NCBI GenBank assembly: GCA_004431415.1
Contig: QPMI01000535.1
Span: 186,001-250,000 of the forward strand
Origin: Cyanophora paradoxa CCMP329
Lineage: Eukaryota; Plantae; Glaucophyta
Direction of reading: 5' to 3'
DNA: 64,000 nucleotides
Below the pieces are notes generated by a model. That model made no database searches, had not been told where the DNA came from, and saw only the letters and a program-made list of their open reading frames with translations. Both the position numbers and the translations under genes were made by a program. Each line of letters begins with the position of its first letter. The first letter of the stretch is position 1. Of the stretch, positions 1-64,000 are shown in pieces.

Positions 1-3000
1 CCTGGTGCCGCAGGACCAGAAGATCGACCGGCGCCTCATCCGCGTGCGCAACATCAACACGGTGCGCGTTCTCGTGTCGATTTCCGCGACCCTTGTTTCG
101 TGTTGGGCTCCTTCGACGCGACCGGCAGGTCCCCTTGGGCGTGTGGGCCGCTTGGGTCGTCGACTCCAAGTTCTTCAACATCCTCGTCAAGTGCGCTTCG
201 TGAACGTAGTTTTGCCTCGCCCGTTCGATGCAGTTTCCTTTACGTCCCTTATCTTCCTCACCGCTTTCTTCTCCTCGGCCTCCAGTGCCGCCATCATTCT
301 GAACTGCGTGATGATGGGGATCCAAAGCGAGCTGAAGGTCCGCCTTTGCAGCAGCGGTTGCTCACGCGGCCAGCAGTCTTGCCCAGCGGCTGCTCACGCG
401 CGGGCGCCGCAGGACGAGGACTACATGGCGGTGCGCGTGCTCAGCATGGTCGACTACCACCTCCTCATCCTCTTCGCCATCGAAATCTTCCTCAAGGCCC
501 GCCCCCACCCCGCCCCGCCCGCCGCGCGCCGCCCAGCCGACGCTCCCTGGCTCCTCGCAGTGGATCGACAACTTCGAGAAGTTCTGGCAGAGCGGCTGGA
601 ACATCTTCGTGCGCGCCTCGCCGCCGCCTTCACGCCGCCGCCGCCGCCGCCGCGCGCCTGACGGCGGTCGCAGGACTTCCTCGTGACGTTCCTCTCCATC
701 ATACCCGAGATCATCGTCGCCGCCTCCGGCCCCAGTGCGCCCCGCGCGCGCGCCCCGCAGGCGTTGCGCGTCTGTTGCGGTTGACCGCGCCGCAGCGCGC
801 GCCGGCGACAAGAACGTCATCACCATCGTCGCGCGGCAGGCTCGCACGCCCGCCCCATCTTCCAAGGTGTGGGCAGCTGACGGCCGCGCAGATCCGGACC
901 TTCCGAGTCTTCCGAACGTTCAAGGTCGTCACGCGGTTCCGGAACCTAAAGATCATCGTCAGAACGGTCCTCGACGCCTTCGGGGTACGTGACTCTCTGC
1001 GCGGCCCGAGTGTACCCCTCGCTTCGCCGACGTACCCCGCAGCAATTCGGGTACATCGCGCTGCTGATGATGCTGCTCTTCTACCTCTACGCGGTACCCC
1101 TCTTTGTCTCGTCCTCGCCCATACCCCTCCGACGCCGCGGTTCCCCCGCAGGTCTTCGGCGTGGCGTCCTTCTCGTCCTACTCGGAGTCGAACATCCCGG
1201 GGCTGAACTACCAGCACAAGTTCTCGTGCGCCGGGCCCGCCGTCTCTTCCGAGCGGACGGGCACCGGATGACGGGACCGGCAGCGATTTCGGGGCGGCAA
1301 TGTTGACGCTGTTCCAAATGCTTACCCTCGACCAGTGGTACAAGTGCGCGTTCTGTGTGCCCAGCTTTACGCCGATCGCCGCTGAGAACGCGGTGCGGTG
1401 GCCAGGATGTGCATGGAGATATCGAAGTACACTGTGGCGCCGATCACGATCGTCTACTTCATGACGTGGGTGTGGATCGGCGCGTTCATTTTCCGCAACA
1501 TCTTCATCGGTGTCATGGGTCCGCGCCGCCCCCGCCCGGCTGCGCCCGCGAGCGATCGCCGACGGGAGCGCAGTGCGGAACTTCCGGGCGATCAGCGCGG
1601 AGCTGGCGAAGCAGGCGAAGGACGAGGCGAAGAAGCGCAAGCTCGAGCGGATGCTGAAGAAGCTCAACCAGCGCTTCAGGAACCGCGACGGGGCGACGGC
1701 GCCGGGCGAGGGCCCGGCGCTCTCGGCGAACCTGCTCGAGGCGCTGAACAAGGGCGGGGACGCCGGGAGCCAGGCGGAGAGCCAGGTCGGCAGCCAGGCG
1801 GGGAGCCAGCGGCAGGCCGACGACGACGCGCCGGCCAGCGTCTCCGACGAGGCCAGCCGCCCCGCCGTTCTCGTGGCCGCGGCGGGGGCTGACCGGCGCT
1901 GGGGCGGGCGTGCGCAGGGCGGGAAGAAGCAGAAGCCGGAGTCGAAGAAGGGGGTCGGCTTCGCGGCGGCCGACGAGGTGGACGAGCCCCGCGCGAAGCT
2001 CGCCGGTGCGGCAGCGGCCACGCTCTCGCCCCTCCCCGCTCGCCGGCGCTGACACGGGCGGGCAGCGTGGGTTCGGAACCAGGAGCCCGGCCCGCCGCCG
2101 CCAATGACGGACCGGGCGGTCGCGGCGGAGCGGGAGGGGCTGGAGGGGGCCAAGGCGGCCATCGCCCAGCCGGGCAGCGGGGCGCTGAGCGTCGGGGCGG
2201 GGAGCGGGCCGGCGAGCGGCGCGCTGCAGTCGCTGGGGCCGGACGCGGAGAGCTTCCGCCCGAACCGGCGCGGCAGCGTCCAATTCGGAGCTTCGGCGTC
2301 GCCCGTGGCTGCTGTGAGCTCCGACCCGGCGCTGGGGACGCGGAAGCGGGGCGGGCTGAAGAAGACGGCGGCTGTGGGGGCGTCGGGCACGCCGGCGGGC
2401 GTGGAGTGGGGCCCGACGACGACAGCGGAGGCGAACCCGCCGACGCGGCGCGAGGAGGACGGGACGCCCGTCGAGGGCGGCCTCGCATCGTCGGCTGCGA
2501 TGGCGCCCGTGGCGGCGGCGGCGGCCGCGGCGGCCGCGGGGCCGTCGAGCAAGAGCCCCGAGGGCGACAAGAGCCCGGAGCCATCGCCGCCGGAGTCGAA
2601 GCGGGAGTCGCCGGTGCCGGACGGGCGGGCGAGCAAGGCGAGCTTCGCGAGCGCCGGCGAGGAGGGCAAGAAGAAGAAGTCGGCGCGCTTCGGGCCCGCC
2701 GAGGACGACCCGCCCCGCGCCTCCTCTCCGGTCCCCGCCAAGAAGGGCGTCAGCAGCATCCGGTCCGCCCTCGCCCCCCGGCCCCCGCCCCCGAGCGCCC
2801 AGTCCAGTTGGTTGACGCCCACGCAGCTTCTCGAACGCGGACGAGGAGGAGAAGAGGGACGAGGAGATTCCGGCGCCGGCTGCCGGCTCGGACGACGGCG
2901 CCGGGGCGGGCGCGGGCGGGTCGGACGAGGAGGGGAGCGTGGACCCCGCCGAGGCGATGCTCTCCAAGTGCGCTCCGCTGCGCGGCGGGGCCTAGACCGA

Positions 3001-3445
3001 GCTCCCGTGCTCAAGTCTCGCGCGCAGGCTGAACGCGGGGCGGGGGGCGGCGGAGGGCATCGACGCGTTCACGCACGAGCGGTGGGCGCGGGAGCAGGAC
3101 GACATCGCGGACGTGATCGCGACGGTCGCCGCGTACAAGAAGGAGACCCTGTGGCCTCGGTGCGCCGGGGCGGGGGCGGGGGCGGGGGCGGGGGGCGGGG
3201 CTGAGGGGGCGGGGCTGAGGGGGCGGGGCGGGGCGGGGGCAGGGACACGCTGTTCGCGTACCTGCAGTCGATGGAGGGGCTGATGGAGGTCATCCGCGAG
3301 CACGAGGAGCTCATGCAGCTCGCCTGTGCGCCCCCGCGCCCCCCGCCCCGCCCCGCCCCGCCCCGCTCGGAAAGGCATTCACCCGCGCCGCTCACCGACC
3401 CGCCCCGCAGCGATGGCGCTTGTCGGGCTCCACGACACGGACTAG
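1..3445 (+). CDS. CATSPER2: CatSper-family 6TM cation channel alpha subunit, CATSPER2-like, copy 1 (5' end outside window; multi-exon)
   Basis: Spliced exons give S1-S3 (AIILNCVMMGIQSEL; YHLLILFAIEIFLK-WIDNFEKFWQSGWNIF-DFLVTFLSIIPE), S4 RQIRTFRVFRTFKVVTRFRNLK, S5 FGYIALLMMLLFYLYAVFG, pore FQMLTLDQWYK and S6 YFMTWVWIGAFIFRNIFIGVMVRNF. The C-terminal WPRDTLFAYLQSMEGLMEVIREHEELMQLA resembles the CATSPER2 WPRDSLFRYFELLEKL motif as recalled. Stop TAG at 3443-3445. Confidence 0.88.
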
Positions 3446-4367
3446 CCTCTTGCTGTCCCTTCGTACTCCTTTCGTATGTTTCTCTAGATAGCTTCCTTTC
3501 GCATGTGTTCCTGCGAGTCGCTTCAGCATCGTTTTCTGTTTTCGGGGGGGAGGGTCCTTTCAGTGCGCCTGTGCTGTCTGTAACTACGCAAGTATGCTGC
3601 GTGCCGTGTGGCACCGCATATATGCATGATTCTTGTATTAGTTGTTTATAATAAGTAAACAGTGCGGTAGCATGTCGTAGGACATGACAGGCAAGCGCGC
3701 GCGCTCGTCGAGCAATTGCAAACGTCGGAGTGCTCGAGGCCACTATACTATGATAGGCCTGAGCCCTTGCCAGTTGGCGACGAGGTCTTGATCATGAATA
3801 AGATCAGCCTGCGCATGCGCATGCGCAGCTGGCATGCGGAGCGCCGGCGCCGCGACCACACGCGCCAGGCGATGGGGTACTCTGTTTTGAAACCTGCTGC
3901 GTACCCCGCTCGGGCGCAAACGAGCTTTGATCCGCAGGCTCACCGGCCCTGGATTCCCCGCAGGCTCTCGCAGGCTAGCGGCGTCCCAGCAACTTTGGTG
4001 AGCCAAGTTCAGCAACGAGCTCTCCCTCCGGGGCGGCGCTAGGCCGCCGCTAGCTATCGATTGAATTGATTCAGTCGGCCGCGGCACCGCCGGGTGCGCG
4101 GCGCGGATCGGAGGCCGCGCATCGCCTTTGCGCTCTTTAGCTTTATCTGTAGCTAAGTCATCGCAGCAACGCCCTAGCTACGTGGTGCAGCGGCCCAGGC
4201 CCCAGGACTACGTGGTGCAGCGGCCCAGGACGGTCTCGGCGGCAACGCACTGACAGCCCGAGCAATCCGCAGCCCCAGGGCCTCTCGGGTCTAGAGCAGC
4301 ATTTCGTATCAGCTGCTCGCACGCTCAGACTTCAGCATCGGAGGCGCAGTCTGTTGTCGACATCAAA

Positions 4368-5661
4368 ATGGGCTCCAGCTGCTCCCGGGCGCCCCGCGTG
4401 GGAGCGGATGATGCGTACAGAGCGCCTGCGATTCCGGAAGCGCCCGCCAAGGCGCCGCCCTCGCCCCCGCCGCCCGTTGCGTCGATCGGCGCGAGCCCGA
4501 CGGCCCCGACCGCCGCGGCACCCGCGATCCTGCCCGTGGCGACGCCGGCGACGCCATCTCATCAGAAGCCGCCGACAGCGCCCTCGCCCAAGCCGCCCTC
4601 GCACCCCTCCCCAAAGCCGCCTGTGAAGCGGACGCCGTCGATGCAGCAGCGGACGCCGTCGATGCGGCGGCGCGCGGGGACGGCGCGCTCGGGCGACGGC
4701 AACTCGACGGGCCAGTCGGAGAGCGAGTACGAGGCGGAGGAGGCGAGCCTGGTCCCCTCGGAGCTCATCGGCGCCGCCCCGGGCCTCTACACCCTCGCCT
4801 CGGGCCGCTGGCGCGTCTCCCGCCGCGGCAGCGTCCCCCGGCGCGTCAAGGACGTCCGGGGCATCGCCGATCTCGCGCAGGGCCTCGCCAACGGCTCGTT
4901 CTCGATACCCCGGCCCGCCATGGAGGACGGGTCCTTCCGCTCGGCCGGGCGCTCCCCCCACTCCAGCCTGCGCCGCCCGGGCGGCTCCGGCTCCCAGCGC
5001 CGCCGCAACGGATCCTCCAAGGTGCCCCCACCCGCACTCTTCCACTCACTTTGTCCTACCCCCCTCTCATTATCGAACTGCATTCCCCCCTCGCGGAGCA
5101 GAAGAACACAATGCTGAAGGACCTGGCTGCGTTCGCTTACGTCTCCGGCTCGGAGATGGAGAACACGGGGGGTGAGACTGACGTCGAGTACAACGGTTGC
5201 GCCGTACCCGTCCGCCGCCCGCGCGCGTCGTGCCTGGAAATGACGTACCCGGGGGCGGTGCAGCCGGAGGGGGGGCGACCCACGGAGACGGGACGGAGGA
5301 GGAGGCACTCGCGGCGGCGCCGGGCCCTGCCGAGGGCATGGCTCCCCTCCCACGGGTCCGCCGCCGCCGCCGCCTCGCCCCGCCCCGCCCCGCCCCGCCC
5401 CGCCCCGTCCGCCGGCTCTACGGGAAGTCCTAGCGCCCTTCAGGGGAGCCCAGCGGAGGCCCTGTCAGATCGTTGGGAGATTAACAGTGGGAAGCAGCAT
5501 CTGCGCTTGCGCTGTCTGACATAAGAGGCGCTTCCTGCGGGCAGGCGTGCGCGGCGGAGGAGCTGGAGGTGGGGGAGGAGTCGCGGGCGGCGCCGCTCCT
5601 CGCCCACGACGACCGCTTCTGCTACATCGCCGAGACCGGCGCCTGGCGCCGCCTCCGATAG
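4368..5661 (+). CDS. Orphan Pro/Ser-rich protein with N-terminal MGSSCS dual-acylation-like motif (about 4 exons)
   Basis: The ORF from ATG 4368 continues through GT-AG introns (about 5022-5101, 5196-5263 and 5355-5544) to ...HDDRFCYIAETGAWRRLR* at 5659-5661. No recognisable domain. Confidence 0.55.
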
Positions 5662-6385
5662 GCCTAGCTAGGCCCTGGGCCGATCGGAGGCGCACGCACG
5701 CACGTACGTGCGCCAGGGGGCCTAGGCCTAGGCCTCAACACCTGCCGTCGTCGCGCGTGTTGTTCTCGCAGTTAGTGCTCTAGCTAGTGCTAGTATCGTT
5801 ATAATGGTCGGTACGGTGCGCGTCCGCGCGTGAGGCACGCCGACTCAGCCACGTGCACACTAGATAACTAGTCTGTAGTATATATCGATTCTAGATCTAG
5901 TACTAGATTGAAGTAGATCATTGACTAGTACTGCTTCTACGCAGCCTTGCTTAAGCTTCGGATTGCATGAATATTAGTATTGAATATTTAATTGCGCATG
6001 CAATTGCAATTGCAACTACCTCGTCCGTCGTACAGAATCTTAGCCTGCAAGCATATACTACAGCAACATGCAGTCATCTTCAAGACTGCTAATTATATAT
6101 AATTATAGCCAGCACCTTGGGTGCGCACTAGGAAAAATTAGCTAGAGAACGGCTACGCGCGACGCGCAAGCCGGACTAAACTGAAAAGCTCAGCTGCGAA
6201 TGGAAGCAAAAAGGGACCCCTCGATCCCCAAACGGGAAAGCATGAAGCGGAAAGGAAACACAGTGCGGAGAAGGGAAGGGGGCATGCGGAACAGTGAGTA
6301 GGGGGCGGGTGGGGCGGTGTGCGGGAGGGGAGCACGACCCGCCGGGAGCTGGGGAAAGGCAAAAGGCGGCGGGGCCGGCCCTGGG

Positions 6386-7357
6386 CTAGTAGAAGACAGC
6401 TCCGTCCTGCAGGGTCCGACCGGCCGGTCGCGGCCGCGCGACCCGCGCCGGCCCGCGCGTGCGGGGCCGCCGCCGCCGCCGCCCACGCCCCCGCCGGCGT
6501 CGCCGGCCTCCTCCCCTCCCTCCTCCTCGTCCTCCACGCCGGGGGCGAATGGCTCTCCGTCGGAGAACGAGACGCGGCGGCCGCCGAGGGACTCGCCGTC
6601 CGACGAGGACGATATGGACGCCCTCCTCACGCGGTCCGAGGGCGGGACGCGGAGAGAGGACCCCCGCTGCTGCTGAGGCGGCTGCGGCTGAAGCTGCGGC
6701 TGCGGCGGGGGCGAAGCGGCTGGCGCCGAGCGGGGGGCGGGGCGGGGCGGGGGCGGGACGAGGTCGGGGCCGCCTCGTCCTCCTCCGTGGGAGGCTTCTC
6801 GGCGCCCTTCTCGTCCTCGTCCTCATCCGAGTCGCCGCCCGCGACCAGCGGCGCGACGCGGGCCCGCGGTGGCCGCGCCAGGACGCCCGCGGCTCGGGCG
6901 TCGCCGGCTGCGAGGCCGAGGCCGCCCCGCGGCCGCGGCGGAGGGCTCTGGAGGACGAAGGCGCGCTCGACGGCGCAGGGCCTCTTCGGGGACGGGGAAG
7001 GGGGTGGAAGGCGGCCTGTGCTTCCTGCGCGGGCGCTCGCTCGGGCGGCGGCGCAGCGGAGCGGCGCGAAGCGAAGCGGGCGCACCCGAACGAGACGCGG
7101 AGCCGCTTGAGGAGCGCCAGCGGGGAGAGCTTGGACTTGGGGCGGGATCCCGCGGAGCCGGCGCCCGCCCCGTCCGCCGCCGCCGGCGACGCCGCCGACG
7201 CGTCCGAAGAGGATCGAGCTCCGCCAGAGCCCCTCGCCTCCACGTCCACGACTGCTCGGGTCTCAGCACGCGTCCCCTTCGAACCCAGCCGACAGGGCGG
7301 GGGCGGCGAACCGAGCGGCGCAGCAAGCGCGCCAGACGATCTGGACAGTCTTCGCAT
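6386..7357 (-). CDS. Orphan low-complexity Ser/Arg/acidic protein (multi-exon)
   Basis: ATG at 7357 (MRRLSRSSG...), exon-like segments GGDSDEDEDEKGAEKPPTEEDE and RRASISSSSDGESLGGRRVSFSDGE, and last exon cag|DGAVFY*. The exon chain is not fully resolved. Confidence 0.4.
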   Translation of the reverse strand: MRRLSRSSGALAAPLGSPPPPCRLGSKGTRAETRAVVDVEARGSGGARSSSDASAASPAAADGAGAGSAGSRPKSKLSPLALLKRLRVSFGCARFASRRSAAPPPERAPAQEAQAAFHPLPRPRRGPAPSSAPSSSRALRRGRGAASASQPATPEPRASWRGHRGPASRRWSRAATRMRTRTRRAPRSLPRRRTRRPRPRPAPAPPRPPLGASRFAPAAAAASAAAASAAAGVLSPRPALGPREEGVHIVLVGRRVPRRPPRLVLRRRAIRPRRGGRGGGRGGGRRRRRGRGRRRRRPRTRGPARVARPRPAGRTLQDGAVFY

Positions 7358-8008
7358 GGCGAATGTGTCGCTGTCTGTAACCGCGGTGCTGATTGCGAAG
7401 GCCGTGCGTAATCGACAGGCCGCACAGGGCGATCCCCCGTCGACAGGAAATCTTAGACACACTTGGGCAACTGCTGGAACTTCAAGATTGCTCCATGCCG
7501 CCCTGCCAGCTGCTCCAACGCTCAGATCTAGACATGACTAGCTCCAACCGCCGACGTCGATCGACGCCCGCCGAGCGGCAGTCAGTTCCTCGGCCGTTCT
7601 ATAGCTCGACAGGCTGCGCTATCGAAGCTTCCTGCGATCACAAGCTAGCTCTAACAACTAAGGACATCTCGGCGATTCCGAAGTTCGACGCCACCCGCCA
7701 TGCAGCGCCCGGTCCACGCTTCTGGCTCCGAATGACGAAGCTTTGCAATTTGCTCGAAGTCTCAATAGCCAAGAAGCACAAGTACCCCCAAGGTCGGGGG
7801 GGGGGGGTAAAGTCGATGCAAGCGCTAGTACAAGTACTAGTAGTCCACGCTGCCTGCTTAAGCTTACTCTACTTCAAAGCTTAATCTAATATTAATGGAT
7901 CGCCGTGCACACTGTGGGACGCATCGCTCACGAAATGCAAGCACTACGTCTATACGAAAACGACGTCGTCGACCGCAAAAGCTGACTAACTGGGCTCACC
8001 ACGGCACG

Positions 8009-11000
8009 TCACTCGGAGTCGTGGAGCCCGACAAGCGCCATCGCTGCGGGGCGGGGCGGTGATCATGAGCGGCGCCGTGGATGCCTTTCCGAGCGGGGCG
8101 GGGCGGGGCGAGGTGGGGGGCGCGGGGGCGCACAGGCGAGCTGCATGAGCTCCTCGTGCTCGCGGATGACCTCCATCAGCCCCTCCATCGACTGCAGGTA
8201 CGCGAACAGCGTGTCCCTGCCCCCGCCCCGCCCCCTCAGCCCCGCCCCCGCCCCCGCCCCCGCCCCCGCCCCGCGCACCGGGGCCACAGGGTCTCCTTCT
8301 TGTACGCGGCGACCGTGGCGATCACGTCCGCGATGTCGTCCTGCTCCCGCGCCCACCGCTCGTGCGTGAACGCGTCGATGCCCTCCGCCGCCCCCCGCCC
8401 CGCGTTCAGCCTGCGCGCGAGACTTGAGCACGGGAGCCTCGGAGCTCGGTCTAGGCCCCGCTTCGCGTTGGTGCGCACTTGGAGAGCATCGCCTCGGCGG
8501 GGTCCACGCTCCCCTCCTCGTCCGACCCGCCCGCGCCCGCCCCGGCGCCGTCGTCCGAGCCGGCAGCCGGCGCCGGAATCTCCTCGTCCCTCTTCTCCTC
8601 CTCGTCCGCGTTCGAGAAGCTGCCGGCACGTGAGCCGCGGCAAGGCGCCGGCGCCGGGCGCTCGGGGGTGGGGGGCGGGGGCGGACCGGATGCTGCTGAC
8701 GCCCTTCTTGGCGGGGACCGGAGAGGAGGCGCGGGGCGGGTCGTCCTCGGCCGGCCCGAAGCGCGCCGACTTCTTCTTCTTGCCCTCCTCGCCGGCGCTC
8801 GCGAAGCTCGCCTTGCTCGCCCGCCCGTCCGGCACCGGCGACTCCCGGTTCGACTCCGGTGGCGACGGCTCCGGGCTCTTGTCGCCCTCGGGGCTCTTGC
8901 TCGACGGCCCCGCGGCCGCGGCCGCCGCCAGCGCCACGGGAGCCATCGCAGCCGACGATGCGGGGCCGCCTTCGACGGGCGTCTCCTCCTCCTCGCGCCG
9001 CGTCGGCGGGTTCGCCTCCGCTGTCGTCGTCGGGCCCCACTCCACGCCTGTCGGCGTGCCCGACGCCCCCGCAGCCGCCGTCTTCTTCAGCCCGCCCCGC
9101 TTCCGCGTCCCCAGCGCCGGGTCGGAGCTCACAGCCACCGTTGTCGTCCCGAACTGAACGCTGCCGCGCCGGTTCGGGCGGAAGCTCTCCGCGTCCGGCC
9201 CCAGCGATCGCAGCGCGCCGCTCGCCGGCCCGCTCCCCGCCCCGACGCTCAGCGCCCCGCTGCCCGGCTGGGCGATGGCCGCCTTGGCCCCCTCCAGCCC
9301 CTCCCGCTCCGCCGCGACCGCCCGGTCCGTCATCGGCGGCGGCGGGCCGGGTTCCTGGTTCCGAACCCACGCTGCCTGCCTGTGTCAGCGCTGGCGAGCG
9401 GGGAGGGGCGAGAGCGTGGCCGCTGCCGCACCGGCGAGCTTCGCGCGGGGCTCGTCCACCTCGTCGGCCGCCGCGAAGCCGACCCCCTTCTTCGACTCCG
9501 GCTTCTGCTTCTTCCCGCCCTGCGCACGCCCGCCGCAGCGCCGGTCAGCCCCGGCCGCGGCCACGAGAACGGCGGGCGGCTCGCCTCGTCGGAGACGCTG
9601 GCCGGCGCGTCGTCGTCGGCCTGCCGCTGGCTCCCCGCCTGGCTGCCGACCTGGCTCTCCGCCTGGCTCCCGGCGTCCCCGCCCTTGTTCAGCGCCTCGA
9701 GCAGGTTCGCCGAGAGCGCCGGGCCCTCGCCCGGCGCCGTCGCCCCGTCGCGGTTCCTGAAGCGCTGGTTGAGCTTCTTCAGCATCCGCTCGAGCTTGCG
9801 CTTCTTCGCCTCGTCCTTCGCCTGCTTCGCCAGCTCCGCGCTGATCGCCCGGAAGTTCCGCACTGCGCTCCCGTCGGCGATCGCTCGCGGGCGCAGCCGG
9901 TCGGGGGCGGCGCGGACCCATGACACCGATGAAGATGTTGCGGAAAATGAACGCGCCGATCCACACCCACGTCATGAAGTAGACGATCGTGATCGGCGCC
10001 ACAGTGTACTTCGATATCTCCATGCACATCCTGGCCACCGCATCGCGTTTTCAGCGGCGATCGGCGTAAAGCTGGGCACACAGAACGCGCACTTGTACCA
10101 CTGGTCGAGGGTCAGCAGCTGGAACAGCGTCAGCATTGCCGTGCCAAAGTTGCTGCGGGTTCCGTCATCCGGTGCCCGTCCGCCCGGAAGAGACGGAGGG
10201 CCCGGCGCACGAGAATTTGTGCTGGTAGTTCAGCCCCGGGATGTTCGACTCCGAGTAGGACGAGAAGGACGCCACGCCGAAGACCTGCGGGGGAACCACG
10301 GCGTCGGACGGGTACGGGCGCGGACGGCAGAGTCGGAGGGGTACCGCGTAGAGGTAGAAGAGCAGCATCATCAGCAGCGCGATGTACCCGAATTGCTGCG
10401 GGGTACGTCGGCGAAGCGAGCGCACTGTACGGCGCAGGGATTCCCGTACCCCGAACGCATCGAGGATTGTTTTGATGATGACGCGCAAGTTCCGGAACCG
10501 CGTGACGACCTTGAACGTTCGGAAGACTCGGAAGGTCCGGATCTGCGCGGCCGTCAGCCGTCCACGCCTTTGAAGATTGGGAGGGCGTGCGAGCCTGCCG
10601 CGCGACGATGGTGATGACGTTCTTGTCGCCGGCGCGCGCTGCGACGCGGTCAACCGCAACAGACGCGCAACGCCTGCGGGGCGCGCGCGCGGGGCGCACT
10701 GGGGCCGGAGGCGGCGACGATGATCTCGGGTATAATGGAGAGGAACGTGACGAGGAAGTCCTGCGGCCGCCGTCAGGCGCGCGGCGGCGGCGGCGGCGGC
10801 GTGAAGGCGGCGGCGAGGCGCGCACGAAGATGTTCCAGCCGCTCTGCCAGAATCGCTCGAAGTTGTCGATCCACTGCGAGGAGCCAGGGAGCGTCGGCTG
10901 GGCGGCGCGCGGCGGGCGGGGCGGGGTGGGGGCGGGCCTTGAGGAAGATTTCGATGGCGAAGAGGATGAGGAGGTGGTAGTCGACCATGCTGAGCACGCG

Positions 11001-12538
11001 CACCGCCATGTAGTCCTCGTCCTGCGGCGCCCGCGCGTGAGCAGCCGCTGGGCAAGACTGCTGGCCGCGTGAGCAACCGCTGCTGCAAAGGCGGACCTTC
11101 AGCTCGGTCTGGATCCCCATCATGATACAGTTGATCAGAATCGCAGTGCTGCGAATAGGATTTGATGAGTATCTTGACGGATCGACTCGGATCGACGTCG
11201 ATGAACGCACTTGATAACATAGGTGAAGAACGTCGAATCCACAATCCACGCGGCCCAGACCCCGACGGGGAGCTGTGGCCGTAGGTCATGTGAGCAGAAA
11301 GTGGAATGCGAAACACACGTCGCGCAAATTGCAGACACGAGAACGCGCACCGTGTTGATGTTGCGCACGCGGATGAGGCGTCGGTCGATCTTCTGGTCCT
11401 GCGGCGCGCGGCGCGTTAACGTTGCAGCGGCGCGGCGCAGGCCGGCGGCGGGGCGATTGCTGACCTTGTCTGCAGCCGAGCGCTTGAAGATCTTGAAGCG
11501 GACGAGCTGCGTCGGCTTCTCGAACAGCACCTTCGTCATCAGCTTCTCGTCTGCCGCGCGCGTCGACAGCGGCGGCGCGGCGGCGCGCGGCGCGCGGCGG
11601 CGGCGGCGGCGGCGGACCGCGGACGACCTCCGTGGAGGAGTACTGGGGCGCGTTCTCGCTGTTCTCCTCCAGGATCTCGTCCTTCAGGCGGAACTCCTCA
11701 ATGATCTTCTCCCTGCGCCGCCGCCGTCAGCGGCCGTGCTCCAGCACGGGTGTCCACGGGGACGTGGCACGTAGCTGCGTACCGGAAGACAGCGGCGCGG
11801 CTCGAGAGGTCGCGGAAGACCTCCTGCCTGAGCACGTCGCCCTTGGCGGACGGCTCCGGCTTCGGCGTGTGCGCGTAGACTGTGGGCGGCGGCGCAGCCC
11901 CGAAGATGGACGCGATGTCCACTGCATGCGGATCGGCAGATGCCCCTGGGGTTACGGGACAACGGGAAGCGCACCTCCGACACTGGACTCCGAGTTCATT
12001 ACGGCCAGCACGGGGGCGACGCGGCCGGTGCTCTCCTTGTGCTTAGCAAGGACTGTATCCTATCGTAGCGCGTTAGCTAGCGCTTGATAAGGGAAGCCGG
12101 CGCCAATCGAAGCCCAGGGCGCGGTGCGCATGGAGGGGGCGGCACCGAGAAGGTCGGAAGCGGCGGCCCGAGCGTGTGCATGCGGTCCAAAACGACCCCC
12201 GCAGGCCGAGGCACCGCGCCTCCAGCTGACGAACCGGGCACCCTTGCCGTCCCCTGTCCATGGTCGTCATCGCCTTTCGTGCGCGAGAACAAGCCATGCA
12301 GCTTCTTGGACGCTTGGGCGAAGAACCCGTCGTCAGTGCGCGACGGCCGGCGCCCCGGCGAGGTTGCCGACAGGCCGGCAGTGGAAGGACGCCTCGTCTC
12401 GACCTCATCGCCCCGCGCGCTGAGCTGACGGCTGCTGGGGCGAACGACCTGCAACGGTGCAACCAGAGGCGTTCTGCTGGCCGGCTGTGCGTCGCGGCGC
12501 CGCCGGGACGACAGCGGTCCGCCGCGCGAGCTCGACAT
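8009..12538 (-). CDS. CATSPER2: CATSPER2-like channel alpha subunit, copy 2 (full length, multi-exon)
   Basis: Same exon chain as copy 1 plus N-terminal exons (MSSSRGG...; EVFRDLSSRAAVFR; IIEEFRLKDEILEENSENAPQYSSTEV; ADEKLMTKVLFEKPTQLVRFKIFKR). Pore FQLLTLDQWYK; ends ALVGLHDSE* at 8009. Confidence 0.87.
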
Positions 12539-12960
12539 TTGCCAGTGCTTCAGGGTATCTCGGGTGCAAGCACGCCTCTAGAGGACACTCCTGAACCGCG
12601 AAGAGATAGCTAGCGCCATAGGCAAGTACAGAGGCTCATGATGCGTCCGTGCCCAGCCCTGGTGCCAAACAGTATGGCCGTGCTGCGACGCTGAATGGCA
12701 GCGGACGCTGGTAGAGGATAGCGACCGCTCTCTGGTTGGCCTCTCTTCGATTTGGGAGCAGAATTGGTATACGTGCGTGCGAACGCAGCGTCCTGTACCC
12801 AGACGCTACGCCCTGAAGTTGGGCGGCGCCTGTGCGTCTGACGTGCGCCAGGCATAATTCATGCATGACCCCTGCATCTATCTGAACTAGACGTAGTAAT
12901 CTACCTGTAGCTACCTATAGCTACTACTTCCTACGCTCGCCCAACACGTTCACGTCACTG

Positions 12961-15797
12961 TTACTCGGAGTCGTGGAGCCCGACCAGCGCCATCGCTGCG
13001 GGCCGGGGCGGTGAGCGCTAGCGGCGCCGGTGGATGCCTTTCCGAGCGGGGCGGGGCGGGGCGGGGCGGGGGGCGCGGGGGCGCACAGGCGAGCTGCATG
13101 AGCTCCTCGTGCTCGCGGATGACCTCCATCAGCCCCTCCATCGACTGCAGGTACGCGAACAGCGTGTCCCTGCCCCGCCCCGCCCGCCCCTCAGCCCCGC
13201 CCCTCAGCCCGCCCCCGCCCCGCCCCCGCCCCCGCCCCGGCGCACCGAGGCCACAGGGTCTCCTTCTTGTACGCGGCGACCGTCGCGATCACGTCCGCGA
13301 TGTCGTCCTGCTCCCGCGCCCACCGCTCGTGCGTGAACGCGTCGATGCCCTCCGCCGCCCCCCGCCCCGCGTTCAGCCTGCGCGCGAGACTTGAGCACGG
13401 GAGCCTCGGAGCTCGGTCTAGGCCCCGCTTCGCGTTGGAGCCCACTTGGAGAGCATCGCCTCGGCGGGGTCCACGCTCCCCTCCTCGTCCGACCCGCCCG
13501 CGCCCGCCCCGGCGCCGTCGTCCGAGCCGGCAGCCGGCGCCGGAATCTCCTCGTCCCTCTTCTCCTCCTCGTCCGCGTTCGAGAAGCTGCGTGGGCGTCA
13601 ACCAACTGGACTGGGCGCTCGGGGGCGGGGGCCCGGGGCCGGGGGCGGACCGGATGCTGCTGACGCCCTTCTTGGCGGGGACCGGAGAGGAGGGGCGGGG
13701 CGGGTCGTCCTCAGCCGACCCGAAGCGCGCCGACTTCTTCTTCTTGCCCTCCTCGCCAACGCTCGCGAAGCTCGCCTTGCTCGCCCGCCCGTCCGGCACC
13801 GGCGACTCCCGGTTCGACTCTGGTGGCGACGGCTCCGGGCTCTTTTCCCCCTCGGGACTCTTGCCGGCCGGACCGAAGCGCGCCGACTTCCTGGCCCCGG
13901 CGGCGGGCGGCGACGGCTGCTCCGTCGCTCCTCCCATGGGCGCGGGCGTCCCGTCCTCCTCGCGCCGCGTCGGCGGGTTCGACTCCACGCCCGTTGGCGT
14001 GCCCGATGTCGACGCCCCCGCAGCCGCCGTCTTCTTCAGCCCGCCCCGCTTCCGCGCCCCCAGCGCCGGGTCGGAGCTGACAGCCACCGTTGTCGCCCCA
14101 AACTGAACGCTGCCGCGCCGGTTCGGGCGGAAGCTCTCCGCGTCCGGCCCCAGCGATCGCAGCGCGCCGCTCGCCGGCCCGCTCCCCGCCCCGACGCTCA
14201 GCGCCCCGCTGCCCGGCTGGGCGGTGGCCGCCTTGACTCCATCCCCCCCCTCCCGCTCCGCCGCGACCGCCCGGTCCGTCATCGGCGGCGGCGGGCCGGG
14301 CTCCTGGTTCCGAACCCACGCTGCCTGCCTGTGTCAGCGCTGGCGAGCGGGGAGGGGCGAGCGAGCGGGGAGGGGCGAGAGCGTGGTTGTTGCCGCACCG
14401 GCGAGCTTCGCGCGGGGATCCTCGACCTCGTCGGCCGCCGCGAAGCCGACCCCCTTCTTCGACTTCGGTCTCTGCTTCTTCCCGCCCTGCGCACGCCCGC
14501 CGCAGCGCCGGTCAGCCCCGGGCGCGGCCACGAGAACGGCGGGGCCGCTCGCCTCGTCGGAGACGCTGGCCGGCGCGTCGTCGTCGGCCTGCCGCTGGCT
14601 CCCCGCCTGGCTGCCGACCTGGCTCCCCGCCTGGCTCCCGGCGTCCCCGCCCTTGTTCAGCGCCTCGAGCAGGTTCGCCGAGAGCGCCGGGCCAGCGGCG
14701 TCGCCTGCTTGTTCTGCGCGCTCTCGGTTCTTGAAGCGCTGGTTGAGCTTCTTCAGCATCCGCTCGAGCTTGCGCTTCTTCGCCTCGTCCTTCGCCTGCT
14801 TCGCCAGCTCCGCGCTGATCGCCCGGAAGTTCCGCACTGCGCTCCCGTCGGCGATCGCTCGCGGGCGCAGCCGAGCGGGGGCGGCGCGGACCCATGACAC
14901 CGATGAAGATGTTGCGGAAGATAAACGCCCCGATCCACACCCATGTCACGAAGTAGAAGATCGTGATTGGGCCGATGGTGTACTTGGTTATCTCCATGCA
15001 CATCCTGCTTGCGTTTTCAGAGGCCGATTGACATCCGGCTATAGCTAGCGCTGGGCAATCAGAACACGCACTTGTACCACTGGTCGAGGGTCAAAAGCTG
15101 GAACAGCGTCAGCATTGCCGTGCCAAAGTTCCTGTGAAATGTACCATTAAAAATGAATGCTCGCTGCATTGGTTCACATACGATTGACGCACGAAAATTT
15201 GTGCCGGAAAAGGAGTCCAGGAAGGGCTGATTCCGAATAGGACGAGAAGGACGCCACGCCGAAGACCTGCGGGGGAACCGCGGCGTTGGAGGGGTATGGG
15301 CGCGGACGGCAGAGGCGGAGGGGTACCGCGTAGAGGTAGAAGAGCAGCATCATCAGCAGCGCGATGTACCCGAATTGCTGAGGGGTACGTCAGCGAAGCG
15401 AGGGGTACACTCGGGTCGCGGCAGAGAGTCGCGTACCCCGAAGGCGTCGAGGACCGTTCTGACGATGATCTTTAGGTTCCGGAACCGCGTGACGACCTTG
15501 AACGTTCGGAAGACTCGGAAGGTCCGGATCTGCGCGGCCGTCAGCCATCCACGCCTTCGAAGATGGGGCGGGCGTGCGAGCCTGCCGCGCGACGATGGTG
15601 ATGACGTTCTTGTCGCCGGCGCGCGCTGTCGGGCGAGTGGTCAATCGCAACGGGCGCGCAACGCCGGCGGGGCGCGCAACGCCTGCGGGGCGCGCGCGCG
15701 GGGCGCACTGGGGCCCGAGGCGGCGACGATGATCTCCGGTATGATGGAGAGGAAAGTCACGAGGAAGTCCTGCGGCCGCCGTAAGGCGCGCGGCGCA

Positions 15798-15829
<32 letters not shown>

Positions 15830-16590
15830 GCGCGCACGAAGATGTTCCAGCCGCTCTGCCAGAACTTCTCGAAGTTGTCGGCCCACTGCGAGGGGCGAGG
15901 GAGCGTTGGCGCGGCGACGCGCGGCGGGCGGAAGGGGCGGGGGGGCGGGCCTTGAGGAAGATCTCAATGGCGAAGAGGATGAGAATCATGTAATCCATGA
16001 TGCTTAGCACACGAACCGTCATGTAATCCTCGTCCTGCGGCGTGTAAAAGAGGCATACGTTGCGATGATGCATCTAGCTATAGATTCAGGTTCGCACTTT
16101 TAGATCAACTTGGATCCCCATCGTCAGGCAGTTGATCAGAATTGCAATGCTGCGGATTCGAAACGCCGCCTTAATGTTGATTAGACGGCCATGGGACGCA
16201 ATGGCGCACTTGACTACACGCGAGAAGATCGTCGAATCCACAACCATCCCCGCCCAGACCCCAACGGGGAGCTGTGGCCGTATATATGTCATGTGAGCAG
16301 AGGGTGCGACGCGAAACACACGTCGCGGAAATTGCAGACACGAAAAAGAGCACCGTGTTGATGTTGCGCACGCGGATGAGGCGCCGGTCTATCTTCTGAT
16401 CCTGCGGCACCAGGCGCGTGGGTGCGGTGGCTCGCGGGCAGGTGGCGGCGCCGGCCGGCGGCGGGACGGACCTTGTCTGCAGCCGAGCGCTTGAAGATCT
16501 TGAAGCGGACGAGCTGCGTCGGCTTCTCGAACAGCACCTTCGTCATCAGCTTCTCGTCTGCCGCGCGCGTCGACAGCGGCGGCGCGGCGC

Positions 16591-16624
<34 letters not shown>

Positions 16625-17564
16625 ACCGCGGACGACCTCCGTGGAGGAGTACTGGGGCGCGTTCTCGCTGTTCTCCTCCAGGATCTCGTCCTTCAGGCGG
16701 AACTCCTCAATGATCTTCTCCCTGCGCCGCCGCCGTCGACGTCAGCGGCCGTGCTCCAGCGCGGGCGCCCACGGGGACGTGGCACGTAGCTGCGTACCGG
16801 AAGACAGCGGCGCGGCTCGAGAGGTCGCGGAAGACCTCCTGCCTGAGCACGTCGCCCTTGGCGGACGGCTCCGGCTTCGGCGTGTGCGCGTAGACTGTGG
16901 GCGGCGGCGCAGCCCCGAAGATGGACGCGATGTCCACTGCATGCGGATCGGCAGATGCCCCTGGGGTTACGGGACAACGGGAAGCGCACCTCCGACACTG
17001 GACTCCGAGTTCATTACGGCCAGCACGGGGGCGACGCGGCCGGTGCTCTCCTTGTGCTTAGCAAGGACTGTATCCTATCGTAGCGCGTTAGCTAGCGCTT
17101 GAGAAGGGAAGCCGGCGCCAATCGAAGCCCAGGGCGCGGTGCCACGGTGCGCAGGGAGGGGGCTGCACCGAGAAGGTCGGAAGCGGCGGTCCGAGCGCGT
17201 GCATGCGGTCCAAAGCGACCCCCGCAGGCCGCGGCACCGCGCCTCCAGCCGACGAACCGGGCACCCTTGCCGTCCCCTGTCCATGGTCGTCATCGCCTTT
17301 CGCGCGCGAGAACAAGCCATGCAGCTTCTTGGACGCTTGGGCGAAGAACCCGTCGTCAGTGCGCGACGGCCGGCGCCCCGGCGAGGTTGCCGACAGGCCG
17401 GCAGTGGAAGGACGCCTCGTCTCGACCTCATCGCCCCGCGCGCTGAGCTGACGGCTGCTGGGGCGAACGACCTGCAACGGTGCAACCAGAGGCGTTCTGC
17501 TGGCCGGCTGTGCGTCGCGGCGCCGCCGGGACGAGACGAGCGAAGCGCCGCGCGAGCTTGGCAT
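12961..17564 (-). CDS. CATSPER2: CATSPER2-like channel alpha subunit, copy 3
   Basis: ATG at 17564 (MPSSRGAS...), all TM exons present, pore FQLLTLDQWYK, S6 FYFVTWVWIGAFIFRNIFIGVM, stop TAA at 12961-12963. Confidence 0.87.
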
Positions 17565-18089
17565 CGAGCTGAGGCGCTCAGCTAACCGGCGCCTATGACG
17601 TGCTATGCCATAGATGCTGCGGATGCGGTGCTTTAGCGGATCCTCTAGATCTCGGGCGCGACTTCGCCGCGCGTCGCGCAGGCCCGCCGCGGCCGCGCAG
17701 CCGGTGCTTGACGGGGGTGTCAAACGCGCCCGCCTCAGCGGCAGGCCAGCTAACGCTGCAACCTTGGCAAAGCTTAGATAGGCGACTTTGGATGGTGCTC
17801 AGCCGGGTCGGCAGATGGCGCCGGCTGACGGCAGCTACGCAAAGTTGACGTACCCCGGCCGACGACCTTTCAATTATCGGTGAAATTTCATAATCATAGT
17901 AAAATTAATTGCTGCAGTCAAAAGATTGAATTACGGCCCGGCGCGGTACCCGGGCGGGTGGCGCCGGTGCGGGGAGCCAGGGCCCTGGGGGTACGCAGAA
18001 TACGACAGCAAGCTAGCGCTTCGAATTCGCCGCAGGAAGTTCGCTCGCCGCCGCAGCGCCGCCGGCCGCGGGCCGCCGGCACGTCGACG

Positions 18090-21000
18090 TCACTCGGAGT
18101 CGTGGAGCCCGACAAGCGCCATCGCTGCGGGGCGGGGCGCCGGCGGTACAGGTGAGCAGCGCCGGCGCGGGTCGATGGCTTCCCGAGCGGGGCGGGGCGG
18201 TGCGGGGGGCGCACAGGCGAGCTGCATGAGCTCCTCGTGCTCGCGGATGACCTCCATCAGCCCCTCCATCGACTGCAGGTACGCGAACAGCGTGTCCCTG
18301 CCCCCGCCCCGCCCCGCCCCCTCAGCCCGCCCCCTCAGCCCCGCCCCCCGCCCCCGCCCCCGCCCCCGCCCCGGCGCACCGAGGCCACAGGGTCTCCTTC
18401 TTGTACGCGGCGACCGTCGCGATCACGTCCGCGATGTCGTCCTGCTCCCGCGCCCACCGCTCGTGCGTGAACACGTCGATGCCCTCCGCCGCCCCCCGCC
18501 CCGCGTTCAGCCTGCGCGCGAGACTTGAGCACGGGAGCCTCGGAGCTCGGTCTAGGCCCCGCTTCGCGTTGGAGCCCACTTGGAGAGCATCGCCTCGGCG
18601 GGGTCCACGCTCCCCTCCTCGTCTGACCCGCCCGCGCCCGCCCCGGCGCCGTCGTCCGAGCCGGCAGCCGGCGCCGGAATCTCCTCGTCCCTCTTCTCCT
18701 CCTCGTCCGCGTTCGAGAAGCTGCCGAAGCGTGAGCCGCGGCGAGGCGCCGGCGCCGGGCGTTTGGGGCGGGGGCCGGGGGCGGACCGGATGCTGCTGAC
18801 GCCCTTCTTGGCGGGGACGGGGGAACCGGCGTCGGCGCGGGGCGGGTCGTCCTCGGCGGGCCCGAAGCGCGCCGACTTCTTCTTCTTGCCCTCCTCGCCG
18901 GCGCTCGCGAAGCTCGCCTTGCTCGCCCGCCCGTCCGCCACCGGCGACTCCCGTCCGGTACCGGCGACCTTCTTGGCGGGGACCGGGGATCCGGAGCTCG
19001 AGCCGGCTTCGAATTCTGCGCGGGGCGGGTCGTCCTCGACCGGCTTAAAGCGCGCCGACTTCCTGGCCCAGGCGGCGGGCGGCGACGGCTGCTCCGTCGC
19101 TCCTCCCATGGGCGTCCCGTCCTCCTCGCGCCGCGTCGGCGGGTTCGACTCCACGCCCGTCGGCGTGCCCGATGTCGACGCCCCCGCAGCCGCCGTCTTC
19201 TTCAGCCCGCCCCGCTTCCGCGTCCCCAGCGCCGGGTCGGAGCTGACAGCCACCGTTGTCGTCCCGAACTGAACGCTGCCGCGCCGGTTCGGGCGGAAGC
19301 TCTCCGCGTCCGGCCCCAACGACTGCAGCGCGCCGCTTGCCGGCCCGCTCCCCGCCCCGACGCTCAGCGCCCCGCTGCCCGGCTGGGCGATGGCCGCCTT
19401 GGCCCCCTCCAGCCCCTCCCGCTCCGCCGCGACCGCCCGGTCCGTCATCGGCGGCGGCGGGCCGGGTTCCTGGTTCCGAACCCACGCTGCCTGCCTGTGT
19501 CAGCGCTGGCGAGCGGGGAGGGGCGAGCGAGCGGGGAGGGGCGAGAGCGTGGTTGTTGCCGCACCGGCGAGCTTCGCGCGGGGATCCTCGACCTCGTCGG
19601 CCGCCGCGAAGCCGACCCCCTTCTTCGACTTCGGTCTCTGCTTCTTCCCGCCCTGCGCACGCCCGCCGCAGCGCCGGTCAGCCCCGGGCGCGGCCACGAG
19701 AACGGCGGGCGGCTGGCCTCGTCGGAGACGCTGGCCGGCGCGTCGTCGTCGGCCTGCCGCTGGCTCCCCGCCTGGCTGCCGACCTGGCTCCCCGCCTGGC
19801 TCCCGGCGTCCCCACCCTTGTTCAGCGCCTCGAGCAGGTTCGCCGAGAGCGCCGGGCCAGCGGCGTCGCCTGCTTGTTCTGCGCGCTCTCGGTTCTTGAA
19901 GCGCTGGTTGAGCTTCTTCAGCATCCGCTCGAGCTTGCGCTTCTTCGCCTCGTCCTTCGCCTGCTTCGCCAGCTCCGCGCTGATCGCCCGGAAGTTCCGC
20001 ACTGCGCTCCCGTCGGCGATCGATATCGCGCGCCGTTTCAGCCGGGCGGGACCGAAACGTACTCATGACACCGATGAAGATGTTGCGGAAGATAAACGCC
20101 CCGATCCACACCCATGTCACGAAGTAGAAGATCGTGATTGGGCCGATGGTGTACTTGGTTATCTCCATGCACATCCTGCTTGCGTTTTCAGGGGCCGATT
20201 GACATCCGGCTATATATAGCTAGCGCTGGGCAATCAGAACACGCACTTGTACCACTGGTCGAGGGTCAAAAGCTGGAACAGTGTCAGCATTGCCGTGCCA
20301 AAGTTCCTGTGAAATGTACCATTAAAAATGAATGCTCGCTGCATTGGTTCACATACGATTGACGCACGAAAATTTGTGCCGGTAAAGGAGTCCAGGCAGG
20401 GCTGATTCCGAGTACGATTCGAACGACGCGACTCCAAAGACCTGAGCGGGTGCACATGTGCATGTACACATGGCGTCATCAATATCACAGAGGTCATGCG
20501 TAAGCGAGGTGTATACGTAGGCGTCGCGGCATACCGCATAAAGATAGAACAGCAGCATCATGAGGAGACAGATGTACCCAAATTGCTGCGAAAGCACACC
20601 TCTGAGATCTAGAATACCACCACAGAATTCGAAGCACGCGTATATGTCGACGTCGTGCTAGAGTTAAACGTATGTATGTACATACGCTGAATGCGTCAAA
20701 TACGGTCCGGATGATGAGGCGAAGGTTCCGAAACCGAGTGACGACTTTAAATGCACGGAACACGCGAAATGTTCGAATCTGAGCGAATGCCACGTAGATC
20801 ATCTCGTTGTGCAACTTGCTGGTGGAAATACAAATGGATTGTGGACAAACCTGCCGTGCGACAATGGTGATGATACTCTGATCCCCGGCACGTTCTTTGG
20901 GTGGTTGAATCTATATATCAGCGCGCGCAACGTCGGCGGGGGCCGCGGGGCGCACTGGGGCCCGAGGCGGCGACGATGATCTCCGGTATGATGGAGAGGA

Positions 21001-22865
21001 ACGTCACGAGGAAGTCCTGCGGCCGCCGTAAGGCGCGCGGCGCAGCGGCGGCGGCGGCGGCGGCGGCGGCGAGGCGCGCACGAAGATGTTCCAGCCGCTC
21101 TGCCAGAATCTCTCGAAGCTATCGAGCCACTGCGAGGACGGGCGTTGGTGCGAAGCGGCGCGTGCACGGGCGGAAGGCCTAGGGGCGGGGTGGCGGGCCT
21201 TGAGGAAGATTTCGATGGCGAACAGGATGAGGATCATATAATCCATGATGCTCAGCACACGGGCCGTCATGTAATCCTCGTCCTGCGAATTCGAATGGTG
21301 ACGGTTGCAGTGAATATCACTTCGAATACGTCCATTGCCGAATTCAAGTTCGCACTTTAAGCTCGGTCTGGATCCCCATCGTCAGGCAGTTGATCAGAAT
21401 TGCAATGCTGCGGATTCGAAACGCCGCCTTAATGTTGATAAGACGGCCATGGGACGCAATAGCGCACTTGACTACACGCGAGAAGATCGTCGAATCCACA
21501 ACCATCCCCGCCCAGACCCCAACGGGGAGCTGTGGCCGTAGGTCATGTGAGCAGAAAGTGGAATGCGAAACACACGTCGCGCAAATTGCAGACACGAGAA
21601 CGCGCACCGTGTTGATGTTGCGCACGCGGATGAGGCGCCGGTCTATCTTCTGGTCCTGCGGCACCAGGCGCGTGGGTGCGGTGGCTCGCGGGCAGGTGGC
21701 GGCGCCGGCCGGCGGCGGGACGGACCTTGTCTGCAGCCGAGCGCTTGAAGATCTTGAAGCGGACGAGCTGCGTCGGCTTCTCGAACAGCACCTTCGTCAT
21801 CAGCTTCTCGTCTGCCGCGCGCGTCGACAGCGGCGGCGCGGCGGCGCGCGGCGCGCGGCGGCGGCGGCGGCGGCGGACCGCGGACGACCTCCGTGGAGGA
21901 GTACTGGGGCGCGTTCTCGCTGTTCTCCTCCAGGATCTCGTCCTTCAGGCGGAACTCCTCAATGATCTTCTCCCTGTGCCGGCGCCGTCATGATCAGCGG
22001 CCGTCAGCGGCGCAGGCGGGGCCTATGGTTGCGGACCGGAAGACAGCGGCGCGGCTCGAGAGGTCGCGGAAGACCTCCTGCCTGAGCACGTCGCCCTTGG
22101 CGGACGGCGCCGGCTCCGGCGGGTGCGCGTAGACGGTGGGCGGCGGCGCTGCCCCGAAGATGGACGCAAGGTCCACTGCAAAATTCGGTGGCATCGGAGT
22201 CAGATGAGTCACGCAGCGTGGCACGGGGCGGCGGGAAGCGCACGTCCGCTCGCGAGGGACGGCGCGAAGGAAGAACCGGCCTCCGAATTCACGAGCGCCA
22301 GCATCGGAGCTACACGCCCCGCGCTCTCCCTGTGCTTGGCGAGCACAGCCTCCTGCCGAGGCCCGGCGGCGCGCGCGTTAGCTTGCGCTCGAGTAAGGGG
22401 ATCCGGAGCCGGCGCCAATCGAAGCCCAGGGCGCGGTGCGCAGGGATTTGGAGGGGGCTGCACCGAGAAGGTCGGAAGCGGCAGCCCGAGCGCGTGCATG
22501 CGGTCCAAAGCGACCCCCGCAGGCCGCGGCACCGCGCCTCCAGCCGACGAACCGGGCACCCTTGCCGTCCCCTGTCCATGGTCGTCATCGCCTTTCGCGC
22601 GCGAGAACAAGCCATGCAGCTTCTTGGACGCTTGGGCGAAGAACCCGTCGTCAGTGCGCGACGGCCGGCGCCCCGGCGAGGTTGCCGACAGGCCGGCAGT
22701 GGAAGGACGCCTCGTCTCGACCTCATCGCCCCGCGCGCTGAGCTGACGGCTGCTGGGGCGAACGACCTGCAACGTTAACGGTGCAACCAGAGGCGTTCTG
22801 CTGGCCGGCTGTGCGTCGCGGCGCCGCCGGGACGAGACGAGCGAAGCGCCGCGCGAGCTTGGCAT
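18090..22865 (-). CDS. CATSPER2: CATSPER2-like channel alpha subunit, copy 4
   Basis: ATG at 22865, S4 QIRTFRVFRAFKVVTRFRNLRLIIR, S5 FGYICLLMMLLFYLYA, pore FQLLTLDQWYK, WPRDTLF C-terminus, stop at 18090. Confidence 0.87.
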
Positions 22866-23718
22866 CGAGCTGAGGCGCTCAGCTAACCGGCGCCTATGAC
22901 GTGCTATGCCATAGATGCTGCGGATGCGGTGCTTTATAATTAGCGGATCCTCTAGATCTCGGGCGCGACTTCGCCGCGCGTCGCGCAGGCCCGCCGCGCA
23001 GCCGATGCTTGACGGCGCGGCCGCGGGGGTGTGAAACGCGCCGGCCTCAGCGGCAGGCCAGACGCTGCTCAGTGCTGCAGGCACGTGCTGAGCTGCTCAG
23101 CGACAGAACGCACTGATCAATGATCATGCTTGCTCGACGGCGCGGCAGCAGCGGAGCGGTCGGCGGCGCATCTGCAAAGAACTGCGTACCCAACAATAAT
23201 GTATGCGATTAAAAAATGCAATGAAATTTCAATAATCCCTCGGACGCACAGCTACGATAACCGGCACCGTGGCGCTACCGGTACTGCCCTTTCGGCAGGC
23301 GTCGGCGCACCAGTTCTGCGGTACTGCCACGTGCACGGTGCACCTAGCCTGTGACCTATAGGTAACTGGGGGCTAGGCTGGCCCCCCGGGCCCGCATCGC
23401 CGAGTCGCGGCGCTCCGATTGACTCAGTGAAATCTGGATCCCCTATGGCTAGGCCTGCGAACTACGGGAATGGCGGCAGTCGCGCCGCGGCGGCAGGCCC
23501 TGAGGAGTCCCGCCGCAGGGCGTGGCCTGCACCTGGCGCGGCTCGCCCGCGCGGCAGGCCAAAGTCCCCAGGCCCCGAGGCCTGGGCCCCTGACCCCCTG
23601 GGCCCGGGCCCGGGCCTGCCAGCTGCATGCACTCATTGCACTGCGGCCCGGCCGTGGGCGGCTCAGGGCAGGGCCAGGCGCCTATCCGATGATCTAGCAG
23701 TACTGGCCGGCGGCGGAA

Positions 23719-26700
23719 CTAGGCCACGGGCAGGAGGGCGGGGCCGATCCACGCGTGGTGGGCGGTCCAGCCGGCCAGCTCCGCCCCGCCGCCCTCCCCG
23801 GGATCCCCGCCCCCCGCGTCCCCCCCCTCCTCCAAGGCCGACGCCGCCGCCTGCACGCAGGCGCCTCAGCCGGCCTCGGGCCGATCTTTGTTGCCGGGGC
23901 GCGCACTGCGTCGGCCTCGTCGGACGGGAGCAGCGCCGCCGCCGGATCGGCGCGGTACGCGCTCACGCCCCCGCCCTCCTCCTCCAGCCCGAGCCCGGGC
24001 TCCTCCCCTTCCGCCGAGTCCGCCGGGCACGACTGGGCCTGCGTCGGGGGGCGTTCGGGTCGGGTCGGGATCCGAGGGGGGTACGGCGCACGTCGTGGTC
24101 GAGGCGGCCCTCCTGGAAGTTGATCCCGATGCTCTCCTTCGCGTACTTCATCTGGGGGAGGGGGGGTACGGCTTCAGCCTCGCGCCCCGGGGCGAGAGGC
24201 TGGCGAGGGGCCACCGCTCGCCCCTCGCCCCTCGCCTCTCTAGGGAGCTCCCAGTCCGTCACGGTCCCCGCGCCCTTAGCGCTCTCTCCTCGGCCGGGCG
24301 CACGATGCTCTTGATGGCGTCCCGGTCGAGCTTGAACTTGCCGAGCTTGTGCCCGCGGTGCAGTGCCAGCTGCCACGCCTTCAGGCCCCGGTCGTACGGC
24401 TTCACCTGCTTGGCGGCTCAGCCTCAGCGGCGCTGCCCGCCCGCCCGCCCGCCCGCTCGCTCGCCTTCACTTGCGCCTTGTAGTTCGTGGCGTGGATGCC
24501 CCTGCGCGCCGGCCGGTCGGGGAGGGTTTCCTCTGAAGTAAGAATGAAATATAAGCGGGGGGGCACTTGTAGGAGCCGTCCATGGTGAAGTGGCACGAGC
24601 TGAAGTCCTTCGCCGCGTTCTCCGGCTTGATGCGCCCCGCCCACACCTGCCCAGCCGTGGGGCGAGCTTCGTGAGCGCCGGCGCCCGAAGGCGTGGCGCG
24701 CCGGGGGTACGGCGTTGCGCACGAGGGCCTCGCAGATGGGCACGACGGTGGCCTTCAGACCGCACTTGACCAGGTAGTCCGGCAGCTTGACGTCCTGTAA
24801 AAGGGGGTACAGCATCAGGGAGACCGCCGGGAAGGGGGTACAGCATTAGAGGGGGGGCGAGGAGGGGAAATCGGACCATGCCGTTGTCATACATGACCTT
24901 CTGCTCAAAGGCGGCCTGCGCGGGGTACGGCGGCTCAGCTGGCGGGAACGAGTACCCCACCCCCCTGAAACGGTACCCGCAGGGCCTCTCCGCAGTAGGA
25001 TTTGGAGAGTCGCTCCTTCGGAGGCTCGAAAGTCATCAGATTGAAGCTCCTGGGAGGCGAAAAGAGGGGTACGCGTCCGTTCGGATAGGGCCGCGGAAAG
25101 ATTCGAGCTCGGCAGTTGGCGTACCCCGAGATGTGGACCTTCAGGGTCCACGGAAGGTCGAGCTTCCCCTCGTTGATCGTCCAGATGACGTCTGCAGAGA
25201 CGAGAGTGGGGGGGGGGAGGGGGGGGGACGGCGTTCGAGGCTATATTTAGATAGGGGAGGGGGGCGCCGCACCGGCGTGGCTGTAGGGGGGTAGGGTGAC
25301 CTCCTTCGCCAGCTTCAGCTCCGTGATGCTCTCCGTCGACTGCCGGCGCCCCTTCTCAGCGGCGCGGCGAGGACGGAGCTCCGGGAGGGGGGAGGGGGGG
25401 GACGGGCCCACCTGGTCCTTCGTGTCCGTGAGGTTGACCTGCGAGACGCGGGGGGGGGGGGAGGGGGTCGGCCGAGGGGGGCGCGGGGCCGGATGGGGGT
25501 ACTACTACGCACGATGGCCTTGGTCTTGTTCTCCACCTTGGTGTTGATGTCGATGGTGATGGGCGTGAAGGGAATCGGGATGGGGATCTGCGGGGGCGTG
25601 AGGGCCCCGGGGCTCGCAGCCCCCTCCCCTCCCCGGCCGGGCCCGGCTTGGCCCGCGCGCACCTTCACTTCGATGGCTGCGCTGACGGACGCGCCCGTCT
25701 TGAGGCTGCTCTCGAGGTGAGCGGGGCCGGCCGGCCGGCGCGGCGGGGGCGGGGGCGGGGGCGGGGGCGGGGGCGCACGTCTTGTCGGCAGTGAACGAGT
25801 CGATGTCGATCACCTGCGCGCCGGGGCGGGGCGGGCGGGGCGGGGCGGGGCGTCAAGCGGGAGACCGGCCGCCGCCGCCAGCCCGGCGCCCCGCCCCGCC
25901 CCGCCCCGCGCCTCCCCGCCCCCGGCGGGCTTGCCTTGACGGTGCGCTCGATGGTCTCGGTCTGCGCGATCGGACTGTCGTTGTCCGCGTCCGCTATGAT
26001 CACCTGCCCTGGCTTCTGGACTGCGCGGGAGGCGGGGGAGACGGGGGAGGGCGGAGGCGCGAAGTTAGCCGACTTCGCTGGCTGCGAGGGGCCCATGGAT
26101 GGGCCAGCGGGGGGCAGGGTGCGCACTCGGCGGCGTCACTTTCAGGTACTGCGGGGCGGCGGGGCGGGGCGGGGCGGGGTGCGCGGGGAAAGAAGAAGTC
26201 AGATATAGAAGCCGGCGGCGGGACGAAAAGGTCCGGCGGGGATTCGAACCTTGAACTCGTCGGTGAAGATCGTGAAGTCCGGGGAGAGGTGCAGGTCGTT
26301 GCCGTACAGCTGGCGCACGGCGTCAGGAAGGGGAGGTGGAGGGGAGCGGGGCGGGCGCGCGGGGCGCGGGGCGGGGCGCACGTGGCACTTCTTGGGCGTG
26401 GCGTTCTTTGCCGCCTTGTCCGGGTGGATGCGCTCCTTCCCCATGCAGAGCGCCTTCGTGTACCTTTGGGCGGGGGGCCGCGGTCAGTGCACGGGACGGG
26501 GGCCGGGCCGAGAAGCGGGGCGGGACGCTCGCCTCCTGACGATGTCGGGGATCGAGAGGATCTTCGGGTTGGTGCTTTGCTCGACTGCGGCGGAGGCGGC
26601 GTGGGCAGAGGCGGCGTTGGCAGAGGCGGCGCGGGCGGGCGGGGCGGGGCGGGGCGGGGCGGCGCACATTTGGACATGTCGGCCGTCCCGCCCAGAATCT

Positions 26701-27143
26701 CCTTCACTAAACGTTCGAGCTCCCTTTGAGAGAACTTCGGCCCTCCTGCGCATGCGCACGGTGCGTCAGGAGGCGGCCGGGCTAGCACTCGGGGCGGGTC
26801 GGGGCCGGGGCTTCGCGCACCGGCTCCGAACATCTCTTCCCCGGGCAGGTGCCTCGGCGGCGTCTCCGCCGTTTCTGTAATGTGAAGCTGCGCGCGCGCG
26901 GTGCGCGTCTCAGGGGCGCAGGCCGCGCGCTCGCTCACTCCGGGCGCACCTTGGGAGCACTCGGGGGCGGAGGGAGCGGCGCCGGCTTGGGCGGGGGCGG
27001 CGGGGGAGGCGGGGCCGGTCTGGGCGGGGCCGGCCGGTGCACAACCGCCGCAGGCTGCCGACAACGCGTCAGCGGACGCGCGCGGCGGCGAGTCGAGCCG
27101 CGGATCGCACCGGCGGCCGATGTCTGCTGCGCCCACCGCCCAT
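23719..27143 (-). CDS. Aerolysin/ETX-MTX2-like beta-pore-forming protein, paralog A (many short exons)
   Basis: Spliced product: MGGGRSRHRPP, Pro-rich segment, FSQRELERLVKEIL, YTKALC..KCHLYGNDL, ADADNDSPIAQTETIERTVK, Ser/Thr-rich strand, amphipathic ASVSAAIEVKIPIPIPFTPITIDINTKVE, KEVTLPPYSHADVIWTINEGKLDLPWTLKVHISG, KCGLKATVVPICEALV, DFSSCHFTMDGSYKGIHA and an acidic tail. The motif order matches the aerolysin-fold core. Confidence 0.65.
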
Positions 27144-27801
27144 CCTAGCCTGCCTTCCGCGGACTTCGGAGGAGAACGCAGGACCGCAACGCTTCCGCGG
27201 ACTCTGGCGTCACGGCGCTCGGACGGCCGGGGGCGCGGGCGCCAGCCGGCGACGTCGACGGGCCGGGCTGGGAGGAAGTCGTCAGCCCCGCTGACGCGGA
27301 CACGCCGGCAACGACAACGCGTCAGCCGGCGCCCGACGCTGGTGCAACAGTGGTGCTGCCGCAGGTCCGCTGGCGCGAGCCGGAACAATGTACCGGGCTT
27401 CCGGATGACCGCTGCCAAACGCTTGCTGGGGCTGTGTCTGGCAATGTTATGGAATCAGAGCTCGTTAGCTCGCCCTGTCCCCACAGACAGCGACCATCAC
27501 CTTTTTTTCACCGCCGGCACGGGTACATGAATTCGAAGTTCAACCACCTGACCAGGCCCGACTGGCCCAGCGGGGCGAAGCCGCAGGAGGCCCTGAGGGA
27601 ACACTAGTACTCATATTGATTGAAAGAAACCGCAGAATGTATCTACTAGGCTACGTGCTACGAAAAAGTCTGAACGGCGCCGCGCGCGCGCGCGCGACCG
27701 TCGACGGTCGGACCGGAGTCCCGGAGTCCGGGAGTCGGCTGCGCATGTTCTGCAACTTTGAGTCCTTCGGGCCAACGTGGCGACGTCTCTGGCGTCTGGC
27801 G

Positions 27802-30800
27802 CTAATGCAGAAGCCAGCCGGCGGCCCCCAGGTCGGCCCAGGCGTCGCCGCCGTCCGCGGCCGACGCCGTCGGCCCTCCCATCGAAATCGCGTGCGGGCC
27901 TTCCGACGCGACCGCCTCGGCCTCGCCGACCCCCGAGAAGACGTCGTGCGAGTCCGAGCCGGCGGAGTCGAGCTCCGCGTCCGCGGCGCAGGTGTAGGGA
28001 GTCACCGGGGCCTGGGAAATCGCCCCAGTCAGCGGGCGGGCGGCGGGCACGCACGCGCGCCCGGCGCCTCTAAACGGCACAGAGGGCAGCGGGGGCGGGG
28101 GTACCTCGGCCGCGATCGCGACTTCGTTCGCGGGGGCCTCGAGGCGGTCGAAGTACGAGTACCCATCCGCGTAGAGGGGGGCCTCGCGGGGCGCATGCAT
28201 CTCGCCGAAACTGTCGACGTACCCCCCGTGCCGGACCACGGCTCTCTGCGGGGCGCTCCTGCCGCTGCCGCTGGCGTCGCCGCTGCCGCTCCCGCCGCTG
28301 CTGTCATCGCCGCCTCCGTTGGAGTCGCCGCTGCCGCCGGCGTCGCCGCTGCCGCCGCTGTCGCCGCTGCCGCCGGCGTCGCCGCTGCCGCCGCTGTCGC
28401 CGCTGCCGCCGGCGTCGCCGCTGCCGCCGCTGTCGCCGCTGCTGCCGGCGTTGTCGCTGCTGCCCCCTCCGTCACCGCGCGCCCCGCCACTGCCGCCACC
28501 GCCGTCGTTCTTGCCGCCGTCGCTGCCATCGCCGCTGTCGTCAGCGCCGCCGGCGCTGTGGCTTTCGCCGCCACCACCGCCGCCGGACCCGCCGGCGTCC
28601 GACTCGTCGGACCCGCCGTCGTTGCCGCCGCCGCTGCGCGCCCGCCCGTCGCTGGTCTCAGGCCTCTGCTCCTCGCCGTCCTGCGAGGAACTACCGCCAC
28701 TGCCACCGCCGCCGCTGCTGTCGTCAGAGCCGGCGCCGCTGCCGCCGCCATCGCCGCCGCCGCCGCCACCGCTGTGGCCGGCGCCGCTGCTGCCGCCGTC
28801 GTTGTCGCCGCCGCCGCCGCTGCTGCTGCTGTCCTCGCCCTGGCGGTCGGACACGGAAGCCCCCGCGCCGTCCTCCGCGCCCGCCCCCCCGCGCCTGTGT
28901 GCTGCTGCGCGTCCTCGTCGCCGTCGCCGCCGTCGCCGCGGCCGCTGCGGTCGCCACTCCGGCCGCCGCTGGAGCTCGCCCGCCCCGGCCGCCCCGCCGG
29001 CGGCGCCGGCTCCTCCTCCTCAGTTGCCGCCTCCTGCGGGGCCTCCTCGGCCGCCTGCTGCTCGGCCCCCGCCGCCTCCGGCGCCGGCCCGGCCGCCTCC
29101 GGCACCTGCACCTCCGCCTGGGTCTGAGCCCCCGCCGCCTTCGCGCCCTCGGCCCCCGCCGCCTCCTGCCCCTGCTGCTGCTCCCGTCCCCCGTCCTCCG
29201 CCGCCGCCTGCCGCGCGGCCCCGCGTGAGCTCCTAGGGGGCCGCATGCTCGAGATCCGGCGGGGGGTACCTGCTCCTGGCCGGCCTCCTGCTGCTCCTGC
29301 TCCTGCGCCTGCGTTCGCTGCGGTCAGGACCGGCGCGGGCGGCGATCGAGGGCCGTAAAGAACAGGGGCGCCTGCGACTCGGCCTCCCCCTCCTCCTTCG
29401 GCGGGGCCGCCTCCGCCTCCTCCGCCTCCGGCGGGGCCGCCTGCTCCTCCTCCTGCATCGCAGAGGCCCCGGGTCAAAGAAGAAGATCGGGAGCCGAGCT
29501 GCGCGGGGAGGCCGGCGCGCCTGCGGCTGCTCCTCCTGCTCCTGCCCCTCCTCCTGCTGCGGCGCCTCCTCCTCCTCCGGGCGCTCGGTGGCCTCCTTCT
29601 CCTCCTCCGGAGGGCGCTGCGCGCGGGCGCCCCCCGACAGCTCCATCAGCCAATGCGGGCCCGCCGGGCCGGGCCGGGCCGGGGCGGGCCCCGCCGCACC
29701 TCCTCAACGCCGTCCTCCTTGAACGAGTCGACGAGGCCCTGAGCCTCCTGGAGTCCCTGCGGCCGGGCCGGGCGGGGCGGGGCGGGCCCGAGTTATAAAT
29801 AGCGCGCCCCTCGGGCAGGCGTCAGGCACGCCCCGGGCACCTTCATGACCTCCAGCCCGCCCGCCCCGACCTGCTCCGAGGAGGGCGCGGGTCAGGGGAG
29901 GACGGAATAGGGACGGCGGGGCGCAGGCGAGCGGGCCGCGCCGCGCTTGCCTTCGCGAGCTTGGAGCCGATGCCCTTGAGGCCCTTGCCGAGCTTGCCCA
30001 GCTTGCCCTTCAGCCCCTTCTTCCCCTGCACCGCCGCCCCGGCCTCAGTCCTCTGCCGACGAGATCGGATCGGGAGCTCTGCGACCGCGGACCTTGCTCT
30101 TGTCCTTCTTGCCACCCTTCTTCTTGCCTCCCTTGCTCTTATCCTTCTTTCCGCCCTTCTTCTTGCCGCCCTTGCTCTTGTCCTTCTTGCCACCCTTCTT
30201 CTTGTCGCCTGCGCGCCGGCGTGAGAACCCGCAGGGGAAGCCGAGTCGCGGGCGCCACGCCAACCCTTGTCGCCCTTCTTGCCGTCCTTGCCCTTGCCTT
30301 TCTTGCCTGCGGTCGCGATCCATGTAAGCGAGGGCGGACTAAGGCGCCCAGGGGCGGCCGCGCGGCGCGCCCCGCGCACCCTTGCCCTGGCCCTTGCCCT
30401 TCTTCCCGCCCTTGTCCTTCCCGGGCTTGGCGAGCTTCTTGTGCTTGTCCTTCTTCTTCTCCCTGTCCGGCTTGGTCTTCCTGTCCTTCTCCTTCTCCGA
30501 CGCAAGCTTCTTGTGCTTCTCCTTCTTCGGCTTCCGGCCGCGCTCCTTCTCCTTGCCCTTGTCCTTCTCCTTGCCCTTGTCCTTCGCCTTGTCTGCGGGG
30601 AGGAGGGGAGACGGCGGGTGAGCGCTCCTCCTCCTCCATCAGCTAGTTAGATAGTGATAAAACGGCGCGCCCTTCTTCTTCTCGGACTTCTTGCGCTCGC
30701 GCTCGGAGCGGCGGCGATCCCGGTCGATCGCCTTGTCGGGCTTCTTCTCCTTCCCCGGCTTGCCCGGCTTGCCGGGCTTCTTCTCCCGCCCGGGCTTCTT

Positions 30801-33800
30801 TTTGTCTGCGGCGGCCTCTTATTTTCAGTCCCGCGCTTTGATTTGCTCGAGGTCGGCCGGGCGTGGGGCGCGGCGCACCGCCCCTCTTCTCGCCCCCGCC
30901 GAGCTTCTTCTGCTTCTCCTTCTCCTTCTGGCCCTTCTTGCGGCCGCCGTCCTTGATTAAGCCGGACTGCGCGCCCGCCGCCGCGTAAGAGGGGCGGCCC
31001 GCACGAAGCTCGGCGAGGACCTCGCCTTGTGCTTGGTCGGCTTCCTGTCGCCGCGGCTGCCCCCCTTGCTGGAGCCGGGCTGCGGCCCCGGCGGGGACGC
31101 CGACAGGTCAGACGGGGCGCGAGGGGCCGGCCAGAGGGGAGGAGTCAGCCCCGGCCCACCTTGTTCTTGTGCGGCTTCGACGAGTCGTCGCCTGGAGGTA
31201 TTGGTGGGTGAGGGGGGAAGCACGAAGGCCAGGCGAGGCGGGGCGCACCCTTGCCGCCCTTGTACTTGCCGCCCTTATCCCTGCCGCCCTTGCCACCCTT
31301 GCCGCCCTTCGACAGGGCCTTGTCTGCGATAGTTGCGAAGGGGTGTCAGGGGATGATATCGACGCGGGCGCGGCTCGTGCGCGGCGGACCTTTCGACGGC
31401 TTCTTGCCCGGCTTGGAGCCGGGCTTGGGCTTCTTGTCCGGCTTGGACCCGGGCTTGGGCTTCTTGTCCGGCTTGGACCCGGGCTTGGGCTTCTTGCCCG
31501 GCTTGGACCCGGGCTTGGGCTTCTTGCCCGGCTTGGACCCGGGCTTGGGCTTCTTGTCCGGCTTTGCTCCAGGCTTCGTCCCCCCCTTCTTTCCGCCGCC
31601 TGCGCGCCGTCATGAGACTCCGTGGGGGGGAGCCGACTCGTGGGGCCGGGGCCGACCCTTATCCCCCTTCTTGCCGCCGCCCTTCTTGCCGCCGCCCTTC
31701 TTGCCGCCGCCCTTCTTGCCGCCGCCCTTCTTGCCTCCCTTCTTGCCTCCCTTCTTGCCGCCCTTTCCACCGAACGATCCCGCGTCGAAGCTGCGGACGA
31801 AGTTAGTTACGCTTGCGTACCGGGGAGGGGGAGGCCGGGGGAGGGGGAGGGGGGAGGAGGGGAGGGAGAGCGCACTCCATGGTACCCCCGGTCTTCGAGG
31901 AGCGACCCGCGAACAGCTTGCGGCCCCTGCGGCGCCGCTCAGCTCGGCCCAATGGAACTCGACGGCGGGTTCGGATCCCGGCGGGCGCACTTGTCGGCGG
32001 CCGACTCGCCGGCCTCCTTGTTGGGCCGGTTGGGATCGTCCTGCGCGGTGCAAGTGGGCCCGGGGCTCGGGGAGTTCGGCCGAGAGGAAGGAAGGGCTTC
32101 AGCGGGCTCTAGAGTCTCGAGAACCGCAAGGAGAGAAGGAAAAGGAGAGGCTAGAGGCTAGAGGCTTAGAGGCTAGAGGCTAGAGGAAAGAAGGACGTCG
32201 GTGGGCTTAAAGGCCGCGAACAGCCGGGGCCTGGCCAGTGGCGGGGCGGGGCGGGGCGGGGCGGGGCGGGGCGGGCGCGGGCGCACGGGCGCTTCGTCCT
32301 CGTCCTGCCCGGGCGAGCTCTCGTCCTTCGTCCTCGCCCGCGGCCCTGCGCGCGCCCCCGCCCGCCCGCCCCCTCAGAGCAGAGGCGACGCGCGCCGACG
32401 GCGGAATGGGGGGCACGCACGCACCGACGTGCTTGGGCTTGGGCTTCGGGAAGAGGCGCTCCGGCACGGGCGGCAGCGTCTGCTCGCCCCACTTGAACTG
32501 CGCGGGCCCAGGTTGGGTGGGTGGGTGGAGGGGCGGCGCGCGGCTTCTCGGTGCTGCTCTCGGAGCAGGGGCGCACGATCTGCTTGATTGCGTCCTCGTC
32601 GAGCTCGTAGTCGTCCACGTTGCGCCCCTGCGAAGGAGGGAAGGATCAGATCAGATTGATCAGATCAGATCTGATCTGATCCGAGGGACGGCGCGGCGCG
32701 CCTGGTAGAGGGCGAGCTGCCAGGAGGCGAGGCCCGGGAGCGGCTTCGTCTGCGAGCGAGCGAGCGAACGAAGAAGGCACTCCCCGTCAGCGAGAGGGAG
32801 GGAGGCCCTCCTCGACGGCTTGCTTCCCTCTGCGATCCAGATCTAGGTCCAGAGCGAGCGCAGCGCACGGAAACTTGGGACTTGGTGCCGGCGGCGGTCA
32901 GGCCCTTGTACTCGCCCTGCAGCGTGAACGAGCACTTCGAGAAGTCCCGCGACCACTCCTTCACCTTGCCGCCCCACGCCTGCCGCGCGGGTGGGCGGCC
33001 GGCCGGCACGGAGAGCCAAGCCAAGCTCAGCTGAGCGCACGAGGGCCTCGCAGACGGGTACGGAGCGCATGTGGAGTCCGCACTTCTCCACGTAGTTCGG
33101 CAGGCGGCCCACCGCCGTCCCGTCGCCCCCGTCGTCCTGCCCTCAGGTGAGACGGGGGGGTAGATGGTGGGGGGTAGGGGGGGGGTAGGGGGTTGGGCGC
33201 ACGCGGTAGAGGAGGCCCTGGTCGAAGTACGCCTTGATGATGCTGCCGCACCTGGGGGTACCGGCTCGGGAGGGGGGGGCGGAGGTGGAGAGGGGTACAG
33301 CGCACATGGATGTCTGGGCGCGGTCCGCCGGCGGCTCGAACGTGACGAAGTTGAAGTCGCTGGGGGCGGGAAGGGAGGGGGAGGGGGTGGGCGGGGGTAC
33401 GCGTCACTGAGGCGGCCGGTGCTAGGCGCGCGCAGAAGAGGCGGTACCCCTCGATGTCGATCTTGGCCTCGTAGGGGAGCTCGGTCGTGCCCTCCATTTG
33501 CGTCCAGACGACGTCAGCGTGCGAGAAGGGCGGCAGCTTCACCAGCTTGGACAGACTGCGCAGGCGGGAGGGGGGGTACGGTTGAGATCCTGAAGGGCGC
33601 AGGGAGAGGAGAGGGGGGCGCGCTCACGTCATCGTGGTGATCTTCTCGCTCTTGCCACCCTTGCCCTTCGATCCGGTGATCTGAGAGGCGGCGGTCGGTC
33701 GGAATCGGCGCGCGGGGGTACATGTGTCCGGGAGGGGGTACGCGCACGGTCGTCTTCGAATCGACGGTCGCTTCAGCGAACGGGACCTCCGCTATCACGG

Positions 33801-35230
33801 AGACGTTCGTGACGGATTCGACGCTGCGCAGGGGTACGCGGACGAGTCGGAGGCGGGAAGGGGTACGCGACGTGGCCGTGGGGCGCACCCGTTCTTGGAA
33901 TTGAACTCGTGCGACTCGCGTTGTGTGGCGCTCTGCCGCGGCCCCGCGCCTCCCCGTGAGCAACGCCGCGTTTCGCGTGCCCCCCTCCCCTCCCCCAAAC
34001 CCCGGCACCTTTGTGATGCGCTCCGTCTGCCACTCCGGGCTGTCGTTGTCCGCGTCGGCGTGGATCACCTGAGCGGGGGGCGGGGGGGTAAGCGATAGAT
34101 TCGATCTTCCGGGTGGGGGTACGCCGGCGCTGCTGCTAGGCGGCACCTGGCTCGGCTTCTTGACCGGCGGCGTGAGCTTCGTGTCTGCGCGGCGGGGCGG
34201 GTCGAACGTCAAGCGAGCGGGCCGCGCGGGGGAGGGGGAAGAGGAGGGAGGGGGCACGCGCATTTGAAGTTGCCGGCCTTGACCTTGAAGGTGGTCGACT
34301 TGGGGAGGTCGTTCCCGTAGACCTGCACGTACCCGGGCGCAGGTTCGGCGGCGCCCCGGGCCGGGCGAGGGCGAGGGCGGGGGTCCACTCCAGGCGCACC
34401 TTGCATGTCCCCTTCGCCGGCTTGTCGCCCTTCTTCGCCGGGTCGAAGCGCTCCGCCCCCTGGCACAGCGCCTTCGTGTAGCTGCGGGGTACGCGGTTCG
34501 CCCGCGGAGGGAAGGAAGGACGACGGAGGGGGGTACGCGGGCGGCGGGCGGACCGCCGGACTTCGTTGGGGATGACGAGGATCTTGGGGTTGTCCTTCGC
34601 GACCTCCACTGGGGGCGGGCGGGCGCGTCCGTGAGCGGCGCGGCGAGCCCGGGGGGGGAGGGATCGCGGGACGGGTACGCGCACCCTTCGTCGAGTCGAG
34701 GCCGCCCTGGAATAGGTCCTTAACGACCTCCCTCAGCTCGCGCTGCGAGAACTTGACGCCGCCTGCGAGCGCGGCGTAGCGCGGCGCGGCGTGAGCAGCG
34801 CGGCGAGTCCGGACGAGGGGCGACGCGAGGACGGGGCGCTGCGCGGCTCGGTCCCTTCCCGACTTCATCTATATGTCCGCCGCACCTGCCGTGAAGAGCT
34901 CCTTGGCAGGAGGGAATTCAGACGGCACGGAGGGGCCCACTGTGATGCCGACATCCTGCCGGCAAGCGCGCGCCGCGTCGTTCGGGGGCGAGCTGCTGAG
35001 CCGCTCTCAAGCGGGAGCGCCGCGGCTCACCTGCCGGTTCGGGGGCGGCGGGACGGGCGAGGGCGGCGGCGCCGCCGCCGGCACGTAGACCGGAGGCGGT
35101 GGCTGCAGGCGCGGGGCGCATATGCATAAGCCGGCCATCGGCAGCTGAGCACGGGAGCGCGGCGGCGGCGGCGGCGGGGGCGACGCACCCCGGGAGGAAG
35201 CGGCTTCGGCTTCGCGATCTTGGCGCCCAT
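27802..35230 (-). CDS. Aerolysin/ETX-MTX2-like protein, paralog B, with long Lys/Gly-rich, Glu-rich and Gly/Ser/Asp-repeat C-terminal tail (the tail may be a separate gene)
   Basis: ATG 35230 (MGAKIAKPKPLPP); FSQRELREVVKDLF; YTKALC..TCKVYGNDL; ADADNDSPEWQTE; VKLPPFSHADVVWTQMEGTTELPYEAKIDIEG; KCGLHMRSVPVCEALV; DFSKCSFTLQGEYKG (core about 32.4-34.8 kb). Spliceable exons continue through GGKKGG/KPKPGS repeats, an E-rich block and GGSGD repeats to the stop at 27802. Confidence 0.6.
28255..28460 (-). repeat. 18-bp coding tandem repeat encoding (GGSGD[A/S])n
   Basis: Repeated gtcgccgctgccgcc(ggc/gct) on the + strand. Confidence 0.85.
30090..30207 (-). repeat. 39-bp coding repeat encoding (KKKGGKKDKSKGG)x3
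   Basis: Three copies visible in the - strand translation DKKKGGKKDKSKGGKKKGGKKDKSKGGKKKGGKKDKSK. Confidence 0.8.
31398..31562 (-). repeat. 30-bp coding tandem repeat encoding (KPKPGSKP[G/D]K), about 5.5 copies
   Basis: Repeated ggcttcttg(c/t)ccggcttggacccgggcttg on the + strand. Confidence 0.9.
31662..31766 (-). repeat. 12/15-bp coding repeats encoding GGKK / GGGKK
   Basis: cccttcttgccgccg x4 and cccttcttgcct x2-3. Confidence 0.85.
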
Positions 35231-35631
35231 CCTCGATGCGTCCAGGCACACTCGAGCGGCCGACGCCTCCCACTGCTCCTGCCTGGCGGCTCGGTCGGGG
35301 CTCTTGGGCGGCTATCGCTCGGGCATCGCCGGCCTATAAATTCAGCTCCGCGCCGACATGCTCGCTCTCCGGCAACGGAGCCGCTCCGCCGGGAAGTGTC
35401 CGGGTGGCGACAGTCGGCCGACCCCGCACGAGCGGGCAGGCGAGCTGCTGATGACCGGAAGCACCCCGATGGCTTCGACTGTGCCAAAAGAGCTGGCGCC
35501 GAGCCGCAACGCTCCAAGCCAGCGCCTTTTTTTCGACTTTCACCACCGAGTCGGGTACAGGGTTTGTTTGGAGAAGCAGTACCAGCGAAGCGCAGCGGCA
35601 TTCGAAAGCGAGCCCCGCAACTCGCTGCAAA
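35231..35631. promoter_or_regulatory. Putative bidirectional promoter between pore-forming paralogs B (-) and C (+)
   Basis: About 400 bp between divergent ATGs at 35230 and 35632; TATAAA at 35335-35340. Confidence 0.5.
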
Positions 35632-38600
35632 ATGGGAGGCGGTCGGAGTCGGCACAGGCCGCCGCCGCCGCCGGTGCGTTCCTTGCCATCGCCGCCCGCG
35701 CCCGATCGCTCGGCCGACCGCACGGCAGCCCCCGAGACCACCGCCACCACCTCCTCCTCGGCCGCCTCCTCCGCCGCCGGTGCGAGCAATGGGCCGGCTG
35801 CGGCCCTGTTGACGCTGACCCGAACGGCGCTCAGCCCAAGCCCGCCATCCCGCCGCCTCCCGCGAAGGTCGTGGACCCGCATTCGGGAGTGCGTAGGCCG
35901 GAGCGAGCGCCTTGTGGCGTTCACGCCGCCGACGCGCCGCCGACGCTCCCGTAGATACAAATACAGCTCAACGCGACGAGCGAGGCGGGGCCGCCCGGCA
36001 GGGAAGTCTACTCTGCGGGCCCCATCTTGTGCGTAGCGCGGGCGTCTTGAGCTCGGCGCTGCCCAGCGGTCCAGCGCCCCCATCGAGGCCGTCCGGCTCG
36101 GCAGCCGGAGCCGGCCGCTGACGCGCCTCGCTCGCGCGCAGCTACAGCCAGAAGCAGACGATCGACCTCATCAAGTCGCTCATCGGCATGGACGCCACCC
36201 CCGCAACCAAAGGCGCGCCCCGCCCGCGCCCGCTGCAGCAGCTCCTGCTGCACCCGCACTCGCTCGCTCACGCTGGCCCGCCGCGCAGTCGTGCCGCCGC
36301 GGTCGGCGAAGGGCACGCGGCTGAACGTGCCGCGCATTATCAACCGGTGAGGCCGCTCGAAGCTGCCTCGAAGCTCGGAGGGCCGCCCGGCTCGGATCAA
36401 ATTCGAATCCGACTCCTCGGCAGGTACGCGAAGCACCTGTGCGACGGAAAGGAGCGGTTCTCGACGAAGAAGGCGGTCCTCTCCCACGGCGACAAGTGCG
36501 AGGTGCGCGCATAGCTGCGCCGAAAGCACCCGGGCGCACCCGCCAGCTGAGCCACCCCTCACTTTCGGCGCAGCTGTACGGGCACGACCTGGCGCAGTCG
36601 AAGGACTACGGCATCGAGGTCCGCGCCGCGCCCTCGCGCTGCGCCTGTCCCCGCCCCGCGCCCTCTCGGCCCGACCGGCCCCGGCGCCGACCCGGGTCCC
36701 GCTCAGATCGACGAGTTCAAGTTCGGCCCCGTCAAGCGCGACACCGGTGCCCGCCCCGCCCCGCCCCGCCCCGCCCGCCCCGCCCGCCCCGGCGGCTAAC
36801 TTCTTGTCCCTCGGCGCGCCCCGCCGCAGACACGAAGCCGTCGGTCACGGTCGTCGCCGGTCCGCCCCGCCCCCCGCCGCCCCCCCCCTCCCCCGCTCAC
36901 CTGAGCTCGCCTCCGGGCAGATTCGGACAACGACGGGCCCTCGTGGCAGAAGGAGATGATCCAGCGCACCGTCCAGGTACCCCCCTCCCGCCCACCCCGC
37001 CCCCCGCCTGCCCCCAGACCCCAGGGAGTCGGGAGTCGGGGCGCCCCCCCCCCCGCCCCCTCCCTTCCCCTTCCCCGGCCGGTCTCTCGCTGACCGGGAG
37101 GCCGCCGGCGCAGACCAAGGACGTCGAGCGCTTCGGCACCAAGATGTCGTGCGCCCCGGACCCCCCCTCGAAGGGAGGACGATGGGTGCTGAGCCGCACC
37201 CGTCCCGCCCGCCCGCCCGCCCGCCCGCGCAGGATCGAGACGGGGAACGAGACGAACGTGATGGTCGGCGCGTGCCTCAGGTGCGCCCGGGGACCCTTCT
37301 CTTAGCTTTTCTGGCCGGGGCCGCCGCCGCCGCCCGCGCCGCGCCCGTCGCCCCAGCCTCCCTCCCGCCCTTGCGCGCGCCCCGCGAGCCGACGACGGCC
37401 CCGCAGCGTCACGAGCGTCAGCGCGTGCGCGCGCGGAGGCGCCGGCTTCTCCATCTCGGTCGGCCCGCCTGCGCCCCGCGCGAGTCGACGTCGCCCGGGG
37501 ATCCTCCTCTGAGCAAGCGCGACGGGGTGCAGGGCAAGGGCGGCAACGAGAAGATGCAGACGAAGGAGAAGGCCCGTCCCCTCTTCACGCGCGCCGCCCA
37601 AACTTCCCGAGCTGATTCGCCCCCTCTCCCCAGATCTCCTCGATCAAGCTGTTCAAGGAGATCACGATACCCCCCTACACCCACGCCGGTCCGCCGGGCC
37701 CCCGCGGGCAACGCGCGTGGCGAGCAGAGAGCGCCTCACGGCTCGCCCTGTACCCCCCAGACGTGATATGGACGGTGTTCGACCGGGAGGTGGACCTCAC
37801 GTGGGACGCCAAGGCCGTCTTCAAGGGGTACGCCTCCTCTTTTCCTCTCCGCCGCCGCCGCCATTTTAAGCCCTTCGTTCGCCGTTCGATCCGTCCCAGG
37901 AACTTCAACATATTCATGTGGAACAGCCCCAAGGAGAAGGCGGACATCAACTCGTGCGCCGAAAATCGGATTCTTCGTGCCGATTACAAGCGCTGCGGCC
38001 CCGCTGACGGCGCGTGCTCAGGTGCGCCCAGACTCTGAAGGCGTACTTCAGCCAGAAGCTCCTCTACGGCGGCGAGGACGACGACCAGGTACCCCCCTCC
38101 CCCTCCCCCTCACCCCCCCTCCCCTCCTCGGCCCCTAACCGCCCCTTCCCCCACTCCCTCCCGCCTCCCTCCCTCCCTCGGGGCAGCGCCTGGAGTCGCG
38201 CGTGCCGGGCTACCTGAAGAAGTGCGGCCTCAAGGTCATCTCGGTACCCGTCTGCGAGGTCCTGGTGCGATGTCTCTCTCTTTCTCTCTCCCTCTCTATC
38301 TTTCTCCCGCGCTGACGCCGGCCGGCCGGCCGGGGGCAGCGGTGGGACGGGAAGATCCCGGCGGAGCAGTCGGCGAAGGACTTCTCCTCGTGCTGGTACC
38401 GCCTCGCGGGGAGCTACGAGGCGCAGAAGGCCGTCGACTGGAAGAGCGACGTCAAGGTGCGCGGGGGCCGAGGAGGGGCGGGGGGAAGGGTTCGAACCTC
38501 GCAAGAAGAGGATCCGGAGGCTAGACTCCAGTTGTTCAGCGAAGAGATCTCGAGGGTCCAGAAGGGGCCGCTGCGCCGGGGGCCGCCCCTCCGAGCCCGC

Positions 38601-39803
38601 CGCGGCGCCTGACCTCGACGCGCCCCGCCCCGCCCCGCAGATGTCGCCGCTGAACACCTTCCTCAAGGGCGGCAAGCTCGCCGTCTGGGAGTCCGCCTAC
38701 GCCACCGGCGCCAGGCCGGCCGTGCGCCGCGCCCCGGCCGACGCGAGAGCGCCTTCGCTTCGCCTCCGCTGAGGCGCTCGGGCCGCGCAGACGTACAAGG
38801 CGGACGAGCGGGGCCTCAAGGACCTGGTGCCTCCGCTCGTTCGATTGGATTTGTCGCAGATTTAGACTTTCCTATCCTTCTAGAAGTTCCTTTATGCTCC
38901 TTTCCTCATCCTTTACCAGGCGTCCCTTTGGACAGCTTTTTCTCTGTCGCAGATCTAGACTTTCGCAGATCTAGACTTTCCCATTATCCTTCTAGAAGTT
39001 CTTTTAGAAGCGCTCTTCTAGACCGCGCGGCCGCGCCCCGCGCCGCTGACCTCTCGCCGCTCGCTCGCGCGCGCCCGCAGCGGCTGGCGGCGTGGGGGAA
39101 GCCGAACAAGGCCAAGGCGCCCTCGGGGCCGCGGCCGGCAAAGAAGAAGAAGCCCGTCCTCCGCCTCGACCACGTGCGCCCCAAGTCACATTGCCGCGCC
39201 TCTCTATCTCTTCATCTCTTTAGAGGGGGGATCTCTTTGCCTTCTAAGGGCTCGTCCCCCGCCTCGACCGTGTGCCGCGTTGTGCCGCGCCGCGGCGCAG
39301 AGAACCTGATAGAAAGAAACGTCGATTTAGAGGCGAGCCCGTCTGATCGCCGGCCGCGCAGCAGCAGCAGCAGGGGGAGGAGGGGGACGAGGAGGACGGG
39401 CCGGCCCCGAGCGCGGCGCCCGGCGACGACGTCGCCGACGCCGACGCCGGCGGCCAGGCATCCGCGGTGCGCGCGCCCCCGAGATTCCAGCGCTCCTCCC
39501 CTTATCTTTCCCAACCTGGAGCTCGCGCCTGCGCAGGAGGACGCCCTGCTAGCGATAACAGGCGAGGCCGAGATCGACGTCGAGGGGGCGGAAGCCGGCG
39601 TCGTGCCCTACCGGTTCGAGGACTGGGACGGGTTCGAGGCCGGGGCGGCGGGCGCGGCGGCGGCGGATCCGGAGGCGTGGGGCGGCCCCATCGCCGCCGG
39701 CGAGGCGGAGGGGGCGGAGGTCGAGGGCGCCCACGGGTACCCCTCCTCGGGGCTCCTCCTGGCGGCGCCCGAGCTCCACGGCTCGCCCGCGGCGCTCGCG
39801 TAG
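35632..39803 (+). CDS. Aerolysin/ETX-MTX2-like beta-pore-forming protein, paralog C
   Basis: MGGGRSRHRPPPPP; YSQKQTIDLIKSLI; YAKHLC..KCELYGHDL; DSDNDGPSWQKEMIQRTVQ; KEITIPPYTHADVIWTVFDREVDLTWDAKAVFKG; KCGLKVISVPVCEVLV; KDFSSCWYRLAGSYEA; acidic last exon ending at 39803. Confidence 0.65.
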
Positions 39804-40176
39804 TGTACAGTGTGCATGGGCATGTGCATGTGCAATATAAATCAGATTAAGATTCGATATGCAATGTCTGCTTTATAGCTAGCTGCCGGCTTGCCTTATC
39901 GAATTTCGGCTCGCCCGGACTGTTGCGCTCTAATTATATAAAAAGCCCGGAGCGCCAGCAGAAATCCTTGCTCTAGCTAGATCGAAATCTGCGGCGATGG
40001 TCGGTGTTTCAAGAAATCTAGAATGAGCTCGCTGTACCCGGGCGACGCGCGTCACGGTCCCGAGTCTCTGCCCAGCCCGATCAGCCGATCGGCTTGTCCA
40101 GGCCTTGAAACTCGCGGCCGCTGTCTCCGATCCTGCGCACGCCCGGCCCCGATCCCCGGTCTGAATTCGAAGAGAC

Positions 40177-42475
40177 ATGCCAGCGGGGCACAATCCAGCA
40201 GCCTTCGCCTGCCCTCTCCTCGTCTCGATCGACATCAGCCGTGCAAATGGATTAATATTCGGCGGCGGCCACACGCGCGCCTGTGCCCCGGGCGTCGTCG
40301 CCGCCCGCGGCTGCGGTGCGCGCGCGCCGCGCGCGCGGTTGCGATCGTCGGCCGCGGCTAAATTTTCGACAGCCGCCTGGTCGTCCTCAGGGGCCGTCGG
40401 GGCGTCGAGGTCGAGGTGCCCATCGTTCCTGGGGCTGCCGCTCGGCTTCCAGTTGGGGCCGAGCACAGCTTTGAGCCGCCGCGGCCGCGGCCGGCCGCGG
40501 CGCCGGCCGGCGCGCTTAAGCTTCGGGGCGGGCGCCCTGGCCCTGGGGCGCCCGCGGGCGTCTGTGGAGGAGGATTGGGAGCGCCTGAAGGAGCTCTACG
40601 ACTTCAAGGAGCCCGCCGGCGGCCGAGGCCGCAGCCGCGGCTCGCGCTCGGGCCAGCCGCCGCCGTCGGCGGCGCAGGCCAGCGCCAGCTCCAAGTACAG
40701 CCCGCGGGACATGCAGTGAGCTATCAGAGCTCTCATCAACCGAAATTCAAACGCTTGCTGATAATGCTTTATGCAGGGAGCTGGCGAACCGGGACTACAC
40801 GCTGATCGTGGACAAGAGCGCCTCGATGGCTTCTCCCGTCGCCCCGAACTCCTCCCGCTCCCGCTGGGAGGTTCGCACCCGCCCCTAGGCTTAAGCCTCC
40901 TTTTCCGAGCCGGGCCGCGGCCGGCGCTTGGACCTCCCCTCCCCTTCCCCCTCTCCCTTCTTCCCTAGGTCTCTCCCCCTCCCCTCCCCTCCAGATCCCA
41001 TTCCTCCCCTTCCCTCCTCCCCCCCCGCTCCCCTCTCCCCTCTTCCGTCTCCCGGAGTCCCCCTCCGCATCCTTCTCGCCCCGCCCCCCCTCCGCCCCCT
41101 TCTCCCCTCTCTCCCCTCTTCCCTCCTCCTCCCCTCCTTCTAGGCTCTGATCCGGCTCTGATCTTCGAAGCCCCTCGAAGCGGCCCTGGCCTAGGCCTCC
41201 GACTCCCCGGCTCTTGAGCTTCTTGAGCTCGCCTCCCCCCTCTCCCCTCCTCCCTCCCCTCCGGGGATCCTCCTAAACTCCTCCCCCGCGTTCCGACCCG
41301 GCCGGCCTTCCTGCCTCCCGGCGCCCCTCCGGCGCCCGGAGTCCCCGGTTCTTAAGCTTCGAAGCCCCCCCGCGCCCTTTAGAATTTGCTGAGGCGGGCA
41401 GGGCCCGGGACCGTGTCCACGTACCCCAGGCGATGCGGGAGGGGGCGCTGGCGCTGGCGCAGGAGGCCGCCCGCTTCGACCCCGACGGCCTCACCCTCTA
41501 CCTCTTCTCAGGCGCCCGGGCCCCCTTCGATTTAATTATAAAGCGCAAGATTTAATTTGATCTTCGGCTGTCCCCTGATCATGAGCTCCGAGGCGCAGGG
41601 AAGTTCCAGCGCTTCGACAATGTCACCCCCGCCGTGCGTTAACGTTCAAGTGATGACGCCGGCCCGGCGTCATGATCATGATGCCGGGGTCGGGCGGGCG
41701 GGCGGGGCGGGCAGCGGGTGGAGGGGATCTTCGAGGAAGCCTCGCCGAGCGGCTCGACGGGCCTCGCCGCCGTCCTCGCCCACGCCGCCGACGACTACTT
41801 CGCCCGCCGCGACGTCCGCCCCGCCCCGGGCCCCTCCCGACGGAAGATCTGGAGCTCCGAGGAGAGATCTAGAGGCTCGAATAGAACAAAGGAGCCTGAA
41901 GCTTAAGCGAAGGGATTTCCTCTCAGAAGCCCAGTGGACTCGAGCCTACCTCTAGATCTAGCCTAGAGCGAGTGGACTCGTGATCGCTGGTTTGCTGATT
42001 CATGCCCCGGGCCCGCGGCGGCAGCGGGGGGCGGCGAAGGCGAACGGGGAGCTGCTGATCGTGGTGACGGACGGGGAGCCCGACTCGAAGGAGGACGTCT
42101 ACCGCGCCATCGTCGCCAGCGCGCCCCGCCCCGCCCTTATAATCAACGTTCTGAAGTTATAAATTACGAGCGGACGGTCTAACGCCGCTGGCATGCGCAG
42201 TCGCGAACCGGTGCCGGCGGGCGCAGGAGCTGCGGATCACCTTCATCCAAGTGGGCTCCGACCGCCGCGCCCGCGCCTTCCTCAAGGTGCCACAGCCACA
42301 GACGCGTCGAATTCCGAAGTTTGAGGCTTCGATCCTATATTTCGACTTCGATCAGGAGCTGGACGACGAGATGGAGGGGCGGGGCGCGATGTTCGACATT
42401 GTGGACACGAAGGACCCGGACGAGGCGGAGGGGCTCCCCCTCCGCCAGCTCCTTCTCGAGGCCCTCTTCGACTGA
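40177..42475 (+). CDS. von Willebrand factor A (vWA) domain protein, cyanobacterial type, with putative plastid transit peptide
   Basis: Spliced mature part ELANRDYTLIVDKSASM (MIDAS DxSxS)...SRWE..AARFDPDGLTLYLFSGKFQRFDNVT..PSGSTGLAAVL..NGELLIVVTDGEPD..ITFIQVGSD..FLKELDDEM..FDIVDT..EALFD*. The N-terminal extension is Ala/Arg/Ser-rich and starts MPAGHNPAAFACP. Confidence 0.85.
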
Positions 42476-43978
42476 TCATGAGGCTAGGGGCCCAGGCCTA
42501 GGGCTGGGCCGCGGCCGGCGCGGCGTCGCTGCCCGGGACGGGGCATGCGCAGTTGACCGAGAATATAGATGAAATTAAAATGCAAATTAAATGCAAGCGA
42601 CTGCAAGCCGCTACTGCTCATGAGCTCCTCCGGATCCACGAGGCCTAGGCCCTTTTCGACTGGTGCTGAGCTCGAGCTCGAGCCCGAGCTCGAGGCCGAG
42701 TTCGAGGCGCCCGGCCGACCCGGCCGAGGCCGCCCGGCCCGCAGGGGAGCGTCGGACGCGGCCGACCCGGCCGGCGTCACTGAGTCAGGGCAGTTCATCC
42801 GATGATCGTGAACGAGAAGCTTGAAGGCCACCTAGGTCTTCGCCTCGCCCCCGCCCCCTGCTCGTCTCAGGATGTGCAAGGTGGGGTCCAACTTGAATCA
42901 AACAAGTTAACGTTAACTTAAAGTTATCTGCAGGCTTCAGCTGGCGCTCGCTCGGCGTAGGCCTGGGCCGCCAGACTCCATTCGCTTGCAGCAGCAAAAT
43001 CGGAATAGAACAAAAAGCCCCTGCGCGCTGCGCCGCCGCCCGCCGTGCCTCCGCCCCGCCCACCGAACCGCGCCGCCGCGCGCCCGCCGCGCCTCCTCCC
43101 CGCCCAGCGAGCTCGAGCCACGCCGCCGCCCGCCGCGCCTGTGCCCCGCCCAGCGAGCCGCGCCACTGCCCGGCGCTCCTCCTCCACGCCCAGCGAGCCG
43201 CACAGCTGCAGCCGGCCGCCGCGCCTCCGTCCCGCCCGGCGCGCCTCCGCCCCGCCCGCGCCGCCACGCCTAGGGCCTCCGCCCGCGCGCCTGGCGCCCG
43301 GCGCGCCTCCACGCGTACGCGCGAGCCGGTCGCCGCGCAGCCGCGGCCGCCCCCGCGCCTCGAGCTCCGATCCGCCCCGCCCGGAGATCTGCATGTACAT
43401 GTGCCGCCGCCCGCCGCGCCTGCGCCCTGCCCCGCAAGCCGCGCCGCGCGCCCGCCGCATGCGCACCGGTACCGGTACCCGCGCCGGGGCCCGCGGCCGC
43501 CGCGCGTCTGTCCACCGCGCGCGGTCGCGCTTGCGATTGCATAGCGCGAATATATATGCATGTGCCGGCCACGCGTACGTGCACCGTACCGCTCCTGCAG
43601 CTGCCTCATGATCACTGCCTCCCGCGGGCTCGGTCCGTACGTATACGCGTGCCACGGTGCCGCAGATGGAAGCCGCGCGCGCGCTAGCGCTCCGCGACTA
43701 GTACGTATACTGTGCGCCCGCGACTAGCTATAGCATGCCGCGGGTGTTGCCGCGGGCTAGCTAGCGATGGGTTCGGAGTCTTGCCGCGGGCCGCGCCGCG
43801 CGCTGCGCCATGCAGCGGAGCTCCGGATCCGAATTTCGAACAGTGCGGCACTCCTTGTTGGGTACATCGGTACGAAATCCGGGGTCCAGGGGTACCTTCT
43901 GCAAAGTTTCGATCCTCCAGCGGGAATCATCGCCTGGCCGTGCAACTTTGTTGTACAACGTGCTTGTACATTGACAGC

Positions 43979-46096
43979 ATGGTCGTCGGCGGGCGTACTT
44001 TATACATTGGCTTCGAGCCGCGGCGAGCCCCAAAGCGTTCGCGCGCCGCGGCGGGGCTCCGGGAGCTCAGCGACTCGGACGACGATGTCCGCCCTTCGCC
44101 GGCTTTTCCAGCGACGGCGGCGACAGCGACGGCCGCGGAGGCGGCGAATGGAGTCAATCACTTCGCGCGGCTGCCCGACGAGCTGGTGCTTCGTATTTTC
44201 AGCGAGCTCGAGGGGTCCGAGGCACACGAGACGAATCGGCTTTGGGCCGTCGATCGGCGGTTTCGACGGCTCGCGCGCGGCGTTGAGTGGCAGGAGCTGC
44301 AGCTCGAGCCGCAGCCGTGCAAGCAGCCATGCTCGAGCCAAGTCAACGAGCAGGAACGCTTGCTGGAGTACGGAGAGCGGCTGCGCCAGATTGCAGCTTG
44401 CGTTCGCAGCGGGGCGCTTGTGGGCTGCCGGCGGCTCTTCGTTAGCCCAGCGTGCAGCTACAGCCGCTTGCCGGATACACTGGAGAGCGTGACTGTGAAT
44501 CGCACCGTCATGGTCGCTTTGTTAGGTGCGCCCTGCTACCCTGCACGGTGTTTTCGCGTGGACTGATGCAACGCTTTGCATGGCTCTCCCTTCGCAGAAT
44601 TGCTGAAGGCGCTGGCGACGGCGCCACTGCCGCTGGAGCAGCTATGCCTTACAGGCAGCTGGGAGGGGTGGCCGAGCGAGACGGTCCAGCGTCGGCGCGG
44701 CATCACCGAACCGTTCACTCTGGAAGACGTGGCTCGAGCGATTCTGGCAGCCATGAACGCCTCCCGTCTTCGCTCTCTGGAGCTGCACGACTGGCACGGC
44801 TCGCTTCAGAAGGCCTTCATAGCAGCCGCAGGCCCGCATTTCTTCCCGCATCTCCGTGGGCTCAAGACCCGCATGGGTAGTATTCAAGGTCTCAAGGCCG
44901 AAGATACGGTGCGCTTTCTCCGAGCAGATCTGCTGGCTTCGAGTGCGTAGATCTGACTATCGCGATCGCCCGCACCGCAGTGGAAGCTCGCGCGGAAGTG
45001 GCGCGGCCTGCAGCAGCTCTCCTGCCGGCTGGTCGACGGGCGGGCCCTCCAGGAGCTCTCCGCGCTCCCGCTCGACGATCTGCGCGTCCGCATCGAGTCG
45101 AACAGCGGCCTGGAGAGCGCTCTTGGGGCGATCAGGCCGGACTGCGTGCGGGAGATTCACCTTGCGTCTGCGGGCGGGCCGGTCGCCCCCGGGATCCTCG
45201 CTGCCATCTCCCGCTGCCGCAATCTCGAGAGCCTCACGGCGCCGGTCCGCCAGCCCCATGCGCCCTTGCTCCTAGGACCCCGGCGCCGCCCTGACCACAT
45301 GTACCCCCCAGGTCGACCAGTTTTCGGGGGGTACCGACTTCTTCCGTGAACTTGGCGCCTTGAAGAAGCTCCGCCGGCTGTCTCTCGGCATTTTCCTTCG
45401 CAGTCGCGCTCCGCCGTCATTTGAGGTGAAGGCCCCCCCACCCCACCCCCCCCCCCCTCCCCGCCCCTCCGCTGACGCCGACGGGACGGCAGGTGGTCGA
45501 CGCGCCGAACGGGGGCGCGGGGCTGTTGGAGGCCGCGGCGGCGTGCGTGGCGACCGCGCCGGCCCTCAGATCGGTCTCGCTGAAGATCGACGGCGGGTCG
45601 GAGGACGAGGGCGAGGAGGGCGGGGACGCGGCCATGGAGCCCGCGGCGGTGGCAGCCCTCCTCCGCGCCTCGGCTGCGACCGCGGGGGGCCTTGAGGACC
45701 TCGAGATCCGCGGCCTGCCCGCCTCGCGGGAGGTCCTGCGGGTCCGCTGGCTGGCCGCGGCCGCCCCCCCTCCCGCCCCCTCGCGCCGCTGACGGGGCTT
45801 CGCGGCCGCAGGAGATCGCGCGGGCCGGCCCGAAGCTCCGGGCGCTGCACCTCCGCCACAGCGCCGCGGACGGCGGCGGCCTCGAGCAGCTGCAGGCCTT
45901 CGCGGAGCTGCGCGGCATGGCCCTCCGGGAGAACTCCCGCAGCATCGTCCTCCCCTCCCTCAAAGTCTTCGTACCCGAGGAGCTGCGGGTGCCGGCGATG
46001 CAGCTCTTCCGCAGCTGGTTCGGGCGGGACTTCCCAATATCTGTCCTCGTCAACCACTACGACATTTATCGGTCCTCCTCGTTTGCATACGAGTAG
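43979..46096 (+). CDS. F-box protein with LRR-like C-terminal region
   Basis: F-box motif HFARLPDELVLRIFSEL...WAVDRRFRRLARG, followed by LxxLxL repeats (LEQLCL, LRSLEL, LESLT, LRSVSL, LEDLEI, LRALHL) across several introns; stop at 46096. Confidence 0.8.
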
Positions 46097-46428
46097 TGTT
46101 AAAACATTTGTTTGAGTGCTCTCTGTAGAAAATGATCATGTCATGATGATAGTCGGCTGCCGCGGCCCGCTCCCTGTTTCCGTCTCTTCGAATGGCAGAT
46201 TAATCAGTTAGCTTTTCGAGGACTCCGTTCCGTTGGCCGCGGCTTAGTTTGCCGAAGAGCATTAACATTGTTTTTATGAGAACAAATGAATGAATAAATG
46301 AAATTCGCCGTACGCGTCACGAATCACGATCGACCGAGCGTGGGGAGGCGGCGGGCTACCTACGTACCTAGCTAAAAGGACAGGCTAATTATAACTGCAT
46401 CTAGACTCTCATAAAGGTCGACGTCTTA

Positions 46429-47472
46429 TCACTGGAAGGACTCGAGGTCGCGGAGGGGCGGTCGCCCCTGCGCCGCCCGCTTCGCGTTTATGTGCGCGAG
46501 GCTGAGCCGCCGCGCGCAGTCGACCTCCGCCTGGTCCCCGTTGATCGCGAACCCTGCCCCGAGGCGCCCGGCCGTCGCGCCCCGTCAGTCGCGGCGCGAG
46601 CGCGCGCGGTGGAGGGGACGGATCCACTAGATCGTCGGATCTGGAGAGGCGTTCGGGGACGCACCGATCGTTCCGAAGGCTGCGAGGGAGGCCGGCGAGT
46701 CAGACGCGGTGCGCTGCGGCTCCCGAAAGGCGGCATACGCATACCCATGACTCCGAAAACCTTGAGGGACGTGGGGAGGCGGGCGATATTGGGCGCTGCG
46801 GCCGCGGGCCAGCGGGATGTGTCATAGGGCGCGCGCGGTGCGTGGAGGGCGTCAGAGCGGATGCGCTCACACATAAAGTTGCAGAAGCCGACGAGGAGGG
46901 CTCCCGACGAGGCCCAGGTCCCGAACCCGAGGCCGGCGCCCTCGAGGACCTGCCGGCGGCCGCGGCCGCGGAGTGCACGTGGTACCGGTGAGCCGGCGGG
47001 TCGGCGGCGAGTGGCGTTCAATCAAAAGATAACTCTCTCCTCAACATGAGGCAGTGTTAGCTATAGCTAGGCAAAGATAGGGCGCGCAGATTTGGGAAGA
47101 TAAAGCTTCTAAAACCTGGGCGCGGCTGGGGCCGCGGCCCGGGCTTAGCGCCCGGCCACGCTGACGTGCAAGCAGGCATGGAGTTATAAAGGGACGTCCA
47201 GAAGGGGCGCGTCGACGCCGCGCGCTGCCATCCCCGGCCCGGGCTCTAAGCGGTGCACGCGTGCCCACTCGCCGCGGCGCCGGGGCGCAGGCCAGCGCCT
47301 CTGCAGTCGTGCCCTCAACCGAAGGCGCGCTCCCGCGCACCTGGCTCTGGCACTGCTCCCACCGACGCCCGCGGTACACCTGCCCGTGCAGCTCGTCGTC
47401 ATCGGGCTCGTGAACTGCTGCGCTCGTACTGGGCTGCGCCGCGGCGGGCGTGCTGGGGCTGGCGGAGGTCAT
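46429..47472 (-). CDS. Small two-TM protein resembling ENOD93 / N-terminal half of Rcf2 (mitochondrial complex IV-associated family)
   Basis: Five exons splice to MTSASP...RRWEQCQSQ|VLEGAGLGFGTWASSGALLVGFCNF|.PNIARLPTSLKVFGVM|AFGTI|GFAINGDQAEVDCARRLSLAHINAKRAAQGRPPLRDLESFQ*. It does not appear as one ORF in the track. Confidence 0.55.
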
Positions 47473-47575
47473 TATGCACGAAACTGAGGGTACGAGCACA
47501 GATTTCTTGAGCGGGGTACGGTGCATCGCAGCGGATTGGGGGCGGCGCAGCGGATTGCGGCGGCGCAGCGGATCG
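47473..47575. promoter_or_regulatory. About 100-bp divergent intergenic region with triple CGCAGCGGAT motif
   Basis: Motif at 47527, 47546 and 47564; the first copy reads GATTGG (reverse CCAAT). Confidence 0.45.
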
Positions 47576-50500
47576 ATGGGCCGGTCGGTCGTCGAGCTGA
47601 TGCGGCATTGGTCGAAAGATCTGGTTCTACGGTTCGGAACTTTGAAGTCCGCGCCTCGGGAGCTGTGGCTCGTGTACGTGGTCAATGCGCTCGACGCATA
47701 CTCCTACTTCGCGCTCAGCTACGTAAGCCGCAAGCGCACGATCGGCCGCCTGGCCTCAATTTCCGTGCTGCCGCTGCTGACCGCCACCTCTTCAGATATA
47801 CGTTATCTACGCCTCAGAAGAGTTCGGTCTTAGTGACTCGCAGGCCGCCTGGAGCTATGGTGCGCCGGGGTCGAACTGGTTGGCGCTCGAATATGGCTGG
47901 ATTGGGACCGGCCGCGGCCGCGGGCGCCTGGCCGCTCGGCGCGTCGCCGCCTCACGCGGCGCGCGCGCAGGCATCTACGGTATCCTCGTGTCTACTTTCG
48001 GTATCTGCATCGGGTGCGCGGCGAGCGGCTACACTTCCGCACCCGCTCCTCTATCTCTACGCCCGCCCTCCCAAGAGAGTGGACGCCCGCTCCCCGCGGG
48101 CGGTAAAGATCGACATTAAGATAGAACATGATAGATCGGCTGGGCTTATGCACCCTGAACCGCGCCCCCGCCGCTTCCCCCTTCGTCGCGTTGGCCGCGC
48201 CGAGCCCGCCCCGCCCCCGCGCAGGTTCCTCGTGGACAACCTTGGCGTCCGCAAGGTGTGACGTACCCCGGCGCGCTGCGGCTGTACCCCCCCGCTCCCG
48301 CCGACGCGCCCTCGCGGCGGCAGTCGATGATCGTGGGGAGCATCTGCCTCTTCCTCTCCCGAACCATCATCGCCCTCACCCGCAGCACCTTCTTCATGCT
48401 CGGTGCCGTGCCGTACCCCCTCCCCCCGCCGGAATTGTCGACCGATCCGAACCCACTCCCAGGCACCCTCTTCACGCTCATGCCCTTCGGGACGTGCGTG
48501 CACCCCCTCCACTCCTCCCTCGCTTCCCCCACGCCCTTTCGAACGCGCCCCCCTTCCAGGGCGCTGGGGAGCCCGGTGATCACGACGGCGATCCGGCGGT
48601 ACACCACCAGCGCGAACCGCGCCTTCGGGTACCCCCCCCCCCCCCCCCCCGGCTCTCTGCGGATCAAATTCGAACTCCCGGATCGAATGCCCCAGGTTCT
48701 CGCTGCTGTACGTGACGATGAACGTGTCGGCGCTGCTGGCGGGCCTCCTCGTCGACGCCTTCCGCTACGCCTTCGGCGTCGCAGACGACGAGGGCGCCGC
48801 CCGCGCCGGCACCATCCCGGTGCGCCCCCGGCCCCGCTCGGGTCCCCCGGTCCCCTGGGTGAGGTTTGGGTGAGAGTTAGATTGGATCGGATCAGATCTT
48901 GATAAGTAGGTTAGATTGGATCTAGGGGTGTCGGCGAGAGTTTCGGTGGCCTGATGAGCGGGCGGGGCGGCAGGCCTTCTCGGGGTACCGCTGGCTCCTC
49001 CTCACCGCCGCCCTCGCCAACGCCGCCATGGCCGTCGTGCGCCCTTTCGCGTACCCCTCCTCGGCCCGGGCCCCGGACACGGCCCCGGCCCCGTGTACCG
49101 GAATCCGCGTGACAGGGCCCCGGACCCAGATCGCGGCCTTTGTGATCCGCGAGATCAACGTCGACGAGGGCGGCCAGGCGAGCGAAGCTGTACCCCCGAT
49201 CACCGAGCCCGTACCCCCGCCACCGGCCTCTGACCTTCTACCCCTCTCGCCGCAGACGGCCGAGTTTACGCCGCACAAGGGTACCCCCTGGGCCATTATG
49301 AAGCAGGTCGCCACCACGGGCCGGTGCGCGCCGCTCCTCTACCCCGCTGCCGCCCCTCCCTGAGACCGTACCCCCCCAGGTTCTGGCGGTTCATCCTGTT
49401 CATCCTGCTGCTGGTGGGGGTCCGCCTCATCTTCCGGCACATGGACATGACCTTCCGTGCGCGCCCCGGGCCCCGACCTCTTCTACATCTGATCTCCCTC
49501 GCCCCGCCCCCGCCCCTCCGCGCCGGCAGCCAAGTACATGATCCGGGAGCTGGGCCCCGGGGCCCCCTACGGCTCCATCACCGCCATCAACCCCTTCGTG
49601 CGCCGCCGCCGCCGCAGAGGCTTCCCAGGCCCCTAGAGCGGCCCGGCGAGGTCGCCCGGGCCGGCCCGGTCGGCCCCGCCCGTCGCGGCCCCTAGGCCCC
49701 GCTTGAGCTTTTTCCGCTCGTGTCGCCGAGAGGCCGCGCTGACCCGCGCGGCGCGGCCCGCGCGCGCGCACGTACCCCCGCAGCTCATCATCTTCCTCGT
49801 GCCCCTCGCCACCGCCTTCATCTACGTCCGCACCACCCCCTTCCAGTGCATCCTGGTGCTCCCCAGCGCACCCCGCCGCCACGCGCCTTCCCACGCCCCG
49901 CCGATGCCCCGCGGGGGTACAGGTCGGCTCCTTCATCTCCGCGGCGTCCCCCTTCTTCCTCGTCATCGGCCCCTACTACCCCGCCGCCGTCGGCGCGCTA
50001 CACCCCCCCTTCCCCGCCTTCTCTGTACCCCCTCAAGCTAACGTACCCCCCGCAGCCTTCGTGGTGGTGCTCTCGCTGGGGGAGGCGATCTGGTCCCCCC
50101 GCCTCTACGAGTACACGACCATGGTACCCCCCCGCTGGAGCGCAGGGCGGGGGGAAGGCAGCGGGAGGCGCTGGAGAGCAGGCGGAGAGGACGCGGGGGA
50201 GGGGGTGGGGGGGGGTGGGGGGGGGGGAATATGCGGGGCGGCTTTCCTCCACCCCGCCGACCGCGCGCGCACAGGTCGCGCCCGAGGGCCGCGAGGGGAC
50301 CTATGCCGCCCTGGCCGGGTACCTCCTCCGTTCCCCGACCTCGTACCCCTCCCAGCGCGCCCCGAGCCGTACCCCTCCCGCGCAGCGCGCCGCTTTTCGC
50401 GGTGAAGCTCGCCGTGGGCGGCATGAGCGGCTGGCTCCTCGACACCTTCTGCCCGAAGGCGCGTGCCGTACCCCCTCCTGCCCCTTCCCCTCCCCGAGCC

Positions 50501-51229
50501 CCTCTCAAACCCCTGCAGGAGGGGCCGCGCAACTCGCGCATGATGTGGTGCGCAACCGTTCCCCCTCGGACCCGCGCACCCGTACACCCCGCAACTCTCG
50601 TCCCCCGCACGGCAGGTTCGTGATTGGCGCGACAACGGCCTCGTCCCCCGTCCTCATGTTCCTGTTCAAGGGCGTCATCCAGAAGTACGTGAAGCGATTT
50701 CCCCTACCCCCTTCTTTTGCCGCTTTCTATGGGGGGTACAGGGATCTGCAGCGTGACTCGCCGCACGAGACGGAGATGGCGGGCATGATGCCCGTACCCA
50801 CCTCGGACGAGGACGAGGAGGGGGGCGCGCTCGCCGCGCGGGCCTCGCGCGACATGTTCCGGTACCCTCCCTTCCCTTTTCTCTTTCTCCCCCGCGGGAT
50901 TCGAACCGGAGCCTCGCTGCAGAATCTCGGAGGGGGACGAAGGGGAGGCGATGTCCGAGCGGCTGGGGCTTGGGCGCGGCTCCTCGGGCCACGGCCACGG
51001 CGGTGCATCGGAGGGTAGCGGCGGGGGCGGGAGCGCGCGGGGCAAGCGGCGCGGGAGCGCTGGCGGGGGCGGCCAGGCTTCGGGTGGGGACGGCTGGGGC
51101 GACTTCGACCTGGAAGAAGGCGAGGAGGAGGAGGAGGCGGCGGAGGGCGGGTCTCGCGGCCTCGCCGTCGATCCCGCCGGCGGCGGCGGCCGCCGGCTCG
51201 CCACGACGCCCCGCGCACCCTCCGCCTAG
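47576..51229 (+). CDS. MFS transporter, POT/PTR-like (proton-dependent oligopeptide transporter-like), many exons
   Basis: PRELWLVYVVNALDAYSYFALSY; MFS motif-A-like GFLVDNLGVRK; RAFGFSLLYVTMNVSALLAG; FWRFILFILLLVGVRLIFRHMDMTF; YGSITAINPF; SLGEAIWSPRLYEYT; APEGREGTYAAL; acidic C-tail. Confidence 0.8.
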
Positions 51230-51612
51230 CACGCCCTTACGCTTCGCTCATCTTCGAGTTCGAGTGCCCTGTCCACATCTTCATTGAGACCAGTAGTTGC
51301 GATTGCTTAGACTGAGACAAGCTCAGTGCACTGAGGGCTGCGCATTCGCGGCGGCGCGCACTGGTACTGCGCGTGCGCTTGTTACACTTGTGCATGCATA
51401 TGCACGACATCGATCGCGACGAGCCGGACGCCGGGCGCGCGATCCTTTTGCTTGTCGAAACCGATGCGCCGGCTCCGGGGGGGGGGGGGTAGGATTGCGA
51501 TCTTGCGAAAGTGCGGCCGGCCGAGTCCGGCTCGTGCAAATCGGGCGCACTGGAACGCGCAGGGGCAGGGCTACCGCGGCGGCTCGAGCCAATCCCGGGC
51601 AGTGAGCAGCGC

Positions 51613-54600
51613 ATGCCTGCCGCGGCCGCCGTTGCTCCCGCTTCTTCCCAGGCAATGAAGACGATTGAGATGCAGCGTGCGCCGCGCCGCGGCCCAGCCT
51701 CACCGGGAGTGCCAATAAAATCTCACGTGCTAGCGACAGCGCAAGATGGCGGAAAGGCGTCCCCCGCGCCGCAGGAGCAGCAGGGCTCCGTGGCGATAGA
51801 TGTGGAACCCGTGCCCGACCCATCCTACCTCAAGCGGCTCTCACAGATCGCAGTCGGCTACTTCCCGCTCGGTGCCCGCCGCTCCGCGCCTCTGGGCTCG
51901 CCCGCCTGATCCGGCCGCGTGCCGCAGGCTACACCACGTTCGGAGGCGCGGGATCCCGCCAGCACGCAGATCCTGCTCGCGCCGCCGCTCTGATGCACGC
52001 GCCGCAGGCCCGCAGGCGCACATCGCCGTCCTGCAGGACTCGTTTGTGACGAAGCGGGACTGGCTCGACTTGGACATGTTCATGGAGCTCTTCGCCCTCG
52101 CGTGCGCCCCCGCGCCCGCGCCGGCCCGGCCCGCCGCAGAGATCTCCTAGAGCCGAGCTGAGCCGTCGGCGATGCGGCGTGGGGTCCGGGACGCCTCCTG
52201 CGCGAACCTCGCCGTGGCGAGAGGCCAGAGCAAGCTAGCTAGCGCTCTCGGCCTGATAATGACATTCTTTCCGATGCGTCGGCCCGACGCCTGCCGCCCG
52301 GTGCAGGCAATTCCTGCCTGGCCCGGCGTCGACGCAGCTGGCGACGGCGATCGGCGCCGTGCGGGGCGGCTACTTCGGGGGCCTCCTCGCCTACCTCATG
52401 TTCCAGGCCCGCCCCCTCCCTCCTTCCCTTTCCTTCCGCCCCGCCCCGCCGCCTCTCTCCTGACGCGCCGGGGGCGCAGATGCCCGGGTACATCGTCATG
52501 ACCATCGCCGGCCTCATCTCCGGGTGCGCCCCGGCCCGCCGCTCGCCCGCCACCCGCCCGCCCGCCCGCCGCTGGCCCGCTCTTGAACGGAGCGCGACGC
52601 CCCGCGGCCCCCTCCCCCCCGCGGCCGCCTCCTCCCTCCTCCGCTGACCTTTCTGCGGGCAGGACGTACCTGACGACCGAGGCCCTCGACGCGACCTGGG
52701 TGCGCCCTCCAGGGTCTAGGGTCCGAGGGTCTAGGGCCAGGCCCAGCACGAGGCCGGGCCGCGGGGCTAGGCCCGCCCCCGCCGCGGAGTGCGCCGGAAT
52801 CGTGTGCCCTTTGCCGACACTAGCCTGGCCGTCCCCAGCCAGCCCGCCCACCCCCGGGCCCAGGCCGCCAGGCCGGCCGCGCAAACGCCGCTAGATTAGG
52901 GCGCTCTTAGTAGACGTGCGCCGGCCCGGCCGCGCCGGCCCGGCCGCGCCCCCCACTCTCGCTGGCCGCGCCCGGGGGCTGGCCCCCGCCCCCGCCCTGA
53001 CCGCCCGGGCCGCAGGTCCGCTACGTCATCATGGGCCTCACCGCCGCCGCCGTCGCCCAGGCGCGCCGCCCCGCCCCGCCCCGCCCACTCTTCCGGTTCG
53101 AACGCCGCCGCAGGTGGCCATCGCCTGCTACAACCTCGGCGTGAAGCAGTGCGGCACCAAGCTCCGCAAGCTCATCTGCATCATCGGTCCGCCGCGCCCC
53201 GCCGCGCGCCACGTCCTCCTCTCGTGAAAGGGCCTGCGCCGCAGCCGCCGCGTTCGCGATCTACGGGAACAGCGTGCCCTGGTCCTACCCCATCATCCTC
53301 GTCGTCGCCGGCCTGGTCACCATCGCCAACGAGCGCTACCGCCGCAGGTCGCCCCGCCCCGCCCGCCCCGCCCCCCTTCTCCCCTCCCGCCCTAAGCTGG
53401 AGGCTTGAGCTCCTGTTTCCGAGCCGAGCCTCAAGCACGCTTCTCTGCCCCTTCCTTCGGGGCCGCCGCCTCCTTGTTTCAAGCCTCTTCTCTGCAGGAA
53501 GGAGGCGCAGGCGGCCGCGACCGCAGCCGCGGCGGGGGCGGCCCCCCCGGCGCCCCGCCCCGCCTCCAACGCCCAGCGCCACAAGCTCTACTTCAAGGTA
53601 CCCCCTTCCCGCCCCGTCCTGCCCGCCACCCCCCTTCCCGGTCGCCGACGGGGCGGGGGCAGGTGGGGCCGATCGCCGGCGTGCTCATCATGCTCGCCGC
53701 GGTCGCGATCCTCATCCTCGCTATCATCATCCGCAGGGCGCGCCGAGACCCGCCCCCCCCCCCCCCCCCCGCCCCCCCCCCCCGCCCCCCCCCGCCCTCC
53801 CCTCCCCGGCCCTCGCTGACAGCTCTTCCCCCGCCCCGCCCGCCCCCGCCAGGTCGCCGCGGACAACCGCGGGGTGCAGATCTGGGAGGTGCGCCCCCTC
53901 CCCTGCCCGGGCCGCCGCCGCCGTCGTCGCCGCCGGCTGAGGGCGCCGCCTCGGCCTGGGCAGTCGTTCTGGCGGGTGGGGATCATCATCTACGGGGGCG
54001 GCCAGGTCGTCCTCCCCATGCTCCTCACCGAGGTCGTCGTCCCCGGCTGGGTCCTCGAGGAGCAGGCCCGCCCCGCGTACCCCCCCTCGATCGGCCCCGC
54101 GCCCTCGCCTGACGTACCCCTTTCCTCGCTCCCCGCAGTACTTCGCCGGCTTCGCGCTCGTCCAGTGCCTCCCGGGGCCCCTCTTCAACTTCAGGCGCGC
54201 CCGCCCGTACCGCCGGTTCCCGGCCCCCGCTGCTCCTGACAGCGTACCCCGCAGCGCCTACCTCGGCGCCATCGCCATGGGTGTCTCCTACAAGGTCAAC
54301 GTCCTGACCGGCCAGGTACCCCCCAACGTCGCCTCCCTTCGCGCTCCCTCCCCTCTTCTCCGGCGAAATTTCATTGTAACCCCCCGCCAGCTCGTTCCCG
54401 TGTCGACCGACATCGGGTACGGCATCCTCGGCTCCGTCATCGCATGGCTTGGGTGAGCGCGGGGCTGAGAGGGGTACCCCGTTGTGCCGCCGTCGAACGC
54501 CGTACCCGCGCAGCCTGTTCGGCCCCGGGGTGATGCTCATCTTCGGCGTTCTCCCCTTCTGGAAGCGCTTCCGCAACATCCAGATCATCAAGGACTTCCT

Positions 54601-55129
54601 GGTTCGAATCCCCGCGGGGTCCTTTTCCCCAAATTCGATCCGACGCCCGCGATCCCCGCACGTACCCCCCACCCCCCGCAGATCGGCGTGAACAGCTCGT
54701 CGATCGGGCTCGTTCTGGCCGCCGTCTTCCTCCTCTGGACCCGCGGCGCCTACACCGCCCTCCGCAACTCCAACAACGGGTACATGGTCATCTCCTTCCT
54801 CGCGTTCAGGTGCCCCTCTCCACACCTCCTTCACTCTTCTCCGGGCTCTCCCATTCCTGATTTACGCACCCCAGCGCGTCGATGTACTTCAAGCTGCCCC
54901 CGTACGTCGTCATCCCGGTCGGGGGCTTCCTGGGGTACCTCGCCCAGTTCGTCGCGGGGAACGACATGAAGCTCGAGACGAAGGTCGGCCCGCCCCGTCG
55001 CGCTCTTCGGAGTCCGCTCGCGGTTTTGAGTGTGACTCCGCCCCGGCGCCCGCCACTGAACAGGTGATCGCGTACATCGCCAACCAGTGCGTCACGGAGG
55101 CGTGCAAGGCGGCGCAGCAGGTTGTGTGA
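51613..55129 (+). CDS. chrA: Long-chain chromate ion transporter (CHR family)
   Basis: Two CHR halves: GYTTFGGPQAHIAVLQDSFVTKRDWLD..FMELFALAQFLPGPASTQLA and FWRVGIIIYGGGQVVLPML..GWV..YFAGFALVQCLPGPLFNFSAYLG; stop at 55127-55129. Confidence 0.9.
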
Positions 55130-56218
55130 GCTCGAGTTGGCGCCGTGTAATTGCTTACGCAGCCAAGCGCCTTTTATGTACGCCCCGGATGCTTAGATAG
55201 GCTATCGATTACGTTATTAGGTAGGTCTTCGCCGTTCTTCGCCGTTCTTCGCAGCTTCGAATTCGCTGCGGTACTTCTCTCGTGCTTTAGTGCTTCTCGG
55301 CCCATCGCATTTCAGCTTTCGCGACGGCGCGCGGCCCGACCCCGCGGCGAGCCGCCGGCGACGCGTCGCCCCACCAGTGGGCCACCAGCGCCAGCCTCCG
55401 CCAGGCGCCGCCGGCGCCAGCGCGCGCGCGCGCAGGCTCGAGCTCGAGCTCCGAGGCTCGCAGCTCGCAGGCAGGTAACTAGTACTATACGTATACGTAT
55501 ACGGTATACCGTGATACCACAGTGGCACTGTGGCACAGTCTACCAGTAGGCCCAGTACTAGTGCAGGCTAGCGCTACCAGGTGGTAGCAGCTGCGGTTAT
55601 AATTAAATGTGATTAATATTATGTGAATCTTCAATATTAATATCCAGGTCCACGCCGGCGCCGTCGCCGACTCCACCGTACGCGTCTCCAGTGACTCTCC
55701 ACGTGCTCGCGCCGCGGCCCGCGGCCGCGGCCCGCGACTCCGGGATCCCCGGCCCGGGGCCGCGAGTCGCGCGCCGGTTCGAATTCATGCGCATGCATCT
55801 GGCCATGGCCATGCATACTGACGACGGGTACCGGTGATCGATCCGCAATCTGCGTACGCGTATACGTACTTACACCGTGCCGGTCCGTGCGGCTTACGCG
55901 TACTATAGCTCAGCCGCAGCTCAGCCGCTACGCATGCGGGCGCTGAGGTTGAGGGTTTTAGCTAGATCCGTGCCACGGTGATCTTCGCCCGCGGTCGCAA
56001 GGGTGATCTTTGCCCCCCCGGCGGTCCTGCAGCGGCGTTGTGCTCTTCGAAGCTCTAGATCTGTCGGTAGCCGCGGCAGATCGCTGATCGGGCGGCCGCA
56101 GCCGCGGCCGTTTCGTGCGTTGTACGCGCGCCGTGTTCTCAGCGCCATGGCCAACGAGGACATGACCACGCGCAACTAAAGCACGCTCGCTTGGTCGGCC
56201 TTGCCACTAGTACTTCCA

Positions 56219-59200
56219 ATGAGCTCTGCGGAATCTGAGGGCGATGCGGCTCCCGCCCGGGAGGGAATCGCTCCTGGCGCTCTCAGCTCCCTTTCCGAAG
56301 CTGTGGGCGATCCCTCGCTCCATGCGTCGTCGGAGTTCCTTCTGCTCCGCCGGCAGGTGCCACGGCTGTCCCAGACGTCGCAGACGTCGTTCCAGCCGTT
56401 CGCGCCACTCCCCGAGTCGCTCTGGTCCTTCCAGCGCGAGCCCAGCGGGCGCCTCTGCGTGCACTACCCTTACGTCGTGAAGCTCAGGTCCGCGCCGCCC
56501 GGTGCATCGCGCGCGGGGCGGGCGGCAGCGCTCACGCCTGCGCGCAGGAAGTACAAGCTGAAGGCGGCGGCGGCGGGGAGCCCGTGGATCGGGCGCCAGC
56601 TCATCATCGACATGACTTACTGGGGCGCGTGACCGCCGCCGCGCGCCCGTGCGACCCCGCCGCCCCTCGCTCACTTCCGCTCCGTTCGCAGACACGGGCG
56701 AGGTCTTCACGGGGCACGCCTGCTCCGGCAAGAAGATGACGCGACATGTGCGCCCCTTCGTGGGCAGAGTCCAGTTCGAGACGGGTGTAGATGCTCTGGG
56801 GGAGACGGAGGCCTTTGCGATGGACCTGTGCCGCTGCTTCCGCCGCCGTGCATTTGAGCTCCGCATACGCGACAAGGCCACCGACGCCCGCCCCGCAGTG
56901 CGCCCTACCCCCTCTCTCGCCCAACTCCGCCCCCCGGAATCCTTTGAATCACCATGCCAGGGACGCATTATGATCCACCTCGTTCGGCGCGGTGGGAGAG
57001 TGAAAGAGGACGTCGATTCAGACTCTGAGCCGCAGCCGCCCGGGGCGCCCCGGAGTACCCCCACGTCTTGCCTTCCACCGCCCTTTCTCCCAGTTAAGCA
57101 CGCCGCCGGCGACGCGGCGCCCGACCCGCCGCCAGCCGTCAAGCGGCCGTGCGCGAGGGCCGACGGGGGACCGAGCGCCAGGCTCGCCCCACGGGTCGCC
57201 CCCAGCCCGCCACCTGCCCTGATCCCTCCAACGCCACCGCCGCCCGTTCCCACGCCTCCGCCACCCGCCTCTCCCCAACCGACGCCGGGCACGCCGGAGT
57301 CGCCGGGGGGGCCGGCGCCGACCTTCCTCCCGACGACCCAGATCAAGCGGGAGGACACCGTCCTGCAGGAGGCCGGCTACCTCGACTCGCTCTTCTCGGC
57401 CTTCCTCCGCTCGCCCCCCGCCGAGAACCGCTCCTCCGTCTCCGAGCTGCTCTCGTCCGCCGAGCAGAAGTTCTGGGAGCTCTTCGTCTCCTCCGAGACC
57501 AGCCGCCTCTCCTTCCGCCGCCGCTCTATCCACGATGAGCCCAAGGCTTTGCCGCCACCGCTGCGGCCCCCTGAGGCCGAGTCGCACCACGGGCGCCACG
57601 CGCGGCCCGTGCCCGACTCGGATGTCGACGCTCTCTTCGTCCAGCTCTCCAACCTCTCGATCGATCCCGACGCCCCCGTCCCCGTCCCCATCAGCCCGCT
57701 CTCTCCCCAGTCCGCCGAGCCGCCGCCGCCAACGCCGTCGCTGCCGCCGCCCGTGCCCTTCTCTCCGTCGCCCTACATCCTGGACCCACGCGAGGAGGAC
57801 GAGTTTATGCGCCGCGTGAATGCCGCCGAGGCGGCCGGCGCAGCCTCCGCCCTCGCCGTCCTGTTGGGCGACCCCCGGTACCCCTCCGCGCGTCCCCTCC
57901 CCCCTCTGGCCCCTCCACTGACTTCGCCGGAAGCGTGCTGGGTACGGCCCTCTTTCGGACGCCCGCTGGCCGAATACGTACCCGGCACCTCCTCGTGGTG
58001 CGCTCCTGTACACTCCACACTTCACCACCCCACCCCCCCTCTAATCAACCAACCGCCGTGGGACGGCAGCTTGTCCGCATCGCCGCCCGCTCCGCCGGCC
58101 CCGGGCGGGCCCGCTCCCTCTTCCCGCCCCCCCTGGTCCGCCCCCCGCCCCCGCCCCCGCCCGCCCCCCGGAGCTCACCGCGCCTCTGTCGTCTCAGTTC
58201 GACTCCATACTCCGGTCCCTCTCATTCAATCTCCTCTCCGGCCCAACCTCGTACCCGTCCCTGTGCGCCCCGCACACCCGGTACCCCCGCCGGGCTGCTG
58301 ATTTGAATTCCCCCCCCTCCCCCCCCCCCCCCCCTTTCCAGGGAGGAAGCGGAGCGCGCGTGCGAGAACGTGTGGAACTACGTCACGGTCGTCACGGCGG
58401 GTGCGGGCCCCGTACCCCCTCCTTCCCCTTCCCTCCCGCAACCCCCTCCCTCCCTAGCCCCCCCTTTCTTCCACACGCCCCCCCCTCCCCCCCCCCCTCT
58501 CCCCGTCCATCACGCCCCCGGGCAGAGTACGTGCTCATCTCACCTGACTTTCTTCTCGCTCCCTTGGACGAGGCGCGCCGTACCCCTCCCCCCCCGCTGT
58601 CCCCGGGAACGTCACGTGTACCCCCGACAGGTGCTGGCGCTGCACGAGCGGGCGATGCTAATCGCGGAGGACGCCATCGAGCGGTGAGGCGTACCCCTCC
58701 CGAGTCCGGCTCAGAAAGCCCGCCGCCCGGAGCCGAACCGGGGCGCGCAGCTTCGGGCGGGATCCGCGCGCGGAGCTCCTGCTGACGACGGCCAAGGTCC
58801 GCGAGGGCCGCTGCCGAAGGCGGCAGCTGGCGACTCTGGGGCCGCCCGCCGCAGATGCGGGCGAGTTTCAGTCTGCGCCAGTTTGGGCATATGCGGGAAG
58901 CCCTCGAACTTGCCTTCGAGGTCCGCCGGCTCCGGGCCGCCCCTTCCACACGCCGCGGCCGGCCCTGGTCGAACCGGCCCTTCGCTCGCAGGCCTGGGAC
59001 GACCTCCTCCGCCTGCGGGTGCGTCCCTTCAGCCCCCTACCGGCGCCTCTGCGCCCCGCCGGGCGCCGAGAACCCTGGCAGGTGTACCCCCACCGCCTCG
59101 AGAGCGAGGCGCTGCGCGATCTTATCTCTCTACACGGTACCCTTCAATCCCGCCCCAGCGGGGCGCGGGGCGGGCCCGACATTGAGGCGGGCGAGCGCAG

Positions 59201-60744
59201 TGCACATCGAGCGGACGGACCTCGCGCGCCATTTTGCGGAGCGCCTGTACTGGTGACCTGCAGCCTGCTCGCTCTGCGCTCGCGAGTTGCCGTCTTGGGG
59301 CACACTCTCAATTTGCGTGCCCCCCAGGTTCGAGGAGACGAACGACGACGTGGAGTTCAAGGTTTCGTGCCTCCAGGCCCTCGGTCCGCATCCGCCCCTT
59401 CGCGGCCCGCCCCGCCCCGCCCTCGGGTCGCCGGGACCGAGCTGGGGCGTCCAGCGCACATTGACTTGCACGAGGGAGACCCGTTGGCCGCCGTCGATGC
59501 CTTGCGCCGCGCCGTCGCCATCTGCCGCGGTCCGCCCCCGCGAGCTTTCCCGCCCCGCGAGCTCACGCGGGCTTCTTTCTGCCGCCTGCAGAGCTCGTGG
59601 AGCGCACGGGGGGCAACGCGGCGTACGCGCTGCGCCTCGGGCGCGCGAGCAAGTCCCTCGGCCTCTGCGAGCTCGTCGCCGGTGCCCTCTTTGCTTAGCT
59701 TGGCGTGGCCTTCTTTCATACCCACCCCATGGGTCACACCCTAGGCCTCACGATAGACCCCAGCTTTCCGCGCGAGAGCTCCCAACGTTTCCTACCCGTC
59801 CTGACCGGCTTGTGCAGGGCTGGTGGGCCGCTGGGGGAGCACGGTCAACACGGCCACCAAAGGTCTTCCTCCTCCTCCTCCACCGCCGCGCCCCTCCCAG
59901 CGACACGCGCTCACTTCTCTCTTACGCAGTGACCGACGCCGTTTGCGAGCTGACGAGCCCCGAGCACGACGACTTCGGCCTCGCAGGCGCGGGGCCTTCC
60001 AGAAACCACTCTCCAGTTTTACTAGTTTTCTAAGGCCCGAACCGCAGCGTGCGCCGTGATCTTCCGGCCCGACGGCTTCAAGCTCCGCCACGCGATCCGC
60101 ATCTTGCGCACCTGCGCCCTCCACCTCGAGGCGCCCCCGCCCCGCCCCGCCCCGCCCGCCCTCTTCGAAGCCTCCTCCGAGCCTGAGCGCCCGTCTCCCG
60201 CGCAGTGGGGCCACCAGCGGTACAAGACGCCGCACAAGATGGCCTCCGCCTTCTACCACATCGGCCTCCTCTGCGGTGCGCCCGCGGCGCAGCGTACCGT
60301 CGTTCCTCTTGTGCCGTGCACGTGGACTTTCTCTCGGGCTCACGCTCTCTTCTGTTCCCAGCGCTGGACGGGCAGCTGACGGAGGCGCTGGAGTTGTTTT
60401 CAACGGCGATGGCCAAGTACACGTGCACGCCCGAGCTCGCCGCCTGCTTCGGCGACTCCCACCCCCGCATCCGCAACCTCCGCCGCGCCGCCGCCTGGGT
60501 CGCCGCCCGCCTCGGGCGGCCCGTGCCGCCGGAGCTCGCCGCCCCCCTCGACGCCAGCGGGCAGCTGTGCGGCCCGGCGGCTCCGGCGCGGCGCGGCTCG
60601 CGGCTCGCCCCGCGCCAGAGCCTGGACCCGGCGTTCTGGACCAGCCGGGGTATAGACGTCGAGCTGCAGGAGGTGTTCAAGGCGACGTACCCCGCGGACA
60701 CCCTCGTGCAGATCGGCGCGTGGCTCGCGAATGGGCCCGGTTGA
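56219..60744 (+). CDS. Unknown protein, copy 1: Cys/His-containing beta-rich N-domain, Pro-rich linker, TPR-like helical C-terminus
   Basis: Exons HYPYVVKLR|KYKLK..GRQLIIDMTYW|DTGEVFTGHAC..MDLCRCFRRRAFELRIRD, then a Pro-rich middle. The C-terminal MASAFYHIGLLC..GQLTEALELFSTAM..FGDSHPRI resembles kinesin-light-chain-type TPRs. Confidence 0.6.
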
Positions 60745-61509
60745 CCACCCTCGGGCCCGCTGCCCCCCACGGTCCCCACCCCTCCGAGGCTCGTGAATCG
60801 CTCTGAATCTCGCTTATCTGTCACGCTGAGTCGCTGACTCGTCGGAATCGTGCTGCCTTAAGCTTCTTTTGTTAACCTTACAGACCGTTACATATAGTGA
60901 ACACTGTACGTATACTACTAATAATACTAGTAGATAATAGTACTAGTACTAGTACGCCCAAATGCATCTAGCCTATCGATATCGGCGGGCGCCGCGCGGC
61001 CCCGGGCCGCCGGGCCGCGGCCGCGGGGCGCCATATCGATATCATCCGCCCAAAAAGGCCCCAAATTTAATGCAAACATTATGCATATGCGCATCATATG
61101 GGATCGGATCCCCCGGGCCCGGATATCTATATCGATTGCAGCAAGTACCGAAGTTCCTGGGTACGCTGCGGGTTTCGTTCGCTACGGTGGGTGCCTAGCA
61201 CGGTAGTAGCACCTAGCTATAGCATCCACCTGCAGCCTGCGCGTGCAGGCAACGTAACAAGCGGGCAGCAGCAGAGTTTAAACTCACAGGCGCACTCTCC
61301 GAGGCAGCAGCTGATGGCACGACGGCGGCCGCTTCGTGAACTGCAACGCGCGCCGTGCTGCCAGCACGGATATGAGCAGGCGCGAGCGAAGCGCATCCGC
61401 TAGGGGCAGCAAAGAAGACTGGCTGGGGGCGGATCACCGTGGCAGCAGCGGGTCTTGGGCCGGATCGGAGCTCGGCATACGCGCATATCGCTTCGCTCGC
61501 CACTTCTAG

Positions 61510-64000
61510 ATGAGCTATGTGGAATTTGAGACCGAGGCAGCTCCCGCCCTGGCGGGATTCGCCCCAGGCGACCTCAGCAGCATGTCCGAAGCTGAGGCTG
61601 CTCCCGGGGGCGATCCCTCGCTGCATGCGCCGCCGGAGTTCCTTCTGCTCCGCCGGCAGGCGCCGCGGCTGTCCCAGACGTCCCAGACGTCGTTCCAGCC
61701 GTTCGCGCCGCTCCCCGAGTCGCTCTGGTCCTTCCAGCGCGAGCCCAGCGGGCGCCTCTGCGTGCACTACCCTTACGTCGTGAAGCTCAGGTGCGCGCCG
61801 CCCGGTGCATCGCGCGCGGGGCGGGCGGCACTGCTCACACGACCGCGCAGGAAGTACAAGTTGAAGGCGGCGGCGGCGGGGAGCCCGTGGATCGGGCGCC
61901 AGCTCATCATCGACATGACTTACTGGGGCACGTGACCGCCGCCGCGCGCCCGTGCGACCCTGCCGCCCCTCGCTCACTTCCGCTCCGTTCGCAGACACGG
62001 GCGAGGTCTTCACGGGGCACGCCTGCACGAACGTGAAGACGCCACGGGATGCCCAGCCTTTCGTGGACGGGGTGCAGTTCGAGACGGGGGTGGACGCGCT
62101 CGGGGAGACGGAGGCCTTCGCGATGGATCTGTGCCGCTGCCTCCGCCGGCGTGCATTTGAGCTCCGCATACGCGACAAGGCCACCGGCGCCCGCCCCGCA
62201 GTGCGCGCTTCCCTCCCTCCCGCCCCCCCCCCCCCCCCCCCCTCCAACCCGAGCCGCCATGTTGCTGAGTCGAGCCGGGGTACAGGGCCGCATCAAGATG
62301 AACCTCGTGCGGAGCGGGACAGGGCCGAAGGAGGACGGCCCCGGGGAGCCCCAGCCCCAGCCGCTGCCGCCCGGGCGCCCCGGGTACCCCCGCGCCTAGT
62401 CCAAGCACGCCGCCGGAGACGCCGCGCCCGACCCGCCGCCAGCCGTCAAGCGGCCCTGCGCGAGGGCCGGCGGCGGGCCGAGCGCCGCGCCCGCCGTCTG
62501 GATGGCCCCCGGCCCGCCGCTGCTCGGCTTCAGCCCGCCGCCACCGCCCGTGCTCTCACCCCCGATTCCAACCCCTCCGCCGGGCACGCCGGATTCGCCG
62601 GGGGGCCCGGCGCCGACCTTCCTCCCGACGGCCCAGATCAAGCGGGAGGAGAGCGTCCTGCAGGAGGCCGGCTACCTCGACTCGCTCTTCTCGGCCTTCC
62701 TCCGCTCGCCCCCCGCCGAGAACCGTTCCTCCGTCTCCGAGCTGCTCTCTTCCGCCGAGCAGAAGTTCTGGGAGCTCTTCGTCTCCTCCGAGACCAGCCG
62801 CCTCTCCTTCCGCCGCCGCTCCGTGTTCGACGAGCCCAGCCCGCCGCTGCCGCGGCTGCTACCGCCGGCCGCCGAGGCCGAGTCGCACCGCGGGCGCCAC
62901 GCGCGGCCCGTGCCCGACTCGGATGTGGACGCTCTCTTCGTTCAGCTCTCCAACCTCGCGATCGATCCCGACGCCCCCGTCCCCGTCCCCATCAGCCCGC
63001 CTTCTCCGCCCCAACCCGCCGAGTCGCCGCCGCAAACGCCGTCGCTGCCGCCGCCCGTGCCCTTCTCTCCGTCGCCCTACATCCTGGACCCACGCGAGGA
63101 GGACGAGTTTATGCGCCGCGTGAATGCCGCCGAGGCCGCCGGCGCAGCCTCCGCCCTCGCCGTCCTGTTGGGCGACCCCCGGTACCCCTCCGCGCGCCCC
63201 CTCCCCCTTCCAGCCCCTCCACTGACTTCGCCGGAAGCGTGCTGGGTACGGCCCTCTTTCGGACACCCGCCGGCCGAATACGTACCCGGCACCTCCTCGT
63301 GGTGCGCTCATGTACCCTCCACTTCACCACCCCACCCTCCCTCTCCTCAACCAACCGCTCTGGCACGGCAGCTTGTCCGCATCGCCGCCCGCTCCGCCGG
63401 CCCCGGGGGGGCCCGCTCCCTCTTCCCGCCCCCCCTGGTCCGACCCCCGCCCCCGCCCCCGCCCGCCCCCCGGAGCTCACCGCGCCTCTGTTTTCTCAGT
63501 TCGACTCCATACTCCGGTCCCTTTCATTCAATCTCCTCTCCAGCCCAACCTCGTACCCCACCCTGTGCGCCCCGCACACTACCCCCGCCGGGCTGCTGAC
63601 TTGACCCCCCCCCCTCCCCCCAGGGAGGAAGCGGAGCGCGCGTGCGAGAACGTGTGGAACTACGTCACGGTCGTCACGGCGGGTGCGGGCCCCGTACTCC
63701 CTCCCTTCCCCTCCCCCCCGCCCCCCTTTCTTCCGCACGCCCGCCCCCCCCCCCCCCCCTCCCGTCCCTTACGCCCCCGGGCAGAGTACGTGCTCATCTC
63801 ACCGGACTTTCTGCTCGCTCCCTTGGACGAGGCGCGCCGTACCCCCCTCACCCTCCCCCGGAACGTCACGTGTACCCCCGACAGGTGCTGGCGCTGCACG
63901 AGCAGGCGATGCAAATCGCGGAGGACACCATCGAGCGGTGAGGCGTACCCCTCCCGAGTCCGGCTCGGAAAGCCCGCCGCCCGGAGCCGAACCGGGGCGC
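61510..64000 (+). CDS. Tandem paralog (copy 2) of the 56219-60744 gene, runs off the window end
   Basis: Exons and introns are colinear with 56300-58750 (e.g. identical SQTSQTSFQPFAPLPESLWSFQREPSGRLCVHYPYVVKLR and EQKFWELFVSSETSRLSF). Confidence 0.7.

Follow-up and report, generated by a model that had tools for sequence, protein, structure and literature searches.

Four CATSPER2-type genes in a Cyanophora paradoxa array, probably alternative occupants of one subunit slot

Animals have a single CATSPER2 gene, whereas the genome of Cyanophora paradoxa holds five. Why would a swimming alga multiply a subunit of the 'sperm' calcium channel that animals keep single-copy? According to Cai and Clapham, the strict four-subunit assembly of CatSper makes further duplicates useless, hence their decay, and mouse knockouts reported in the same source require all four alpha subunits (PMC2572835). 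In C. paradoxa, four CATSPER2-type genes form an array and the fifth, tig00000444_g794 (g794), lies elsewhere in the genome, a departure from the one gene per subunit of the animal-type set. We analyzed the array in a window of 64,000 nucleotides, of which positions 1-22865 carry the four genes, copy A on the + strand and copies B, C, and D on the - strand.

Sequence comparison supports a CATSPER2-type identity for all four genes. Pfam Ion_trans scores above its cut-off in a single stretch of each of three public models (3/3), and S1-S6 are present in all four exon models. S4 carries 5 R/K per 17 residues in every copy and in g794. The selectivity filter TLDQW is found in A (1324..1338, +), B (10098..10112, -), C (15077..15091, -), and D (20252..20266, -), and the same motif dominates the protist CATSPER2 matches. 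The best single-domain PDB match is mouse CATSPER2 (7eeb_B, E 7.7e-52). Residues 48-153 of copy D (P0044) align to the N-terminal domain of mouse CATSPER2 (12-116); among the five PDB matches of this domain the top two are CATSPER2 and no CATSPER1, 3, or 4 chain appears. The C-terminal WPRD(T/S)LF helix, present in 4/4 copies with WPRDTLF straddling the exon 22/23 junction, aligns to mouse 546-587. Thus, mouse CATSPER2 (PDB 7EEB chain B; also 9UBW chain B) and the array proteins share a single 6-TM domain, a T-x-D-x-W filter, a charged S4, a CATSPER2-type N-terminal domain, and the C-terminal WPRD(S/T)LF helix. The array proteins differ from it in ~200 aa of extra N-terminus, in M-x-V where Q-x-N is conserved, and in TLDQW versus mouse TLDHW, Q being the common protist state. 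They also have a low-complexity linker of ~380 aa, rich in A/G/P/S, before the C-terminal helix.

In a quick tree with SH-aLRT support (69 rows: 35 on the CATSPER2 side, 20 CATSPER1, and 14 Cav domains, with CATSPER3 and 4 left out), the four copies form one clade (100) inside a glaucophyte CATSPER2 group (99), which lies inside CATSPER2 (100). Both the four-copy group and the glaucophyte group were recovered in two further trees. Bacterial Nav, EukCat, and Cav identities were rejected on lower per-domain scores or placement outside the clade. The first-pass annotation had described four apparently intact CATSPER2-like paralogs, each with a charged S4, TLDQW, and WPRDTLF; the motifs recur in every copy, and the tree, with CATSPER1 and Cav as the other groups, places the copies within the CATSPER2 clade (SH-aLRT 100).

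The copies follow a common 24-exon plan, built by hand for B and transferred to the others by alignment. B, C, and D stand head-to-tail in the order D-C-B, and A is inverted relative to them. Copy A (14..3445, +; public model g17518) is truncated by the start of the window, its exons 1-5 preceding base 1; exons 6-24 give an open frame of 747 aa. Copy B (8009..12538, -; g17521) and copy C (12961..17564, -; g17522) are complete genes of 24 exons encoding 1009 and 1007 aa, and at the intron joints and exon pieces of B the listed contig pieces show no other letters. Copy D (18090..22865, -) has 24 exons and 1027 aa, and is divided by the public annotation into g17523 and g17524. All 87 introns of the four models are GT-AG (76) or GC-AG (11). 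Exon 12 of D requires an AAG acceptor, the sole such case among them; this lone acceptor and the split annotation make D the least certain copy. No internal stop or frameshift interrupts any of the four copies (A judged on exons 6-24), in agreement with the intactness first proposed. An altered genetic code (table 6) was tried and is unnecessary, since the standard code gives open frames. Protein identity between pairs is 86-95%. Of the two N-terminal variants quoted in the first-pass annotation, B and C carry the DTVL form and D carries the EAVL form.

We give next to no probability to the idea that the copies represent alleles left uncollapsed or an artefact of assembly. The assembly does contain single-base indel errors close by (6441-7795, apparent in three DNA runs), no listed contig crosses the whole array, the D-C junction is absent from the listed pieces, and the DNA runs may derive from the strain used for the assembly. 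However, a contig specific to A has a depth of 53, against 51-60 for unique spacers, in one DNA run, and one specific to D has 77, against 56-65, in another, both matching exactly, while contigs collapsed over common tracts reach 107-163. The A-specific contig (49-357, two runs) and the D-specific contig (20353-20973) show no difference from the assembly, and a DNA contig at 12482-13029 joins the end of C to the start of B, again with no difference. In addition, the 3' flanks are unrelated in 6/6 pairs, A lies in inverted orientation, and some introns are merely 24-35% alike between copies. We therefore rejected alleles or misassembly on the copy-specific contigs at unique-spacer depth, the unrelated 3' flanks, and the contig bridging C and B; contig depth for A and D largely refutes the artefact and favors paralogs.

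The copies diverge as a mosaic. Near-saturated synonymous patches adjoin identical tracts along the genes, and this alternation points to gene conversion. Identity of the shared introns ranges from 0.24 to 1.00, with the closest partner changing along the gene; longest-identical-run tests give p ≤0.002 for 6/6 pairs, and differences are clustered (p about 1e-4). B, C, and D show no amino-acid change among 77 codons of the N-domain, and the C-terminus shows 0-3 changes in 129 codons. Exon 23, which encodes the C-terminal helix (8134..8216, -, in B) and has M-x-V in place of the conserved Q-x-N, is identical in all four copies (0/83 bases differ). A tract private to D covers exons 12-15 (20368..20894, -), encoding S4, the S4-S5 linker, S5, and the turret. 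There, exons 12-14 differ by 0.69-0.72 at synonymous and 0.06-0.11 at non-synonymous sites, a synonymous distance inflated by the low GC3 of D in this tract (0.55-0.65 versus mostly 0.84-1.0 in the other copies). Exons 7, 8, and 16, private to A, differ mostly conservatively. Membrane-core dN/dS, a comparison proposed in the first-pass annotation, is 0.11-0.21 in 6/6 pairs, indicating purifying selection, and positive selection was rejected because no segment has pN > pS. Of 63 variable aligned columns, just 3 coincide with conserved ones (103 columns conserved in ≥75% of 69 homologues); the variable residues need not be adaptive, because the same positions vary among homologues. The array likely consists of old duplicates whose resemblance is maintained, patch by patch, through gene conversion. 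The local amplification first suggested stands as a local array of four, but a simple recent amplification is unlikely, given near-saturated patches beside identical tracts.

The fifth gene places this array in a wider history. g794 is only 48-49% identical to the array copies over conserved columns, which makes the array a second, deep CATSPER2 lineage. Another glaucophyte CATSPER2, P0017, whose sequence agrees with the Gloeochaete wittrockiana CatSper given in the supplement of PMC6509283, is 53-54% identical over the same type of columns. Both proteins share with the array the glaucophyte CATSPER2 clade (100/99), the TLDQW filter, and an equal S4 charge count. They differ from it in their diverged sequence and in the C-terminal helix, where g794 and P0017 retain Q-x-N (Q 85% and N 95% conserved) and all four array copies have M-x-V; g794, in turn, lacks the D and F of WPRDTLF.

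Transcription is shown for copy B, the only copy with spliced support. A full-length spliced transcript contig matches B, and spliced contigs from two studies agree with B at all A/B differences; the RNA nature of the three runs is presumed, not on record, and their contigs skip introns. The RNA contigs include none over A-specific or C-specific exons or the middle of D, which we do not count as silence because contigs drop rare variants. The RNA runs also yield two D-specific pieces, of 298 and 178 nt at depth 2-4; neither is spliced, and both may stem from DNA. The transcribed 5' leader of B (12539..12768, -; RNA contig pieces 12145-12758/12768) is continuous with exon 1 and has no similarity to the DNA upstream of C or D. 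C and D instead have a common upstream stretch (17565..17759, -; 22866-23068 for D) with 183 identities, 3 mismatches, and 26 gap positions, likely a shared promoter or leader.

Taken together, we favor, with a probability of about 0.55, the view that these open-frame paralogues, likely old and patched by conversion, likely substitute for one another in the CATSPER2 position of an ordinary flagellar calcium channel of four subunits. An early duplication would have given g794 and the array lineage, which would then have been copied locally as the head-to-tail D-C-B and the inverted A. Conversion would hold three parts nearly uniform, namely the cytoplasmic N-domain, the post-S6 helix, and the C-terminal helix, so that every copy would fit the same partners. 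Older differences would remain in S1-S2, the S4-S5 linker, the turret, and outer S6, slightly altering gating or contacts with auxiliary subunits, and separate promoters (one for B, a common one for C and D) would select the version used. The other alpha subunits reported for the species (PMC6509283) are in line with such a channel, as is the need for all four in mouse knockouts. Uniform termini can, however, arise from the location of conversion without selection. In addition, the loss of Q-x-N from a presumed assembly helix in all four copies, while g794 retains it, could mean different partners. We infer that the 'interchangeable subunits' of the first-pass annotation is the best account of the array.

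It is possible, if rather unlikely, that B, together with g794, does the work, with A, C, and D as redundant or declining copies whose frames stay open mainly through overwriting by conversion. The spliced contigs of two studies that match B would fit such a division, as would the decay of GC3 in the private tract of D (0.55-0.65), its unusual AAG acceptor, and the primate CATSPER2 duplicate that became a pseudogene (PMC2572835). Against it, the unconverted exons 12-14 of D remain in frame and retain their splice sites and S4 charges, with pN of 0.06-0.11 against pS of about 0.7; the private exons of A differ mostly conservatively, stops or frameshifts are absent from 4/4 copies, and contigs cannot demonstrate the silence of a gene. 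The primate case was likewise a local duplication of the same subunit, but there the extra gene decayed, according to PMC2572835, whereas the four array genes keep open frames under purifying selection.

We consider it improbable that the array has left the canonical channel, with g794 filling the CATSPER2 slot and the array forming a CATSPER2-type-only channel or standing in for a lost alpha subunit. g794 groups with the CATSPER2 of the other glaucophyte (P0017; support 98/95 in one tree and 87/84 in another), leaving the array as an extra lineage on a long stem (0.42-0.64), and with M-x-V all four copies have a more hydrophobic C-terminal helix, preceded by the long linker. A search for CATSPER1 gave 307 matches, and the best 120 of them include none from C. 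paradoxa, a slight point in the same direction. Yet of the 103 conserved CATSPER2 columns, 92-94% are retained in the array copies and 92% in g794, which has its own losses in the same helix, and the filter is that of an ordinary protist CATSPER2. The AU test on grouping the array with g794, which bears on whether the two parted before Cyanophora and Gloeochaete did, is equivocal (p 0.04 under a plain and 0.18 under a mixture model, for a clade chosen after the first tree and with P0017 lacking its N-terminus). The all-CATSPER2 tetramer of the first-pass annotation gained no positive support: a published table gives four CatSpers for C. paradoxa (PMC6509283 Data S1), and the supplement prints a C. 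paradoxa protein that is CATSPER3-like by eye. It is improbable that the array, freed by g794 from the 1-2-3-4 heterotetramer, has a hydrophobic, conversion-held helix that would let A-D self-assemble into a calcium channel of one subunit type. If so, C. paradoxa would have a natural homomeric CatSper, and with it possibly the first CatSper pore expressible in a heterologous cell and a major tool.

CatSper in C. paradoxa is already published. Extra alpha copies are also listed for Allomyces macrogynus (9) and Gloeochaete (5) (PMC6509283 Data S1, citing Cai et al. 2014); these rows give the extra copies without subunit assignment and say nothing of gene conversion, of a local arrangement in an array, or of CATSPER2 being present five times. 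Multiplication of CATSPER2 was not found in the literature searched. With five CATSPER2 genes that keep open frames, split between two deep lineages, and with purifying selection acting on four of these genes, this culturable flagellate provides a counterexample to the expectation of decay. The array offers a natural experiment in which the cytoplasmic docking parts are uniform and S1-S2, the S4-S5 linker, and the turret tolerate change. Since CatSper is reported as not functionally expressed in heterologous cells (PMC5362262), a protist with surplus pore subunits that are partly re-wired would be a useful test system.

Two minor observations concern the annotation of the locus. The public B model, g17521, lacks S2. 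A and B converge at their 3' ends, and the unique spacer that separates them (3446..8008) is covered by single-copy DNA contigs. Two of its frames were compared with Pfam and neither matched; judged by gene numbering, the spacer likely contains two unrelated public models.

The feature is genuine: the five CATSPER2 genes of C. paradoxa fall into two deeply split lineages, and four of them form an array probably shaped by gene conversion. A six-frame scan of the window located four TLDQW filters, at 1324 (+) and at 10112, 15091 and 20266 (all −), and self-BLAST delimited four blocks within 1-23068 with mutual nucleotide identity of 82-92%. A 24-exon model of copy B (12538-8009, −; 1009 aa) was built from splice signals, and the models of the other three copies were then derived from it via alignment. 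Like B, copies C (17564-12961, −; 1007 aa) and D (22865-18090, −; 1027 aa) are complete, and copy A (14-3445, +) contributes exons 6-24. A faces B over 4.6 kb of unique spacer, followed by B, C and D head to tail. No copy contains an internal stop. The 87 introns have 76 GT and 11 GC donors, the latter at conserved positions (introns 9, 12 and 18; the donor of D intron 12 has changed to GT), and 84 CAG, two TAG and one AAG acceptors, the AAG belonging to D intron 11. All introns are 52-111 nt long. An in-frame stretch of B retrieved the public EukProt models tig00021038 g17518, g17521 and g17522. The public model of B lacks S2, and D is divided into g17523 and g17524, its two halves. The array genes are therefore annotated, but incorrectly described.

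The first-pass annotation had described four apparently intact paralogs. The open frames and copy-specific DNA contigs bear this out, with A seen over exons 6-24, and the worry that the copies might be alleles or misassembly is not borne out by contig depth. Depth is a per-contig figure among the listed pieces of short-read contigs from three DNA runs (X1, X2 and X9), and its sum is not a copy number. The unique spacer has depths of 56-65 (X1) and 51-60 (X2), and unique contigs in X9 reach 56-94. Close to these values, a D-specific contig (20353-20973; depth 77 in X1) and an A-specific contig (49-357; depth 53 in X2 and 93 in X9) match the window with zero differences, whereas contigs collapsed across shared tracts have depths of 107-163 in X1 and X2. 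A single contig (12482-13029) joins the end of C to the start of B; no contig among the listed pieces spans the D-C junction. The 3' flanks are unrelated in all six copy pairs. Alleles or misassembly are thus very unlikely and nearly excluded. Each DNA run also has a one-base insertion relative to the window at 6441, 6862, 6977-6999 and 7795. They are probably errors of the assembly and could disrupt the frame of the spacer gene; none is listed inside CATSPER2 exons.

The best single-domain PDB match is mouse CATSPER2 (E 7.7e-52), and no CATSPER1, 3 or 4 chain occurs among the best 60 of 153 PDB matches. CATSPER2 ranks first for both halves of D, N-terminal domain and C-terminal helix included. 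In an ML tree computed quickly from 69 membrane-core rows selected from the matches (four from the window, 31 other CATSPER2-type, 20 CATSPER1-type and 14 Cav domains, with CATSPER3/4 left out), the array copies form one group (support 100) nested inside CATSPER2 (100), which agrees with their first-pass description as CATSPER2-like. The homologue search also found a fifth C. paradoxa CATSPER2-type gene, tig00000444_g794 (g794). It is 48-49% identical to the array, which shares a higher 53-54% with P0017, the CATSPER2 of another glaucophyte. Trees of 21 rows join g794 to P0017 (98/95 under a plain model, 87/84 under a mixture model) and place the array as sister to this pair on a long stem (100/99). 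The AU test against grouping the array with g794 gave p 0.04 (plain) and 0.18 (mixture). The split between g794 and the array is deep. Data S1 of PMC6509283 tabulates four CatSpers for C. paradoxa, five for Gloeochaete and nine for Allomyces; the five of Gloeochaete would fit an old duplication. A C. paradoxa protein in Data S2 of the same paper resembles human CATSPER3 by eye.

The copies resemble one another in blocks. Exons 2-3 agree between B and C with D distinct, exon 7 between C and D, exons 9 and 17-19 between A and B, exons 12 and 14 among A, B and C with D distinct, exon 13 between A and C, and exon 23 in all four. Shared-intron identity ranges from 0.24 to 1.00 and the nearest partner changes along the gene. 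Private tracts with synonymous differences as high as 0.6-0.8 adjoin tracts of 0, and permutation tests of the longest identical run, using third-position and intron sites, gave p <= 0.002 in all six pairs. We infer from this mosaic an old array with interlocus gene conversion. GC3 is 0.55-0.65 in the private tracts of D (20368-20894, −) and in some private tracts of C (exons 8 and 15), compared with ~0.9 elsewhere; these tracts may have escaped GC-biased conversion, or their codon choice may be relaxed. For the membrane core, the dN/dS among copies (NG86), a check suggested at first pass, is 0.11-0.21; the low-complexity linker gives 0.26-0.75, and in no segment does pN exceed pS. Of the 63 aligned columns that vary, just 3 coincide with one of the 103 strongly conserved columns, as defined by 69 homologues chosen as single-domain matches. 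The copies diverge most in S1-S2, the S4-S5 linker, the turret and outer S6, and differ hardly at all in the N-domain (B, C and D), post-S6 helix and C-terminus. The public N-terminus of A is more distinct.

Six conserved columns are lost in every array copy. Four changes are conservative; the other two convert Q-x-N (85% and 95% conserved) in the C-terminal helix to M-x-V. g794 retains Q-x-N but loses eight other conserved columns, three within the same helix. According to a review, the C-terminal coiled coil possibly mediates subunit interaction (PMC11057403), and its cryo-EM density is described as unassigned in PMC9205950. Given this possible role, the helix changes in both lineages suggest that array and g794 may differ in partners.

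Our data are most consistent, with a probability of about 0.55, with a heterotetrameric flagellar Ca2+ channel whose sole CATSPER2 position would be taken by either an array protein or g794. With their cytoplasmic parts alike, the copies would stay plug-compatible, while gating or usage would be tuned by differences on the membrane side and by separate promoters. Alternatively, B alone might matter, which we consider less likely. Three runs guessed to be RNA (from two samples) contain contigs that skip the B introns where predicted. In two of these runs, X19 and X20, a single contig (3362-3488 nt) extends from the leader through to the 3' end, matching B wherever A and B differ; this confirms the B model for the listed pieces and junctions. 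Two pieces specific to D (298 and 178 nt) show no splicing and may be DNA. The guessed-RNA contigs hold no positive evidence for A and C, and such contigs are unable to show silence. A separate CATSPER2-only channel, or a stand-in for a lost subunit, is improbable, and the homomeric channel raised at first pass slightly more so.

Glaucophyte CatSper has been published (PMC10120453; 10.1101/2020.08.17.240366). PMC2572835 states that the complex persisted in animals with no further duplication, and that in primates a duplicate of CATSPER2 decayed. A Cyanophora CATSPER2 array was not found in the literature searched, which covered few subscription journals; figures or supplement of Cai et al. 2014 may note an extra CATSPER2. 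CatSper occurs in more protist groups than the few commonly cited, with CATSPER1- or CATSPER2-type proteins in Rhodelphis, Ploeotia, Fabomonas, Cantina, Lapot, Diphylleia, Ancoracysta, Nonionella and a model named Mesvir1 (protein matches P0005, P0006, P0009, P0011, P0014, P0016, P0240, P0251, P0252, P0255 and P0264). An 893 aa record, P0095, joins CATSPER1-like and CATSPER2-like domains; it probably arose by merging of two gene models, but could be a genuine fusion.

Elsewhere in the window, a second duplicated gene pair (56212-58746 and 61502-64000, both +; 86% DNA identity) has proline-rich frames with no Pfam matches, and local duplication may be frequent in this genome. Internally repetitive, low-complexity coding stretches lie at 28254-28836, 30159-31705 and 43019-43458; 28029-29246 reads as an Ala/Arg-rich repeat and 30139-30639 appears Lys/Glu-rich. 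A weak F-box-like match (43979-44563, +; E 0.001) falls under the Pfam cut-off.
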